DNA of 64,000 bases from Chthoniobacterales bacterium (GCA_046262735.1 JBHEMD010000216.1:3459-67458), one strand, 5' to 3'; shown: positions 1 to 64,000, counted from the stretch's first letter. The notes: generated from the letters alone by a model not told the origin. Numbers and translations: made by a program.

Positions 1-917
1 TCGACGATTACGCCGTCGTCCGGCATCCGGAGTTGGGAATCGAAATCGCGCGGGAATTCGATCATCCGCCGGCCCCGCTCGAGCGCGTGGCCTACGCCGT
101 CGAGCAAAACGATCATCGCGGCACATTTTATTTCGCGCAGCTGGCAACGGTTGCGCCGAAGGGATCCAAGGGGCTGGTTGGTTTCCACGGCGCCGGCGGC
201 GGCGGTTCGATGATGTCGATGGACGCCATTGTGAACGCTGGGTTCACGATCGCCAACTTTACCGATACCAGCGGCAATCCGTCTGCCTCGAAAGTGTATC
301 GCGCCGCGCGCATCATCCTGGCTCAACCCGACCTCATCGGCTATTTCGGCTCCGGCTCCGGCGTGGCCAGCCAGGAACAATTTTGGTCCGCGTATGGCCT
401 GGCGAAAGCGTTTTGCGAACTCGATCTCGATATTCCCGCGGTCATTCGTTTGGGCGGCAACACCGAAGATCGCGCGGTCGAAATCTTGCACCGAATGTCC
501 AAGCTCCTTCGCGCGCCAGTCGAAGGCTATCGCAAAACCGAGACGCCGGCTAGAATCGCTGCCCGTTTTGGCGAGCTCGTTGCGCAAGGGCGCGGCATAA
601 AGTGGAAACCGCGCGCACCGCGCGTCCCAAAATTCATCAAAGACAAATCCGCAACGATGCTCTCGGTCAAAGGTGGTCGCGTTTGGATCGACAGCGGACG
701 ATGGCCGGAGATCCGCTCTGCGGTCGAAGAGCATTCCGGCGGTTTGATTGTCGATCGTGCCGGCGCTCCCGCTGCGTCGCTCCCAAGCGACGAGTTCGCG
801 ACCAAAGATTCCGAGCTGCTCGCGTGCGACGTCGAATGCTGCCTTGCCGCAATCGAAGGTTTTTATCTGGAACTGGATATTCCCGGGCTGGGTGAATTGA
901 TCGGAAGCCCACGTTAA
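1..917 (+). CDS. ATP-grasp CoA-ligase beta-type subunit (SucC / ATP-citrate-lyase small-subunit-like), 5' end cut by the window edge
   Basis: Frame is open from position 3 (DDYAVVRHPELGIE, like the SucC LDDNALFRHP segment). GAGGGGSMMSMDAI and IRLGGNTEDRA fit the ligase-CoA C-terminal domain. About 110 extra C-terminal residues. TAATG overlap with the next gene. Confidence 0.7.
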   Translation, partial: DDYAVVRHPELGIEIAREFDHPPAPLERVAYAVEQNDHRGTFYFAQLATVAPKGSKGLVGFHGAGGGGSMMSMDAIVNAGFTIANFTDTSGNPSASKVYRAARIILAQPDLIGYFGSGSGVASQEQFWSAYGLAKAFCELDLDIPAVIRLGGNTEDRAVEILHRMSKLLRAPVEGYRKTETPARIAARFGELVAQGRGIKWKPRAPRVPKFIKDKSATMLSVKGGRVWIDSGRWPEIRSAVEEHSGGLIVDRAGAPAASLPSDEFATKDSELLACDVECCLAAIEGFYLELDIPGLGELIGSPR

Positions 918-2641
918 TGGCAATCTTGATTGACGAGAAAAAGCGCGTGCTGGTGCAAGGGATAACCGGCCGGGAAGGTCAGGCGCGCACGCGCTTGATG
1001 CGCGAGTACGGCACCAATGTGGTCGCGGGCGTGACCCCGGGCAAAGGCGGGCAGACTGTTCTTGGGGTGCCCGTGTTTAACACGCCGCAGGAGGCAGTGA
1101 AGGCGTTGGGGAAGATCGACATCAGCGTGCTTTTCGTTCCAGCGGCCGGCGTCAAAAACGCGGCCATTTCTGCGATTGAATCGGGAATCAAACTGACCGT
1201 GCTGGTGCCGGATCGCGTGCCGGTGTGGGACGCGATGGAAATCGCAGCCGCCGCCAAAGCAAACGGCGCGACTTTTCTGGGGCCAAATACACTTGGCGTG
1301 TTGAGCCCGGGCAAAGGCGTCGTCGGAATGATTGGTGGTCGCGCTGAGAGTGCAAGACAGTGGTTCAAGCCCGGAATTCCAAAGGGAATCGGCGTGATCA
1401 GTCGTTCCGGCGGGATGGCATCAAGCACCGGCTATTACCTCGGACAAGCCGGCGTTCGCATTTCCACAATCGTGCACATTGGAGGCGATGCGGTGCTCGG
1501 CATTCGTCTGCCTGACGCGGCGCTGATGTTTGAAGCCGATCCGCTCACTGAAGCGATCGTGATCTTTGGCGAGATCGGTTCGTCACAGGAAGAGGAACTT
1601 GCGCAACTGATCATCGATCGGAAAATTACCAAACCATTGATCGCCTACATCGGGGGCAAGGCGGCCCGGGAAGGCACGCGCTTCAGTCATGCCGGCGCGA
1701 TTATCGAAGGCGGGCGCGGCACGCACGACGGAAAAGTGAAAGCGTTGCGTGACGCCGGCGCGACCGTGGTCGATGCGTTTGGCGATCTGCCGGCTGCCTT
1801 GGTTGAAATTCTGAAGCGAATAAAAGGACAAAGTTTGATGAGTGAAACTGATAAGAATGCGGTTTGGAATACGGCTGTCACACGGATCGAGCCGAACCGG
1901 GTAGCCGTACGCGGTTACGACATCGCCGAGCTGATGGGCCGCATTTCGTTCGGCGCGGCAGTTTATTTGATCCTGACTGGCGAACTGCCCTCAGCGGCTG
2001 TCGGCCGATTGATGGACGCGATTTTGGTTTCGTCGATCGATCACGGCGCGACACCACCGAGCGCATTGGCGGCGCGCACTGCCGCATCCACCGGCGCGTC
2101 ATTGAGCGCCGCGGTTGCTGCCGGTGTGATGTCGATCAACCGTCACCACGGTGGCGCGATTGAGGATTGCGCCCGCCAACTGAAAAAAATTGCCAATCTT
2201 TCAACGCGAGAATCGATTTCGTTGAATGAAGCGGCTGCGCACACGCTCGATGCCATGCGCCAAGCGGGCGAACGGATGCCGGGATTCGGTCATCGCTATC
2301 ACACCAAAGATCCGCGCACGACGCGACTTTTCGAGCTGGCGCGCGAAGCCGGGGTGGATGGACTACACATGCACGCGGCGCGTGCCGTTGAAAAATGCTT
2401 CGCCGATGCGAAAAAATCGCTGCCCATCAACGTGGACGGCGCAATCGGCGCGATCCTGGCCGATTTGGGAATGAACCCCGCCGCCTTCAACGGCATTTTC
2501 ATGATCGCACGCACGCCCGGGCTAGCCGCGCACGTGATCGAAGAACAAACCCGCGAAAAACCAATGCGCCGAATCGATCCGATCAATCACGGCTACGACG
2601 GGCCATCACCTCGATCTCTAACCACGAATGAACACGAATAA
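917..2641 (+). CDS. SucD-like CoA-ligase alpha domain fused to a citryl-CoA-lyase/citrate-synthase-like domain (ATP-citrate-lyase large-subunit architecture)
   Basis: N-terminus VLVQGITGREG...GVTPGKGG is a CoA-binding fold. RFSHAGAII is the phosphohistidine loop. C-terminal HHGGAIE ... GFGHRYHTKDPR are citrate-synthase-family catalytic motifs. Confidence 0.75.
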   Translation: MAILIDEKKRVLVQGITGREGQARTRLMREYGTNVVAGVTPGKGGQTVLGVPVFNTPQEAVKALGKIDISVLFVPAAGVKNAAISAIESGIKLTVLVPDRVPVWDAMEIAAAAKANGATFLGPNTLGVLSPGKGVVGMIGGRAESARQWFKPGIPKGIGVISRSGGMASSTGYYLGQAGVRISTIVHIGGDAVLGIRLPDAALMFEADPLTEAIVIFGEIGSSQEEELAQLIIDRKITKPLIAYIGGKAAREGTRFSHAGAIIEGGRGTHDGKVKALRDAGATVVDAFGDLPAALVEILKRIKGQSLMSETDKNAVWNTAVTRIEPNRVAVRGYDIAELMGRISFGAAVYLILTGELPSAAVGRLMDAILVSSIDHGATPPSALAARTAASTGASLSAAVAAGVMSINRHHGGAIEDCARQLKKIANLSTRESISLNEAAAHTLDAMRQAGERMPGFGHRYHTKDPRTTRLFELAREAGVDGLHMHAARAVEKCFADAKKSLPINVDGAIGAILADLGMNPAAFNGIFMIARTPGLAAHVIEEQTREKPMRRIDPINHGYDGPSPRSLTTNEHE

Positions 2642-2712
2642 ACACGTATTCATCAGCAGATATACGCAACGGTTGTCGTGCTTCGTGTCCATTCGTGTCT
2701 ATTAGTGGTTAT

Positions 2713-3294
2713 ATGAAATACGGCGTAACAGAGATCGGGGAGCTTTTTCCCAGCTTGATGGAGATCAAGGACGAATCGCTGCGCGAAAAAGTGGCGGCGG
2801 TCTGGAACGAAGCGATCACCGCCGGCTGCGGCGGGAAAGGCTGGACTTTCGACGAACTGCGCGCGGTCAAGTTCACTCTGCTCGCCGGCGACATCGAGAT
2901 GACCTTTGTCGAGCATCTCAATTCCTGCGCGCGCCAATGCATCGCGATTGCCGATGTGCTGGTGAGCGCGTTCCGCTGCGGCATCCCCATCGAGCGCGAT
3001 TATCTCATCGCCGGCGCGTTGCTCGCCGATGTCGGCAAACCGCTCGAATATGCCAGGGACGCGTCAGGGAGAGTAGTTCAGGGAGAATTCGGGCAACAGG
3101 TACGCCACCCATTCAGCGGTGTCGCCCTCGCCTACAAACACGAAATTCCCGGCGAAGTTCTGCACATCATCGCGACGCACAGTCACGAAGGCGACAAGGT
3201 CGAGCGCTCGATCGAGTCGATCATTTTCCACCACGCCGACTTCGTCGATTTCGATATCGCCAAGGTTCTCGGGAAACGCGCCGGGAAAAAGTGA
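2713..3294 (+). CDS. HD-superfamily domain protein (variant motif)
   Basis: VEHLNS...ALLADVGK...ATHSHEGD...FHHADFVD layout matches an HD phosphohydrolase fold, but the HD doublet reads AD. Start is ambiguous (GTG 2695 or ATG 2713). Confidence 0.55.
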   Translation: MKYGVTEIGELFPSLMEIKDESLREKVAAVWNEAITAGCGGKGWTFDELRAVKFTLLAGDIEMTFVEHLNSCARQCIAIADVLVSAFRCGIPIERDYLIAGALLADVGKPLEYARDASGRVVQGEFGQQVRHPFSGVALAYKHEIPGEVLHIIATHSHEGDKVERSIESIIFHHADFVDFDIAKVLGKRAGKK

Positions 3295-3323
3295 CACTGG
3301 CGCCTCGCAGAGGCGCCCTACAG

Positions 3324-6278
3324 TCATTGTTTCGCCAACAATTGTCGTAGCACGAACGGAAGAATCCCGCCATGCCGATAGTAATCGATCTCGATTGGTG
3401 TATCGATGCGCAGCTTCACCGGAACTGAGCGCGATTCGGAACCTCTTTTGATCTCGAGGGTGACTTGCTGCCCCGGTTGAATCGAATCCGACAATCCGGT
3501 GATCGAAAAGATTTCGGAGCCGTCCAACCCGAGCGTTTGCGCGTTTGTATCTTCGGCAAATTGCAGCGGCAGCACGCCCATCCCGACGAGGTTCGATCGA
3601 TGAATTCGCTCAAAACTGGACGCAATAACCGCTTTTACCCCAAGTAAACGTGTTCCCTTCGCCGCCCAGTCGCGTGATGAACCGGTCCCATATTCGTGCC
3701 CGGCCAAAATGATAAGCGGGACGTTTTTCTCCCGGTATTTCATTGCCGCATCAAAGATCGACATTTGTTCCGCTGTAGTGGCCGCTGTCTCAGCGGCAGG
3801 CGCAGATTTGCCGCCCGGGACGGCGGCCTCTACCGGAAAATAATTTGTCACACCTCCTTCGGTGCCCGGTACCATCAAATTTTTGATCCGGACGTTCGCG
3901 AACGTTCCACGCGTCATGACCAAATCGTTTCCGCGCCGTGAGCCGTAACTGTTAAAATCTTCCGGCTGAACACCGCGCGAAATGAGGTACTGACCGGCCG
4001 GCGAGGTCGCTTTAATCGCGCCTGCAGGCGAAATGTGATCCGTGGTCACAGTGTCTCCAAAGATCCCCAGCGCCCGCGCACCGCTGATGTTGTCGATCTT
4101 GCCGACTTCCATTGAGAAATCCTGGAAGAAGGGCGGCTCGTGGATGTAATCGCTCTTTGTGTCCCATTGATAAACTTCGCCCGTGCTCGATGGAATTTCG
4201 TTCCACTTCGGGTTTTGACCCGCGAAATCGCGATAAAGTTTGCGAAATACTTCCGGTTTCAGCGCCGACTGCATCGCGTCACGGATTTCTGTTAACGATG
4301 GCCAAAGATCGCGCAGAAAAGTTTCCTTGCCATCCTTGTCCTTGGCGATGGGCTCTTTGCTCAGATCGACATCCACGCGTCCAGCGAGCGCGAACGCCAC
4401 CACCAGCGGCGGCGACATTAGAAAATTCGCCTTAATGTTTTGATGGACGCGCGCTTCAAAATTCCGGTTTCCCGAAAGGACCGACGCAGCGACCAGATCG
4501 TATTCGTTGATCGCCTTTTCAATATTGGGATGGAGCGGTCCGGAGTTTCCGATGCAGGTCGTGCAGCCGTAGCCGACGAGATTAAAACCGAGTTGGTCGA
4601 GATATTTTTGCAGACCGGTTTTGTCGAGATAATCGGTCACCACGCGCGAACCGGGCGCGAGCGAAGTTTTCACTGCCGGGTCGATTTTTAATCCACGTTC
4701 GATCGCTTTCTTGGCCAGCAAACCCGCCGCCAACATCACGCTCGGATTGCTTGTGTTTGTGCAACTCGTGATCGCGGCAATCAGCACGCTGCCATGACCA
4801 ATCTGGCTTTTCCCGTGGCGGAACGGATCAGCGGCCGAATCTTTCAGTTCCTTCGCGGTGTCCGGGGTCGGCCGATTGCTTATCATCTCAGCCTTGTTGC
4901 GCTCTTCGCCGGGCTCGAGTCGCGCATCGGGCTTGTCGGTCGAAAGCATGTCGCCGTCCGCCGGTGCGCTGCCATTCAGTTGGACCAAATGTTTTGCGTT
5001 AAGATCGACATCTTCCTTCCCGTAACCGCCGTCCTTCACCGGTTTTTTCAATAGCGAACGAAAAGTTTCACCAAGCGCCGGAAGATTGATCCGGTCCTGC
5101 GGACGCTTCGGTCCGGCCACGGCGGGCTGCACCTCGCCGAGATTCAATTCGAGATCGACGCTGTAATCGATTTCGCCTTTCCCCGGCATGCCGAACATTT
5201 TCTGCGCGCGAAAATAATTTTCGAACGCGGCGCATTGTTCGTCAGTTCGCCCGGTCGCCCGCAAGTACGCGACCGATTCCTGGTCGATCGGGAAAAAGCC
5301 CATGGTCGCGCCGTATTCGGGCGACATGTTGCCGATCGTGGCGCGGTCCGGCACCGGCAACGAGGCCGCGCCTTCGCCATAAAACTCGACGAATTTCCCA
5401 ACGACTTTTTGGGCACGCAGCATCTCGGTGATGTGCAACACCAGGTCGGTCGCGGTCACCCCTTCGCGCAATTGGCCGGTCATGTGCACGCCCACGACTT
5501 CCGGCGTGAGAAAATAAACCGGCTGACCGAGCATTCCCGCTTCGGCTTCGATGCCGCCCACACCCCAGCCGACGACGCCGAGGCCGTTAATCATCGTCGT
5601 GTGCGAGTCAGTTCCAACGAGCGTATCGGGGTAAAAAAGTAACGCAGGCATCTTGCCTGCATTCTTTTGGGTTACAGGCTGGAAGCCTGCGTTACTGAGC
5701 ACGCCTTTCGCCAGATATTCGAGATTCACCTGGTGAACGATTCCGATGCCGGGCGGGATGAGCTGGAAGGTTTTGAATGCCTGTTGGCCCCACTTCAAAA
5801 ATTGGTAGCGCTCGCGGTTGCGCTTGAACTCCATCTCCAGATTCAATTGCAACGCTCTGGTTGAGCCGAAGAAATCGACCTGGACGGAGTGATCGACCAC
5901 GAGATCGACCGGGACGAGCGGCTCGATGATTTTCGGGTCGCCGCCGAGCCGTTTCACCGCGCTGCGCATCGCGGTAAGATCGACAACCAGCGGGACGCCG
6001 GTGAAATCCTGGAGCACGATCCGCGCGACCACGAACGGGATTTCTTCATTCGCCGGTTTCTTCGCATTCCATTTCGCCAGCGTCTCAACGTCTTTGCGCC
6101 GAACTTTTTTCCCGTCGCAATTGCGCAGCACGGATTCGAGCACGATTCGAATGCTCACCGGCAACCGCGAAATTCTCGCGACCCCTTGCTCCTCCAGCGC
6201 CGGGAGCAAATGGAGAAATCCTTCGCGGCCGTTGCCGGCGTCGAACTTCTTCAGCGTGTTGAACTCGTCCATTGTCAT
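3324..6278 (-). CDS. acnA: aconitate hydratase A
   Basis: 984 aa with full-length aconitase motifs: [55 protein letters not shown] and a C-terminal swivel domain. Confidence 0.95.
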
Positions 6279-6306
6279 GTCGAGCTTCGCTCAGGATGAC
6301 AATCTG

Positions 6307-6801
6307 TCATTTCAGTTCCGCCAGTTTCGCTTTGATGTTGTCGAAGTTAGGCAGTTGCTTCGCGTCGTCGCTGCTCTCGGCGTATTGAATGACACCGTTT
6401 TTATCGACAATGAACGCGGAACGTTTCGCCACGCCGCCCATGCCGAGGTTCAACTGCGGCAGAAACGAGTCGTAGGCCACGCCGTAATCTCTGGCGACCT
6501 TATGTTCGTAATCACTCAGCAGCGTGACGCCGATCTTTTCCTTTTGCGACCACGCTTCCTGCGCGAACGGGTTGTCGCCGCTGATGCCGTAAACTTCCGC
6601 GTTGAGATCACGGTAACCGTTCAAGCCCTGGCTCACGTCGCACATTTCGGTGGTGCAGACGCCGGTAAACGCCATTGGGAAAAAAAGCAGGACCGTATTC
6701 TTCTTCCCGAGGTTGTCGCTCAGTTTGATCTGTTTCGGGCCCTCGGCGGTTTTGGTGGGTAAAGTGAAATCGGGCGCTTTGGTTCCAACTGCAAGTGACA
6801 T
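6307..6801 (-). CDS. peroxiredoxin (AhpC/TSA-redoxin family)
   Basis: APDFTLP...VLLFFPMAFTGVCTTEMC has a peroxidatic-Cys motif. 164 aa. Confidence 0.85.
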   Translation of the reverse strand: MSLAVGTKAPDFTLPTKTAEGPKQIKLSDNLGKKNTVLLFFPMAFTGVCTTEMCDVSQGLNGYRDLNAEVYGISGDNPFAQEAWSQKEKIGVTLLSDYEHKVARDYGVAYDSFLPQLNLGMGGVAKRSAFIVDKNGVIQYAESSDDAKQLPNFDNIKAKLAELK

Positions 6802-6893
6802 GGTTTGGTCCTCCGGTTTGCGTTAAATCGGGGGGAATTCAGTATAAGATCGACATCTGGCGGGTCAAAGGGAGAACGTGAAACCACCGGTTG

Positions 6894-6988
6894 TGTCATG
6901 TTGAACGAAGCGAAACATCTCTGATTTTTGTGTGTGTGCTGCCACTGGAAAGCAGCCCAGAGATTCTTCGCATTCGTTCAGAATGACA
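6894..6988. repeat. imperfect ~30-bp inverted repeat (REP/MITE-like palindrome) in a divergent promoter region
   Basis: 6894-6923 TGTCATGTTGAACGAAGCGAAACATCTCTG pairs with 6958-6988 CAGAGATTCTTCGCATTCGTTCAGAATGACA (about 26 of 31 positions). The inner loop has its own GCTGC/GCAGC stem. A related half-copy lies at 6281-6301. Confidence 0.5.
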
Positions 6989-7016
6989 ATGGTAGTAACC
7001 GCTTCAACGTTTCGCT

Positions 7017-7511
7017 ATGGAACTCCTTTGGTGGTTGATCACAATCATCCTCTTCGCCGTCGGCCTGATCGGCACCGTTGTTCCAGTCTTGCCCGGGACG
7101 ACCATTATCCTGGCGGCTGCCGTGATTCACCGGCTGATGCTGGGACCCGAGAAAAGCGTCGGCTGGCGAACACTGTCGATTCTGGTTGTGCTCACGCTTG
7201 CCACTTACGCGCTGGATTTTCTCGGCGCGTATTTCGGCGCGAAGTATTTCGGGGCAAGCAAATGGGGAACCTTCGGCGCAATCATCGGCGCGCTCGTCGG
7301 CCTTTTCTTCGGCATCATTGGCTTGTTTGTCGGCCCACTCGTTGGCGCGATCGTCGGTGAATTCATCGCCGGCAAACGAATGATCGATGCCGGCCGGGCG
7401 GGCTGGGGAAGTTTGCTAGGCAACCTTGGCGGGATGGTGGGCAAACTGCTGATTGCGTTGACGATGATTGTGGTGTTTCTGCTCAGCGCGCCATCGCCAT
7501 TTCTAACGTGA
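7017..7511 (+). CDS. DUF456-family inner-membrane protein
   Basis: Four hydrophobic segments. GTVVPVLPGT and YFGAKYFGASKWG are typical of DUF456. Confidence 0.7.
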   Translation: MELLWWLITIILFAVGLIGTVVPVLPGTTIILAAAVIHRLMLGPEKSVGWRTLSILVVLTLATYALDFLGAYFGAKYFGASKWGTFGAIIGALVGLFFGIIGLFVGPLVGAIVGEFIAGKRMIDAGRAGWGSLLGNLGGMVGKLLIALTMIVVFLLSAPSPFLT

Positions 7512-7515
7512 TCGA

Positions 7516-8151
7516 ATGACTACTTCTCTTCCAACCGAACAACGTTTGGCCACACTGCGCGCGCTGCTCGAATCGCAGGAGGCATATCGAGGCCGCTTTG
7601 CGCGAGTCGCATTGATTGGAGGGACGTTGTCGATCTTGACCGCCGCGGCGTTGTTCATCAATGACGAGGTTACGCCGTTGCTCGACCGGCCGATCCGGCC
7701 GCGGGAATTCGCCTTGGCGTGGCTCATCGTGCTGGCGCTTACCGTGCTGAGCGGAGCGCTTCTATCGATAAGGGCGGCGCGAACGGCAGAGGCCGTTTCC
7801 AAGAGGCCGCGGCTAAAATTGCTGCTCGCTACTCTCGCGCCTTATTTGCTTATTCCCGGCGCGTTCACCGCGTGGTTTTTTGGCACCGGTTATCTCGGAG
7901 GCGCCGAGCTCGATCTCGTTGTCGTGTGGATCGCGTTCTACGGCCTGATGTTGGTGTCAACCGCCGTGTTTGCTCCGCGCGCGATCGTTCTTCTCGGCTG
8001 GGTCTTTCTCCTCAGCGCTGTCGCCGTGCCGCTTCTGGAGGAGAAGCTCGATCTCTGGATCGGTGACATGCCGAGTTTGCTCATGGGACTGACCTTCGGC
8101 CTTTATCATTGGATTTACGCCGTCCTCAACTGGCGAGCGAGGCTGGGCTAA
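7516..8151 (+). CDS. hypothetical polytopic membrane protein
   Basis: 211-aa ORF with 5-6 hydrophobic helices, 4 nt after the previous gene. No recognisable motif. Confidence 0.5.
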   Translation: MTTSLPTEQRLATLRALLESQEAYRGRFARVALIGGTLSILTAAALFINDEVTPLLDRPIRPREFALAWLIVLALTVLSGALLSIRAARTAEAVSKRPRLKLLLATLAPYLLIPGAFTAWFFGTGYLGGAELDLVVVWIAFYGLMLVSTAVFAPRAIVLLGWVFLLSAVAVPLLEEKLDLWIGDMPSLLMGLTFGLYHWIYAVLNWRARLG

Positions 8152-8191
8152 TTCGTCACCACTGGCTCGACAGTTGCTCCGCTAGCAGACC

Positions 8192-8449
8192 ATGAACCTT
8201 GTCTTCGTTTTAGTCGTACTGGCGGTTGTGGGCTTGGCGTTTTTTCTCCAGAAACAGAGCAATACAGGACACGCCGCCGAGACACGCGAAGCTGTCGAGC
8301 TGGCTGCGAAAGAATCGTCACCGGCGGCGGCAACGGCAACCCCGAAAAGCCAGTCGTCGCAACCGAACTACATGAAGCGCGCGCTCGACCGCGCCCGGGA
8401 TGTAAGGAACGAATCACGCGCTCGGACACAGGCGGCCCAAGATCCATGA
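8192..8449 (+). CDS. hypothetical small membrane-anchored protein
   Basis: N-terminal TM helix (MNLVFVLVVLAVVGLAFF) followed by a polar tail. A strong hairpin follows. Confidence 0.4.
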   Translation: MNLVFVLVVLAVVGLAFFLQKQSNTGHAAETREAVELAAKESSPAAATATPKSQSSQPNYMKRALDRARDVRNESRARTQAAQDP

Positions 8450-8451
8450 AC

Positions 8452-8501
8452 GGTAGGGACACCGCGCTGCGGCGTCCGGACACCCAGCCGCAGTCCCTAC
8501 C
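8452..8501 (+). terminator. nested GC-rich hairpin (REP-like / possible terminator)
   Basis: GGTAGGGAC (8452-8460) pairs with GTCCCTACC (8493-8501), with an inner CTGCGGC/GCCGCAG stem. There is no U-tract. Confidence 0.4.
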
Positions 8502-8571
8502 ACTGCAATACCTGCGGAATCGGCGGTTACGCCGGCCTTTCCGGATCGCAGAATTATGCTAAATTTGCCAT

Positions 8572-8970
8572 CGATGGCAGATGATCGCTGGTCAGCCTCA
8601 AAAGCTGGGCCAGAGGAAAGTCCGAACACCATACGGCAGCATGCCACGTAGAAAACGTGGGCAGCCCCGACGAAAGCCGGGGTTGACGGAAAGTGTCACA
8701 GAAAAGACACCGCCGGTTCTTTGAAAGAAGCGCAGGCAAGGGTGAAAAGGCGAGGTAAGAGCTCACCGCTCGCGAAGCAATTCGCGAGGCACGAAAAACC
8801 CCATGCGGTGCAAGACAAAACAGAGGGAGGACAGCCGGTCCGATTTGATCCTCGGGTATCGTCGCACCACGGCGAATGAAAATTCGTCGGGCGCTCGGAG
8901 AAATCCGGGTGAGATAAATGATCATCCTCCCGAAGAAATTCGGGAGACAGAATTCGGCTTACCGCCATCG
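8572..8970 (+). ncRNA. rnpB: RNase P RNA, bacterial type A
   Basis: Hallmark strings GAGGAAAGTCCG, ACAGAAAAGACACCGCC, GGTAAGAGCTCACC and ACAGAATTCGGCTTAC are present. P1 pairing is CGATGGC/GCCATCG at the ends. No credible ORF. Confidence 0.9.
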
Positions 8971-8977
8971 AACACAT

Positions 8978-9016
8978 GAAGGGCGCTTTCGGAAACGAAG
9001 GCGCCCTTCGCTTTTT
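8978..9016 (+). terminator. intrinsic terminator after rnpB (may also serve the convergent hydrolase gene)
   Basis: GAAGGGCGCTTTCG-GAAA-CGAAGGCGCCCTTC forms a ~14-bp stem with a GAAA loop, followed by GCTTTTT. Confidence 0.7.
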
Positions 9017-9022
9017 CCGCGC

Positions 9023-9604
9023 TTACAAACCGGCCACGAATTTTCCGATTGCCCGCAAAATCCCTTCGTCAACGTTATCCTGAGTTTGGCCTGCGGCCGT
9101 GAGCTGGCGCTTGCCCAGGATCAATGAGTGATCGCCGCCTTCCACGACGTGCAGGAAGTTCGGTGCACGCATTTCCCCGCGCACGCGCTCAAGCAGATCC
9201 AATGGACAAAGCGCGTCGCGTGTGCCCTGGATGAAGAGAATGGGCGTGTTCAACCGGCGCAAAACTTCATCGCGCAGTTTTGTCCGATCGCCCATCGCGC
9301 AAAGCGGATAACCCAGGCACACAAGACCGTTGACCGCTTCCTCAAGCGCGACATAACAACCAATCCGGCTGCCCATGCTTTTGCCGATGAGGATTGTCGC
9401 TTTTGGAGCGACGGCCAAAGCTTGCCGGTGCGCCCCGACCAACTGCGGTAGCTGGTCGGGCCGTTTCCGGCGCTCGCGCATGTAAAGATAGTCGAATGTC
9501 TGAACATCGCCGATTGTTTCGAGCCGCTTTTTCCAGGCCTGCATCCACGGGTGCGAAGACGGCGCGCCCGCGCCGGGCGCGAAGAGGAAAAACGGCCGCT
9601 GCAT
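9023..9604 (-). CDS. alpha/beta-fold hydrolase (COG3571 / dienelactone-hydrolase-like)
   Basis: FLFAPGAGA...GKSMGSR (nucleophile elbow)...GTRD...GGDHSL. 193 aa. Confidence 0.75.
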   Translation of the reverse strand: MQRPFFLFAPGAGAPSSHPWMQAWKKRLETIGDVQTFDYLYMRERRKRPDQLPQLVGAHRQALAVAPKATILIGKSMGSRIGCYVALEEAVNGLVCLGYPLCAMGDRTKLRDEVLRRLNTPILFIQGTRDALCPLDLLERVRGEMRAPNFLHVVEGGDHSLILGKRQLTAAGQTQDNVDEGILRAIGKFVAGL

Positions 9605-9640
9605 TCTCGAATCTAGAGCTGAAGGCGGGAACCGGCGACC

Positions 9641-9654
9641 TGTTCATTTGAACT
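9641..9654. promoter_or_regulatory. LexA box upstream of lexA
   Basis: TGTTCATTTGAACT lies 34 nt upstream of the lexA start, with one mismatch to the TGTTC-N4-GAACA palindrome. Confidence 0.7.
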
Positions 9655-9687
9655 TGCGGCGAATGAAAAATCGCGCAACGATCAGCC

Positions 9688-10305
9688 ATGCTCACCGAAC
9701 GACAGCAAAACGTGCTCGACTTTATCCAGCGCGAGCAGCGCGAGAAAGGAATCACGCCGAGCACGCGCGAAATTCAAAGTCATTTCGGCTTCGCCAGCCA
9801 GACTTCGGTCATGCAATACATCGCGGCGCTGGAGCGCAAAGGTTTTCTCAATCGACACGCCCGCAAGGCGCGGGCGCTGATTACGCCGGCAATGAAGGTT
9901 CGGATCACCGATGTGCCGATTTACGGCCAAATCCCGGCAGGCATGTCGGCATTGACCGAGCAGACGATCGAAGGCCACGTCTCGCTCGACGCGCGATCGG
10001 CGAATGTGTCCAGAAACCGCGGCACTTTCGCGTTGCGCGTCCGCGGCGATTCGATGATCGGCGCGCACATTCTGGACTGCGACATTGTGATTTTGGAAGA
10101 CAGCAAGGACGTGCACAGCGGCGATATCGTGGCCGCGCTGATCGACGGCGAAACGACCCTCAAGCGTTACGTCCTCGAGCATGGCCGGCCCTACCTGAAA
10201 GCGGAAAACCCGCGCTATCCAAAGTTAATCCCGGCGGCTGAACTAAAGATCCAAGGCGTAATGGTGTCGCTGGTCCGCAAACAGGAGCGGCGGAAGCGAG
10301 GCTGA
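9688..10305 (+). CDS. lexA: LexA repressor
   Basis: N-terminal winged HTH (LTERQQNVLDFI...TREI). C-terminal S24 peptidase with GDSM and the LKRY Lys. Confidence 0.95.
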   Translation: MLTERQQNVLDFIQREQREKGITPSTREIQSHFGFASQTSVMQYIAALERKGFLNRHARKARALITPAMKVRITDVPIYGQIPAGMSALTEQTIEGHVSLDARSANVSRNRGTFALRVRGDSMIGAHILDCDIVILEDSKDVHSGDIVAALIDGETTLKRYVLEHGRPYLKAENPRYPKLIPAAELKIQGVMVSLVRKQERRKRG

Positions 10306-10371
10306 CTGGCAGGACAGATCGGTCGGGTCTTGCATATTTGAGCGGCGATGGCCACGAATGCCTGAGAGAAA

Positions 10372-10385
10372 TGTTCGTTTGAACA
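10372..10385. promoter_or_regulatory. LexA box upstream of imuA
   Basis: Perfect palindrome TGTTCGTTTGAACA, 13 nt upstream of the imuA ORF. Confidence 0.8.
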
Positions 10386-10397
10386 TAGCAGCTACCG

Positions 10398-11054
10398 GTG
10401 CCATGCTTTGGCATGCCGGCGCCCAGCTCCATTGTCGATCTTAGGAAGTTGCTGGCCGAGCGGTTTCCGCAGCGCAGCACACCGGCGGCGACAGTGTTGC
10501 GGAGCGGTATCGCGTCGCTCGATCAAATCAGCGGTGGCGGGCTGCCGAAAAGTGGGATCACCGAATTGATTAGCCCCCAAATAAACGCGGGGAGCGCTTC
10601 GCTCATTCATGCGCTTGTGCAAAGCGCGCACCAGGCGAACGAGTTCGTCGCATTGATCGATGGCCGAGATTCATTTGATCCATCTGGGTTAATCAATTCG
10701 TGTTTGCATCGTTTACTTTGGGTGCGCTGCCAGAGAGCATTTGACGCGGTTAAAGCCGCGGATCTGCTCTTGCGCGATGGCAATTTCCCACGGGTGATTG
10801 TCGATCTTGTCCTGAATCCGCCGGAGGAGCTGCGCAAAATTCCCCAGACCAGCTGGTATCGTTTGCAACGGCTGGTCGAAGCGGTGCCGACGGCATGTCT
10901 GGTCATGACCCGGCAAAGCGTGGTCAGCAGTGCGCAACTGAAACTCGTGCTCGAAACGCAATGGAGCTTGGAAAGCCTGGAAAATGAGAATGCAACCGCG
11001 CGATTGCGTTTTCGCGTCCGGCGCGCGCACCTCAAATCGGAAATGAGCGATTGA
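10398..11054 (+). CDS. imuA: ImuA-like SOS mutagenesis protein (RecA/KaiC-fold)
   Basis: LDQISGGGLPKSGITELIS...ALIDGRDSFDP pattern. Preceded by a LexA box. ATGA overlap with the imuB-like gene. Confidence 0.7.
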   Translation: MPCFGMPAPSSIVDLRKLLAERFPQRSTPAATVLRSGIASLDQISGGGLPKSGITELISPQINAGSASLIHALVQSAHQANEFVALIDGRDSFDPSGLINSCLHRLLWVRCQRAFDAVKAADLLLRDGNFPRVIVDLVLNPPEELRKIPQTSWYRLQRLVEAVPTACLVMTRQSVVSSAQLKLVLETQWSLESLENENATARLRFRVRRAHLKSEMSD

Positions 11055-11575
11055 TGTTTACGACGATTTATTTGCCCAATTTTTATTTGCAGGCGGCGGT
11101 GCGCCATCAACCGCAGCTTCGCGCGAAGGCGCTCGCCCTGATCGAGGAACACGAAAAAAGACCCGTCGTCATTCAGCTGAATGACGCGGCCGAAGCCGCC
11201 GGGATTCGCAAGGGAATGACACCGAGCCAGGCGCTGGCGCGCTGTTTGCAGGTGGTTATCCGGGTGCGCGAGCGAGCGCAGGAAAAATTAATCGACGAAA
11301 TTTTGCTCCAGCACGCGTTTACGCTCAGCCCGTTTGTGGAAGCGACCGCGCCGGGCGTTTGCACCATTCAATTTACCGACAATCGGAATCTGACGGCGAA
11401 ACTGGCGCGCGTAGTCGAAAAATTAGCCAAATGCGACATTAATGCTCAGGCTGGGATTGCGCCCCTGCCAGACACAAGTTTGCTGGCGGCGCATTTGGCA
11501 GGGCCGGTCCGCGAGGTCGGCGACGCAAAAGATTTTCTCGCGCCTTTACCGATTGAAACGGTGGCGCTCGCGTAA
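11051..11575 (+). CDS. imuB: ImuB-like Y-family polymerase, N-terminal fragment only (174 aa)
   Basis: MMFTTIYLPNFYLQAAV...AAGIRKGMTPSQA matches an ImuB N-terminus. The ORF stops about one third of the usual length and abuts the 3' end of a convergent aquaporin gene. Confidence 0.65.
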   Translation: MMFTTIYLPNFYLQAAVRHQPQLRAKALALIEEHEKRPVVIQLNDAAEAAGIRKGMTPSQALARCLQVVIRVRERAQEKLIDEILLQHAFTLSPFVEATAPGVCTIQFTDNRNLTAKLARVVEKLAKCDINAQAGIAPLPDTSLLAAHLAGPVREVGDAKDFLAPLPIETVALA

Positions 11576-11584
11576 AATCGACCG

Positions 11585-12277
11585 TCACCGGCGGGGCGGA
11601 CGATCGGCAATTTCCGTCCGGTCCACCTGGACGGATTTTCGTTCCATCAACAGGCTGTAAACGAAACCGCCGGCGGCAGCGCCGATGAACGGACCAAGCC
11701 AGTAAACATAATGGTCGTGCCAAAAATTTGCGGCCAGCGCGGGGCCGAAGACGCGCGCGGGGTTCATGGCCGCGCCGGTCAGCGGTCCACCGAACAAGAT
11801 ATCCAGGGTGATTGTCGATCCAATCGCGAGACCAGCGACGCGCCGTCCGCGTTCATCAATGGCCGTGCCAAACACAACAAAGACGAGAAAGAAGGTGAGG
11901 ATCGCTTCGACCAAAATCCCCTGAGTCGGGTTTAAATTGATAGCGAGCTGCGGTGTGCCAGTGACAACGACATCCCGGCCAAAAAGACCCAGACAAATCA
12001 ATCCTGCGGTGAATCCGCCGAGTAATTGCGCGCTCCAGTAACGGACTGCATTGGCGATAGTCATGTGACCACCGCAAAGCAAACCGAACGTGACAGCGGG
12101 ATTCAGTTGGCCGCCAGAGATATGCAGGGTCGCGGAAACAAATGCCGCGATGGTCAGCCCATGCGCCAACGCGACCGCGAGCACGTCGTGCCCCGCAGTT
12201 TTGATCGCGCCGATACCGACAAAAATCAGCGCAAACGTGCCGACGAATTCTGCGAGCCATGGACGAAGTTTTTCCAT
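11585..12277 (-). CDS. aqpZ: aquaporin Z / MIP-family channel
   Basis: Two NPA boxes (GGQLNPAVTFG, GAAMNPARVFGPA) and six TM helices. ATG at 12277 preferred over TTG at 12289. Confidence 0.9.
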   Translation of the reverse strand: MEKLRPWLAEFVGTFALIFVGIGAIKTAGHDVLAVALAHGLTIAAFVSATLHISGGQLNPAVTFGLLCGGHMTIANAVRYWSAQLLGGFTAGLICLGLFGRDVVVTGTPQLAINLNPTQGILVEAILTFFLVFVVFGTAIDERGRRVAGLAIGSTITLDILFGGPLTGAAMNPARVFGPALAANFWHDHYVYWLGPFIGAAAGGFVYSLLMERKSVQVDRTEIADRPPRR

Positions 12278-12350
12278 GCCCGAATGCAATCAAATTGCAT
12301 TCGAAGTGACAATGCGCTTTTGGAGGGACACGCGGACGCCCTCCACCTGT

Positions 12351-14789
12351 TCAGCTGCCGGCGTAATTCGGATATTTCTCGCGCAACTGGCGTCCGACGC
12401 GGTCGGCCTCATCGGTTTTGCCGGCGCGCTGGTAGGAGAGAGCGGCTTTCTGCAAGGCACGCGGAGTAATGGCCGGATCGTCGTAGAGCAACGCGACGCT
12501 CATGAAAGCTTTACCGGCGTCTTCAAAACGGCCGCGCTCGAATTGCACGTCCCCGGCCAGCAGTCGCGCCTCGGCGTTTACGCGGCCTTCGGGCTGCAGG
12601 ACCATGATTTGCTCCGCGATCTTTTGCGCCTCATCCGGTTTGTGCGCGGCGATTTTGACCGCGCCGAGCGCGAGCAACACTTTGGCTTTGCCCGCCGGAT
12701 CGGTAGCGATCTGGAGATATTTGCCAAAAGCATTCTCCGATTCATCGAACTTTTGCTGCTTGGCTGCGGCATCGCCGAGATAAAACCAGAAGTCGGGCTT
12801 GACCGATTGATTGTCTATTTTGCCGAGGATGCCGAGGTACCTTTCCGCGGCGGCGTAATTTTTTTCGTTGTAGTACTCGATACCGAGCCACTCCAGGATT
12901 TCGCCGGGAACAATCGCGGCGAGGTTGGCCGCCAGAAACGCGTCCACTTCGCGAGTCGCGGAAGCGCGGTCGCGCAGACCGAAGTAACACGAGATGATGC
13001 GAATAGTCGCTGGGTTGAAATATTGTTCCTTGCTCAGACGCCGCGCTGCGTCTAGTGCCGGCAGCGCGCTTTTGTAGTCCTTCGCTTCGAACGCCACTTT
13101 GCCGATGTAATATTGCGCCTGCGCCGCCGCCGGGCTCTTGGGAAATTCCTTGAGCAACTGGCGGAAAGTGTCGCTCATGCCTTTTGCATTTTGCTGCTGA
13201 CCAAGGATGAGGGCTTTGTTCTGCAACGCCTGTTCGCGTTCGCGGGCAGAGGAATATCTGCTCAGGAGCATGTTCCAATCGGCCAACGCCGCATCGTAAT
13301 TTTTATCCTGCTGATACGCCGACGCGCGTTGGGCCAGCGCGGAGGGCGCCTGCGGATTATCGGGAAACGCCTGCAGGAAATAGTTAAACGCCTCGACGGT
13401 CCCGGCGATATCTTTCAGCAGGATGTAACACCAGCCCAGTTTGTAGGCGCATTCCGCGTGGAGCTTGGCCGGAAGCTCCGACGCGCGCAGCTCGGCGTAG
13501 ATGGGCGCGGCGCGCTCATAGTTTTGCTGTTTATAAAGTGCTTCGGCTTTCAGCAGCTTCGCCTGATCGGCGCGCTCAGTGGTTGGATTGGTCGCGAGAA
13601 ATTCGTCCACCTCCGGCGGCAGCGTCGAAGGATCGGAATTATAAACGTTGATCAAGCGCTGATACCGCGCGTCCTTGGCTTCTTCGCGGTCCGGATATTT
13701 TTCGATGATCTCGCGATAGAGCGCTTCGGCGTCAGCCGCGTGACCGAGTTGACGCTGGCTGTTGGCGGCGAACAACATCGCTTCGGCGCGCGCTTCCTCC
13801 GGGATTTGCGGCTGGACCTTCTTGTAATCGGCCAACACCTGAGCGTATCGGCCCGATTGATATTGCAGGCGCAGCAGGCCGACCTGCGCGAGCGCGCGCC
13901 AGCGGCCGGCCTCCGGCAGGGAGCGGCCGCGCTGGAGCAGGGCCATGGCTTTATCCCCCATCGCCTTGTCGATTTTGCCCTTCTCTGGTTGCTGCAGATC
14001 GATCGCGAGCAGGCCGGCGCGCACGGTCGCTTCGGCACGTAACGCCGGTTTCTCGGCTTCAGCGGCCAGTGCTTCATAATGCCGGAGCGCGTCGGCCTTG
14101 CGGCCGCGTGTCAGCGCAATTGCCGCCGCCGTGCGCCGGGCGTCCTCGCGATAAGGATTCGAATCTTTGACTTCGGCGATCTGCGCGTAAAGGTCCCCGG
14201 CTTCATCTTTCCGATCGAGCGCCTCGAGGCAGCGCGCTTCGAAATAGCGCGCCGATAGTGCAACCGCCGACGCTTTGGATTTGAGCGCCGACCGATGGAA
14301 AAAACCAAGCGCGGCGGCGTAATCCTTATCCGTGAAGGCCATCTCGCCGAGCGCATAGGCGGCCGGTCCGGCAAACTCGCTCTCGGGATAATCGTTCAGG
14401 ATCTTTTGGAAACTGGTGCGCGCATTCGCTGCGCGATGCAGGTTGCGATAGCATTCGCCGAGGGAAAAATAAGCGTTGGCTGTCCCGGGACCGCCACGAA
14501 AGTCGTCCAGGTATTTTTGGTACTCGGGAACCGCCAGGTCGTAGAGTTTGCGAGTGAAAAGACCGTTCGCGTACTCAATCTGGCGACGATCAGCCCCTTC
14601 GGAAGGTGGCGCCGCTTCCCGTGGGGAAAGTGCGGGCGGCTCCTCAACCGGCTGCGCGCGAGTGATTGGCGGTTCCAGGACAGGTTGCGCGCGACGAATT
14701 TCCGGCTGGTATTGGCCGAACATCGCGGCCATTGGCCAGACGATGGCCAGAAAACAGCCGCAGCCGGCCGCGCTGCGCGCGAGGTTCAT
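12351..14789 (-). CDS. large periplasmic TPR-repeat protein (YbgF/Tol-associated-like)
   Basis: Signal-like N-terminus, then more than 15 TPR-like repeats. ATGA overlap with exbD suggests the start at 14789. Confidence 0.8.
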   Translation of the reverse strand: MNLARSAAGCGCFLAIVWPMAAMFGQYQPEIRRAQPVLEPPITRAQPVEEPPALSPREAAPPSEGADRRQIEYANGLFTRKLYDLAVPEYQKYLDDFRGGPGTANAYFSLGECYRNLHRAANARTSFQKILNDYPESEFAGPAAYALGEMAFTDKDYAAALGFFHRSALKSKASAVALSARYFEARCLEALDRKDEAGDLYAQIAEVKDSNPYREDARRTAAAIALTRGRKADALRHYEALAAEAEKPALRAEATVRAGLLAIDLQQPEKGKIDKAMGDKAMALLQRGRSLPEAGRWRALAQVGLLRLQYQSGRYAQVLADYKKVQPQIPEEARAEAMLFAANSQRQLGHAADAEALYREIIEKYPDREEAKDARYQRLINVYNSDPSTLPPEVDEFLATNPTTERADQAKLLKAEALYKQQNYERAAPIYAELRASELPAKLHAECAYKLGWCYILLKDIAGTVEAFNYFLQAFPDNPQAPSALAQRASAYQQDKNYDAALADWNMLLSRYSSAREREQALQNKALILGQQQNAKGMSDTFRQLLKEFPKSPAAAQAQYYIGKVAFEAKDYKSALPALDAARRLSKEQYFNPATIRIISCYFGLRDRASATREVDAFLAANLAAIVPGEILEWLGIEYYNEKNYAAAERYLGILGKIDNQSVKPDFWFYLGDAAAKQQKFDESENAFGKYLQIATDPAGKAKVLLALGAVKIAAHKPDEAQKIAEQIMVLQPEGRVNAEARLLAGDVQFERGRFEDAGKAFMSVALLYDDPAITPRALQKAALSYQRAGKTDEADRVGRQLREKYPNYAGS

Positions 14790-15193
14790 TTCGCCGTGGC
14801 GAAAGCGACGTTGGTTATTCCAGCCTGCGTGCAAAGGTCCAACACATTGATGATGTTTTTGTAGGCACCGGCTTCATCCCCGCGAATCACGACCGCCTGC
14901 TCGGCATTAAGCTGAACCAGACCCTTAAGCAGCTCGGTCAATTCCGGGCCGCTCAATGTGCGCCGGTTAACGACGACGTTGCCGTCCGCTTTCACGTTTA
15001 CGATGACGTCTCCAATCGGCGCGCTTTTCTCTTTGGCCGAGGCAGCTTTGGGGACCTTGACGTCGAGCTCGTTTTCATTGCGGGCTGCATTCCAGGTAAG
15101 AAGAAAGAAAATCAATAGCAGTAGCAGCACGTCGACCAGGGGCGCGAGCTGAATGCCCGGATGTTGGATCGGGGCGCGGCCACGCAGGTTCAT
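14786..15193 (-). CDS. exbD: ExbD/TolR biopolymer transport protein
   Basis: 135 aa. N-terminal TM (LAPLVDVLLLLLIFFL) and a periplasmic ExbD domain. Confidence 0.85.
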   Translation of the reverse strand: MNLRGRAPIQHPGIQLAPLVDVLLLLLIFFLLTWNAARNENELDVKVPKAASAKEKSAPIGDVIVNVKADGNVVVNRRTLSGPELTELLKGLVQLNAEQAVVIRGDEAGAYKNIINVLDLCTQAGITNVAFATAK

Positions 15194-15228
15194 GCAAAAG
15201 TGTCGATCTCGCGAGACGTGGTGAACGT

Positions 15229-16014
15229 TTAAATCTCGTCCTCGAGCAGGACCGGGGCGCGCTCGAATCGTTTGTCGTGTTGCAACGACAGCAAGGCGAG
15301 GATGTGCGTGGATGCGGATTCCAATTCCGAGATCAGTTTTTGCGATTTGCCGCGGAAATAGGCATAAAAGGCCATCGCCGGGATACCGATGGCGAGACCG
15401 GCGCAGGTGTTGACCAATGCTTCGCTAATCCCGCGGGAGAGCAAGACATAGCGCGCGGTCCCTAGATCGGCCCCGAGAGCCCCGCAAGAGCGAATGATCC
15501 CCAGCACAGTGCCGAGCAGCCCAAGCAGCGGCGCAATCATCCCGATATCGGCCAGATAGGTCACCCGATTGTTCAGACTAGCGGCGACGCGGCCGCCCTC
15601 GGTCTCTGCGATCTCGCGCACCTGTTGGAAATCCGCGCCGGGATTCTTCGTCGTGAAATCGAGAATCTTTTGGACCACGCGCGCGATCGCTTCGCCATGC
15701 CGGTTCGATACCGCGAGCAGCCCGAGATAATCGCGCTTCCGCAGAAGCGCGTCGGCAGTGGCCATAAAACCGCTGGAGACAACAGCGCCGCGGCGGATCG
15801 TCATCAGATAAGTGATCAGGAGCATGACGAACAAGATTGAGAGGGCGAAAAGCAAAATCATTACCGGGCCGGCCGCCATCAGCGCATCCATGATCGTTTT
15901 CGTACGCGGAAGATCGACAATTGGCGGCGGCGCAGGACTGGCGGCCGGTGGCGCCTGCGCCAGGAGCGGAGCTGTGCTCGCGAGCATTGCGAGCAGCGAG
16001 AGCAAAATCTTCAT
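15229..16014 (-). CDS. exbB: MotA/TolQ/ExbB proton-channel protein
   Basis: ALVNTCAGLAIGIPAMAFYAYF is an ExbB signature. Start set at MKILLSLLAML (16014), because the longer ORF would overlap glgE. Confidence 0.85.
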   Translation of the reverse strand: MKILLSLLAMLASTAPLLAQAPPAASPAPPPIVDLPRTKTIMDALMAAGPVMILLFALSILFVMLLITYLMTIRRGAVVSSGFMATADALLRKRDYLGLLAVSNRHGEAIARVVQKILDFTTKNPGADFQQVREIAETEGGRVAASLNNRVTYLADIGMIAPLLGLLGTVLGIIRSCGALGADLGTARYVLLSRGISEALVNTCAGLAIGIPAMAFYAYFRGKSQKLISELESASTHILALLSLQHDKRFERAPVLLEDEI

Positions 16015-16099
16015 GCCCAAAGTGCCGTAATCATAGACGGCGCGTCTGGGGATGCAACTTGCCGCCTGGATTCTAAACCCGTTGTCGAAGTTGAAGTTG

Positions 16100-18085
16100 C
16101 TAGGCAAAACGATCGCCGCCGATCCAGCGGCGGACGCGAAAGATATGGGCGGGCTGAACCTCGGGGTCGAGCTCGACGTAGTTGCGGCGCCCGTTCCAGG
16201 TGTAGCGCGCATCGCTCAACAGATCGTGAACCTGGTAGGCGTCGCCTTCGATTGAGCCGAATTGTTCGATCGGAACATCGACAAAGGAATGTTGTTTGTG
16301 ATGCGGGTCGAGGTTCACCACCACTAGAATGATGTTGTCACGTGCCGGCGTCATTTTCCCATAGAACAGGATCGCTTCGTTGTCGGCATGGTAGAAATGC
16401 ACGTTGTCGTAAAATTGGAGGGCCCGATTTTCCCTGCGGATCTGGTTCAACCGTGTAATCCATTCCTTGATGTTGCCGGGCGCGTTCCAGTCGCGCTCTT
16501 TGAATTGATATTTCTCGGAATCGAGATACTCCTCGCGCCCGGGCAGCGCCTCGTTCTCGCACAGTTCGTATCCGCTGTAGATGCCGTAAACGCTCGACAT
16601 CGTGGCAGCGAGCGTGACCCGAACCATGAATGCGGGCCGGCCGCCATCCTGGAGATAGAACGGCAGGATGTCCGGTGTATTTGGCCAGAGGTTGCCGCGA
16701 AAATACTCGCGCATCTCGGTTTGAGGCAGCTCGGTCAAGTATTCGGTCAGCTCGCTCTTGGAATTTCTCCAGGTAAAATAAGTGTAACTCTGAGTGAAGC
16801 CGGCTTTGGCCAGCGCCTTCATCATCTTGGGTTTAGTGAACGCCTCGGCGAGAAAGAGCACGTCCGGATAGCGGTCGCGCACCTCGGCAATGAGATATTC
16901 CCAAAAGGCAACCGGTTTGGTGTGCGGATTATCGACGCGAAAAATGCGCACGCCACGTTTCCCCCAAAACAGGATGATACTCACCATTTCCGCCCAAAGC
17001 TCCGGCCAGTTTTCGCAACGAAAATTGAGCGGGTAAATGTCTTCGTATTTTCTCGGCGGATTTTCGGCGTATTTGATCGAGCCATCCGGGCGTTTGTAGA
17101 ACCATTCGGGATGTTCGCGCACATAGGGGTGGTCGGGAGAACAATTGATCGCGAAATCGAGCGCGATTTCCATTCCGCGACGGCGCACTTGTTCCTGGAG
17201 CCAGTCGAAATCTTCGAACGTGCCGAGGGAAGGCTCGACTGCTTTGTGTCCGCCGGCCTCGCTGCCGATGGCCCACGGCACGCCGGGGTCGCCCGGCTGG
17301 GCAACAATCGCGTTATTCCGGCCTTTGCGATTCGTATGCCCGATCGGATGGATCGGCGGAAAATAGATGACATCGAACCCCATGGCTTTGGCGTCGTCGA
17401 TTCGCTGCAAACAGTCGCGGAAAGTCGACCCACGATCGCCGCGTCCTTCGGCCGAGCGCGGAAAAAACTCATACCACGCGCCGATTTGCGCCGCGGGGCG
17501 GTCGACAATGACGCGGGCGGGCGGCGCGTATTGAGTGGCAGCGGAGCGGTCGGGATAGCTCGCCATTAGCACATCGAGCTCGCCCGACTGCGCAATGGCG
17601 TTGACTTGCCCGCTCTCGCTCGTTCGCAACAGGTCCGAGAATTCGCGCAACCGTCTTGCATCCGCCGCCACCTTCGCGCGTTTGGCCGCGGCTCCGAGCA
17701 ACGCGGCGCCTTCGAGTATTTCGGCGGTGAGATTGGAAACGCCGGCTTCGAATTTCGCTGCGAACTCGCGCTGCCACGCGCGAAACGTGTCGGTCCAGGC
17801 CTCGACGGTGTATTCGTAGGTGGCGCTTTCGTAAAGTGTGCACACCCCGCGCCAGCGATCGTTATCAACGTGCGTCATGGGCGTTTCCTGCCAGCGCCGC
17901 TTGCCCAGGACACGCCACCTCAAGACTGCGGCCACGACATCATGGCCATCCTTGAAAATGTCCGCTTCGACAACGAGGTCCTCCCCGACGATGCGTTTAA
18001 CCGGGTAGCGCCCGCCGTCGATGAGCGGCTGCAAATTTTCAATCACGGCGGTGGGAAAGGCCCGGACCATGGGGCCTTCAATCAA
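16100..18085 (-). CDS. glgE: alpha-1,4-glucan:maltose-1-phosphate maltosyltransferase
   Basis: N-terminus IENLQPLIDGGRYPVKR plus a GH13 catalytic core (GFDVIYFPPIHPIG, RVDNPHTKP). Confidence 0.9.
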   Translation of the reverse strand: MIEGPMVRAFPTAVIENLQPLIDGGRYPVKRIVGEDLVVEADIFKDGHDVVAAVLRWRVLGKRRWQETPMTHVDNDRWRGVCTLYESATYEYTVEAWTDTFRAWQREFAAKFEAGVSNLTAEILEGAALLGAAAKRAKVAADARRLREFSDLLRTSESGQVNAIAQSGELDVLMASYPDRSAATQYAPPARVIVDRPAAQIGAWYEFFPRSAEGRGDRGSTFRDCLQRIDDAKAMGFDVIYFPPIHPIGHTNRKGRNNAIVAQPGDPGVPWAIGSEAGGHKAVEPSLGTFEDFDWLQEQVRRRGMEIALDFAINCSPDHPYVREHPEWFYKRPDGSIKYAENPPRKYEDIYPLNFRCENWPELWAEMVSIILFWGKRGVRIFRVDNPHTKPVAFWEYLIAEVRDRYPDVLFLAEAFTKPKMMKALAKAGFTQSYTYFTWRNSKSELTEYLTELPQTEMREYFRGNLWPNTPDILPFYLQDGGRPAFMVRVTLAATMSSVYGIYSGYELCENEALPGREEYLDSEKYQFKERDWNAPGNIKEWITRLNQIRRENRALQFYDNVHFYHADNEAILFYGKMTPARDNIILVVVNLDPHHKQHSFVDVPIEQFGSIEGDAYQVHDLLSDARYTWNGRRNYVELDPEVQPAHIFRVRRWIGGDRFA

Positions 18086-18142
18086 CTGAAATTAACCTGC
18101 CGCGAAAGAGGAAATCGCGCCTGCGCTAAGATCGACAACCGC

Positions 18143-18802
18143 TTAGAGAGTGAAATAGAACGCGCACTCGTACAATCCCGAGCTGCGCGTTTCTTCGCGG
18201 CGGACAGGCGTGCTGAGGACGGCCTCAAACATGTCCTGCTCGAGCCGGCCGACGATCGGATATTGCTCGAGCAGGTTTATAATCGGCGAGTGACACTCCA
18301 GAATCTGCGTCCCGCCCTGCTTCGGGTCGTTTACAACTTGCGCCATGTAACCTTCGTTATCACGCACTTTTGCCAGCCATTTTGAGCGCTCGAGCACGGT
18401 CGAACCCTTGACTTTGGCCTTCAGCTCGGCCGTTTTGCGGGCAAACACATTGTAAAGAAGTTTTTCCGCCGCGTTCGCGCCATAAATTTCCTGCGTCGAT
18501 TTAAGCAACTCGAGAGTCAACCTGTTGCTGTCGGTCTGGAAAAGATCGTGCGTGCGCGACGTCAACCGATACACCATTTCGGGACGCCCCATTTTCTGCG
18601 GGCGCCGCCACGTATCGAGATAGCCATCACGCTGCAGAGTGAGGCAGTGTTGTTTGATACCCATGTAGCTCATCCCCATCTTGGAGACGAGCTCGTTGAC
18701 CGACATTCCTTTGGAGCGTTTGAGTGAGTTGAGAATTTCCAGCCGCTGCGTGCGGCCGATCTCGGCGAGCAACCGTTGATTCATGTGGTGAGCGATGTCC
18801 AA
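18143..18802 (-). CDS. winged-helix transcriptional regulator (ArsR-like N-terminal domain)
   Basis: RLEILNSLKRSKGMSVNELVSKMGMSYMGIKQHCLTLQRDGYL is a wHTH. The C-terminal ~130 aa are unassigned. Confidence 0.6.
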   Translation of the reverse strand: MDIAHHMNQRLLAEIGRTQRLEILNSLKRSKGMSVNELVSKMGMSYMGIKQHCLTLQRDGYLDTWRRPQKMGRPEMVYRLTSRTHDLFQTDSNRLTLELLKSTQEIYGANAAEKLLYNVFARKTAELKAKVKGSTVLERSKWLAKVRDNEGYMAQVVNDPKQGGTQILECHSPIINLLEQYPIVGRLEQDMFEAVLSTPVRREETRSSGLYECAFYFTL

Positions 18803-18891
18803 GTTGCCGGATTGTATCGGTCTAAATTTGGGGAATGCAACCTTAATTCCGTGAATTGCTTATCCGCGAAAAAACCGGGATCGTTTCCAGC

Positions 18892-19806
18892 TCACCGAAA
18901 AGGAAGATCGACAATCTGCACCGAAACCGGGTTCGGCGCGTCTGCCGCGGCCGTGGCGGCGAGGCTCGTGCCGGGGGAATTAAAGCCTCGCTTTACATAA
19001 CCAAGCGCGATGGTTTTGCCCAGCCGGGCATTGTCGCCGGCACTTGTGATCCAGCCCACTTCTTTTGCGCACTCGGCCCCACCGTACAACCGTACCCCCT
19101 GGGCAAGCGGAGCGCCGGCTGCCGCCACCAAGCCGCACAATCTCTTGTTCGTTTGTCCGGACATCTTCATGCGCGAAATGGTTTCCTGCCCGATGTAGCA
19201 GCCTTTGTCGTAATCGATGCAACGCCCTTCCAAATTCGCTTCAATTGGAATGATCTCCGGCGTCAATTCGCGGCCCCAGTGGGGAATCCCCTGCTCCAGC
19301 CGGAAGATTTCCGAGCAGTCCGGACCACAAAAGCCAAACTGCTCGAACAGCTCCGCGACCATCCCTTCCCGATGGTCGCCTGCAACCCAGACGTCCCATC
19401 CCGGCCCACCGAAACGATTAGCCGACGTAAGCCTGTACTCGCGGCCAAGTGAGGGGCGCTCCGGATCGAAGATGTGCAAGATCGACAATTCATCCGTGAC
19501 GTCCTTTACCTCAACGTCGTCAGCAATGATGTAGCGTTCGAGGCGCTGCGGCAGCGATCCGCGCAATTCGGAATCGGCGTCGAGCAGGAACGAATCTGGC
19601 TCGGCAGTGAGAAAAAGGTGCGCATCCATTTTGCCTTTGGCGTTGAGGATGCACGCCTCGAGCGCCTCTGACTCGCTCGCCTTGCGCGCATCGTTTGTCA
19701 GCTGACCATTAAGAAAGCGAAGGCGGTCGCGTCCGCCGACACGCAGTTTGGCGCGCCTGGACAGATCGAAGAGCGCACCGTCCGCCGGACGACGCGACGC
19801 CGTCAT
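18892..19806 (-). CDS. ygfZ: folate-binding YgfZ/GcvT-family protein
   Basis: KGCYIGQE signature within an aminomethyltransferase-like fold. Confidence 0.8.
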   Translation of the reverse strand: MTASRRPADGALFDLSRRAKLRVGGRDRLRFLNGQLTNDARKASESEALEACILNAKGKMDAHLFLTAEPDSFLLDADSELRGSLPQRLERYIIADDVEVKDVTDELSILHIFDPERPSLGREYRLTSANRFGGPGWDVWVAGDHREGMVAELFEQFGFCGPDCSEIFRLEQGIPHWGRELTPEIIPIEANLEGRCIDYDKGCYIGQETISRMKMSGQTNKRLCGLVAAAGAPLAQGVRLYGGAECAKEVGWITSAGDNARLGKTIALGYVKRGFNSPGTSLAATAAADAPNPVSVQIVDLPFR

Positions 19807-21038
19807 CGTGGCTGCGCTTCGCCGGACTTTTCGCCACTAATCTGCCGGCGCCACCATCGGCCAAATAGGTTTGCCTCTAATTCTGCCTGCTCTTTTTCCT
19901 CCGGCTGCGCCGGTGCGGGTGCGGCTGGTTCTTCGGCCGCAAACGTTGCATTCTCCGGCGCTGGCTGTGGCTCTTCGTCGGCGGCAGAAATCTCCTCCGT
20001 TTTTGGAGCTATGACACTGACCGTTTCGGATGTTTCCTGAGCCGCCATTTCCGGCGTCAGCGGAACGAACGTGTCGGGTTCCTGCGCTTGCGCCGGTTCG
20101 GTCGCGAATTGCTGTGGAAACGGAACGAACGGCACCTGCCCGGGAAACAACTGTGGCGTTGCCGCCTCCTGAGCCGCGGGCGTTTGCAGTTGCGCCAGGT
20201 ACCGGCGCGCCACGGCTGAATAATCTTCCTCTTCGTGGCCGTGCTGCATTTGCTCCAGGAGCCGGTCGCGCGTGGCGGCGGTAATCGCCAGTTCAAGGTG
20301 ATGGGTGAGCCCGAGGCGGATGGCGATCTGAATATCCTTGAGCATGTGTTTGATGGAAAAGTGCGGCTCAAAATCGCGCGCGATCATCTTCGGCAATTTC
20401 ATCTCCAGACATTTCGAGTTGCTGGCGTTGCCGCGCATTGCTTCGACGAACTTCTCGAGCGGAAGGCCGACCGTTTGGATCAAAGCCAGCGCCTCGGCTG
20501 CGGCCTGCACGCTGGCAGCAGTGACAATGTTCGTGGCAACCTTAACGGCCGTGGCCTGACCAATCTCGCCGATCATGATAATTTCCTTGCTGCTCGCTTC
20601 CAGAATTGGGCGGCCCTCCTTTAACGCGACTTCGTCTCCTCCGATATAGTAGACAATCTCGCCTTTTTCGGCAGCGAGTTTGCTGCCTGTGAACGGCGCC
20701 TCGAGAAAGCGCCCGCCCCGACGCTCGACCAGTTCCGCGGCCTGGTGCATCGATTGCGGCGAAACCGTGGGATGCGCAAAGACGATATGACGCGGCGCCA
20801 ACGCCGGTGTCAGATGCTCGGTCACTTGGAGCAGCGCCTCATCGTCAGCCACGAAAATTTGCAGGTAATCGCACATCTCGGCGAGCTCGGCCGGCGAACC
20901 GACGAAGTTCGGCACCGGCCTGGGCGTTCGGTTCCACACAAAAACGTGAAATCCCTTTTTACGCAGGTTTTCCGCCACTCGGCTGCCGATAATGCCGAGG
21001 CCGATCACGCCAACGTTTTTTCGAATCTTCCGGGCCAT
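19803..21038 (-). CDS. NAD(P)-dependent 3-hydroxyisobutyrate/6-phosphogluconate-dehydrogenase-family oxidoreductase with a ~120-aa Pro/Ala/Glu/Gln-rich tail
   Basis: VGVIGLGIIGSRVAENL Rossmann motif and the HIBADH-type C-terminal helical domain. ATGA overlap with ygfZ. Confidence 0.8.
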   Translation of the reverse strand: MARKIRKNVGVIGLGIIGSRVAENLRKKGFHVFVWNRTPRPVPNFVGSPAELAEMCDYLQIFVADDEALLQVTEHLTPALAPRHIVFAHPTVSPQSMHQAAELVERRGGRFLEAPFTGSKLAAEKGEIVYYIGGDEVALKEGRPILEASSKEIIMIGEIGQATAVKVATNIVTAASVQAAAEALALIQTVGLPLEKFVEAMRGNASNSKCLEMKLPKMIARDFEPHFSIKHMLKDIQIAIRLGLTHHLELAITAATRDRLLEQMQHGHEEEDYSAVARRYLAQLQTPAAQEAATPQLFPGQVPFVPFPQQFATEPAQAQEPDTFVPLTPEMAAQETSETVSVIAPKTEEISAADEEPQPAPENATFAAEEPAAPAPAQPEEKEQAELEANLFGRWWRRQISGEKSGEAQPR

Positions 21039-21132
21039 ATTGCTGCCCTGGCTGGGACCAGTGGTTCCGTCAAACTGAAGGCAATCCAGCCCGACAGGCA
21101 ATGCCGAAGTTCATCCGGTTGATCGCGTCGAG

Positions 21133-22119
21133 CTAAAAGCGGACAAATTCTACCTGCTCAAGAAGCCGGGCAGGCAGATAGGAAACAGCAATCCGCCGTT
21201 TCTGGTTTTCGAGGCTGCACGCGATTTCCGGTTGCACTTCGTCGGTGCCCATTTGGCGCGCCGGTTTGAAATCGGTCACCTCGACAATGTGAAACCCAAG
21301 CTGCGTCCGAACCGGTGGACTGATTTGCCCGACCTGCAATTTGCGCACCGCGGCAAAGAAATCTGCCGGCATCCGCGACTCCGTGAAAAATCCCAGGTCC
21401 CCGCCGCGGGCTTTTGTTGCCTCGTCTTCGGATTCGAGCGCAACGAGCTCGAAAAAATCTTCACCCCCGGCGAGTCGCTTTGAGAGCGCTTCAATTTTGG
21501 CGCTCTTTTGCTCGACGATTTCACGTGGAGTTTCCGGCGGCGCCGCGAGAAACAAATGGCTGGCGCGAAACCGCTCGGGCTGAACAAACGCCTCCGGATG
21601 CATCGCGTAAAAGGCGCGGCATTCATCGGGCATTATCTGAAGTTCCGGCCCAATCTGCTGCCGAACCCACCGACCTGCGCGCAGATCGTCGGAAATTGTC
21701 CGGCGCAACGAACGCTCGGCGAACCCGCTTTTTCCCAGCGCCTTGCTCCACTCTTTTGCGTCCCCGAATTGGCGCCTGAGCAAGTCCACTTCGCGATCTA
21801 CTTCATCCGGCCCGATCTTTTCCTGCCTTCCCAAAGCTCGGGCCACACTGGTCGCAATCAGCCAGCGCAAAATCTGGGCCCCACTTTGTCCAACATGTCG
21901 ATCTTGCGGTTCACCCGCCGCCTCGGCTTTTTCAGCAATCATGCGGTCCACATCAACCTGGTAGATCCCCTGACCGTGTACGAGCGCCAGCAAACGGCCG
22001 CGGCCAAACAACCGCCCAATCGTGTCGCGACCGACCGGCAAGTGCAGTATCCACTGACCGGCGGCGATCCCGGCAATACAAATGACGACCACAGTCAAGA
22101 CCGCCAACCCCCCCTTCAT
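21133..22119 (-). CDS. parvulin-type peptidyl-prolyl isomerase (SurA/PpiD-like)
   Basis: ASHLFL...GGDLGFF...GFHIVEV rotamase domain with an N-terminal TM. ATGA overlap with the upstream gene fixes the start at 22119. Confidence 0.8.
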   Translation of the reverse strand: MKGGLAVLTVVVICIAGIAAGQWILHLPVGRDTIGRLFGRGRLLALVHGQGIYQVDVDRMIAEKAEAAGEPQDRHVGQSGAQILRWLIATSVARALGRQEKIGPDEVDREVDLLRRQFGDAKEWSKALGKSGFAERSLRRTISDDLRAGRWVRQQIGPELQIMPDECRAFYAMHPEAFVQPERFRASHLFLAAPPETPREIVEQKSAKIEALSKRLAGGEDFFELVALESEDEATKARGGDLGFFTESRMPADFFAAVRKLQVGQISPPVRTQLGFHIVEVTDFKPARQMGTDEVQPEIACSLENQKRRIAVSYLPARLLEQVEFVRF

Positions 22120-23027
22120 TTGAGTGCGAATTGCGACAGATAGTAAGCCGCCACCGACCCCACTACGTGGAGACTTTCGGCGCTTAACTTGTCCATCGTG
22201 TCGTCCGCCGTGTGCCACCAGGCGAAATCAAAATCGATGATGTCGATCGTTGGAATACCGATGCGATTGAGCGGTGTGTGATCGTCGGTGATCGAGCCGT
22301 CGTAATAGGCGAAGTAATTGCGCAGCTTGAGCGCCTCGGCTGCCGCAAAAAGATCGTGCGCCATCTGCGGCGGGGAATCGAGCGGCAGCGTGACGTTCAG
22401 GGAGCGGTCGCCCACCATGTCGAACAAGATCCCGCCGCGGAATTGCTTCGCACTGCCGGAGAGTTGTTTTGCGAAATATCGGCTGCCGTAAAGACCGTCC
22501 GTCTCGGAAAAGTTTTCGTAGGCTTCTTCACCATCAAAGAAAACAAGCGCGACGCGCGCGGCCAACGTCGGGTGACGAGCAAGCACTGCCGCCATTTCCA
22601 GGAGAACGCCGGTGCTTGAGCCGCCGTCGTTCGCGCCGACAAATTGGAGGTTCTCGAAAAATTTCGTGTCGTAATGGGAGCAAAGCAGAAACACCGGTAA
22701 CACGCGCGCTTGCGCCGGAAAACGCGCGACCAGATTCACAAAGGCGACTTCGCCGCGCGGCGTGTGCTGCGTGAATGGCTGCCGCTCAACCTGCCAGCCA
22801 GCGAGGCGCAGTTGATTGTCGATGTAAGCCCGGGATTTTTCGATCGCTTCAGACCCCGGCGGCCGGGGGCCGAACGCGACCAGATGCCGGACGTGAGCCA
22901 GCGCTCTTTCGCCGGAAAATTCCTCCGAAAGTTTTTGCTTTGAATCAGCTGCCGATCCGCCGCGCGAGCAGGACACGAGAAGCAAAACAAGGAGTAATGG
23001 AGTAACGAAGTCGTGAAGTAATCTCAC
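22116..23027 (-). CDS. M28-family peptidase (glutaminyl-cyclase-like) lipoprotein
   Basis: LVSC lipobox. SHYDT, GANDGGSSTG and FFDGEEA metal-ligand motifs. Confidence 0.8.
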   Translation of the reverse strand: MRLLHDFVTPLLLVLLLVSCSRGGSAADSKQKLSEEFSGERALAHVRHLVAFGPRPPGSEAIEKSRAYIDNQLRLAGWQVERQPFTQHTPRGEVAFVNLVARFPAQARVLPVFLLCSHYDTKFFENLQFVGANDGGSSTGVLLEMAAVLARHPTLAARVALVFFDGEEAYENFSETDGLYGSRYFAKQLSGSAKQFRGGILFDMVGDRSLNVTLPLDSPPQMAHDLFAAAEALKLRNYFAYYDGSITDDHTPLNRIGIPTIDIIDFDFAWWHTADDTMDKLSAESLHVVGSVAAYYLSQFALK

Positions 23028-23071
23028 CTGAAAACATCAGCCCATCACTCGATTACTCCGGTATTTCCGGA

Positions 23072-23965
23072 TCACTCCGCCGATGGAAGTCCCAGCATGG
23101 TCATGATCCGCTGGAGGTCGGCATCGCCGTAGTATTCGATCTCGATCCGGCCGCGTTTCTCCCCGTGATGCAGCGCCACATGCGTGCCGAGACGTTGTTG
23201 CAGGCGGTTCTGTAAATCCTGGATGCTTGCGGGGGTGGAGGTCGTGTCCGCCTGTCGGGATTTGCGCCGTGAGCGGCCGATCCCGAGTTGTCGCGCGACG
23301 AGCCGTTCGGTCGTGCGCACGCTGGCGTTGCGCCGCAGAATCATCTCGGCCACGAGCAACTGGTCCTCGGCGGCCTTCAACGCGAGCAGAACTTTGGCAT
23401 GCCCGACCGAGAGTAAACTTTGGCCGACCCAGGTTTGCACCTGCGGATGCAAATCGAGCAGCCGCATCGCGTTCGCTACCGCCGCGCGGCTACGACCGAC
23501 CTTTAATGCGATATCTTCCTGACGCAGCCCAAATTCCTCTGCGAGCCGCGCATAGCCCTGCGCTTCCTCGATCGGATTGAGATCGCTGCGCTGTAAATTT
23601 TCAATCAACGACAGTTCGAGCACTTCCAAGTCGTTCGCGCTGCGGATAATCGCCGGTACTTCCGTCAGTCCCACTTCCTGCGCCGCGCGCCAGCGCCGCT
23701 CGCCTGCGATCAGCTCGCACCGTCCACCGACCTGCCGCACAATCAGCGGCTGAATGATCCCGTGTTGCCGGATCGACTCGACCAATTCCTGCAACGGCTC
23801 GGGCGCGAAATTCTTCCGCGGCTGCAGCCCGCTCGGCACAATACTATCGAGACTGATCTGGTGAATTTTGTCTTTGGGCGCAACATCGCCATCTTCGTGC
23901 CGCGCCAGCGGCGGCCGCGCACTGATGAGCGCGCTCAGCCCCTTGCCCAAACCGGTCTTCGCCAT
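23072..23965 (-). CDS. parB: ParB/Spo0J partition protein
   Basis: GLGKGLSALI, IQPLIVR, GERRWRAA and HTH motifs. Start taken at MAKTGLGKGL. Confidence 0.9.
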   Translation of the reverse strand: MAKTGLGKGLSALISARPPLARHEDGDVAPKDKIHQISLDSIVPSGLQPRKNFAPEPLQELVESIRQHGIIQPLIVRQVGGRCELIAGERRWRAAQEVGLTEVPAIIRSANDLEVLELSLIENLQRSDLNPIEEAQGYARLAEEFGLRQEDIALKVGRSRAAVANAMRLLDLHPQVQTWVGQSLLSVGHAKVLLALKAAEDQLLVAEMILRRNASVRTTERLVARQLGIGRSRRKSRQADTTSTPASIQDLQNRLQQRLGTHVALHHGEKRGRIEIEYYGDADLQRIMTMLGLPSAE

Positions 23966-24024
23966 GTGGCTGAGGCTATCGGAACAGTGCGCATAAGGCA
24001 AACGACAAGCAGCGACCGCTCTGT

Positions 24025-24918
24025 TTGTTGCGCCGGTTTGCCGCGACAGATAGCATCACGAACGTGGCAACGCCTTCACAGGTCTTCACACTCGGCCATT
24101 CGCCGGACCCCGATGACGCGTTCATGTTTTATGCAATGGCGCAAAACAGGATCGATTTGCGCGGCTACCGCTTCGAACATTGGCTCGAAGATATTCAGAC
24201 GCTGAACGAGCGGGCATTGCGCGGCGAGCTGCACATTTCGGCGATCTCCATTCACGCTTACGCTTACGTCGCCGACAAATATGCCCTGCTGCCGTGCGGC
24301 GCGAGCATGGGCGATGGCTATGGCCCGATTGTCATCGGGAAAATCTTAACTCAGAAATCCGAAATCAGAAACACGCTGCGCGATTGCGTCATTGCGGTCC
24401 CCGGCAAAATGACGAGTGCCTATCTGGCGCTGCAGCTTTATCTCGGGGAGTTCGAACATGTCGTGGTGCCGTTCGACCGGATCTTGGAGGCGCTGAGCAA
24501 TGGCAAAGCCGATGCCGGTTTACTCATTCATGAAGGTCAACTCACCTACGCCAGTGCCGGTTTTCAAAAGATTGTCGATCTTGGCGAGTGGTGGAAAGGC
24601 CGGACCGGATTGCCATTGCCTCTCGGCGGCAATGTTCTGCGCAAAGACATCCCGGCGCGCCTGCAGCGTGATCTCGCGGAGATCATTCGCGAGAGCATCG
24701 AGTATGGTTTATCGCATCGCGCTGAAGCGGTGAAACACTCGATGGCCTACGCGCGCGATCTGAGCACTAGCCTGGCCGACAAGTTCATCGGCATGTACGT
24801 GAACGACTACACGCGCGACTATGGTGAGCGCGGACGCGCGGCTGTGCGCAAATTCCTCGGTGAAGCTCACCGAAGCGGATACATCGACGCGCCCGTGGGC
24901 GTCGAGTTTGTCGAGTAA
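24025..24918 (+). CDS. MqnA/MqnD-family protein (futalosine-route menaquinone biosynthesis)
   Basis: LGHSPDPDDAFMFYA...EDIQTLN...ISAISIHAY pattern of the periplasmic-binding-fold Mqn family. GTG at 24064 is an alternative start. Confidence 0.65.
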   Translation: MLRRFAATDSITNVATPSQVFTLGHSPDPDDAFMFYAMAQNRIDLRGYRFEHWLEDIQTLNERALRGELHISAISIHAYAYVADKYALLPCGASMGDGYGPIVIGKILTQKSEIRNTLRDCVIAVPGKMTSAYLALQLYLGEFEHVVVPFDRILEALSNGKADAGLLIHEGQLTYASAGFQKIVDLGEWWKGRTGLPLPLGGNVLRKDIPARLQRDLAEIIRESIEYGLSHRAEAVKHSMAYARDLSTSLADKFIGMYVNDYTRDYGERGRAAVRKFLGEAHRSGYIDAPVGVEFVE

Positions 24919-24979
24919 CGAAGCCTTTGCCTGCGAAAAATCCCACCGGAAAAGCGGCGGAACACCCTCCAAAAGCCTG

Positions 24980-25156
24980 CTATTTCTTGGGCTTTTGCGT
25001 TTTGTCCGCCTGTTTCATGACGAACGATTTCACGCGCTCGAATTCCTTCTGGAAGCCATTGGCAAAGTCGTGCGTTCCATACTCGAAAAGCACAACGAAG
25101 CTGAACGTGAAAAAAAGGAACAAAATGAACCAGAAAAGGCCGCGCAGAAGTGCCAT
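24980..25156 (-). CDS. possible 58-aa small membrane protein (not in the supplied ORF track)
   Basis: My translation is MALLRGLFWFILFLFFTFSFVVLFEYGTHDFANGFQKEFERVKSFVMKQADKTQKPKK*. It has one clean TM helix plus an amphipathic/basic tail and fills an otherwise empty gap. Confidence 0.35.
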   Translation of the reverse strand: MALLRGLFWFILFLFFTFSFVVLFEYGTHDFANGFQKEFERVKSFVMKQADKTQKPKK

Positions 25157-25256
25157 GGGTGGATGCTAACTTGGTGGTGCTATTGGGTCAACGCTGCATA
25201 TCGCGCGCCAACTTCGCGTTGAACCTGGGAGTTTGAACTGCCATGCTTCTGCGGCC

Positions 25257-26441
25257 ATGCGCGTGCCGTTGCTCGACCTGACAGAACAATATCGCGCGCT
25301 GGCCGAAGCTATTGGAGCCGAGCTGGACGAGATCTTTGCCACGCAGCGCTTCATTCTCGGCCCGAAACTAGAGCGGTTTGAGCAGGCGCTGAGTCGATAT
25401 CTCGGCAGCCCACACGCAATCGGCGTCTCCTCCGGCACAGATGCCCTTTTGGCAACGTTGATGGCAATGGAGATCGGGTCGGGCGATGCGGTCCTGACCA
25501 CTGCGTTCAGTTTTTTTGCGACGGCCGGATGCATCGCTCGCGTCGGCGCGCGGCCGGTCTTCATCGATATTGATGGGGCCACGTGCAATCTCTCGCCGGC
25601 TGCCCTTCGATCATACATCGACAATCACTGCCGCCAATCCGGCGGCAAACTGCTGGCGCCAACAGGTGAGACGATCCGCGCAATCGTGCCGGTGCATCTG
25701 TTTGGCCTGGCGTGCGAGATGGATAAGATAATGTCGATCGCGCGCGAGCATCGGCTGCTGGTGATTGAAGATGCCGCCCAGTCAATCGGTGCGGAATACC
25801 CGAGCTCGGCTGGAGTCGCGAAAACCGGAACAACGGGCGATGCCGGATGTTTTAGTTTTTATCCGTCCAAGAATCTTGGCGCCGCCGGCGATGCGGGAGC
25901 GGTGGTTTGCCGCTCGGATGGTTTGGCGAAACGGCTGCGGACCTGCCGCGACCATGGAATGGAGCCACGTTACCACCATGAGTTTATCGGCGGCAATTTC
26001 CGGTTGGACGAGATCCAGGCGGCGATCCTCAAGATCAAGCTCACATTTCTGGAGGATTGGGCGAAGGCCCGCCGCGCCGCCGCGGATTTTTATGGCGGTG
26101 AATTCGCGCGCAGCGATTTGATGGGTCGAGTTGCGTTACCAGCCGGACCGTATCGGGACCGCGGCCTAGCCAACCATCACGTCTACTACGTGTACGCTAT
26201 TCGCACATCACAGCGCGACGGATTACGCGAGCACCTTGCCCGACGCGAGATTGAAACAGCGATTTATTACCCACTGGGTTTGCACGAGCAAAAATGTTTT
26301 GCGTATCTCGGTTACAAAAACGGCGATCTGCCCGAAACGGAACGGGCGGCGCGCGAGATTCTTGCACTGCCGATCTATCCGGAAATTTCGCGCGACGCGC
26401 AAGCTTACGTCGTAAAGGCGATCGTTGATTTTTTTCGATAA
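25257..26441 (+). CDS. DegT/DnrJ/EryC1/StrS-family PLP aminotransferase (sugar aminotransferase)
   Basis: FILGPKLERFE, the active-site region SFYPSKNLGA and DEIQAAIL. Start taken at MRVPLLDL. Confidence 0.9.
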   Translation: MRVPLLDLTEQYRALAEAIGAELDEIFATQRFILGPKLERFEQALSRYLGSPHAIGVSSGTDALLATLMAMEIGSGDAVLTTAFSFFATAGCIARVGARPVFIDIDGATCNLSPAALRSYIDNHCRQSGGKLLAPTGETIRAIVPVHLFGLACEMDKIMSIAREHRLLVIEDAAQSIGAEYPSSAGVAKTGTTGDAGCFSFYPSKNLGAAGDAGAVVCRSDGLAKRLRTCRDHGMEPRYHHEFIGGNFRLDEIQAAILKIKLTFLEDWAKARRAAADFYGGEFARSDLMGRVALPAGPYRDRGLANHHVYYVYAIRTSQRDGLREHLARREIETAIYYPLGLHEQKCFAYLGYKNGDLPETERAAREILALPIYPEISRDAQAYVVKAIVDFFR

Positions 26442-26500
26442 GGATCGACAATTAGCGTCCACCTCCGCGGCAATCCCTGTGTCTGCACGCGCGCAAGCGA

Positions 26501-26584
26501 AGGGTAGGTACCGAAGTGGCCAAACGGGGCAGACTGTAAATCTGCTGGCTTTACGCCTTCGCTGGTTCGAATCCAGCCCTGCCC
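26501..26584 (+). tRNA. tRNA-Tyr (GTA), class II with long variable arm; CCA not encoded
   Basis: Acceptor GGGTAGG/CCTGCCC. Anticodon stem-loop GCAGA-CTGTAAA-TCTGC. T arm GCTGG-TTCGAAT-CCAGC. Near-identical layout to E. coli tRNA-Tyr. Confidence 0.9.
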
Positions 26585-26605
26585 ACTTCTTTTTGACCGC
26601 CGCTC

Positions 26606-27043
26606 TTAACGGCGACGGCGCCGTGTGCCGCGGGATTTGGCTCGGGAGGATGTCGATCGTCGGCGTGCTTTCGCTGCGCCGCGACGCCGAGCCGGACGTT
26701 TTCGCGCTGCCCGGGCGGTTGAGCGTTTCTTTGTCGCCTTGGGCCGCGCCGCTTTCTTTCCACGCGATTTGGCAGCGGCTCTTGTTCGACGACGTTTTGC
26801 GGGCCCTTTAGTCAGCCGTTTGAGCACGCGCTGCGCTGCGGGTGCAATTGGCTTACCGGCGGCTGCTCGTTTGCCGGCAATCGCACCAACCGCTCCTCCG
26901 ACGGCCGCGCCTACCGGTCCCGCCACGCTTCCGATCAGCGCACCGGCTGCGGCGCCTGCCACCGGTTTGGAAATCGGTGGAATGTCGATGTTTTCAGATG
27001 GTTGCTGGGTTCGGCCTGTCTGTTCTTGTGATTCGTCAGCCAT
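26606..27043 (-). CDS. hypothetical protein: glycine-zipper segment plus Lys/Arg/Ala-rich histone-H1-like tail
   Basis: AAGGAG Shine-Dalgarno motif upstream. GAAAGALIGSVAGPVGAAVGGAVGAIAG is followed by ~80 aa of K/R/A-rich sequence ending RRRRR. Confidence 0.6.
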   Translation of the reverse strand: MADESQEQTGRTQQPSENIDIPPISKPVAGAAAGALIGSVAGPVGAAVGGAVGAIAGKRAAAGKPIAPAAQRVLKRLTKGPAKRRRTRAAAKSRGKKAARPKATKKRSTARAARKRPARRRGAAKARRRSTSSRAKSRGTRRRRR

Positions 27044-27202
27044 AAAAATGCGGAGCTCCTTCTCGATTGGTGATTGATTCGTTAATCAATGTTCGAAGAA
27101 CAACGGGGCCGCAGCCGTGTGCTGCTTGAACTTCTGCCGAATAGAGACAAAAAGCGCCTGATATCTTCGTCGATTCAAGAGCTTTTTGGAAGAAGCTGCG
27201 CG

Positions 27203-27574
27203 TTAGCGGCCGCGTCTCTGCCCACCTTCACGGCGGCCACCACCGTAGCCGCCGCCGCCGCCGCCATAACCGCCGCCGCCGCCGCCGTAGCCACGCCCAC
27301 CACCGCCGCCGCCGGGCGGCCGAGCCTCGCGCGGGCGCGCTTCGTTGACAGTCAAGGGCCGGCCCTCGACGGTTTTGCCATTAAACTGCGTGATGGCGTT
27401 TTGCGCTTCCTGCTCCGAGCTCATCGTTACAAAGGCAAAGCCGCGCGATTTGCCGGTGAATTTGTCCTGCATCAGCATGACTTCCTGGACGGCGCCGGCC
27501 TGCGAGAAGAGCTCCTGCAGTTCGTTCTCGGTCGTGTTGAAGGAGAGATTTCCTACGTATAATTTGGTTCCCAT
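27203..27574 (-). CDS. RRM-type RNA-binding protein with Gly-rich tail
   Basis: RNP2 LYVGNL, RNP1 RGFAFVTM, C-terminal GGGGGYGGGGGG repeats. Confidence 0.9.
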   Translation of the reverse strand: MGTKLYVGNLSFNTTENELQELFSQAGAVQEVMLMQDKFTGKSRGFAFVTMSSEQEAQNAITQFNGKTVEGRPLTVNEARPREARPPGGGGGGRGYGGGGGGYGGGGGGYGGGRREGGQRRGR

Positions 27575-27750
27575 TGAGTTTACTGTGGAAAATGCGGCTA
27601 GGTTACTGTTCCCGCTTTTCGGGTTTCAAATCGCCACGGAGTAAACTCCAACTGACAATCCACCAACTACCGAGCTGCTGTTTTCGTCGGGGCTCATTTG
27701 TATGGTGAGTAAAGTGAGAAAGCAACAACAATCGCGGCGGAGCTAAGGTG

Positions 27751-28974
27751 ATGTTTACATCTAGCGTTTCCGGCGTGAAAAGTGCGCCAGCGCGTGTTGC
27801 CGTTGTCGGTGCCGGCATCGTAAGTCCTTTGGGCTTTGGGCTCCACGAGACGCTGACGGCGCTCCAACAGGCAAAGGATTGTGTCACCCCCGTAACGCGC
27901 TTTTCGGTCGAGCGTTGCCGTTGCAAAACTGCCGGTCAGTTAAGCGACGAGCGCCTTGAGGGCAGCCACATGGAGCGACGCGATCGTCGCCTGCACCGGG
28001 CTTCGCGCATGATGATCAGCGCGCTAGACGAAGCATTAAGGCAAGATCGACAGTTTGCCCCGCAGCTAACGGTTATCGGCACCACAAGCGGCGGGATGAC
28101 CTTCGGCGAAAACTACTATCGCGCCTTACACCGCAGTGGCGACCTACGCCACGCCGCGGCTTGGATTGCTAATTACCCGCCACAAAAACCGATCATTGAC
28201 GCGCAACAACGGTTTGGCATTGAAGCTCCCTGCCAGGTGATCGCGAACGCCTGTGCCTCCGGCACAAACGCAATCGGTCACGCTTTTGAGTGTATCCGGT
28301 CCGGACGTTACGAACGCGTGTTGACCGGCGGCTACGACGCGCTTTCCGAACTCGTCTTTGTTGGCTTTGATTCGTTGCAAGCGGCCACACCGGAAAAATG
28401 TCGTCCGTTCGATCGAAATCGCTCCGGCATGGTTCTGGGCGAAGGCGCGGCAGTCCTTGGACTGGAAAACTGGAAAACGGCGCGAGCACGTGGAGCCACC
28501 GTTCTCGGGGAGATCGTCGGGTATGGAATTTCGACTGACAATTTTCACATGACTCAACCCGATCCATCTGGCGCCGGGGCGCGGCTCGCCATGGAACGCG
28601 CGCTGGCGAGCGCAAACATTTCGTCAGATGCGATCGATTACGTCAACGCGCATGGCACAGCCACGCTGTTCAATGATGCGGCCGAGGGCAAAGCGATCGC
28701 GCAATTGTTTGGCCGCGTGCCGGTGAGCTCAACCAAAAGCATGATGGGACACTCGTTAGGCGCGGCCGGCGCGATTGAGGCGATTGTTTGTCTGCTGGCG
28801 TTGCAGCATCAGTTCCTGCCGCCAAACATCAATTTTCGTGCTGCGGATGAAGATGTCGATCTTGCCATCGTAGCGAATGAATCGCGGCCGGCGTCGTTGC
28901 AGACAGTGCTCTCGAACTCCTTCGGCTTCGGCGGCACCAATGCATCGGCAGTGTTCCAGCGCGCGACCACATGA
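27751..28974 (+). CDS. beta-ketoacyl synthase (FabF/KS-alpha type, catalytically complete)
   Basis: Cys-His-His triad present (NACASGT, FHMTQPDP, NAHGTAT). GFGGTNASAVF at the C-terminus. Confidence 0.9.
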   Translation: MFTSSVSGVKSAPARVAVVGAGIVSPLGFGLHETLTALQQAKDCVTPVTRFSVERCRCKTAGQLSDERLEGSHMERRDRRLHRASRMMISALDEALRQDRQFAPQLTVIGTTSGGMTFGENYYRALHRSGDLRHAAAWIANYPPQKPIIDAQQRFGIEAPCQVIANACASGTNAIGHAFECIRSGRYERVLTGGYDALSELVFVGFDSLQAATPEKCRPFDRNRSGMVLGEGAAVLGLENWKTARARGATVLGEIVGYGISTDNFHMTQPDPSGAGARLAMERALASANISSDAIDYVNAHGTATLFNDAAEGKAIAQLFGRVPVSSTKSMMGHSLGAAGAIEAIVCLLALQHQFLPPNINFRAADEDVDLAIVANESRPASLQTVLSNSFGFGGTNASAVFQRATT

Positions 28975-30104
28975 GTCTGGCGATTGCGGGGATGGGATGG
29001 GTCACCCCGCTGGGCAGCGGTATCGATTCGGTCTGGACCCGTTTACTCAAAGGCGAAGAAGCCGTGGCCGAGGAGATTGTCTCGCCACGTGGCAATCGAC
29101 CTTATCTCGCATTCCGCGTGCCCGATTCCGCGCTTGCCAACCTGCCGCCGAATCCGCGGCTCCGACGCGTCAGCGCGATTTCACGCTTTGCCGTGGCCGC
29201 TGGTTTGCATGCATTGGAAAACGCGGGAGTGAAAGTCGACCCAGGAACGGCCGAACGAATCGCGCTCGTTTTCGCAATTTCGAATGGCGGCGTGATCTAC
29301 ACGAGGCGGTTTTACAGCGATATTGTCGCAACGGGCGCACAGGCGGCCAGTCCGCTGTTGTTTCCCGAGACGGTGTTTAACGCGCCGGCCAGCCATCTGG
29401 CAGCGCTGCTCGGGACAACCGGCGCCACATACACTCTCGTGGGAGACGGCGCCGTGGGGCTGCTGGCGATTCGAATGGCCGAGGATCTCATGAACAATCA
29501 GGCCCTCGACTATTGCCTCGTCGTCGGCGCAGAAGAAGTGGACTGGCTGCTTTGCGCTGCGTATCGGCAGTGGCGGCTGCTGCGGCGGCAAGCGCCGATC
29601 GAGCCATTCAGAAAACCGCCGCGCGGAACGATCTTAAGCGAAGGCGGCGGGGCGATCTTGCTCGGTCGTAGCGGTCCGGTCCGGCTCGAAAAAACGCATC
29701 CCGGCGGTAATTACCGCAGCCGCAGAGAAGCAGGCAAAGTTTTGAAGATGATTTTTGCCGAGCTTGGCGGTGATGACAGCGAGTTTACCATTGCGAGTGC
29801 GAACGGCACATTTGTCGATCAAGTCGAAGCTGAAGTGCTCTCGCAACTGGCTCCCGATACGGCGACTTATACGGTCAAGCCGGCTTTGGGCGAAAGTGTC
29901 GGTGCCGGCGGTGTGTGGCAGGTAATTGTCGCTGCGCAAGCGCTTCGGACCGGCAAGCTTCCCCCACTCCGTCGTGCTCCTGACGCACTGCCCTTTGCCA
30001 CAGCCAGTTCGCCAGGCTGGCGTGGCGAAGCGACCCGTGCAGTGGCGATCAATTGCGGTCTAAACCAGCAGATCGCCGGCGTCCGTTTGGCCAGAGAAAG
30101 CTGA
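28971..30104 (+). CDS. KS-like partner lacking the active-site Cys (chain-length-factor-like)
   Basis: Thiolase-fold similarity throughout. The Cys position reads LVGDGAVG and the second His motif reads SANGTFV. ATGA overlap with the preceding KS. Confidence 0.8.
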   Translation: MSLAIAGMGWVTPLGSGIDSVWTRLLKGEEAVAEEIVSPRGNRPYLAFRVPDSALANLPPNPRLRRVSAISRFAVAAGLHALENAGVKVDPGTAERIALVFAISNGGVIYTRRFYSDIVATGAQAASPLLFPETVFNAPASHLAALLGTTGATYTLVGDGAVGLLAIRMAEDLMNNQALDYCLVVGAEEVDWLLCAAYRQWRLLRRQAPIEPFRKPPRGTILSEGGGAILLGRSGPVRLEKTHPGGNYRSRREAGKVLKMIFAELGGDDSEFTIASANGTFVDQVEAEVLSQLAPDTATYTVKPALGESVGAGGVWQVIVAAQALRTGKLPPLRRAPDALPFATASSPGWRGEATRAVAINCGLNQQIAGVRLARES

Positions 30105-30197
30105 GGGCACAAGCTGCTCTCGGGCGCTGGTTTGAGCAGTGCTGCCGGGGATTTACCTTTGCAAGATGGCGTTGCTCCGGTACCTTCGGCGTCCGCC

Positions 30198-32441
30198 ATG
30201 CGAACGCCGCTAGGGTCATTGGTCGCGCTGCTCGCGGCCGCTGGGTTAGCCAATGCGGCGATCAAAACTCCCGAAAATCTGCCGATCGAAATCACATCGA
30301 ACGGTGAAACCAAATATGAGGAGGGCATCGCCACGGCGCGCGACAATGTCGCGATTCATATCGGCGACACGGACATCTATGCCGATTACGCCCAATACAA
30401 TTCGGCTACTCACGAGGTGACGGCGGAAGGCCATGTGCGCATCTACCGCGATGTGACCGTTTACCTGGCGGAGCGCGCTGTTTATAACACGGACACCAAA
30501 GAGATTCGCGCCAGCCAGGTGAGGAGCGAGACGGACCCGTATTTTTTTAGCGGTGAAAACGTTTCCCAGATCACCGAGAACGGCTACCGGATTGAGAATG
30601 GCATCTTCACGACGCACGACTCGCCGAACCCTGACTTTCACCTGCGCGCACACACGATCCGCGTCTACGAGAAAGACCGGGTCGTTTTTCAAAACGTAGT
30701 CTTATATGTCGGCAAAGTGCCGATCTTGTGGTGGCCATATCTCTACCAATCGCTCAACGACGCATTCAGTTTTTCCATTTCGCCGGCGTATTTGAGCTCA
30801 TGGGGACCGTCGCTCCTGACCGCGGTCAGTTTCCCAATCAGAGACAACATCAAAGGCCGATTGCGCCTCGACTATCGTGGCCGCCGTGGACTGGCCGTCG
30901 GATTCGAAGCGGACACGAAGTATGGCAAAGACGAGGAGAGCTGGGCGAAGCTGAAGACCTACTATTTGCAGGACCAAAATCCGTTGCTCAATCAGACGAA
31001 CGCTTTGCGCAAGGACGTGCCGACCGGCCGATACCGCGTCAGTCTGCAAGACCGGACCGAGTTAACCGAGGACATTTACGGCATCGTGAATGTGACCAAG
31101 CTGAGCGACCCATTCCTGATGCAGGACTTCTATCAGAGCGAATTCCGGATTGATCCCGTGCCTGACAACGTGATCGCTCTCGCCAGGACGAGCTCGTTCT
31201 ACACCTTGACGGGAATCGCGCGCTTTCAAGCCAACGAATTCTTCGACCAGACGGAGCGCCTTCCCGAAATAACTCTCGATATCAAGCGGCACGCTCTTTT
31301 CGGCAGCCCAATTTTTTACGAAGGTGAAAGCGGCTTTGCCAATCTGCGCCGAGAATTTCCGGCTGATTCTGCGTTTGAGAGCTATGGCACGACCCGCTTC
31401 GATTCGTTCCACCAGCTCACCTATCCAAATACCTATTTTGGCTGGCTATCGGTCGTGCCGCGAGTCGGCTTTCGCGGCACCTATTACGGAGATAGCCGCG
31501 ACCTCGGCAAAACGATCTTCCCCCTGGATACGAATCCCTTCGTCGACCCGGAATTTCTTCTTCCGAATCCGACGCCGGCCAACCCGATCCATTTCGCCGG
31601 CGACACTTTTCGCACCGTGTTCAATGCGGGAACCGAGGTATCGTTCAAGATTTCCCGCAGCTGGGAAAATGTGCAAAGCCGCGCGCTCGGATTGGACGGA
31701 CTTCTCCATGTGATTCAGCCGCTCACCAATTTTTCTTACGTCGCTGAAAACGGTCCGAATCCGGCGGAGATTTTGCAGCTCGACCGGTTCCAGCCTTCGA
31801 CGCAATTGCGGGCGATCGATTTTCCCCAGTTCACATCGATCGACTCGATCGATAACTGGACCGTCTGGCGGGTCGGCATCCACAACCGGCTCGAGACAAG
31901 ACGCGACGACGAAACCATCACGTGGTTCGGGCTCGACACCTACCTCGACGTCAATCTCGACAATCCCTACGATCGGACGCCGTATTCGAATTTGTTCAAT
32001 AACCTCGTCTTTGCCCCATTGCCGTGGGCAAGATTCACCGTCGGTTCTCAGGTCCCGGCTTTCGACAAGGGGTTCACCGAGATCAATACCTCGGTCGTCG
32101 TCCAGCCGCTCTCCAACCTCCAAATCAGCCTGGGCCATCGCTACCTGAACGAAAACCCTTCTTTCGCCGACAGCAGTTTGTTCGTTGTCGGTGGCTACTA
32201 CCGGCTGAATGACAACTGGGGCATCGGTCTTCAGGAAATTTACGAACAGGCCACTGGCATTCTCGAACAGCAGCGCTACGAGCTTTATCGCGATCTGACC
32301 AACTGGGTCGCTTCTTTCGGCGCCGTCATACGAGACAGCAACGGTGTCAAAGAATATGGCGTCCTCTTCACGCTGACACTGAAGGCATTTCCGAAATTTG
32401 GCTTCGACTTGAATTTCGATCCTGCCGGCCCGGGCGAATAA
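30198..32441 (+). CDS. lptD: LPS-assembly outer-membrane protein LptD/OstA
   Basis: Signal peptide MRTPLGSLVALLAAAGLANA. OstA N-terminal domain (ITSNGETKYEEG...ATARDNVAIHIGDTDIYAD...AEGHVRI). Large C-terminal beta-barrel. Confidence 0.8.
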   Translation: MRTPLGSLVALLAAAGLANAAIKTPENLPIEITSNGETKYEEGIATARDNVAIHIGDTDIYADYAQYNSATHEVTAEGHVRIYRDVTVYLAERAVYNTDTKEIRASQVRSETDPYFFSGENVSQITENGYRIENGIFTTHDSPNPDFHLRAHTIRVYEKDRVVFQNVVLYVGKVPILWWPYLYQSLNDAFSFSISPAYLSSWGPSLLTAVSFPIRDNIKGRLRLDYRGRRGLAVGFEADTKYGKDEESWAKLKTYYLQDQNPLLNQTNALRKDVPTGRYRVSLQDRTELTEDIYGIVNVTKLSDPFLMQDFYQSEFRIDPVPDNVIALARTSSFYTLTGIARFQANEFFDQTERLPEITLDIKRHALFGSPIFYEGESGFANLRREFPADSAFESYGTTRFDSFHQLTYPNTYFGWLSVVPRVGFRGTYYGDSRDLGKTIFPLDTNPFVDPEFLLPNPTPANPIHFAGDTFRTVFNAGTEVSFKISRSWENVQSRALGLDGLLHVIQPLTNFSYVAENGPNPAEILQLDRFQPSTQLRAIDFPQFTSIDSIDNWTVWRVGIHNRLETRRDDETITWFGLDTYLDVNLDNPYDRTPYSNLFNNLVFAPLPWARFTVGSQVPAFDKGFTEINTSVVVQPLSNLQISLGHRYLNENPSFADSSLFVVGGYYRLNDNWGIGLQEIYEQATGILEQQRYELYRDLTNWVASFGAVIRDSNGVKEYGVLFTLTLKAFPKFGFDLNFDPAGPGE

Positions 32442-32518
32442 CGAGAGCGCGGGACGAACTTTGGCCTGCGGCCTTGCGCTTCGCATATGGCGGCTAAGTT
32501 GTCGCCGCTCATTTGCCT

Positions 32519-33832
32519 ATGGACATTTCAATTATCGGCTCGGGCTACGTAGGTCTGGTCACCGGCGCGTGCTTCGCCGATATCGGCCACAACGTCGTCT
32601 GCGTAGATAATGACGCACGCAAGGTCGAGACGCTGCGCGCCGGTAAAATACCGATCTACGAACCGGGACTTGAGGAAGTGATCCATCGCAACGTCTCCGC
32701 GCGACGCCTGCATTTTAGCGACAGTATCAAAGAAGGTGTCGATAATTCGCTCATCGTCTTTATCGCCGTGCCGACTCCGGCGCAGCCCAACGGAGATGTC
32801 GATCTTAGCTTCATCGAGAAAGTCGCCCGCGAAATCGCGGGTGTTTTGACCAGTTACCGTGTGATTGTCGATAAAAGCACGGTGCCGGTGAAAACCGGCG
32901 AGAAAGTGGCGGAATCGATCAAACGCTACAACCGCCAAGGCGCGACCTTCGACGTGGTGAGCAATCCGGAATTTCTCCGCGAAGGCTGCGCCGTGCACGA
33001 TCTGATGCACCCCGATCGAATTGTGATCGGCGCGCAAAGCGATCGCGCCATCGATCTGATGAAAAAAGTTTACGAGCCGTTCATGGCGCCGATTCTGGTC
33101 ACCGATATCAACAGCGCCGAGCTGATTAAACACGCAGCCAATTCATTTCTCGCTCTCAAAATTTCATACATCAACGCCGTCTCCGCCATTTGCGAGGCGA
33201 GCGGCGCGGATGTGCAAAAGGTTGCCGACGGAATTGGAATGGACCGCCGAATTGGCCGCGATTTTCTCAACGCCGGAATTGGCTATGGTGGCTCCTGTTT
33301 CCCAAAAGACCTCGCCGCGTTCATCGCCATCTCCGACCAACTCGCGGTTCCGTTCAACCTCCTCAAAGAAGTGCAGCGGATTAACGCGGGGCAAAAGGAG
33401 CGCTTCCTCAAATCGATTCGCGATACTCTCTGGGTTTTGCGCGAAAAGAAAATCGCCGTTTGGGGCCTCACCTTTAAACCGGACACGGACGACATTCGTT
33501 CCTCAGTCGCGATTGAATTGGTCGCCGATCTCTTGCGCGAAGGCGCGCACGTGACTGCCTACGATCCGAAAGGAATGGATAAGGCACGCGAGATCAAAGC
33601 GATCGCTGATGCGAAGCTCGCTGCTTCCGCGCTCGAGGCGGTCGAAGGCGCCGAGGCCTTGATCATCGCGACGGAATGGAATGAGTTCGCCAATGTCGAT
33701 CTTACGCTGGTCAAGCAGAAGATGACTACCCCGATCGTGTTTGATGGTCGAAATCTTTTCGACCCGCAAACGATGGGGGATGTCGGATTCCATTACCATT
33801 CCATCGGTCGTGCGACAGTCGTGCCGCATTAG
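32519..33832 (+). CDS. ugd: UDP-glucose 6-dehydrogenase
   Basis: IIGSGYVGLVTGACFA, GGSCFPKD catalytic Cys and a full-length UDPGDH layout. Confidence 0.9.
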   Translation: MDISIIGSGYVGLVTGACFADIGHNVVCVDNDARKVETLRAGKIPIYEPGLEEVIHRNVSARRLHFSDSIKEGVDNSLIVFIAVPTPAQPNGDVDLSFIEKVAREIAGVLTSYRVIVDKSTVPVKTGEKVAESIKRYNRQGATFDVVSNPEFLREGCAVHDLMHPDRIVIGAQSDRAIDLMKKVYEPFMAPILVTDINSAELIKHAANSFLALKISYINAVSAICEASGADVQKVADGIGMDRRIGRDFLNAGIGYGGSCFPKDLAAFIAISDQLAVPFNLLKEVQRINAGQKERFLKSIRDTLWVLREKKIAVWGLTFKPDTDDIRSSVAIELVADLLREGAHVTAYDPKGMDKAREIKAIADAKLAASALEAVEGAEALIIATEWNEFANVDLTLVKQKMTTPIVFDGRNLFDPQTMGDVGFHYHSIGRATVVPH

Positions 33833-33856
33833 CTCGCTGCGACTGCGGCAACGCGC

Positions 33857-35122
33857 ATGAGTGAACCCTCCGCGCGCGGTCTCGCGTTGGAGGCGCTGCG
33901 ACGCTGGCGCAAACCAAAAAAAAACGCGGATGCAATCGTGGCCGATTTGTTCGCCGCAACGCCGCTCTCGGCTCCGGACCGCGCCTTTGCGCTGGGACTG
34001 TTCTATGGCGTGTTGCGCAATCTGACTCTGCTCGATTTTTGGATCGGTTGCCTCCGCCGCTCCCACTTGGCTGTCGATCTTCGCGACATTCTGCGTCTTG
34101 GCCTCTATCAATTGTTTCTTCTCGAAACGCCGGCACATGCGGCAGTGAATGAAACAGTCGAGCTCGCGCCAAAACGCGGCCGCGAGTTGATCAATGCGGT
34201 CTTGCGCGCGGCCGCCCGGCGCGGGGGCGAGTTACGACAGCGCGCAGTCGAGCAACCTTTGTCTGTGCGCGAATCGCATCCGCCATTTCTCATTGCACGC
34301 TGGGAAGAAAACTTCGGCCGGAAAGCGGCGGAAGAATTGTGCCGCTGGAACAATCAGCCACCGCCCCTGTATGCGCGAATCAATCGGCTGAAAATCGAAA
34401 GTGAAAACTTTGTTCGGCTTTATCACGATGCGCGGGTGGTGGTTGGCGCGCCTGAATTTGTCACGTTTGAAACCATGCCGGCGGCGGCTGTCGAACGCGG
34501 CGATTGTTACATTCAAGATCCGAGCACCGCGCTCGCTTGTCGGCTTCTTGAAACGCGGCCTGGAGAGAAAGTGCTCGACGCGTGCGCAGCACCTGGCGGG
34601 AAAACGGCGTACATTGCCGAGCTGCTGCAAAATGACGGCATGCTCGTGGCGTGCGATCGCGCACCCGAGCGGCTTTCGCTGCTACAGCACAATCTGGAAC
34701 GATTGGGTGCGCCCATCGTAGAGACGTTCCAAATCGATTGGACTCGCGACGCGATTCCCGAACAAATCGCAGCCATTGCGCCTTTCGATCGCGTGCTGGT
34801 TGATGCTCCCTGCACGAACACCGGGGTGATGCGGCGTCGCGTCGATGTGCGGTGGAGATTAACCCCGGACGATTTCATGCGAATGCGGAGCAAGCAGATC
34901 GACATCGTGCAAGCTGTGCTGCCGTTATTGAAACAAGGCGGCGTCCTTGTTTACAGCACCTGCAGTCTCGAGCCAGAAGAAAACGAACAGCTGGTGCAAG
35001 GCCTTCTCGAGCAGATGTCGATCTTGCAGTTGGAAGAAGAGAAACGGTCGCTTCCGTTTCGCGACGGCTTTGACGGCGCGTTTGCCGCCAGGCTGGTCAA
35101 GACGGCCGCCCCCCAAAGATAG
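33857..35122 (+). CDS. rsmB: 16S rRNA (cytosine967-C5)-methyltransferase RsmB/Sun
   Basis: NusB-like N-terminal domain. DACAAPGGKT SAM motif. DAPCTNTGV and TCSLEPEENE catalytic Cys motifs. Confidence 0.85.
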   Translation: MSEPSARGLALEALRRWRKPKKNADAIVADLFAATPLSAPDRAFALGLFYGVLRNLTLLDFWIGCLRRSHLAVDLRDILRLGLYQLFLLETPAHAAVNETVELAPKRGRELINAVLRAAARRGGELRQRAVEQPLSVRESHPPFLIARWEENFGRKAAEELCRWNNQPPPLYARINRLKIESENFVRLYHDARVVVGAPEFVTFETMPAAAVERGDCYIQDPSTALACRLLETRPGEKVLDACAAPGGKTAYIAELLQNDGMLVACDRAPERLSLLQHNLERLGAPIVETFQIDWTRDAIPEQIAAIAPFDRVLVDAPCTNTGVMRRRVDVRWRLTPDDFMRMRSKQIDIVQAVLPLLKQGGVLVYSTCSLEPEENEQLVQGLLEQMSILQLEEEKRSLPFRDGFDGAFAARLVKTAAPQR

Positions 35123-35168
35123 CCACGCTGCCTTGCATCACGCGCCCGCGATGGAATCATAAGCTCCT

Positions 35169-36275
35169 ATGCATGATCCCCGGTTCGATAAATTAGCTAA
35201 TCTGCTGGTCGGTTATTCGATTCGGCTCAAGCGCAATGAGACCGTGCTGGTAGACGCTTTCGACGTGCCCGATGAAATGACGATTGCGTTGGTTCGGGCG
35301 ATCCAAAAAACAGGCGGCATTCCTTTCGCGCAGGTCCAGCATGCGCGCGTCAGCCGCGCGCTGGCGCTCGGGGCAACGGATCGTCAGTTAAACCTTCTCG
35401 CCCGGCACGAGCTCGCGCGCATGAAAAAGATGGACGCCTACATCGCGCTGCGCGGCAGCAATAACATCACCGAATTGTCGGATGTGCCGATGGACAAGAT
35501 GAAATTGATCACGAAAAAATTGCGCCCGGTGCAGGACGAGCGGGTGAAAAAGACCAAGTGGGTAGTGCTGCGCTAGCCGACCCCTTCGATGGCCCAGCTC
35601 GCCGGAATGAGCACCGAAGCGTTCGAAGATTTTTACTTCGACGTTTGCACGTTGGACTACCGCAAACTTCAGCCCGGCATGAAAGCCCTCAAAGGACTCA
35701 TGGAGCGCACGGACCGAGTCGAAATCAAGGGCCCAGGCACCGACCTGCGTTTCAGCATCAAGGGAATTCCAGCGGTGATCTGCGGGGGCGATCGCAATAT
35801 CCCAGATGGCGAAGTCTTCACCTGCCCGGTTAAAAATTCAGTGCAGGGCCACGTTACCTTCAACACGCCGAGCATTTATCAAGGCGTCAGTTTCGATGGA
35901 ATTCGTCTCGACTTTCGCGACGGGAAAATCACGAAAGCGACCAGTAATCAAACTGAGAAACTGAGCAAGATCCTCGATTCAGATCCCGGCGCGCGCTACA
36001 TCGGTGAGTTTTCGCTCGGACTCAACCCGCGCGTTTTGGAGCCGATGCGCGACATCTTGTTCGATGAAAAGATCGCGGGATCATTTCATTTCACGCCGGG
36101 CCAGGCTTACGAAGAGGCCGACAACGGCAATCGCAGCCAGGTCCATTGGGACATGGTCAGTATCCAGCGACCGGAGTATGGCGGTGGCGAAGTTTACTTT
36201 GATGGCAAACTGATCCGGCGCGATGGCGAATTTCTGCCGAAGCAATTACGATCGCTGAATCGCAATCGCGCTTAG
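35169..36275 (+). pseudogene. M29-family aminopeptidase (AmpS/PepS-like) interrupted by one in-frame TAG at 35574-35576
   Basis: The two ORFs (35169-35576 and 35589-36275) share a frame. The sequence reads ...[28 protein letters not shown], where family members have Tyr/Trp. Both halves are otherwise intact. Confidence 0.75.
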
Positions 36276-36364
36276 CTAAGGGAGCGGAGTCAGCCAGAGG
36301 GTTGTAAGACCCTGCTCGAGTTCGAACTGATCGCCCTCGATCCCCTGTCGATCTAACTGGCAGC

Positions 36365-39300
36365 TTACGCGCGGCGCGGCCCCTGGCCGATGAGATTGAG
36401 CTGCATCATGCCGAGCTCGCCGCTGCCGGTGAGCTGGAGATTAGCAATCTCGAACATGGGCGCGGCTTCGCCGCTGCTCGGTCCGGCGCCGGGCAACTGC
36501 ACTGCCACCTGTTTCGATGTCGAATTTAGAACGATCGAGGCGATTTCAAACGACGGCGAAAATTCAACCGTAGCGATTTGGAATGGCGCAGTCACGAGCA
36601 CCGGCGCCTGTCCCTGCTGCGAGGGAGTCAGTTGCACGGGGGCAGCTTCGAAATTCGGCACCAGCTGCAGCCCGGCCACCGTGAAGGATGACGAACCGCT
36701 CGGCTGCGGACGCTGCTGTTGCGAAGGGGTCAAGCGCAACGTGCCGAGGGCCCCACCCGTAGGCTGAATCTTTGCGATCTCGAACGTCACCTGCAAATTC
36801 ATTCCCGGTTGAGGTTGCTGCGGCGCGGCCAGACGCATCGTTACGATTTTGGAGGTCGGCCGCACTTGTAACGCACCCATCTTGAACGTGGGAGTGAGCT
36901 GCATCGAGGCGATCTCGAAAGTGAACGTGAGCTGCACAGCAGTGTGCATCGCACCCGCAGGTTGGGGCGCGCCGGGGCCGGCTGGAGTTCGGACGACTGG
37001 AGCGGTTGGTATTTGGATCGGGTCAGGCATGGTTACGATTGGGTTTGTTTGCGCAACTGAGGGCTCGGGAAAAATTTCTGGAGTAAACACCGGCGGCTCG
37101 AGGATTTCAGGCATCACAGGTTCCGCCGCGGCAACAGGCACCTGGTAAGGAATCGGTTGACCTTGCGGAATGGGTTCGGGTTCGGAGTGTATCCACGGCT
37201 CAGCCACCGGCTCAACGGGTTCGAGTGCCGATTGAATCCAGGGTTCGGCCACGGGCTGAACGGGTTCGGATTCCGATTGAATCCACGGTTCGGCCACGGA
37301 CGCGACCGTCGCCTCGGCGGGTTCGACGATCTCCAGCACCGCCGGGATTACAGGAGCCGTATCCAGCACCGGAACAAAGTCGAATGCGGGCGAAGTTACT
37401 TCTGCGGGTGCAACCGCAGCGGCCGCCGGAACCGCAACGGGCTCTTGTTCAACGATCGGTTCATCAACCGGCGCAATCTTCGGCACAACCGCTTCGACTC
37501 TGCGCGGAGCGATCGGCTCCGCGGCGGCCGGCACAGGCGCGGCTGTGGCCGTCAACGGCCGGCCAGGCTTACCAAGAGCGAGTACGCCACGGCGAAGCGA
37601 CGGCTCGGAGGCCTTCAATTGCAAAGAGATTCGCCGCGGCCCGCCCAAGAGTCCGTTTCGAGCGACCGCCATTGGTTTATCCGCAGTCGCGATGCTCTGA
37701 TCCACCCGCGGTCCGACAGCCGGAGTCGCCTGGCGAACAATCGAAATGCTGCTGATGCGCTGCCGAACTGCGCCGGCGACGAGCCAACCAAGTATAAGAA
37801 CACCACTCAGGAGTAGCGCGGCCGCCAGCCAATTCCGTGCGGTGCCACTGGTGCTTGCCCGCGGCGACTCGGTCACACGCGCTGGCGCGAGCACGGTCGC
37901 CGGCGTGCTGGCTGCGACCGTGGCGGCTGGTTCGACCGCAGGGCTCGATTGAGCGACAATCGGCTCTTGCGGTGCGGCTGGTGTTTCCACCGTCGGTGCG
38001 GTCGCGCGAAGTGGCGCGGCAGGCATCTCCTCTGGTCTGGCCGGAGTACCAGCCGCGATCGACTGATTCGCTGCAATGGCAGGCGACTGCGCGGCAATGA
38101 CCGCCGGCTCGGGCGCCCGCGAAGTTGTCGCCTCCATTCCGGTGATCGGCTGCGTCGATGGCTTGATTGAAGCGACAGCTTGCTCGGCCGGCTTGCTCGT
38201 AACCGCCGCCACGCCGGGAATTGGACTCGGCTCGATTGCCGGCACGGATTCATTTTGCGTCGACATGGCGGCGGCGGCTTCGCTGGCCGGACGCACCGCC
38301 GCAACACTCGTTGGAGCTTGCGCCCATCCGAGATCGTAAAATGCGTCGCCAAACAGATTGTTCAGCGCGGGCGAGTAAATCTTCTTCGCCGAAGCGACCC
38401 AATCGGTCGCCTTGGTGGGATTGTTATGCTTAAATTCCCACGCTGCCTGGGCGTAATAGAGCGCCGGCGTATCGCCGGTGAACTGGAATTGCTCCATCAT
38501 CTTTTGCGCACGGCTCTCTTTACCCTCCATCAGAAGGCTCATGTAAATTTTGAACTTGATGATCTGGGCAGCCTGATTTTTGTCGCCACCGGGCGTCTGT
38601 TGGAAGAGCGCTTCGAAACGTTCACGCGCTCTCGGATAGTCTCCCTGCTTGAATGGAATGTCCGCGAGATTGAATTGCGCCTCGCGGAATTTGGGATCGA
38701 TCTTGAGCGCCTTCTTGAAGGCGGTTTCGGCTTCCGCGAATTGATGTTGCGCCATCAAAATCTCGCCACGCAAATTGACGATCGGCGCCTGATTCGGGTC
38801 CGACGCATCCGCTTCATCAATAAATTTCCGCGCGGCGGCCAGATCGCGCTGTTGCAACGCCTGCTGCGCCTGTTCAAACCGCGAACGGGCGAAGCCTTTC
38901 GACTTCGCCGCGCGCTCGGCTGCGGTAGTCAAAGGCAGCGACGCCCGCGCCTGGCCAGCCGGTTTTTCCAACCAACCGACTTCGTACAACGACTCGGCAA
39001 AAAGTTTGTTCAGCTGCGGTGAAAAATTCTTCTGTGCCGCCGCGACCCAATCGTTCGCCTCTTTGGTGTTTTTGTGCTGAAGCGCAATCGCGGCATTCGC
39101 GTAATGCACAGCCGGCGTGTCGGGCGAAAGCTCAAACTTGGCCAGGATCGCATCAACCATGTTTTCCTTGCCCTCGAGCAGGTAGGTCAGCAAAAGCTTG
39201 TATTGGATCAGTTGCGCCGCCTCGCCTTCGAGGTCGGACACGTTGCTCGCAAGCAGTTGCTGGAAACGGTTGCGCGCCTCCACCCAATCCTTCCTCAAAA

Positions 39301-39634
39301 ATGGAATTTCAGCCAGGTTGAACCGCGCATTCCAAAACTTCGGGTCGATCCGCACCGCTTCGAACAACGCCGCTTCCGCTTTGTCGTAAATACCCTGCCG
39401 CATCAAAATGACGCCGCGCAAATTTTGCGACTCCGCCAGCTCCGGCTGGCGCGCATCGATGTCATCCAGTTCTTTTAACGCCTGCGGAAAATTACCAGCG
39501 TCGAAATCGCGGAAAGCCCTGCTGTACATCGCTTCCAGCTCCGATTTCGATGGCGCCACGTTGGTGGCTGCGAACGAACTGAAGACCAGAATGGTGACAA
39601 CCGCGATTTTTCGAATTCTCATACGGGCCTGCAT
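36365..39634 (-). CDS. 1089-aa bitopic protein: signal peptide, two TPR modules, Pro/Ala-rich linkers, one TM helix, C-terminal FEIA-repeat region
   Basis: TPR-like repeats lie at about aa 40-230 and 270-450. TM helix NWLAAALLLSGVLILGWLVAGAV. Five copies of an F-[EQ]-I-A motif are in the last 200 aa. Confidence 0.75.
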   Translation of the reverse strand: MQARMRIRKIAVVTILVFSSFAATNVAPSKSELEAMYSRAFRDFDAGNFPQALKELDDIDARQPELAESQNLRGVILMRQGIYDKAEAALFEAVRIDPKFWNARFNLAEIPFLRKDWVEARNRFQQLLASNVSDLEGEAAQLIQYKLLLTYLLEGKENMVDAILAKFELSPDTPAVHYANAAIALQHKNTKEANDWVAAAQKNFSPQLNKLFAESLYEVGWLEKPAGQARASLPLTTAAERAAKSKGFARSRFEQAQQALQQRDLAAARKFIDEADASDPNQAPIVNLRGEILMAQHQFAEAETAFKKALKIDPKFREAQFNLADIPFKQGDYPRARERFEALFQQTPGGDKNQAAQIIKFKIYMSLLMEGKESRAQKMMEQFQFTGDTPALYYAQAAWEFKHNNPTKATDWVASAKKIYSPALNNLFGDAFYDLGWAQAPTSVAAVRPASEAAAAMSTQNESVPAIEPSPIPGVAAVTSKPAEQAVASIKPSTQPITGMEATTSRAPEPAVIAAQSPAIAANQSIAAGTPARPEEMPAAPLRATAPTVETPAAPQEPIVAQSSPAVEPAATVAASTPATVLAPARVTESPRASTSGTARNWLAAALLLSGVLILGWLVAGAVRQRISSISIVRQATPAVGPRVDQSIATADKPMAVARNGLLGGPRRISLQLKASEPSLRRGVLALGKPGRPLTATAAPVPAAAEPIAPRRVEAVVPKIAPVDEPIVEQEPVAVPAAAAVAPAEVTSPAFDFVPVLDTAPVIPAVLEIVEPAEATVASVAEPWIQSESEPVQPVAEPWIQSALEPVEPVAEPWIHSEPEPIPQGQPIPYQVPVAAAEPVMPEILEPPVFTPEIFPEPSVAQTNPIVTMPDPIQIPTAPVVRTPAGPGAPQPAGAMHTAVQLTFTFEIASMQLTPTFKMGALQVRPTSKIVTMRLAAPQQPQPGMNLQVTFEIAKIQPTGGALGTLRLTPSQQQRPQPSGSSSFTVAGLQLVPNFEAAPVQLTPSQQGQAPVLVTAPFQIATVEFSPSFEIASIVLNSTSKQVAVQLPGAGPSSGEAAPMFEIANLQLTGSGELGMMQLNLIGQGPRRA
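37185..37300 (-). repeat. three tandem ~45-nt coding repeats inside the 1089-aa gene
   Basis: Encodes AEPWIQSESEPVQPV / AEPWIQSALEPVEPV / AEPWIHSEPEP. The DNA unit GATTGAATCCANGGTTCGGCCACGG recurs. Confidence 0.6.
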
Positions 39635-39750
39635 TACAACCTCTGGTCGCGAGGCGTGACAAGCCTAAAATTTGAGTCGGGCATCAACGTTTTTCCCAAA
39701 CGGCTCCTAAGTAGCACGAAATGCGCCCGGAATCCAGTGGGAGCCACGCC

Positions 39751-40527
39751 TCATTCGTCGTTCAGTTTTGCCAAGATCCGCAGCCCTTCCAGCGTCAAAT
39801 CAGGCCGCACAACGTCAATCTCGCGCAGCTTCGCCGCAATCAAGTTCGCGTAGCCGCCAGTCGCGATAACGTGAACTTTGCGACGGGCGAATCGCTCCGC
39901 TTTGATCCGCGCGATGATCTCGGCAATCAACCCGCGATAACCCAAAACCGCCCCGGCTCGCATCGCTTCGATTGTCGATTTTCCAATCGCGCGCCGCGGT
40001 TCCTTTAATGAAAGCTTCGGCAGGAGCGCAGTGCGTTGGTAAAGAAAATTCGTCATCGCCTCGAGGCCCGGCGCGATCACGCCGCCGATATATTTTTTTT
40101 CTTCTGAAACGATGTCGAACGTCACTGCTGTGCCGAAGTCCACGACGATGGCCGGTGAGCCGTAGAGCGCGGCCACAGCTGCTGCGTTCGCCAGCCGATC
40201 GGCCCCGATCGTTTTCGGTTTCGGATAATCGATGCCGACGCCAAGTCTCAGTTTCGACCCAATCCAGAGCACCCTGGTCCTGCCCATCGCTTTAATCACC
40301 TCGCGATTTTTCCCCGGCACCACGGACGCAAGCACTACAGTGTCGATCTTACGCGACTGAACAAAACCATGGAGAAAGCGAGCGTTGAAACCAACGGTCG
40401 CGATACGCCGCGCCCGTCCAATTCGCGCCTGAGAGGAAAAGGCCAGTTTCGTGAACGAATTGCTGATATCGATCAGCAAATATTTACTCGCGCGTTCCAC
40501 CGACCCAATGCAGCCATGGAACCTCAC
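39751..40527 (-). CDS. coaX: type III pantothenate kinase
   Basis: LLIDISNSFTK (DxGNT-like), VVDFGTAVTFD, GGVIAPGL and ATGGYA motifs. The true start may be the GTG at 40500. Confidence 0.85.
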   Translation of the reverse strand: MRFHGCIGSVERASKYLLIDISNSFTKLAFSSQARIGRARRIATVGFNARFLHGFVQSRKIDTVVLASVVPGKNREVIKAMGRTRVLWIGSKLRLGVGIDYPKPKTIGADRLANAAAVAALYGSPAIVVDFGTAVTFDIVSEEKKYIGGVIAPGLEAMTNFLYQRTALLPKLSLKEPRRAIGKSTIEAMRAGAVLGYRGLIAEIIARIKAERFARRKVHVIATGGYANLIAAKLREIDVVRPDLTLEGLRILAKLNDE

Positions 40528-40585
40528 GGCGCGTCAAGCATGCGTCTCTCTTGCGACTGATCGTTGCTGCGCCTACGCTTCGTCC

Positions 40586-41572
40586 GTGCGAAGACTGCTC
40601 CACCGCCCGCGCCGTCTGCGACGCTCCCCTGCCCTGCGAAATCTCGTCCGCGAGACTAATCTCACCCCGCACGACTTCATCGCTCCCCTTTTTGTTAGTG
40701 CTAAGATCGATACACGCCGCGGAATCGACAGCATGCCGGGCGTTTTTCAGTTGTCGCTTAACGAAATTGCCGATGAAGCGCGCCGCGCGGAGGACGCCGG
40801 CCTGCAGGCGGTTTTGCTCTTTGGAATTCCGGAGAACAAAGACGAGCAAGCCAGCGGCGCTTACGCGGAAAACGGTGTCGTGCAAAATGCCGTCCGTGCG
40901 ATCAAGGAGAAAGCTCCCGATCTCGTCGTCATCACCGACGTCTGTCTCTGCGAGTATATGAGCCACGGCCATTGCGGCGTCACCCGCATCGACGGCGATC
41001 ATTTCCACGTGCTTAACGACGCGACTGTCGATCTTCTCGTCAAAACCGCGGTCTCGCACGCCGAGGCTGGCGCCGATCTCGTCGCGCCCAGCGACATGAT
41101 GGATGGGCGCATCGGCGCGATCCGCGAAGCGCTCGACGATCATGGCTTCGAGGAAACCGGGATCCTCAGTTACGCGGCAAAGTTTGCATCCGTGTTTTAC
41201 GGTCCATTCCGCGATGCTGCCGAAAGCCCGCCACAATTCGGCGATCGTCGTTCGTATCAAATGGACTTTGCGAACGCTGAGGAAGCGTTGCGCGAAATCG
41301 CCCTCGATATCGATGAAGGCGCAGACATCATAATGGTAAAACCGGCTCTGCCCTATATCGATATTCTCTGGCGCGTGAGGGAGAGCTTCGCCAGGCCGAC
41401 TGCGGTTTATCACGTCAGCGGCGAATACGCGATGGTCAAAGCCGCCGCCGAAAAAGGCGTTGTGGACGAACGCGCCGCCGTTCTCGAGATCATGACCGCA
41501 CTCAAACGCGCCGGCGCCGATATTATCGTCACCTATTGGGCGCGCGAATTGGCACAATGGACGCGGGAATAA
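40586..41572 (+). CDS. hemB: porphobilinogen synthase (delta-aminolevulinate dehydratase)
   Basis: RRLLHRPRRLRRSPALRNLV N-terminus. DVCLCEYMSHGHCG metal site. MVKPALPY active-site Lys. GTG 40586 gives the family-typical ~328 aa. Confidence 0.9.
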   Translation: MRRLLHRPRRLRRSPALRNLVRETNLTPHDFIAPLFVSAKIDTRRGIDSMPGVFQLSLNEIADEARRAEDAGLQAVLLFGIPENKDEQASGAYAENGVVQNAVRAIKEKAPDLVVITDVCLCEYMSHGHCGVTRIDGDHFHVLNDATVDLLVKTAVSHAEAGADLVAPSDMMDGRIGAIREALDDHGFEETGILSYAAKFASVFYGPFRDAAESPPQFGDRRSYQMDFANAEEALREIALDIDEGADIIMVKPALPYIDILWRVRESFARPTAVYHVSGEYAMVKAAAEKGVVDERAAVLEIMTALKRAGADIIVTYWARELAQWTRE

Positions 41573-42337
41573 TTCGCGCGCGCTGCGAAAGCGCCTTTGG
41601 AGTGTGCAGAGATGTCCGCGCTTTCGAAAGGGGCGACCTGTCACCGCACTCCAAAAACACGCCCTGCGAGACGCCGGCGCATGCGCGGCTGAAGCGCGCG
41701 GCAATGCTATGGGCGCAGGCGCACGGCTACTCGGCGTGCGCGCTCGAGCTCCGTCTGCCGAAATGCCGTTACCGCGTCGACCTAGCCGCCTATCGTCCCG
41801 ATCAAAATGGTGTGCGCTCGACGGCCGTCTTCGAGTGCAAACAAGCTCTGGTCGATCTTCGGCGCGACAATGGCTGCACTGAAGCCATTCGCCATCGGCT
41901 CGAAGAAGTTCACCAGCGCCGCGACGTTTTGGAAAAAAATCTGCGCGTTCATTACCCGCAGCTGCGCATTCCCGACTCGCTCTTTTCCGAGTTCGACTCG
42001 CACGATTTCGCCGCCATCAAACATCGCAGTTACAGTCGCGTCACGCGCGAGCTGTGCGCGCTGCAAAACCGCCTCTTTGATTGCACCAAGTTCGAAACAC
42101 TGGTCCGCTACCGCTGCGCCAATCTGTTCTACCTCGTTTTGCCGGAGGAATTGTTCCGCCCGTTTGAAATCCCGCTCGGCTGGGGCGCACTCATTGAATC
42201 AAATGGAGAGCTCGTTGTCGCCCGCAAACCGATCTGGCACGAGGCCCTCCCCGAAATGGGGTTGCGCTTCCTCGAACAAATCGCGGCGGCCGGCACGCGT
42301 ACCCTTAACCGACGATTGGAAATTAGTTTCGATCAGC

Positions 42338-42363
<26 letters not shown>
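41557..42363 (+). CDS. hypothetical PD-(D/E)XK-fold protein, MmcB-family-like
   Basis: RVDLAAY...AVFECKQALVDLRRD (D...ExK) followed by CANLFYLVLPEEL...PLGWGAL, reminiscent of MmcB DNA-repair proteins. Start uncertain. The 3' end overlaps gpmI convergently by 26 nt. Confidence 0.45.
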
Positions 42364-43897
<1,534 letters not shown>

Positions 43898-43992
43898 ACC
43901 TGCCGCACTCTGGCGACGATTACAAAGATCGACAAGTGCTTTCCGGTTGCAGCGTTTGCGACGGTCGCAGACCGCCGCTACAGGGGAAACAA

Positions 43993-45273
43993 ATGAAGTG
44001 GCGCAACCGATTGCTGGCGGTTTTTTGTCTGCTCGTCTTCGCCGCGCTCGGCGTGCTTTATTTCAAGCACTGGGTCGTCCAGAAACCGTTCGGAATAATT
44101 CTTTTCGTGGGCGAGGGACTCACACCGGCACGAATCGCGGTGACTCGCGTTTACGTTGGTGGCGCCGATGCGCATCTCGCGCTCGAGTCGATGCCCAATG
44201 TGGCCCTGCTCAAGAACTGTTCGAACGATTTCGCCGCGCCCGATCAAGCGGCCGCCGCGACGGCGCTGGCGACAGGAATGAGAGTCAACAATCGAACTGT
44301 CGGTGTGGACACAAACGGAAAAGCACTCGCGAGTCTTCTCGATCTGGCGCGGACCCGCGGCCGTCTCACCGGCCTGGTGACGGACGGCCGACTGACTGAT
44401 CCAACGAGCGCCGCCTTCTATGCGCACTTGGCCGATTCCGATAACGCCGAAAGCATCGCGCGCGACTTTGTCGATGGCGGAAAAATCGACGTGGCGATGG
44501 GCGGCGGCACCAGCGCGTTTGTCCCAAAGACGAAAGGCGGCGAACGACAAGATGACCGCGATCTTCTGCTCGAGCTGCGGCGAAGCGGCTTCGAGATCGT
44601 GCGGACACGCGCGGAGCTCGAAGCCGTTTCGACTTTCCGGCGCCCGAAGCTCTTCGGAGCTTTTGCCAATGCTGAGCTCGCATTTTTCAATCAAATCGAG
44701 CAGCGCAGCAACCAGCCAAGTCTTGCCGACATGGTGCGAAGGGCAATCGAGATGCTGCAATACAATCCCGGCGGCTATTTGCTCGTGGCCGATGCTGGTT
44801 TGATGCGGAAAGGTGCGCAAGAAAACAACGCGGAGCGAACACTGGGTGAAACAGTCGAATTGGACCGTGCGATCGGAACCGCGCAGCGTTACGCTGGGGT
44901 GAGATCGACGATCATCGTTTGCGGCGATGTCGCGATTGGCGGGCTGGCGCTAAATGGATTTCCATTCCGACATGACAGCGGCATCGCACTGTTGGGACTT
45001 AATCCTACGGGTGAACCGTGGATTACATGGGCAACCGGGCCAAAAGGAAAACGATCGATCAACCTGAGCGGTTGGGCGCTAAGTAATCGGCGCCGAAATA
45101 TTCGCGCTGCAAAACCAGACGCGGAATACCTGGAACCTGTCGCAGTTTACGCCGACTCGGCCTTGCACACGGTCGAAGATATGGCCGCACTTGGAACTGG
45201 ACCTGGCAGCGCGCGACTGCACGGGTACATCGACAACACGCAAGTTTTTCAAATTATTCGAGACGAACTGTGA
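43993..45273 (+). CDS. membrane-anchored alkaline-phosphatase-family homologue lacking catalytic residues
   Basis: PhoA-fold segments are retained (ILFVGEGLTPARIA, APDQAAAATALATGMRVNNRTVGV, ETVELDRAIG), but the nucleophile Ser and the Zn/Mg ligands are substituted. N-terminal TM helix. Confidence 0.8.
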   Translation: MKWRNRLLAVFCLLVFAALGVLYFKHWVVQKPFGIILFVGEGLTPARIAVTRVYVGGADAHLALESMPNVALLKNCSNDFAAPDQAAAATALATGMRVNNRTVGVDTNGKALASLLDLARTRGRLTGLVTDGRLTDPTSAAFYAHLADSDNAESIARDFVDGGKIDVAMGGGTSAFVPKTKGGERQDDRDLLLELRRSGFEIVRTRAELEAVSTFRRPKLFGAFANAELAFFNQIEQRSNQPSLADMVRRAIEMLQYNPGGYLLVADAGLMRKGAQENNAERTLGETVELDRAIGTAQRYAGVRSTIIVCGDVAIGGLALNGFPFRHDSGIALLGLNPTGEPWITWATGPKGKRSINLSGWALSNRRRNIRAAKPDAEYLEPVAVYADSALHTVEDMAALGTGPGSARLHGYIDNTQVFQIIRDEL

Positions 45274-45283
45274 AACGAAAAAA

Positions 45284-45313
45284 AGCCCGCCCGACGTTTC
45301 CGCGGGACGGGCT
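45284..45313. terminator. hairpin between convergent genes (bidirectional terminator candidate)
   Basis: AAAAAAGCCCGCCCG-acgtttccg-CGGGACGGGCTTCTT: an A-tract, then a stem with one mismatch, then a T-rich tail. Confidence 0.55.
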
Positions 45314-45330
45314 TCTTGGAGAGAGGTTGA

Positions 45331-46641
45331 TTACTCGCTGGTCGGTTGCACCAGCGGCACGAAGACGAACGGAGGCGGCTGCGGAAGTCCCGTGGGAGGA
45401 CCTTCGGCGGGCGGCCCTTCGGCTGGGATCTCTTTCCCATCCTTGCCGAGTCCCAAGTCTTTGCCTTCGCTCACGGTTTTGCCGTCAGACATAATACCTG
45501 TGCGGCTGCTGGCACTGGTATTCGCGGCAATCAAGCTTTTCGTGTTCTTACCAAAAGCCGAAATCTCAGCGACCGTGAATGCGGCATCCTCCCGAACCGT
45601 TGGCGTCCATTTGACCAGGATGTAACGGCCGGTCATCTCGGGGAAATCCACGGCAGCGCGCCCGGCGCCCTCGTCGAGAACCGATCCGACCGGCGTCAGG
45701 TTGGAGACTGTGCTCTCGCTCAGCCGCAACGACTCTGGTGCGGCTTGCGAACCGGGCAGCGACTGCAAAACGTAAAAGTCCACAGCCGCGTGTCGCGGCG
45801 AATAGAGCGCGGATATCCTTCGCAGTGTGGTAACTTTGCCCAGATCGACAATCGTTGCTGGCGTAGAATCAGCCGCAGCGAAAGTGTAGGTCGAGGCCGG
45901 TTGGCCATCGATCATGTTGTTGGCCTGCACGGGATCATCACCCGAACTGACGTAGAGCGCTCGGGACTTTGCATGCACGTCAGTCAGGCTGTACCTGATC
46001 AACCCAAACGTGTCGGATTTTTCTGTGGCAGTGAAATTCCGCGCACGCGGCATCGTGAAAGCAGAAAGTGCGGGCGTTGAATAAATGCCAAACCCGGCAA
46101 TTCGGCCATGCGTGGCGACGTCGAAGGTCAGGCGGACATATTTGGCTTCGGCCGGCCCGATCTTCGCTCGAAGAACACTCCCGGCCAGCTTCTGCTCAGA
46201 GACTTCACGCCACTGCGGGCTGTCGGCCGGCAGTTTGGCACTGGCGATCGCAATCTTCACGGCGCCCTTCGTGCCATGATTCAGGAACGAAATCGTGTCG
46301 ACGTTCTCGATCTTCGGAAATGAAATCAGCACGGTGGTGTTGCCGGCTGGCAAAGCGTAACCCACTGTCGGATCGTCACACAAAAGTGCTGCAACCGCGG
46401 TGTTGGTGTCGTCGGATTTCGAGCTGAGCCGCAAATCGGTGATTGCTGTACCGTTCGGTGCTTCCAGTGCTGCACCGTGATAATAGCGGGCAAGGTTTTC
46501 CGGATAGGCCGGCACTTGCGCGACTGTTATCGGCGGTACTTTTTGGAGTACCAAATCCGTGGCGAATGAGGATGCACAAATCAACGAAAGTGAGCAGATG
46601 AACCCGCACGTTTTGAGGAGCGAAGAAGTAGATGCACTCAT
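45331..46641 (-). CDS. secreted hypothetical protein with two internally similar beta-rich domains and a Pro-rich C-terminus
   Basis: Signal peptide MSASTSSLLKTCGFICSLSLICASSFA. No catalytic motif recognised. Confidence 0.6.
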   Translation of the reverse strand: MSASTSSLLKTCGFICSLSLICASSFATDLVLQKVPPITVAQVPAYPENLARYYHGAALEAPNGTAITDLRLSSKSDDTNTAVAALLCDDPTVGYALPAGNTTVLISFPKIENVDTISFLNHGTKGAVKIAIASAKLPADSPQWREVSEQKLAGSVLRAKIGPAEAKYVRLTFDVATHGRIAGFGIYSTPALSAFTMPRARNFTATEKSDTFGLIRYSLTDVHAKSRALYVSSGDDPVQANNMIDGQPASTYTFAAADSTPATIVDLGKVTTLRRISALYSPRHAAVDFYVLQSLPGSQAAPESLRLSESTVSNLTPVGSVLDEGAGRAAVDFPEMTGRYILVKWTPTVREDAAFTVAEISAFGKNTKSLIAANTSASSRTGIMSDGKTVSEGKDLGLGKDGKEIPAEGPPAEGPPTGLPQPPPFVFVPLVQPTSE

Positions 46642-46849
46642 ATAATTTCCATAGCTGCAAAAACGATGATAGGCGGTCGATTTTCTTTTGGCAATACAAA
46701 TCTTCTGCGCCCTCCCAACTTTTTCCGCGACCCAGATCGGCCGCGCTCGCGAGCTTGTCACGTCGCCTGGCGCCCGCCACGTTTGCGCCGCGCCGCCTTT
46801 TACGCGCAGCGCGGTACTAACTCACCCGGCCACGGTGACTATGACAGGC

Positions 46850-47491
46850 CTATTTTTCCGCGGCCGGCAGAGAGGCCAGAGTTTTTGCGTAGAGCGCGGC
46901 CGGCGTCGCGCGATACTTGTGAACGCCCGCATAAGCGTAGAAGGGAATATAAGCACGGCCGCGAAATCTGTCAGCCCGGCATGCGGCCCAATTGATTGTC
47001 GGATCCAAGACGTACGTGCCGCGTTCGGTCTCCCATTCGATCCAAGCGTGTGTCCTGCGACTGAGAATGGTCCGTTTGCCGATAACCAGCCGGACGCGTT
47101 CAGCCCCGTGAAGTTGCATCCGGTGATAAAGGGCAACCGCTTTGCCCTTGCAATCAGCAACCGGCGCGGTTTCCACCTCTTCGGGCGTTTTCCACTCGGA
47201 ACTAAAGCCGTACGGAATGGCACGGAGGTCTTCGATCCAGTGATTGATCAAAGCGAGCGACAGATTGTGGTTGGCAGAATCATTTATGGAGAGCAGCACA
47301 GGTGAAATTCGCGTCATCTGTCGATCGTAAGGGGTGGCATTGACCGGGAGATAAACGGATTCGGCGAGGCAGGAGAAGGAAAAGAGACAAACAAGGCCGA
47401 GAATGAAAGGCCAAAGTTTGCGAGCGGTAAAAGGGCGAATGCTTACAAGAATCATAGTAATTATGACTTCTATAAGCAGCGGGAATGCCAA
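46850..47491 (-). CDS. transglutaminase-like cysteine peptidase (BTLCP-like)
   Basis: Cys-His-Asp triad context: VADCKGKAVALY, THAWIEWE, YVLDPT. N-terminal signal/anchor. Confidence 0.7.
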   Translation of the reverse strand: MAFPLLIEVIITMILVSIRPFTARKLWPFILGLVCLFSFSCLAESVYLPVNATPYDRQMTRISPVLLSINDSANHNLSLALINHWIEDLRAIPYGFSSEWKTPEEVETAPVADCKGKAVALYHRMQLHGAERVRLVIGKRTILSRRTHAWIEWETERGTYVLDPTINWAACRADRFRGRAYIPFYAYAGVHKYRATPAALYAKTLASLPAAEK

Positions 47492-47653
47492 CTTTCAGCT
47501 TCATTTCCGCTGCCCTCCGCCCTCGCGCCCGGCGCGATACGCAGAAAAGTCAAAACTTGGCGTGCCGTAACCCGGACGGATCAGGCTAAGAAGGCGATCC
47601 CTTTTAGCAGCTGGGCGCGTGCGAGGAACTGCCGCTAAGAGCAAACCCATCGC

Positions 47654-49720
47654 TTAACGCAGCAGTTCGCGATAAGGGAATCCAGCCCGGTAGAACGACA
47701 GGTCTTGCTGAAGGTCCACGGCAAGTTCACGGTCATCCGCTGAGTTAGCCAGCTGTAAAGCGGCGCGCGCGATCTCTACCGCTTCACCGAAATGGCCATT
47801 CTCCGCGTGCGCCGCGGCAAGAGTGCGCAGGACTGTGGGATTTCGCCGGCCGGAGAGCTGATCGGCGCGGCGCGCTAATTCGAGTGCTTTGTCGCCGCGC
47901 CGTAGCGTGCCGTCAGGCGCTGTCGCCAGCAGCCAGGCAAGATTGTTCGCCGCTGGAATGGATTGTGGCGATATCTCCAGAGCTTTTTGGTACTCGGAGA
48001 TGGCATCGGCGATTCGGCCGTTTTGATCGAAAGCAATCGCGAGAACAGCGTGAGCATCGGCATGATTTGGCTGAATCGAAACCGCCGTCTGGCAATGGGG
48101 GATTGCCGCGCGGAACTCTCCCTTCTCAAGAAAAGCGCGGCCCAAGCCATAGTGAGCGAGGAAGTAGGAAGGCCGAATTGCCAATGCCCGTTGGTAGTGA
48201 GCAATCGCTTCGTCGCGCCGGCCGCTCTCGAGAAGCGCGTTTGCCAGCGCCACGTGGGTATCAGGGTCGTTCGGCTGAAGGGTCAGAGCTTTCTCGCAAT
48301 GAACGAGTGCCTGATCAATCTCGCCCTTACCCAGAAGAGCGTTGCCGAGGTTATACTCGGCATCTCCGAAGGTGGGCTGAAGTTGGAGCGTGGTGCGGTA
48401 ATGCGAAATGGCTTCGTCGAGTTGCCCTTTTTGAAAGAGAACAATGCCCAAATTGTTGTGAGCCATCCAGCAATCGGGATTTGCCGCCAATGTTGTACGC
48501 CAGAGCGCTTCGATATTCGCGTACATCCTGCTCTGCTGCCACGTGAGCAGGGCCAGCACCATCGCAACAAGCAGACCGGCCCCATACGCCAGGCGGCAGG
48601 AATACCTCGTGGCCGCGGCCAGCGTAGTCCAGCCGGCCGAGATTAGCGCAATCGGCCCGATACACGCCAGATATTGGTAGTGATCGGCGACAAAGGTATA
48701 GCGAAACGTGTAGAGCATGATGAATCCCAGCACCGGAGCGAGGGTCGCTATGAAAAACAGGGCCGCGACTGCCACGCCGCGCCCAAGCCGCTGACGTCCA
48801 AGATAAATGAGCGCACAGGTGCCGACGCAGGCGAGGACCCAGCCATAACTCAGCGGGTCGGCCGGCGCGATTTGCCAGCGCGGATAAATGAACGTCAGGT
48901 TCGCTGGCCAAATTAATTTCCATAGATAGAACCACCCCGCTCGGCTCGCCACGAGAACACGCTCGACGGGACCGAGAAAGGGAAAGATCGCCCGGCTGGT
49001 GCCCTGATGGTATCGCTCCCACCAAATGGTCAAAATTCCCATCGCCAGTCCGAGCAAAACGAATGGCGCCACCTGGAGAAGCCGTTGCCAATTGATTGAT
49101 TTTTTTTGCCACCACAGCGCCAAAAGGAGGGCCGCCGGCAAAGTGCAGGCGGTTGTCTTGGCTGAGAGCGCGAGGGCGTAACAACTCAATGCCAACCCGT
49201 AGAAGAGCCAGCGGCGTTTTTGTGCTGAATCGACGAATGCGATCCAGCCGAGCGAGGCCAGTAGAAAGAAAAATCCCATCAGCACATTTTTCCGCTCGGT
49301 GATCCATGCGACCGACTCGACCTGCACGGGGTGCAGGGCAAAAAAAGCGGCCGCCAGTGCCGCCCCGGAAACTTTCAATTTCGCCAGTAGTCGCCAGAGA
49401 AGGAGCGCATTCGCCACGTGCAGTATGAGGTTGGTCCAGTGATAGCCCGTGGGATTAAGGCCCCACAAGGCGCGCTCCACGCGAAACGTGGTGTAGACAA
49501 GCGGAAAATATTGCGACGGCGAGTCGAACGAGAACCAAATCCGCCGCAACCCATCCGCGGCAGTGAGCAACTCATTGTTGACCACGTACGCATCGTCGTC
49601 CCAAATGAAGCCGCCGCGCCAAGCCGGCTGGTACGCGCATACGGTTACTCCCGCCAGGACCAGCGCATAAACGCAGGCGCGGGCGCGGCTCAGGGCGCGG
49701 CGTTCGGAAATTGCGTGCAC
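47654..49720 (-). CDS. GT-C-fold membrane glycosyltransferase-like domain fused to TPR repeats (TMTC-like), paralogue 1
   Basis: FIWDDDAYVVNN first-loop acidic motif and about 10 TM helices, then about 8 TPR repeats. Confidence 0.8.
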   Translation of the reverse strand: MHAISERRALSRARACVYALVLAGVTVCAYQPAWRGGFIWDDDAYVVNNELLTAADGLRRIWFSFDSPSQYFPLVYTTFRVERALWGLNPTGYHWTNLILHVANALLLWRLLAKLKVSGAALAAAFFALHPVQVESVAWITERKNVLMGFFFLLASLGWIAFVDSAQKRRWLFYGLALSCYALALSAKTTACTLPAALLLALWWQKKSINWQRLLQVAPFVLLGLAMGILTIWWERYHQGTSRAIFPFLGPVERVLVASRAGWFYLWKLIWPANLTFIYPRWQIAPADPLSYGWVLACVGTCALIYLGRQRLGRGVAVAALFFIATLAPVLGFIMLYTFRYTFVADHYQYLACIGPIALISAGWTTLAAATRYSCRLAYGAGLLVAMVLALLTWQQSRMYANIEALWRTTLAANPDCWMAHNNLGIVLFQKGQLDEAISHYRTTLQLQPTFGDAEYNLGNALLGKGEIDQALVHCEKALTLQPNDPDTHVALANALLESGRRDEAIAHYQRALAIRPSYFLAHYGLGRAFLEKGEFRAAIPHCQTAVSIQPNHADAHAVLAIAFDQNGRIADAISEYQKALEISPQSIPAANNLAWLLATAPDGTLRRGDKALELARRADQLSGRRNPTVLRTLAAAHAENGHFGEAVEIARAALQLANSADDRELAVDLQQDLSFYRAGFPYRELLR

Positions 49721-49763
49721 AACAGCTCCTGGTTTAGATGATCGTTATTCCTAACGCACCTCG

Positions 49764-50329
49764 GTGAGAAATTCGATGTTCGAGCCCGGCAGAACCTGGC
49801 GGATCAGCTGGTATTTTATGGCGCTGGCAGTGTTCGCCATTGTTCTGGCAATCCGGGTTCGGCTACTTCCAATGCTGCTCGAGCGCGACGAAGTCCGTTC
49901 CCGGAATCGGTCAGGATCGCCGACTACGTTCGTGAGCATACTGAGCCGACTGACACGATCGCGGTGCTGGGATCGGAACCGCAGATTTATTTTTACGCCA
50001 AGCGACATTCAGCGATCGGGTACATTTACATGTCTGGATTAATGGAACCGCACAAGTACGCGCGCCAGATTCAAATCGAGACGATTCACGAGATCGAAGC
50101 GGTGAGGCCAAAATATCTCATTTCAGTCGTGATGGAAGATTCCTGGCTGGCGCGACCGGCATCCAATCGGCAAATCTTCGGCTGGGCGAACCAATACGCG
50201 GCACAATATTACGATGTCGCGGGCTTCGTGAACATCACGCCTGGCAAGTCGGACTATTACTTCAATGATGTGCCGAAAGCGCTCCCACAGCTCGGAGATT
50301 ATATTTTCATCTACAAGCGCAGACCCTGA
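49764..50329 (+). pseudogene. remnant of a GT-C (ArnT-like) glycosyltransferase gene: N-terminal stub joined out of frame to a C-terminal soluble domain
   Basis: Frame 0 gives WRISWYFMALAVFAIVLAIRVRLLPMLLERDE and then junk. Frame 2 from about 49895 gives FPESVRIADYVREHTEPTDTIAVLGSEPQIYFYAKRHSAIGYIYMSGLMEP... to 50329. The whole multi-TM core is missing. Confidence 0.5.
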
Positions 50330-50345
50330 ACCCCCTGCGCCATCA

Positions 50346-52268
50346 ATGCACGTCATGCCAACGCGTCTGCGCCGTGTGAACACTCAAGCATTGAGTGTCG
50401 CGCAAACACCTTATCGCTGGCTTGTCCTCGCGATAGCCATTTCGATTGCGGCACTCACCTGGTTGGTTTTTGGGCAGACGCTGCGGCACGATTTCGTCAA
50501 CTACGACGATCACCGCTACGTTTACGAGAACACAAAAATAACTGCGGGCCTGAGCGCGAGCGCGATCGCCTGGGCCTTCAGCCACATTCATTCCGAGAAC
50601 TGGCATCCGCTCACAACGATTTCGCACATGCTGGACTGCCAGCTGTACGGGTTGAAGCCAGGCGGACATCATTTCAGCAATGTGCTCCTGCATGCGACCG
50701 CAGCGATTCTTCTCTTCGTCGCGCTTTGGCAAATGAATGGGGCTTTATGGCGCAGCGCATTTGTTGCGGCGATTTTCGCCGTTCATCCTCTGCACGTCGA
50801 GTCGGTCGCGTGGATCGCCGAACGCAAAGACGTGTTAAGCGCGGTGTTTTTCATGCTGACCCTGCTTGCCTATCGCCAATACGCACGTGCGCCAGGCTTC
50901 TGGCGTTACCTCGCTGTCGTGTTCCTGTTCGCCTGCGGGCTAATGTCAAAAGCGATGCTCGTGACAGTGCCATTTGTTCTTTTGCTTTTGGATTACTGGC
51001 CGCTGAAGAGGTTCCAATCACGGACAAGATCGACAATCGCAAGAATAATCGCGGAAAAGGTCCCACTCGTTGTGCTCGCGAGTGTGTCCGGGATCGTCAC
51101 ATTTCTGGCGCAGAACCCCGCCATTGCCCAAACTGAGCAACTGCCAATTTCATCACGTATCAACAATGCGCTGGTGAGCTACGTTGCTTACATCTGGCAA
51201 ATGCTCTGGCCGGCGAAGCTCGCCGTTTTCTATCCGCATCCGGAAAACCGACTCCCGATCTGGCAAGTCGTGGCGGCTGCGGTCGCGCTCATCGCCTTCA
51301 CTGCGTTCGCCCTCGCCCTGCGCAAAAGACGTCCTTACCTCATCGTTGGCTGGCTCTGGTATATCGGAATGCTGATTCCGGTAATCGGCATACTGCAAGT
51401 GGGGTGGCAAGGCCACGCCGACCGATACACTTATCTGCCGCAAATCGGTCTTTACATTTTGATTGCCTGGAGTGTTGGCGATCTGACAGCCAGGTCGCGG
51501 CACGTCAGGCAAATCGTGGCTCTGGGGGTGGCAGCACTTATCGCAGCGTGTGCCTGGCCTGCCCGGATTCAGACTTCCTACTGGCGTAACAGCGAAACGC
51601 TCTGGGTGCATACACTCGCTTCCACCAACAACAACGACGTCGCCGAGAACAACCTCGGCATTGTCCTGCTCCAGAAGGGCCGAGTGGACGAAGCAATCCC
51701 CCGTTTCGAACGCGCGATCGAAATCCGGCCCGAGAATGCGCCAGCCCACGACAACCTGGCGAAAAGTTTTCTGCGAAACGGAAAGTTAGCGGATGCAATG
51801 GCGGAGTATCGCAAGCTTCTCGAGATTCAGCCTGAAAACGTCGAAGCGCATAATATCATGGGCACTGTGCTCATCCAACAAGGGCGCATCAGAGAGGCCA
51901 TCGAACAATGGCAGGAAGCGTTAAAGATCAATTCAGCGAATGGGAACGCGAAAAGCAATCTGGCATGGGTGTTCGCCACGTGCCCGGACGAATCGGTCCG
52001 CGATGCGAACAGGGCCGTTCAGCTGGCCGAAGACGCGCTGCGCCTTTCCGGCGGCAAAAACGCCCTCGTCCTGCGCACGCTCGCCGCGGCTTACGCGGAG
52101 AGCGGTCGCTTCACTGAAGCGGTCGAAACGGCGCGGCGCGCTGCGGAATTGGCGAAGCAACAGGGCAACACTGGATTGGCCGCCGAGCTCGAAAGCAGTA
52201 TTGCGCTTTACCAAAGCGGTGGAGCGCTGCGCGACCCGAGCCTCACTACGAAAGCGGTTCCGCCCTAG
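50346..52268 (+). CDS. GT-C + TPR (TMTC-like) membrane protein, paralogue 2
   Basis: DFVNYDDHRYVYEN acidic loop and multiple TM helices, then TPR repeats. Start at MHVMPTRL avoids overlap with the remnant gene. Confidence 0.8.
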   Translation: MHVMPTRLRRVNTQALSVAQTPYRWLVLAIAISIAALTWLVFGQTLRHDFVNYDDHRYVYENTKITAGLSASAIAWAFSHIHSENWHPLTTISHMLDCQLYGLKPGGHHFSNVLLHATAAILLFVALWQMNGALWRSAFVAAIFAVHPLHVESVAWIAERKDVLSAVFFMLTLLAYRQYARAPGFWRYLAVVFLFACGLMSKAMLVTVPFVLLLLDYWPLKRFQSRTRSTIARIIAEKVPLVVLASVSGIVTFLAQNPAIAQTEQLPISSRINNALVSYVAYIWQMLWPAKLAVFYPHPENRLPIWQVVAAAVALIAFTAFALALRKRRPYLIVGWLWYIGMLIPVIGILQVGWQGHADRYTYLPQIGLYILIAWSVGDLTARSRHVRQIVALGVAALIAACAWPARIQTSYWRNSETLWVHTLASTNNNDVAENNLGIVLLQKGRVDEAIPRFERAIEIRPENAPAHDNLAKSFLRNGKLADAMAEYRKLLEIQPENVEAHNIMGTVLIQQGRIREAIEQWQEALKINSANGNAKSNLAWVFATCPDESVRDANRAVQLAEDALRLSGGKNALVLRTLAAAYAESGRFTEAVETARRAAELAKQQGNTGLAAELESSIALYQSGGALRDPSLTTKAVPP

Positions 52269-54484
52269 CGGGGCTGCGACCCTGCTGCCGGCTCCCTGTG
52301 GTAAGCGGAGCCCAAGCGGTAGAGCGCGATTTCGTTCCGAAGCGCGTTTGCCAGCAGTCCAGTATCTTGCAACTGGAGCGCTCGTTCTGCCGCGTCCACC
52401 GCATCGCTGAATCGCCCGGCCTCGGCATACGCCGCAGCAAGAATCCGCAGGACAACCGGCTGATTGCCGCCTGAAAGGCGACTAGCTTGTTCCGCCATCG
52501 CAACTGCTTCCGGTCCATTTCGGAGCAGTGGGTCGGAAGCAGTTGCGAGCAGCCACGCCAGATTGCTTTGTGCAGCCGCGTGATTCGGCGCGAGAGCGAG
52601 CGCCTTTCGGTACTCGGCAATCGCTTCCGCGATTTGGCCTTTCTGCAGAAGAGCCGATCCGAGATTGGCGTGAGCGTCTGCGTTCTGCGGCATCAGCTCG
52701 AGCGTCTTTTTGTAATGCGCGGTTGCCTCGTCGGTTCGGCCTTTGCGAAGCAGCGCATTCGCGACGTTGTAGTGCGCTTCCGGCTGCTCGGGCGAGATGG
52801 TCAAGCCTGCCAAATAGCGTACGATTGCACCATCGACATCGCCTTTGAAGAGCAGCGCGTCTGCGAGGTTAATGCACGCTCCGGCGTGGTTCGGGTGCAT
52901 CGTCAACGTTTGTTCGTACTGGGCGATTGCCTCATCCAGCCGTCCACTCTCGAAAAGCGCTAGGCCCAGATTGTTGTGGGCTTCTCCATCCGCTGGATTG
53001 ATGAGCAACGCCTTCGTGTAATGTCCAATTGCGTCGTCGAGCTCGCCTTTATCGACTAGAAGACGGGCAAGATTGTAATGTGCTTCGGCATAATTTGGCC
53101 GTAGTGCGATGGCCTGGCGGTAATGCGAAATAGCTTCGTCACTTTCGCCGCGCCCCCGCAGAACGATGCCCAGGTTGTAATGTGCCATCCAACACCCGGA
53201 ATTTTCCGCCAGCGTGCGGGTGTACAACGTCACGAGATCGCGATACACGAGCGTTTGCCGCCACGTTAAAACGCCGAGCACGAACAGAACCGCTCCAGCG
53301 AGCGCCGGCCGCAAAAGTGATCTCCACCTGAGCCGATCAATTGCAGTGGTGATCGCAGCGCCCGTCAAGGCGAGCGGCCCCATGCTGGCCAGATACTGAA
53401 AATGGTCGCTCACAAACGAGTAACGAAAGAAATAGACGTTGAAAAAGCCTAGGACCGGAAAAAGGGCGGCAACGAAATAGAGAGCGGCAAGGAGGACTGG
53501 CCGCCGCCATGGTGAGCGGACCAACCACAGAGCGGCCAGCGCTGCGAATGCCGCGACCAGCGGCAGATAGGCTGCCAGATGCGAAGAATTAATCGGCCAG
53601 CGGGGATAAATAAAGATCAGCGGATGCGGCCACAAAAGTTTGCCCGTATAAAACCAGATTGCCCGCCCAGCGATAATCAACCGCTCGAGCGGCGTTTGCG
53701 CCCATTCATGGCCGGTCGCGCCGGCGTGAAATTTCTGTTCCCAGATTGTCCAGACGCTGGCCGCAACGGACACGAGCGCAAAAGGAACAATGCTCGCAAC
53801 GTCCATGGCGCCGATCCGCCTTTTTCGCCACCAAAGACAGAGAGCAATTACCACCGGCAACATCACGGTGGAAGGTTTGCTGAGGATGGCGAAGACAAAA
53901 AATAGGAGTGAAAGAATCCATCGCCACCAACGGCCGCGCTTTTCGTTCTGTGCGTCGAAGTTCAAGTAAAACAAGATCGACATGAGATAGAACAATGCAG
54001 ACTGCGTATTCTTCAGCTCCGTTATCCACGCGACCGACTGCACCATTACCGGATGCAGCGCCCAAAGCGCGGCCCCGAGCCACGCTCCGGTGATACTGAG
54101 CTGCCGCAGCACGCGCCACAGCAGCACGGCCGAGATAGCATGCATGACGACGTTGAGGGCATGATACGGCCAGGGCGCCAGGCCGACGAGCTTGTGCAGA
54201 ATCCAAAACGTCGTCAGCACCAGCGGATAGTAAACCGCACGCGTCGTCGTCCAGATTTCCTTTAATCCCAGCGGCCCAATCACGCACGGATTCTGCGTGA
54301 CGTGGGCTTCGTCATCCCAAATAAAATCGAAGCGAACGACCCGGGAATAGGCCACGCACACGAGCACAACCAGAACTAAAGCCGCCAGCCACTGTCCCCG
54401 TGTCGTTCGGAACAACGACGCAGAAGGTTGGCGCATTATTGATCGCGATGCGTTCACGATCGGGTGTGCTGTTGATGAATCCAC
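52265..54484 (-). CDS. GT-C + TPR (TMTC-like) membrane protein, paralogue 3
   Basis: FDFIWDDEAHVTQNP acidic loop and about 11 TM helices, then about 9 TPR repeats. Its 3' end overlaps paralogue 2 by 4 nt (convergent). Confidence 0.8.
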   Translation of the reverse strand: MDSSTAHPIVNASRSIMRQPSASLFRTTRGQWLAALVLVVLVCVAYSRVVRFDFIWDDEAHVTQNPCVIGPLGLKEIWTTTRAVYYPLVLTTFWILHKLVGLAPWPYHALNVVMHAISAVLLWRVLRQLSITGAWLGAALWALHPVMVQSVAWITELKNTQSALFYLMSILFYLNFDAQNEKRGRWWRWILSLLFFVFAILSKPSTVMLPVVIALCLWWRKRRIGAMDVASIVPFALVSVAASVWTIWEQKFHAGATGHEWAQTPLERLIIAGRAIWFYTGKLLWPHPLIFIYPRWPINSSHLAAYLPLVAAFAALAALWLVRSPWRRPVLLAALYFVAALFPVLGFFNVYFFRYSFVSDHFQYLASMGPLALTGAAITTAIDRLRWRSLLRPALAGAVLFVLGVLTWRQTLVYRDLVTLYTRTLAENSGCWMAHYNLGIVLRGRGESDEAISHYRQAIALRPNYAEAHYNLARLLVDKGELDDAIGHYTKALLINPADGEAHNNLGLALFESGRLDEAIAQYEQTLTMHPNHAGACINLADALLFKGDVDGAIVRYLAGLTISPEQPEAHYNVANALLRKGRTDEATAHYKKTLELMPQNADAHANLGSALLQKGQIAEAIAEYRKALALAPNHAAAQSNLAWLLATASDPLLRNGPEAVAMAEQASRLSGGNQPVVLRILAAAYAEAGRFSDAVDAAERALQLQDTGLLANALRNEIALYRLGSAYHREPAAGSQPR

Positions 54485-54517
54485 GCGCGGCTAAATTGAC
54501 CGCAGCGCTTCAGCGCT

Positions 54518-56455
54518 TCAGCGCAACGGCCAAAGCGAGTAAGCGTCGCTCTGTTTGGCAACGCGCAGGTTCTCCTCTGCTTCCGGAAAGTCAGGATGCA
54601 GACGCAACGCTTCTTCGAATTGCACGATCGCTTCGGAGACTTTGCCTTCGCGCATGAGGATTTTTCCCAGGAAATTGTGCGGCTGGGCAAGCTTGCGGTC
54701 GATTCGGCTCGCCTCCTGGTAATGCGCTTTTGCTTCCTGCCACTCGCCGTTCTCGACCAGCGCGGTGGCAAGATCGACATGTGCATCGGGCAGGCGAGGA
54801 TCGAGCTCGACCGCGCGCCGATAGTTCGCGATCGCGTCGTCGAGTTTGCCTTGCTTTTCGAGGAACGCGCCATAGCTCTGCCACGCCAGCGCCGACCGGG
54901 GATTGGCACGAATAGCAGCTTCGCATTCCGCCGCTGCTTTCTCGATTTGGCCGAGTCGCTCCAGAACGAAGGCATAGCCCGAGTGATACTCACCGTTATT
55001 GGGGTCGACCCGCAAGGCCGCTTGGAAATGAGTTTGCGCCTCCTCGAGTTGGCCTTTGCCAATCAGAACCCCGGCAAGATTGACATGCGCCTTTGCCGAG
55101 TTGGGATTGACCCGTAATGCCGTGGAAAATTCAGCCGCCGCTTCATCGGGCCGATTCGCATCCTGCAAGGCTGTGCCGTAGTTGACGTGCGCACGTGCGC
55201 TGGTCGGAAGATCGGCCACGATGGCAGCGAGACGATTCAGTTGGGTTCGCGGCGAATGCACCTCTGTAAACCAGAGTATTCCGAGCGGGATGACGAAGAC
55301 ACCGACCCATTTGACGCCGTGCACCAGCCAACTCGGCAGAAAACCGCTGCTCGATGAGTCGGGTGTGGCGCCACCACTGATACCGAGCGATTGGCGGGTG
55401 GATTTCTCGCGCACCTTCCAGATAAAACCGTCGTAATAGAAATGCAGCAGCGCTGACGCCGTAACTACCCCTGTCAGGATGCGTTTGAGGGAATCGACGC
55501 CGATAGACGACTTGAAATAACCAAGCGCGCCGTAGGCCAGAACCAGGCCGATGTAAACACCGACAAGCGAGCCACTGCGCCGGAAAACAAAACGCATGAA
55601 TCCGCTGATCGAACTGTCGGCTTCGACGCGTTTGCGGTTGTAGATCCAGACAAGCGAGAGGTACTGCACATCGTGAAAAACCTCGAACAAAGCGACGCCA
55701 ACCAAGACGCTCGCGACGATGTTGTTGCAGTACCACCAGAAGGCGATGCTCGTGACGAGGAGCGCAAGCTTGACCGGGTTCGGCCGTTTCCCGCTCGACC
55801 ACATCCAGACAAAATTCGCAAGAAACAGGGCTGAAATGATGAGCGCGAACGTGAGCGCTGCCTGTTGGCCGGCACGAAAAAGGTCCGGCGAAATGAACGG
55901 CCCCCCGGCCGAGTAATAGCTGTCCAGGGTATCAGTCATTCGCTGCGGCGAAAGTAGGACCGCGGTTATAAACCAAACCGCACAAAGCGCGAAATCCAGC
56001 CGACGCGTCAGGCTCGCGAAGGAACCTACTTTGGCGTCGTAAATGCGGCAGAACCCATACGTCTGCATCATGCCGTGCCACACACCCCAGATAAAGGTGA
56101 CCAGCACGATTCCCTTGAGGTCCCAGAAGAAAAATGTCGCGCACACGGCGATTAGAAAAACCGGCGCGAAAATGAAGCGCCACTTGAACCGCTTGAATAG
56201 CGCCCGGTCGCCATAAGCGCGGATCATTCCGGGCAGGTGGTGACCCATTGCCCCAAACGCGGCGACGAAGAGATAAATATCTTCCGGGCCCCATCGCGTT
56301 TGTGCCACGAGGAAAATCGGAATGATCAACAGCGGGGTGCAGACGTAGAGAACCAGGTCGCGCCAACTATCGAGAATCCACAGAGCCGATTTGCGCGCCG
56401 CGGCCGGCGCCGTTGGAACCGTTTCCGGACGTGAAAACGCGGAGAGAAGCTGCAT
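54518..56455 (-). CDS. polytopic His-rich membrane domain of unknown family fused to TPR repeats
   Basis: About 380 aa with about 10 TM helices carrying GHHLPGMIRAYGD, WHGMMQTYGF, FHDVQYLSL and LHFYYDGF, then about 7 TPR repeats. There is no DD/DE GT-C loop. Confidence 0.7.
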   Translation of the reverse strand: MQLLSAFSRPETVPTAPAAARKSALWILDSWRDLVLYVCTPLLIIPIFLVAQTRWGPEDIYLFVAAFGAMGHHLPGMIRAYGDRALFKRFKWRFIFAPVFLIAVCATFFFWDLKGIVLVTFIWGVWHGMMQTYGFCRIYDAKVGSFASLTRRLDFALCAVWFITAVLLSPQRMTDTLDSYYSAGGPFISPDLFRAGQQAALTFALIISALFLANFVWMWSSGKRPNPVKLALLVTSIAFWWYCNNIVASVLVGVALFEVFHDVQYLSLVWIYNRKRVEADSSISGFMRFVFRRSGSLVGVYIGLVLAYGALGYFKSSIGVDSLKRILTGVVTASALLHFYYDGFIWKVREKSTRQSLGISGGATPDSSSSGFLPSWLVHGVKWVGVFVIPLGILWFTEVHSPRTQLNRLAAIVADLPTSARAHVNYGTALQDANRPDEAAAEFSTALRVNPNSAKAHVNLAGVLIGKGQLEEAQTHFQAALRVDPNNGEYHSGYAFVLERLGQIEKAAAECEAAIRANPRSALAWQSYGAFLEKQGKLDDAIANYRRAVELDPRLPDAHVDLATALVENGEWQEAKAHYQEASRIDRKLAQPHNFLGKILMREGKVSEAIVQFEEALRLHPDFPEAEENLRVAKQSDAYSLWPLR

Positions 56456-56571
56456 TGGCGTCTAGGGGAAACGAGTGTGGCTCAACAGATGAGCAAAATC
56501 AATCCTGAGCTCGTCGGGAGACCCGCCGGTGATTGTCGACTTAGCGGCCGCGGGTTTGCCAATCGCTGGCA

Positions 56572-56610
56572 GCAAAAACGAAACGGCCGGGCCTACGAGA
56601 GGCCCGGCCG
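56572..56610 (-). terminator. intrinsic terminator of the TonB-dependent receptor gene
   Basis: On the minus strand, CGGCCGGGCCT-ctcgt-AGGCCCGGCCG forms a perfect 11-bp stem followed by TTTCGTTTTT. Confidence 0.7.
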
Positions 56611-56634
56611 CTGTGAATCGGTTTCGTCTCCGGC

Positions 56635-59600
56635 TTAGAACACTTTCTTCAGCCCGACGTACCAGTACCGGCCTTTGATCGTGGTGAGGGATTCATCGTA
56701 ACCGTTCTCGAAGGCGCCGGCCACAAAGGGCGGATCTTCGTCGGTCAAGTTTTGCATCCCGAGCTGAATCGTTGTCTGATTCAGCCACGCGCGCCAGCCG
56801 CATGGATTGTACTCGGCTGTGGAGACCGGCAGAACGTTCTTCTCCTTGCCATCGCGCATCCGCACGTTCTTGCCACCTTCCTTGGAGAGACCCGGCACTT
56901 CGGTAGGCGCGGGCGGCGGCAGGTTGAACGTATAGGAGGCGATCAGATCGATGGTAATCCACTCGCGCACTTTGCGGGCGCGTCTCCCCTCTTCGCCAGT
57001 AACAGGATCTGTGCTCGGCGTCTGAGGTTTACCCCCGACCAGCGAGAGATTGTCGTCGTTGTATTGGGCAATCCAGTGAACCACGGTACCGATATCAAAG
57101 CCGGCAAGCCATGTGTCAGCTGGGCCGTCGTAGAACAGGCTGAAGTTAGCGCGATGCCGCGGCAGCGAGCTCGTAAGGCTGAAAGAGGTGGGCAAGAATT
57201 CGCCCGCGATACCGAACATCTTGGTGTCAGGCTGGGGCTGAAGCTCAGCGCGTGACAACCAGGTGCCGTTAACCGTCGTCGTGATTCGGCCAAAGTCGCC
57301 CGCCCCAAAGATCGAACTATCCAGGATGTAGATCGCTTCGTAGTCCAAACCCTCGAAGATGGCGCCGGCAAGGTTCTGGCTCGGATCCAAAACAAGGGTG
57401 ACTGGCCCAAGCTCACCTGGAATGGCGGTCGGACCACGGAGCACCAACCCTGGAAGGTTATGCTCAATGATGAATTGAGCACCGAGGGCCGACACGAGTG
57501 ATCGCATATCAATATGCCACCAGTCGGCACTCAGGGTCAGGCCTTTGATCCACTTCGGGCTGTAAACCGCGCCATAGGTCCATTCGTAGGCGACCTCCGG
57601 CTGCAGGAGAGGGTTTCCAGTAATACGCTCCTCCACCTGTTGCTCGGTTTGGCTCGAGAATGGATCGACCACCGACGGGAAGCTCTGTTGTCCGGCGGGC
57701 GACAATTCTTGGAGTGTCGGAGCGTGAAACGCTTCCGTGTAGCTGCCACGGAAAGTGACGGTCCCGATCCATTTCGGATCAAACGGCTCCCATCGCACCG
57801 AGAACTTCGGCTTCTGCGCGTTATACCTGGTGTGCGCCGCCTTGATCACACTGGTTGCCGAACTGTTCTGGCTGTACCATTCCTCGCGCTCGGCGACATC
57901 GAACTCGAGGTTGTAGGCGCCGATGAAGTTCCAGGTCGGGCTCGTCACGGGGATACGCACTTCCTCGTAGACCGCCCAAACATCGCGGTTCACACGGGAA
58001 CCTTCCGAATCGACCGAACCGATCGTCTGGAACGTCGTATTGAGTGAGTCTGGAATATTCGTCCAACGCTCCCCGTGGTAATCCCCGCCCACCGCGAATG
58101 AGAGCGGACCAGCAGGAAGATTGAACAGGTCGCCATTGATGGTCGCATAATAGATGGGCAACTCGAAGTAGCCGCTGTTGTGCAGATTGACGTAAACTCG
58201 GTTTCTGGCCGCCGCGGTATTGTGGCCTTGGAAACCGAGGAAGGGGTTAAACGCCGTGGCCGGATCGGTATCCAACAGTGCCGCGCGCAAACCGGGCTGG
58301 CTGACCTCACCAAGCGAGATGTCCTCGCCCTCGTTGCGGGCATAGCGGAAACCGGTCTCCCAGTTCCAAGTCTTGAAGTAATCTCCGAACTCACCCATCT
58401 CGCCGCGGAGGCCGACATCGAAAATGATGTCGTTATAGGTGAACCTTTCGTGGCGCGGCCCCGTGTCGTTAAGACTGCGGAAACGCACTCCGGTGGTGAC
58501 CGGGAGGGGCTCGCCGTTAAAGGTCAGTGTCGCATCGGCGACGGTAAATGGATTAAACGCGTTCTGGATCGGAACACTGATGCCAGCGGGACTGAAGTTC
58601 GCGCCCAGGTCACCGCTGCCGCCGATGTGGAACGGATCCGGAGTAAATGGCGCCGCCGCGAGTGACGAATCGAAGAACGAGCGGACATATTTGAAACTGG
58701 AGAACATCACCAGGTATTTGTCGCAAATATCGCGCGTGAACGACGCGTAATAGGCCTGGCGATCTCCAGGCGGAAGCGCCGGGGTGAACGCGGCGAAATT
58801 GAAGAACTGATAGTTGCCATCCGGATAGGGCGCGAGCAATCCGGGGCTGATATAGAACGGAGACGTCTCCGCGTTCGGCGCTGAATGCGGCGGCGGCGAA
58901 GTCGAACCAAAGAACAGTTTCGGGATTAAACGGCGGCTGTGGACACGGCCGGGTTCGTTGCCGCTACGGGCATCGAAGCCGCCAAAATCGACGAAGTTAC
59001 CATTCCCCGAAATGTCGCGGTCGCGGCTGAAAACGCCGTTGAGACGCTGCCAGAAATCGGCAATGACCACGATATCGGTCTTGTCGTCCCCGGTGCCAGC
59101 CTTGATCCACGCTTCCCATTCACCCATTTCATTGGAGGCGCCCAGGTTCGTGTTCCCGTAGGTGCCGCCGATCTCAAGGCCGCGGAATTTGTGGATCAGG
59201 AAGTAGTTCACCACGCCGGCGACAGCGTCGGCACCATAGACAGCCGAAGCGCCATCCTTCAGGATGTCGAGGTGATCAATCATCACGAAGGGAAGGAGCT
59301 GGATGTCGACGCCGCCGTTAAGACCAGCCGAGGCGACGCGTTTTCCATCGACCAGAACCAGTGTCTCCTTTGGCAGGATACCGCGCAGGTTGAACTGAAT
59401 CGTGCCGTCACCGCCGTTACCAATGTTCTGGTTAACCGTGCCGCCGGCCTGTTGCGGAATGAATTCCTGCAGGTCGTTGGCGTTACGGATACCTAACTTT
59501 TCGATGTCCTGCGGGCGATATGTATCGACCGGGTTCGGGCCGGTCTCTTCCGCAGTCGGAATGTTGGAACCGGTCACGATCACGCGCGGGGCCTCTGCCG

Positions 59601-59814
59601 TAGCGCCGGTCGCTGCAGCCGGCTCCGGCGGCAAAGGCGCAGAGGGTTGGCCAAGTGCTGCGGCCGCACCGCTCTCACGCGCGCCCGGTGTTGCTTCCGG
59701 GTTCTGAGCAAACGCGCTCGAACTAAAGATGAGAGGAATTGCAACGGCCGCCGCAAGCGTCGCGCCGACACATCCGAATGTTTTAAACACGATTCTGGTC
59801 ATGAGTTTCTCCAT
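56635..59814 (-). CDS. TonB-dependent outer-membrane receptor
   Basis: Signal peptide. Plug domain (VIVTGSNIPT...DIEKLGIRNANDLQEFIP...FNLRG...LVLVDGKRV). A long beta-barrel ending YWYVGLKKVF. Start at MEKLMTRIVF. Confidence 0.9.
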   Translation of the reverse strand: MEKLMTRIVFKTFGCVGATLAAAVAIPLIFSSSAFAQNPEATPGARESGAAAALGQPSAPLPPEPAAATGATAEAPRVIVTGSNIPTAEETGPNPVDTYRPQDIEKLGIRNANDLQEFIPQQAGGTVNQNIGNGGDGTIQFNLRGILPKETLVLVDGKRVASAGLNGGVDIQLLPFVMIDHLDILKDGASAVYGADAVAGVVNYFLIHKFRGLEIGGTYGNTNLGASNEMGEWEAWIKAGTGDDKTDIVVIADFWQRLNGVFSRDRDISGNGNFVDFGGFDARSGNEPGRVHSRRLIPKLFFGSTSPPPHSAPNAETSPFYISPGLLAPYPDGNYQFFNFAAFTPALPPGDRQAYYASFTRDICDKYLVMFSSFKYVRSFFDSSLAAAPFTPDPFHIGGSGDLGANFSPAGISVPIQNAFNPFTVADATLTFNGEPLPVTTGVRFRSLNDTGPRHERFTYNDIIFDVGLRGEMGEFGDYFKTWNWETGFRYARNEGEDISLGEVSQPGLRAALLDTDPATAFNPFLGFQGHNTAAARNRVYVNLHNSGYFELPIYYATINGDLFNLPAGPLSFAVGGDYHGERWTNIPDSLNTTFQTIGSVDSEGSRVNRDVWAVYEEVRIPVTSPTWNFIGAYNLEFDVAEREEWYSQNSSATSVIKAAHTRYNAQKPKFSVRWEPFDPKWIGTVTFRGSYTEAFHAPTLQELSPAGQQSFPSVVDPFSSQTEQQVEERITGNPLLQPEVAYEWTYGAVYSPKWIKGLTLSADWWHIDMRSLVSALGAQFIIEHNLPGLVLRGPTAIPGELGPVTLVLDPSQNLAGAIFEGLDYEAIYILDSSIFGAGDFGRITTTVNGTWLSRAELQPQPDTKMFGIAGEFLPTSFSLTSSLPRHRANFSLFYDGPADTWLAGFDIGTVVHWIAQYNDDNLSLVGGKPQTPSTDPVTGEEGRRARKVREWITIDLIASYTFNLPPPAPTEVPGLSKEGGKNVRMRDGKEKNVLPVSTAEYNPCGWRAWLNQTTIQLGMQNLTDEDPPFVAGAFENGYDESLTTIKGRYWYVGLKKVF

Positions 59815-60047
59815 GGGTTTGGTTAGGTTTCGGTAGGGATATTGAATGCCCTGGGGTCTGACAAGACTTTTTTTCACTTTTTTTTGAACGGGCGCACCGG
59901 GCTGTTTGTCACCCCGGATTCGCCATTCGCGCCCTTGTAGCGGATTCGCTACGCCCTGCCTAGTAAAATTTTCAAAAAAATTTCGGGCGCCCCGGCTCAC
60001 GCGTTGCCGCCCAGCCACAATTCCGCGCGCGGATTGATTCCGCCACG

Positions 60048-61631
60048 CTATTTGAAAAACGCATCGCGACATGGCGCTTCGATGACGGCCAGCTGCGCGT
60101 ATTCCGCAATTGCGGGCGGATTGCCTGTGGCCCGGAGATATTCAGCCTGCAACCCCGCGCGGAACGGCGAATGTTTTTCCAACACAAACACCGCCTGCAA
60201 ATCGCGACTCGGCTCGCGCCACGGAATCGCCCGCGGATAAACGCGATGCGGATACTCAAAAATCGAGTTGGACACAGCCAGGCTTTCACCGCTCTCAAAC
60301 AGGAGCGGGTAAACAAAAGAAATCGTAGTCCAGACGGAAGTGACATGGTTGCGACGCAAATGCGCTTCGACGCCTTCGATGTCCGTTGCCGGGATGCGCG
60401 TCATGCAAAAAGTTTTTGCGTCATCACACCACGTCAGGGTTTCGATCTGATTCTGTCTGCCGACTTTCACCATGGTCGCGATGCCGACGATCAAGATCGC
60501 CGCGAGCACTCCGGTCCCGGCGAGACGATATGGCATCGCCGATGAAGCGAGCCAACATTTGAGCAGCCGGCCAGTCAGCGCCGATAGAAAAAAACAGCCG
60601 CCAAAAAAATAACTGGGAACGCCCGCCCGCATCGTCAGATAGGGAAGGAAACACGCCAGGGCCAGGATCAGAAGCACCACATCTTTTTGCGGTGCGCCGA
60701 GCACATCGCCATGCAACCCGCGCAATGTGTTCAGAGGCGATTTCAGCAACAGCCACACCGCGCGAGCGACCGCCAGAACGCTGATCGCGTAAAACATCCA
60801 GCCCGCGAGCGGCTCTTCCGGATAGTACCAAAGCACCGTGTCGGGTCCGAAAAACTTCGGTATCTCGTGAAAGAAAATCCGAACACAAGTGGACAATTGA
60901 AAGAGTGTGGCCAATCCGCCCCCGGGCCGATCAACGGCGAGATATCGCCAGTTTGCGAAATGGTGCGTGAAATTAAACGCAATCGCCGGAGCGTATCCGA
61001 GGACGAAACCGACTGCCCCGAGCACCGCATTCTTCAGTGACCGGTTGCCCGAGATAATCAGCAACATCGACAATGCCGCCACGAGCGGGATCGCCAGTTC
61101 CAAAGACCAGATGCTGAGCCCGGCCGCCAGTCCGAAGAAAAAGAACAGTTTTGGTTTCGAACCTGGGGATGATCGGACGGCGAAAAAGAGAGTCGTCAAA
61201 ATGGGGATGGACAGAAAGTACCAGGAATAGCCCCGCACCTGGAAATGCCACTTGAGCAGCGTCGGGCAAAGGGCGAAGGCGGTTGTGCCGAGCAACGCCG
61301 TCGCCGTGTCGTAGATAAAACGACACATCGCATAAAACAGAATCAGGCAGATCAGCGACAGCAGCAAAATGCAGCTCTTCAGCGGAATCACGCCGATGCC
61401 GAAGAGTGCGAAAGCGATCGCGGCCAGGTAAGCTTCCCAAGCCGCACCGGCGTTGTAAGGCTGGCCGTACATATATAGAGGGAGATAGCGCCCCTCCAGG
61501 ATGTGTTTGCCCATCAGGCCGATGATCGCCTCGTCGCTGTGCACATGCGTCTGCGACGCGAGCAGAATAGTAAACCACGCGACTGCGGTCACTCCGAGTA
61601 GGCAAAGGAAAGCCGTGTGCTGGCGCATCAT
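60048..61631 (-). CDS. polytopic membrane protein, GT-C (ArnT/PMT)-like glycosyltransferase (inferred)
   Basis: About 12 TM helices, an early periplasmic loop HSDEAIIGLMGKHILEG and a ~130-aa C-terminal soluble domain. Start uncertain (61631 or 61676). Confidence 0.55.
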   Translation of the reverse strand: MMRQHTAFLCLLGVTAVAWFTILLASQTHVHSDEAIIGLMGKHILEGRYLPLYMYGQPYNAGAAWEAYLAAIAFALFGIGVIPLKSCILLLSLICLILFYAMCRFIYDTATALLGTTAFALCPTLLKWHFQVRGYSWYFLSIPILTTLFFAVRSSPGSKPKLFFFFGLAAGLSIWSLELAIPLVAALSMLLIISGNRSLKNAVLGAVGFVLGYAPAIAFNFTHHFANWRYLAVDRPGGGLATLFQLSTCVRIFFHEIPKFFGPDTVLWYYPEEPLAGWMFYAISVLAVARAVWLLLKSPLNTLRGLHGDVLGAPQKDVVLLILALACFLPYLTMRAGVPSYFFGGCFFLSALTGRLLKCWLASSAMPYRLAGTGVLAAILIVGIATMVKVGRQNQIETLTWCDDAKTFCMTRIPATDIEGVEAHLRRNHVTSVWTTISFVYPLLFESGESLAVSNSIFEYPHRVYPRAIPWREPSRDLQAVFVLEKHSPFRAGLQAEYLRATGNPPAIAEYAQLAVIEAPCRDAFFK

Positions 61632-61692
61632 GGAAACGGCCGTTGTCTCCGGTTCGGTCAACCTGGTGCCGTGCATCACGGTCGCGACCTGC

Positions 61693-64000
61693 TCATGGCG
61701 GAGGATGAAATCCGAAATCGGCCTGCAATTTGTGCCAGAGCCATTCAACGGACGAGTCTTTCCCGAGCAAGCTGGCGTTTGCATTGGCCAGCGCCTCGGC
61801 TTTGTCCAGTCGCTCGTTCAGACAATAGAGGTAAATGAGAAGCAACAGATCGTTGGTAGTGGCTGGGCTGCGGGACTTTTTCATTTCCAGAAGATCAATC
61901 GCACGGGTCACGTCGCGCGCAGCCAGCGCCCCAGCGATGAGGTCAGGCAGCGTTTCAACCGGTGGCGAATCGCTCTTACGCGCAACTCTCTCCGCGATGC
62001 CGACTCTGAATCCATCGCTGCCGAGAACTTCGAGAATCGGAGTTCGCAGGCGCGAATGACGCAGATAAAGATCGAGTTCGTCCAGTTTATTGCTTCCGCC
62101 TGTCTCGGAGAGATATCTGGATTGACGCAACGCAAACAAAGATTCCAGTGACTGGTTCAATATCTCGGGCCAGACCGTGCTCATGAGTGATGAGCGCTGA
62201 AAGCGCGTCAGCGCCGACCGCGGTTCGAAGTAGCTCAGCGCAAAACGCTGGTTGGCTTCCGCATCCCACGATTCGTCGGTCAATCGCTTTGGATAATTAT
62301 CGATCAAAGGCGCGACCTCGCCCGTGATGCGGTCGATTTCCTCGCCGTCCATGACAAAGAGAGCGCCGAGCTGCTCGGGAACTTCCATCCCGATCCGCCG
62401 CAAATCAGCGCCGGTATTCGGGTCGGCCCACAACCGTGTGATTTCCTCCGCTTCTACTTTAGCGCCGGTTCCTTTGATGCCCATCATGATCCATTCCTCG
62501 TCGGCCGCGGCCCAGACTGAACACGTTGGAAACACAGCACGGAAAGCGCGCAGGATCGCTTTCGCTTCTTCCAACTTTAGCTGGTTGAGCGGCAGCCAGA
62601 AGGTCGCGATCCCGCCATTTTTGAGGCGGCCCTTCATGAGCGAGAAAAATTCTTCCGTATAGAGATTGACCGACCCGGCTACCTTCGGCGGCGGAGGTTC
62701 GCCCGAAATAATGTCGTACTGTCGCGGGCAGGCTTGCAGAAAAAAGCGGCCGTCTTGCACAATCGCCGCCACGCGGGAATCGCGAAGCGGATTCGAGTAA
62801 TTGATCCCGGAATAGAAATCGGCCAGCACGAATACTTCTTTGGAAATATCTACGGCGTCCAACCGCCTGACTGATTCGGCGTGCAGAAACGCATCCGCCG
62901 TCACTCCGCATCCATAACAAATGAGGAGCACATCCTTCGGCCCGGCGCGGAAAGCGAGCGGCAGATACGCAAACAATCGCATGTAACGCTGACTGTGCGG
63001 ATTTGGCGCCGACATCGAAAATGCGTTTGTGAGCAGGCGATAGTAGTAGGGCTCGCCGAACAGATCGCGCTCCAGCAGTTGCAACGTATCCGACGTGCCT
63101 TCGATCTTCTTCACCACGTGCGCCAGCACCCGGCCTTGTTCGTCCACTTCATAAGGACGGCTCGCGTGAGCGAAATGTTCCTCCGCACGATGAAATGGAA
63201 AAAATGCGAACCCAACCAGCAGCACGAAGGTGAGACTGGCGCTCGTCAATCCAACACCGCTCTTGAGCGACCATTGCTGCCGTTCGCTCGTAACAATCGC
63301 AAGCACCACGTACCCGGCCGCGCAAAAAATCAGGCTCCATTGGTAGCCGACGCGGGGCAACAGCAGAAACGTCGCAAGCAGCGGACCCAATGCCGCTCCG
63401 ATCGTGTTGAACAGCGTCGTAACTCCCGTGCTGTTCATCCGATCTTTCACGCTCGCGTGGACGCGGGCGATAATCGACGGCAACAAAATACCGGATAGAA
63501 AGGAAGCCGGAAACATCAGCAGGAGAGAAACGCGCGCGATCTGCGCCCAACCAATTTCGAACAGCCCGACCTGCGCTGGAATCGCATTTGCAGGAAAAAA
63601 CAGATAAGAACCAAGCGTCGCGAGCGCGCTGAGAAGCAGAAGCACTGGCAGCAGATTGGCCGTGCGCATTCCGCGCCGCTGAATCGCACCGGCCGCAATG
63701 CTGCCCGATCCGATTCCGGCCAGAGCCACTGCCAGCATCACCGCAAACGCGGTTGCAGACGAAGCGACATATAACCGCAGGAAGCGGAACCAAACCACTT
63801 CGAGCGCAAGAAAAATGCAGCCTGCTCCAAAGCTCATGAGGAGCAGACGCCAAGGCGGCTGATAATTCGACGCCACGCGCAACGGGAAGGTTCTGGAGCG
63901 CGGGGCTGCTGCGCCGCTTTCGGGATCGCGTTTTGCCAGGAACCAACCGATCACCGCGGCGAGGCAGCTCGCCATACCTGCGGCCAGACTCGTCCCGCGT
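61693..64000 (-). CDS. fused polytopic membrane (MFS-like) / spermidine-synthase-like SAM-fold protein with helical-repeat tail; 5' end beyond the window
   Basis: The frame is open to position 64000. There are at least 8 TM helices, then LLICYGCGVTA...DISKEV...DGRFFL...YDIISGEPPPP (spermidine-synthase/methyltransferase fold), then a C-terminal helical region. Confidence 0.75.
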   Translation of the reverse strand, partial: RGTSLAAGMASCLAAVIGWFLAKRDPESGAAAPRSRTFPLRVASNYQPPWRLLLMSFGAGCIFLALEVVWFRFLRLYVASSATAFAVMLAVALAGIGSGSIAAGAIQRRGMRTANLLPVLLLLSALATLGSYLFFPANAIPAQVGLFEIGWAQIARVSLLLMFPASFLSGILLPSIIARVHASVKDRMNSTGVTTLFNTIGAALGPLLATFLLLPRVGYQWSLIFCAAGYVVLAIVTSERQQWSLKSGVGLTSASLTFVLLVGFAFFPFHRAEEHFAHASRPYEVDEQGRVLAHVVKKIEGTSDTLQLLERDLFGEPYYYRLLTNAFSMSAPNPHSQRYMRLFAYLPLAFRAGPKDVLLICYGCGVTADAFLHAESVRRLDAVDISKEVFVLADFYSGINYSNPLRDSRVAAIVQDGRFFLQACPRQYDIISGEPPPPKVAGSVNLYTEEFFSLMKGRLKNGGIATFWLPLNQLKLEEAKAILRAFRAVFPTCSVWAAADEEWIMMGIKGTGAKVEAEEITRLWADPNTGADLRRIGMEVPEQLGALFVMDGEEIDRITGEVAPLIDNYPKRLTDESWDAEANQRFALSYFEPRSALTRFQRSSLMSTVWPEILNQSLESLFALRQSRYLSETGGSNKLDELDLYLRHSRLRTPILEVLGSDGFRVGIAERVARKSDSPPVETLPDLIAGALAARDVTRAIDLLEMKKSRSPATTNDLLLLIYLYCLNERLDKAEALANANASLLGKDSSVEWLWHKLQADFGFHPPP

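Follow-up and report, generated by a model that had tools for sequence, protein, structure and literature searches.

The 64-kb window analysed here, the whole stretch of DNA from an uncultured soil Chthoniobacterales (Verrucomicrobiota) bacterium, carries 28 exact copies of the 10-mer TGTCGATCTT (word A). We put at about even the chances that RW-TGTCGATCTT belongs to the DNA-uptake-sequence type (DUS/USS, collectively DUES), as a genomic 'self' word specific to its lineage and spread by molecular drive. The genomic signature of such a word is present: it is abundant and sharp, its use does not depend on frame, strand or position, it is maintained with turnover in particular lineages, and relatives have a second word. 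Until now, two proteobacterial families have been the only known hosts of DNA uptake sequences. We found no prior description of the word in the literature.

Abundance and sharpness of the word

The exact copies are distributed 14 per strand, and all 28 start positions listed in the first-pass annotation proved correct. Markov models of order 0-4 predicted 0.08-0.46 copies, and dinucleotide shuffles of the window yielded a mean of 0.22 and at most 2; the excess is more than 60-fold over expectation. Maximal-order Markov models were uninformative for TGTCGATCTT because its sub-words come almost only from the motif. The 8-mer core TGTCGATC occurs 43 times in the window versus 3.0 expected, and therefore 15 copies have a variant tail, in agreement with the earlier estimate of about 15. 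The examples given of these were real sites, although two were off by one (2129 for 2130 and 25733 for 25732) and those at 686, 4364, 26443, 34897 and 45843 had been left out.

Exact copies of the word:
1112..1121, minus, aclA (ATP-citrate lyase alpha-type), antisense, K-I-D-I
3754..3763, minus, aconitase, sense, M-S-I-F
4091..4100, plus, aconitase, antisense, K-I-D-N
5001..5010, minus, aconitase, sense, D-V-D-L
5976..5985, minus, aconitase, sense, V-V-D-L
6846..6855, minus, intergenic, divergent spacer, 45 nt upstream of AhpC-family gene
7628..7637, plus, 211-aa gene, sense, L-S-I-L
10433..10442, plus, 218-aa gene downstream of lexA, sense, I-V-D-L
10799..10808, plus, 218-aa gene downstream of lexA, sense, I-V-D-L
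15910..15919, minus, N-terminal part of MotA/ExbB-family ORF (start uncertain), sense, I-V-D-L
18128..18137, minus, intergenic between two minus-strand genes, 43 nt upstream of glgE
18904..18913, minus, GCV_T-family gene, sense, I-V-D-L
19478..19487, minus, GCV_T-family gene, sense, L-S-I-L
21896..21905, plus, PPIase gene, antisense, Q-D-R-H
24573..24582, plus, menaquinone-biosynthesis gene, sense, I-V-D-L
28043..28052, minus, ketoacyl synthase, antisense, Q-D-R-Q
28854..28863, plus, ketoacyl synthase, sense, D-V-D-L
32797..32806, plus, UDP-glucose dehydrogenase, sense, D-V-D-L
33694..33703, plus, UDP-glucose dehydrogenase, sense, N-V-D-L
34072..34081, plus, rsmB, sense, A-V-D-L
35016..35025, plus, rsmB, sense, M-S-I-L
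40341..40350, plus, type III pantothenate kinase, antisense, K-I-D-T
41026..41035, plus, 406-aa gene, antisense, K-I-D-S
42352..42361, plus, iPGM, antisense, K-I-D-N
43925..43934, minus, intergenic divergent spacer, iPGM / alkaline phosphatase gene
51026..51035, minus, TPR protein (667 aa), antisense, T-R-S-T
53973..53982, minus, TPR/PMT_2 protein (739 aa), sense, M-S-I-L
54770..54779, minus, TPR protein (645 aa), sense, H-V-D-L

Core copies with a variant tail:
684..693, minus, TGTCGATCca, ORF upstream of aclA (probable aclB), antisense
749..758, plus, TGTCGATCgt, ORF upstream of aclA (probable aclB), sense, I-V-D-R
2130..2139, plus, TGTCGATCaa, aclA, sense
4362..4371, minus, TGTCGATCTg, aconitase, sense, D-V-D-L
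11813..11822, plus, TGTCGATCca, MIP channel gene, antisense
15201..15210, plus, TGTCGATCTc, intergenic
22241..22250, plus, TGTCGATCgt, peptidase M28, antisense
25732..25741, plus, TGTCGATCgc, DegT aminotransferase, sense
26441..26450, minus, TGTCGATCcT, intergenic, 52 nt upstream of tRNA-Tyr
26651..26660, plus, TGTCGATCgt, 150-aa ORF, sense
29813..29822, plus, TGTCGATCaa, ketoacyl-synthase-like gene, sense
34895..34904, minus, TGTCGATCTg, rsmB, antisense
36346..36355, plus, TGTCGATCTa, intergenic
45841..45850, minus, TGTCGATCTg, 476-aa gene, sense, I-V-D-L
47319..47328, plus, TGTCGATCgt, 213-aa gene, antisense

The word is the commonest 8-, 9-, 10-, 11- and 12-mer of the window. As had been noted, A or T precedes TGTC in 24 of the 28 exact copies, and across 358 kb of word-rich DNA the 5' flank is R-W, giving a full consensus, RW-TGTCGATCTT, of 10-12 bases. 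The same 358 kb contain 122 exact copies and no more than 14 of any one single-mismatch variant, the central CGA being nearly invariant; no extended AT-rich segments were detected flanking the word. Its density is about 1 per 2 kb. The word contains GATC/CGATC and is asymmetric, with no palindromy. We looked for inverted pairs of the word and for an association with terminators and found neither, and the 8-mer core was spaced not significantly more evenly than random in the window (CV 0.79, P = 0.07). The flanks of the 43 core copies are mutually unrelated.

The excess sits in DNA, not in proteins

With corrected gene calls, the exact copies of the window comprise 17 sense, 8 antisense and 3 intergenic ones, the last (6846, 18128 and 43925, already reported as spacer copies) in line with the non-coding fraction. 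The genic copies lie in 17 different, unrelated housekeeping genes and use five of the six reading frames; the unused one would give Cys-Arg-Ser. Together with the unrelated flanks, this bears out the earlier view that no single peptide explains the word, and dispels the concern, raised at the same time, that all copies might fall in paralogous segments. Sense copies read x-V-D-L 12 times (about 13 had been claimed) and (M/L)-S-I-(L/F) 5 times, as claimed, while antisense copies read K-I-D 5 times, Q-D-R twice and T-R-S-T once, the types previously listed but 8 in number rather than 6-7.

When synonymous codons were shuffled within each gene (300 shuffles), the exact word was recovered in 1.55 +/- 1.13 genic copies, with a maximum of 5, versus 24 observed, and the 8-mer core in 5.9 versus 35 observed genic copies. 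The word excess sits in DNA, not in proteins, and the excess over chance that had been claimed withstood dinucleotide, Markov and codon-aware nulls alike. V-D-L is encoded as GTCGATCTT in 11 of 17 cases in the window, CTT accounting for only 14% of Leu codons.

The sense strand holds 17 of the 25 genic copies in the window (18-19 had been claimed) and 52 of 86 in independent contigs. This bias exists but is modest, and for the core it is matched by the codon-shuffle null (sense:antisense 3.95 vs 2.04, the same 2:1 ratio as observed). It is therefore a probable by-product of word-tolerant frames, largely attributable to coding constraints, rather than evidence of a role in RNA. Furthermore, we observed no chromosomal strand polarity, the two strands being used 14/14 and interleaved in the window, and likewise in independent contigs.

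Maintenance among relatives and a second word

Of 80 related Chthoniobacterales species, about 18 have 2-7 copies of the word per 10 kb, and in the rest its density is close to zero; a single-gene tree of poor resolution does not unite the word-rich species in one clean clade. In 21 metagenome contigs originating elsewhere in such genomes we counted 4.6 extra word copies per 10 kb, and in 95 unrelated contigs with the same seed, zero. Many studies have yielded independent MAGs and metagenomes that contain the same word. None of the first 120 seed-bearing viral contigs reached host-like density (maximum 3 copies in 12 kb).

A check of orthologues in relatives, suggested in the first-pass annotation, revealed that per-base identity between word-rich species was 92% in the word versus 79% in the flanks, an effect absent from rich-versus-poor pairs (76% versus 77.5%). 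Exact conservation was observed in 61% of word-rich pairs versus 12% expected, and per orthologous site the exact word was kept by 32% of other rich species versus 3% of poor species. For example, the exact word is present in 17 of 80 relatives at the site orthologous to 1112..1121 (aclA), while the word-poor relative L030 has TAAATCGACA at the aconitase site matching 3754..3763 and unrelated sequence at the one matching 4091..4100. Many word gains are seen in a single species only, and some required several substitutions; in orthologue alignments, copies originate by substitution, not insertion.

A second word, GCCTAACGA (word B), is unrelated to word A and as sharp (101 exact copies in 238 kb). 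It is present in species without word A; a few species have both, and further species have neither. Word B lacks GATC and is oriented both ways, and the sole frames that it leaves unused are the two creating a stop codon. Word-A species spell V-D-L as GTCGATCTT in 23/37 cases, compared with 2/10 for word-B species and 7/33 for neither-word species. Word-B species spell S-L-G as TCGTTAGGC in 23/31 cases, compared with 3/39 for neither-word species, and overall Leu codon usage is equal across the three groups. Lineage specificity, orthologous preservation only in rich species and a second word in sisters strengthen the resemblance to uptake sequences first proposed from the window.

Comparison with known uptake sequences

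We propose that a competence machine resembling a type IV pilus would carry a DNA receptor with specificity for the word, that word-bearing fragments would be preferentially bound and imported, and that these would recombine homologously into the chromosome to generate new word copies, i.e. molecular drive. The word would build up in both orientations wherever coding constraints allow, up to a mutation-drive balance of about 1 per 2 kb. Sister lineages whose receptor has another specificity would acquire another word (GCCTAACGA), and those lacking such a receptor would have none.

Word-rich contigs carry a PilB-PilB-PilC-pilin operon (pilin N-terminus G|FTLIELL), at loci with 5 word copies per 12-21 kb. 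The suggested search for competence and type IV pilus genes thus found a pilus operon in the order, but in word-rich and word-poor species alike, and it therefore does not discriminate between the groups. ComEA, ComEC, DprA and a minor-pilin receptor were not located, none lying within the 64-kb window.

The DUS of Neisseriaceae is the 12-mer AT-GCCGTCTGAA, with dialects, and its receptor is the minor pilin ComP. Like DUS, the word is a non-palindromic 10-12-mer with a weaker two-base 5' extension, has by extrapolation copies on the order of a thousand per genome, in both orientations, lies in genes and spacers, occurs as exact copies that greatly exceed single-mismatch ones, differs between related lineages and is conserved in core genes. 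Unlike DUS, it belongs to another phylum (Verrucomicrobiota), is unrelated in sequence, has neither inverted-repeat pairs nor terminator association, has 86-89% of its copies within genes, and reaches about half the density of Neisseria.

Pasteurellaceae uptake signal sequences (Hin-USS AAGTGCGGT, Apl-USS ACAAGCGGT) share with the word a majority of copies in coding regions, frames set by tolerable peptides with distorted codon choice and local peptide content, alternative words by subclade, and no replication polarity. The word differs from USS in having no detected extended AT-rich flanking segments, in a specificity that appears sharper than the graded USS motif, and in its unrelated sequence and phylum.

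DUES are 9-10 nt long with hundreds to thousands of copies per genome, and the density and length of the word are within this published range (bioRxiv 10.1101/2025.10.24.684340). About half of Neisseriaceae and Pasteurellaceae DUES sit in terminators. Counting against the DUES reading, the word shows no inverted pairs or terminator association, and words A and B show no recognisable relationship, whereas known dialects, such as those of DUS, differ by 1-3 bases. The lack of significantly even core spacing, the unclean clade of word-rich species, the competence and receptor genes not located and the presence of the pilus operon in word-poor species also count against it.

Alternative explanations

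Appreciably less probable is that the word is the recognition site of a non-uptake chromosomal protein, its density being held high by selection. It could be an orientation-independent 'self' mark for recombination, repair or a defence nuclease (a Chi analogue without polarity), or a site for a nucleoid or segregation protein. Specificity sharp at the level of protein recognition, maintenance limited to some lineages and different words in sister lineages are all consistent with this, and the lack of host-like density in the viral contigs agrees with a mark of host 'self'. Chi and KOPS/AIMS-type polar octamers, which act as chromosomal 'self' signals, are likewise species-specific over-represented words tolerant of coding sequence. 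However, these octamers have a strong orientation bias relative to replication and only a moderate excess (Chi only a few-fold), whereas the word has a 14/14, interleaved strand distribution and exceeds expectation more than 60-fold. The known sites of nucleoid or segregation proteins are few in number and palindromic, positional turnover of the word is high, contrary to site-specific roles, and no candidate reader protein emerged.

We consider it unlikely that the word is a functionless by-product of biased repair or gene conversion, as proposed for cyanobacterial HIP1 (GCGATCGC), with a sequence-specific mismatch endonuclease, methyltransferase-linked repair or templated short-patch conversion turning near-matches into perfect copies. 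Origin by substitution and exact copies far above single-mismatch ones favor this account, as do likenesses to HIP1 and HIP variants: the word is hyperabundant in coding and non-coding DNA alike, lineage-specific, conserved at orthologous sites beyond its flanks, and contains GATC within a CGATC core. The HIP1 comparison made in the first pass nevertheless fails on a defining point because the word, an asymmetric 10-12-mer, is no palindrome, unlike the 8-bp HIP1. Furthermore, word B lacks GATC, no methyltransferase or Vsr gene lies within the 64-kb window, and known repair biases are weak skews only, on 4-5-mers. At about 20 bits, the contiguous information of the word is greater than methyltransferases or Vsr-type enzymes are known to recognise.

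An RNA-level signal (UGUCGAUCUU in mRNA) for a binding protein, sRNA or RNase would account for the sense bias in the window and independent contigs, yet near-symmetric strand use already makes it improbable, and we give it very little weight. Antisense copies make up about 35-40% of the genic ones and intergenic copies 8-14% of the total, the 2:1 core excess is already in the codon-shuffle null, the frame distribution tracks tolerable peptides, and word B is equally mixed in orientation.

Least probable of all is an ordinary repeat (a REP/MITE-type mobile element, paralogous segments, codon-pair bias or an assembly artefact), which has nothing past raw repetition in its favor and is effectively refuted by the unrelated flanks of 43 copies, 17 unrelated gene families in 5 frames, an excess that survives the codon-aware null, substitutions rather than insertions in orthologue alignments, and occurrence in independent MAGs and metagenomes of many studies. 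Genuine REP-like and tandem elements do exist elsewhere in the family.

Over-representation of word A in the window

A pattern search of the window recovered 28 copies of the exact 10-mer TGTCGATCTT (word A; reverse complement AAGATCGACA), 14 per strand, matching every coordinate reported in the first-pass annotation, and the base 5' of TGTC was A or T in 24 of the 28, as had been claimed there. Dinucleotide-preserving shuffles predicted 0.22 copies and Markov models of orders 0-4 predicted 0.08-0.46. The 8-mer core TGTCGATC occurred 43 times (3.0 expected), and word A is the top 8-, 9-, 10-, 11- and 12-mer of the window. The maximal-order Markov model initially proposed as a check was uninformative at k = 9-10 (25 copies predicted, 28 seen) because the 8- and 9-mer sub-words occur almost solely inside the motif; orders 0-4 and synonymous codon shuffles were used instead, and both revealed the excess.

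Direct reading confirmed that word A and its reverse complement differ, i.e. that the word is not a palindrome. Except for a weak R-W preference immediately 5', the flanks of the 43 core copies are mutually unrelated. The window has a G+C content of 58% without compositional discontinuity, and the spacing of word A copies within it showed no significant regularity beyond random. One stretch of normal composition is empty, which is not significant by itself (P = 0.06-0.35):

54780-64000: final 9.2 kb of the window, zero copies of word A or its core; TonB-dependent receptor, unknown 578-aa ORF, spermine-synthase-domain protein

Genes were called by ORF length and GC3 and named using Pfam. The named genes encode ordinary housekeeping functions (ATP-citrate-lyase alpha-type, aconitase, peroxiredoxin, LexA, GlgE, ParB, menaquinone, fatty-acid and LPS functions, RsmB, pantothenate kinase, iPGM, alkaline phosphatase, several TPR proteins and a TonB-dependent receptor, besides RNase P RNA and tRNA-Tyr), and no competence or DNA methyltransferase gene was found among them. 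Seventeen copies of word A are sense, 8 antisense and 3 intergenic; the genic copies (25/28) are distributed over 17 different genes rather than confined to paralogous segments. They use five of the six reading frames, the missing one being Cys-Arg-Ser, so that no single peptide explains the word, as originally proposed. Furthermore, when synonymous codons were permuted within each gene, thereby preserving protein sequences and codon usage, 1.55 ± 1.13 genic copies were obtained (maximum of 5 in 300 shuffles) versus 24 observed; the excess thus holds against a codon-aware null. V-D-L is spelled GTCGATCTT in 11 of 17 cases, when CTT accounts for only 14% of Leu codons. The excess of word A therefore resides in the DNA, and the use of frames is set by coding limits.

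Strand preference and orientation of word A

The bias of genic copies towards the coding strand seen in the first-pass annotation is present both in the window (17/25 sense) and in independent contigs (52/86). However, codon shuffling alone produces a 2:1 ratio in favour of sense for the core. We thus read the bias as the outcome of which frames tolerate word A, rather than as evidence of a role at the RNA level. On the grounds of strand symmetry and this null ratio, we rejected an RNA-level signal.

Along the window, the two orientations are interleaved (14/14, 9 runs in 64 kb). Orientations were also mixed in 21 further contigs carrying word A, polarity being assessed here at the scale of the window or contig. 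These observations rule out a polar octamer such as Chi or KOPS. Neither inverted pairs of word A within 120 nt nor copies of the word in terminators were found in the window or in the loci from 80 related species.

Distribution of word A among related species

Proteins 85-91% identical to the aclA product of the window were found only in Verrucomicrobiota, Chthoniobacterales, 'Spartobacteria' and Ca. Udaeobacter MAGs from soils and peat. The closest aclA gene in the collection of relatives shares only 82% identity at the DNA level, indicating that the species of the window is absent from it. We compared 1.3 Mb of DNA surrounding aclA in 80 species (loci designated by L numbers). The density of word A is bimodal: about 18 word-rich species carry 2-7 copies per 10 kb, word A usually being their top 10-mer, while most remaining species have zero copies or one copy at a conserved K-I-D-I site. 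The single-gene aclA tree is too poorly resolved to tell whether the word-rich species form one clade.

Word-rich DNA (358 kb) contains 122 exact copies and at most 14 of any single-mismatch variant. In the consensus, the central CGA is nearly invariant, position -2 is R and position -1 is W. Because exact copies outnumber single-mismatch variants so sharply, the word points to recognition by a specific macromolecule.

To look beyond aclA, metagenomes were scanned with one 14-mer form of word A as the seed, which returned 120 contigs. Twenty-one of these (159 kb, 53-56% G+C) carry 2-12 copies each, with 4.6 extra copies per 10 kb, whereas 95 others (545 kb) have the seed alone and serve as an internal control. 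A comparable density is thus also reached in other parts of such genomes. Extrapolation from the window and contig densities suggests that a 3-4 Mb genome would hold about 1,300-1,800 copies. Among the matches listed, no viral contig with the seed had word A at a host-like density, phages of this lineage being unrecognisable without the word; as a weak test, this result is compatible with a host-restricted process.

Maintenance and turnover at orthologous sites

Each copy of word A, together with 150 nt on either side, was aligned to the other loci. Among word-rich species, identity is 92% over the ten bases of the word versus 79% for the flanks, and the word is conserved exactly in 61% of the comparisons versus 12% expected from flank divergence. 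In contrast, when word-rich species are compared with word-poor ones, conservation of the word does not exceed that of its flanks (76% vs 77.5%), and the word is exact in only 5% of the comparisons. Since species pairs are not independent, we recounted per orthologous site: the exact word is kept by 32% of the other word-rich species versus 3% of the word-poor species.

Many copies are restricted to one species, and some gains needed several substitutions, amino-acid changes included. For instance, one related species carries AAGATCGACA (L037:18554) where its relatives have CATTTCGAGG. Compared to their orthologues, copies of word A always differ by substitution and never by insertion. Copies thus originate by substitution, are continually gained and lost, and are maintained in a lineage-specific manner, a pattern that would be expected if the density of the word mattered and its position did not.

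A second dispersed word in other species

A contrast search of all 80 loci revealed a second dispersed word, GCCTAACGA (word B; reverse complement TCGTTAGGC), and no third one. Word B has unrelated flanks and occurs in a different set of species, about 12 of the 80 (including L028, L064, L018, L035, L042, L025, L078, L019, L050, L051 and L063), with 101 exact copies in 238 kb and a sharpness equal to that of word A. Both orientations are present and interleaved. Four frames are used, the two unused ones being those that would hold TAA or TAG, and word B occurs in spacers at about twice the expected frequency. The window holds one copy. Both words are found together in a few species (aclA locus L008 and pilus-operon contig L201), and neither in many species.

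The top words of six other loci (L065, L032, L060, L009, L006 and L070) belong to local tandem arrays or REP-like elements and are not dispersed. Short-period tandem repeats of 12-18 nt gave misleading top 10-mers in three of them (L065:4792-5044, L006:5976-6066 and L070:4023-4083).

The spelling of peptides follows the word of the lineage. Of the V-D-L cases, 23/37 use GTCGATCTT in word A species, 2/10 in word B species and 7/33 in species with neither word. Conversely, 23/31 of the S-L-G cases in word B species use TCGTTAGGC, versus 3/39 in species with neither, and P-N-E uses CCTAACGA in 25/28 cases in word B species. Overall Leu codon usage is equal across the three groups. The peptides themselves are also enriched in the matching lineage, to which we gave less weight because shared orthologous sites inflate the counts. 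No obvious relationship links words A and B, which are better described as alternative words than as demonstrated dialects.

Candidate explanations for the words

The first-pass annotation had likened word A to both uptake sequences and HIP1, the cyanobacterial iterated palindrome. The likeness to HIP1 fails in one defining respect, word A not being a palindrome. Like the uptake sequences of Neisseriaceae (DUS) and Pasteurellaceae (USS), jointly DUES, word A is a sharp asymmetric word of 10-12 nt with about 0.4-0.7 copies per kb in both orientations, indifferent to frame and position within coding limits, maintained with turnover in a lineage-specific manner, and replaced by alternative words in sister lineages. 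Its copy number is of the DUS/USS kind (28 in 64 kb versus at most 0.46 expected; 4.6 per 10 kb elsewhere), and both orientations occur without polarity in the window and the 21 contigs. To our knowledge, only these uptake sequences match the combination, for which reason we propose a DUES-like system and give it an even chance of being correct. The signature itself is observed in the genomes. As for the mechanism, which we infer from it, a type IV pilus-type machine would carry a sequence-specific receptor favouring the uptake of word-bearing DNA, and the imported fragments would then spread the word by recombination.

Differences from known systems were also apparent. DUS and USS frequently form inverted-repeat pairs in terminators, whereas word A forms none and only 3 of its 28 copies are intergenic; it is about half as dense as the uptake sequences in Neisseria or Haemophilus; and words A and B are not near-variants, unlike uptake-sequence dialects. 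A 2025 survey lists uptake sequences for Neisseriaceae and Pasteurellaceae only, and gives them as words of 9-10 nt that number in the hundreds to thousands and have dialects and pilin receptors (bioRxiv 10.1101/2025.10.24.684340). Full-text literature searches returned nothing relevant on either word, on uptake sequences in Verrucomicrobia, or on competence in Udaeobacter or Chthoniobacterales. A word system that resembles uptake sequences but has unrelated words and belongs to a new phylum would thus appear to be novel, and we found no earlier description of one.

A search of all loci by regular expressions for ComEC, DprA, ComEA and pilins matched only PilB-type ATPases, which led to a conserved Chthoniobacterales operon encoding two tandem PilB/MshE-type ATPases, PilC and a pilin of about 200 aa (L007:16240-21230; contigs L201-L205). 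At its N-terminus the pilin reads G|FTLIELL; its middle is variable, and the C-terminal ...WIKNW is conserved. The operon is located some 5 kb downstream of aclA in a subset of species, beside the aconitase and isocitrate dehydrogenase genes. It is present in word-rich contigs (L201, L204 and L205) and in word-poor contigs as well, and therefore does not discriminate word status.

Two other explanations fit in part. The word could be read inside the cell, either by a nucleoid protein or as a self mark that lacks polarity and serves recombination or defence. Such a reader agrees with the sharpness and lineage specificity of the word, but one lacking polarity is without known precedent, and the positional turnover speaks against it. 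Alternatively, the word could be a by-product of biased repair, as proposed for HIP1. The substitutional origin of the copies and the GATC in the core agree with this explanation; however, word A lacks palindromy and exceeds the known methylase or Vsr specificities in length, and word B contains no GATC.

We consider it unlikely that the words are the read-out of a hitherto undescribed and rapidly re-programmable 'genome watermarking' system rather than uptake tags. Such a system would rely on a dedicated machine, which may be guided by nucleic acids or templated. This machine would write a lineage-specific 9-12-mer into any near-matching site by biased short-patch conversion, or would read it as an orientation-independent self signal in recombination or defence. 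Its specificity would switch wholesale among sister lineages (TGTCGATCTT, GCCTAACGA or none). That anything without a known counterpart lies behind the words seems similarly improbable to us.

Unrelated flanks and orthologues differing by substitutions rule out both a REP or MITE element, together with the genic location of 25/28 copies, and paralogy or an artefact, together with the codon-shuffle excess and the spread over 17 genes.

Although uncultured, the Ca. Udaeobacter relatives belong to the most abundant soil bacteria. If the signature reflects uptake, it would be the first case of sequence-specific uptake of self-DNA outside Proteobacteria and would imply frequent natural transformation within lineages in soil. 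Words A and B provide exact sequences for uptake or binding assays, and the contrast between species with A, B or neither offers a comparative-genomic route to the receptor. As lineage markers, the words could also help in binning and in recognising foreign DNA within these genomes. Should the signature not reflect uptake, the case is stranger: a sharp 20-bit word reshaping codons and peptides, with unrelated alternatives in sister lineages, would be without known explanation.

Other elements in the window and in related species

The following features were also observed in the window.

2619-2640 (-) and 2690-2711 (+): 22-nt inverted repeat TAACCACGAATGAACACGAATA / CATTCGTGTCTATTAGTGGTTA around the aclA stop codon, spacer of about 50 nt
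9688-11575 (+): lexA, unknown 218-aa gene with two copies of word A, 174-aa Y-family (IMS) polymerase fragment
23072-24001 (-): parB without adjacent parA, next to peptidase M28 and menaquinone-biosynthesis genes
35169-35576 and 35589-36275 (+): split peptidase M29 gene, profile positions 3-131 and 165-385
43969-43982: REP-like intergenic element with AGACCGCCGCTACA

The layout downstream of lexA resembles a truncated lexA-imuA-imuB SOS mutagenesis cassette. parB may lie near the replication origin; the GC skew of the window is flat. The split of the peptidase M29 gene points to a pseudogene, a frameshift or an error in sequencing.

Downstream of aclA, the element ATTCGTGTCnATTnGTGGTTA is kept in several species of any word status (L003, L010, L019 and L060); in one of them it is amplified, six copies lying in tandem at a period of 114 nt (L060:11704-12360). 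It may act as a terminator or a regulatory hairpin, or may be REP-like. The REP-like element with AGACCGCCGCTACA recurs across the order (L032, at 7125-7420 and 14691-14778, L042, L204, L205, L011, L019, L023, L047 and L053), often in inverted pairs 60-200 nt apart and, in L032, as a tandem array with a 45-nt period.
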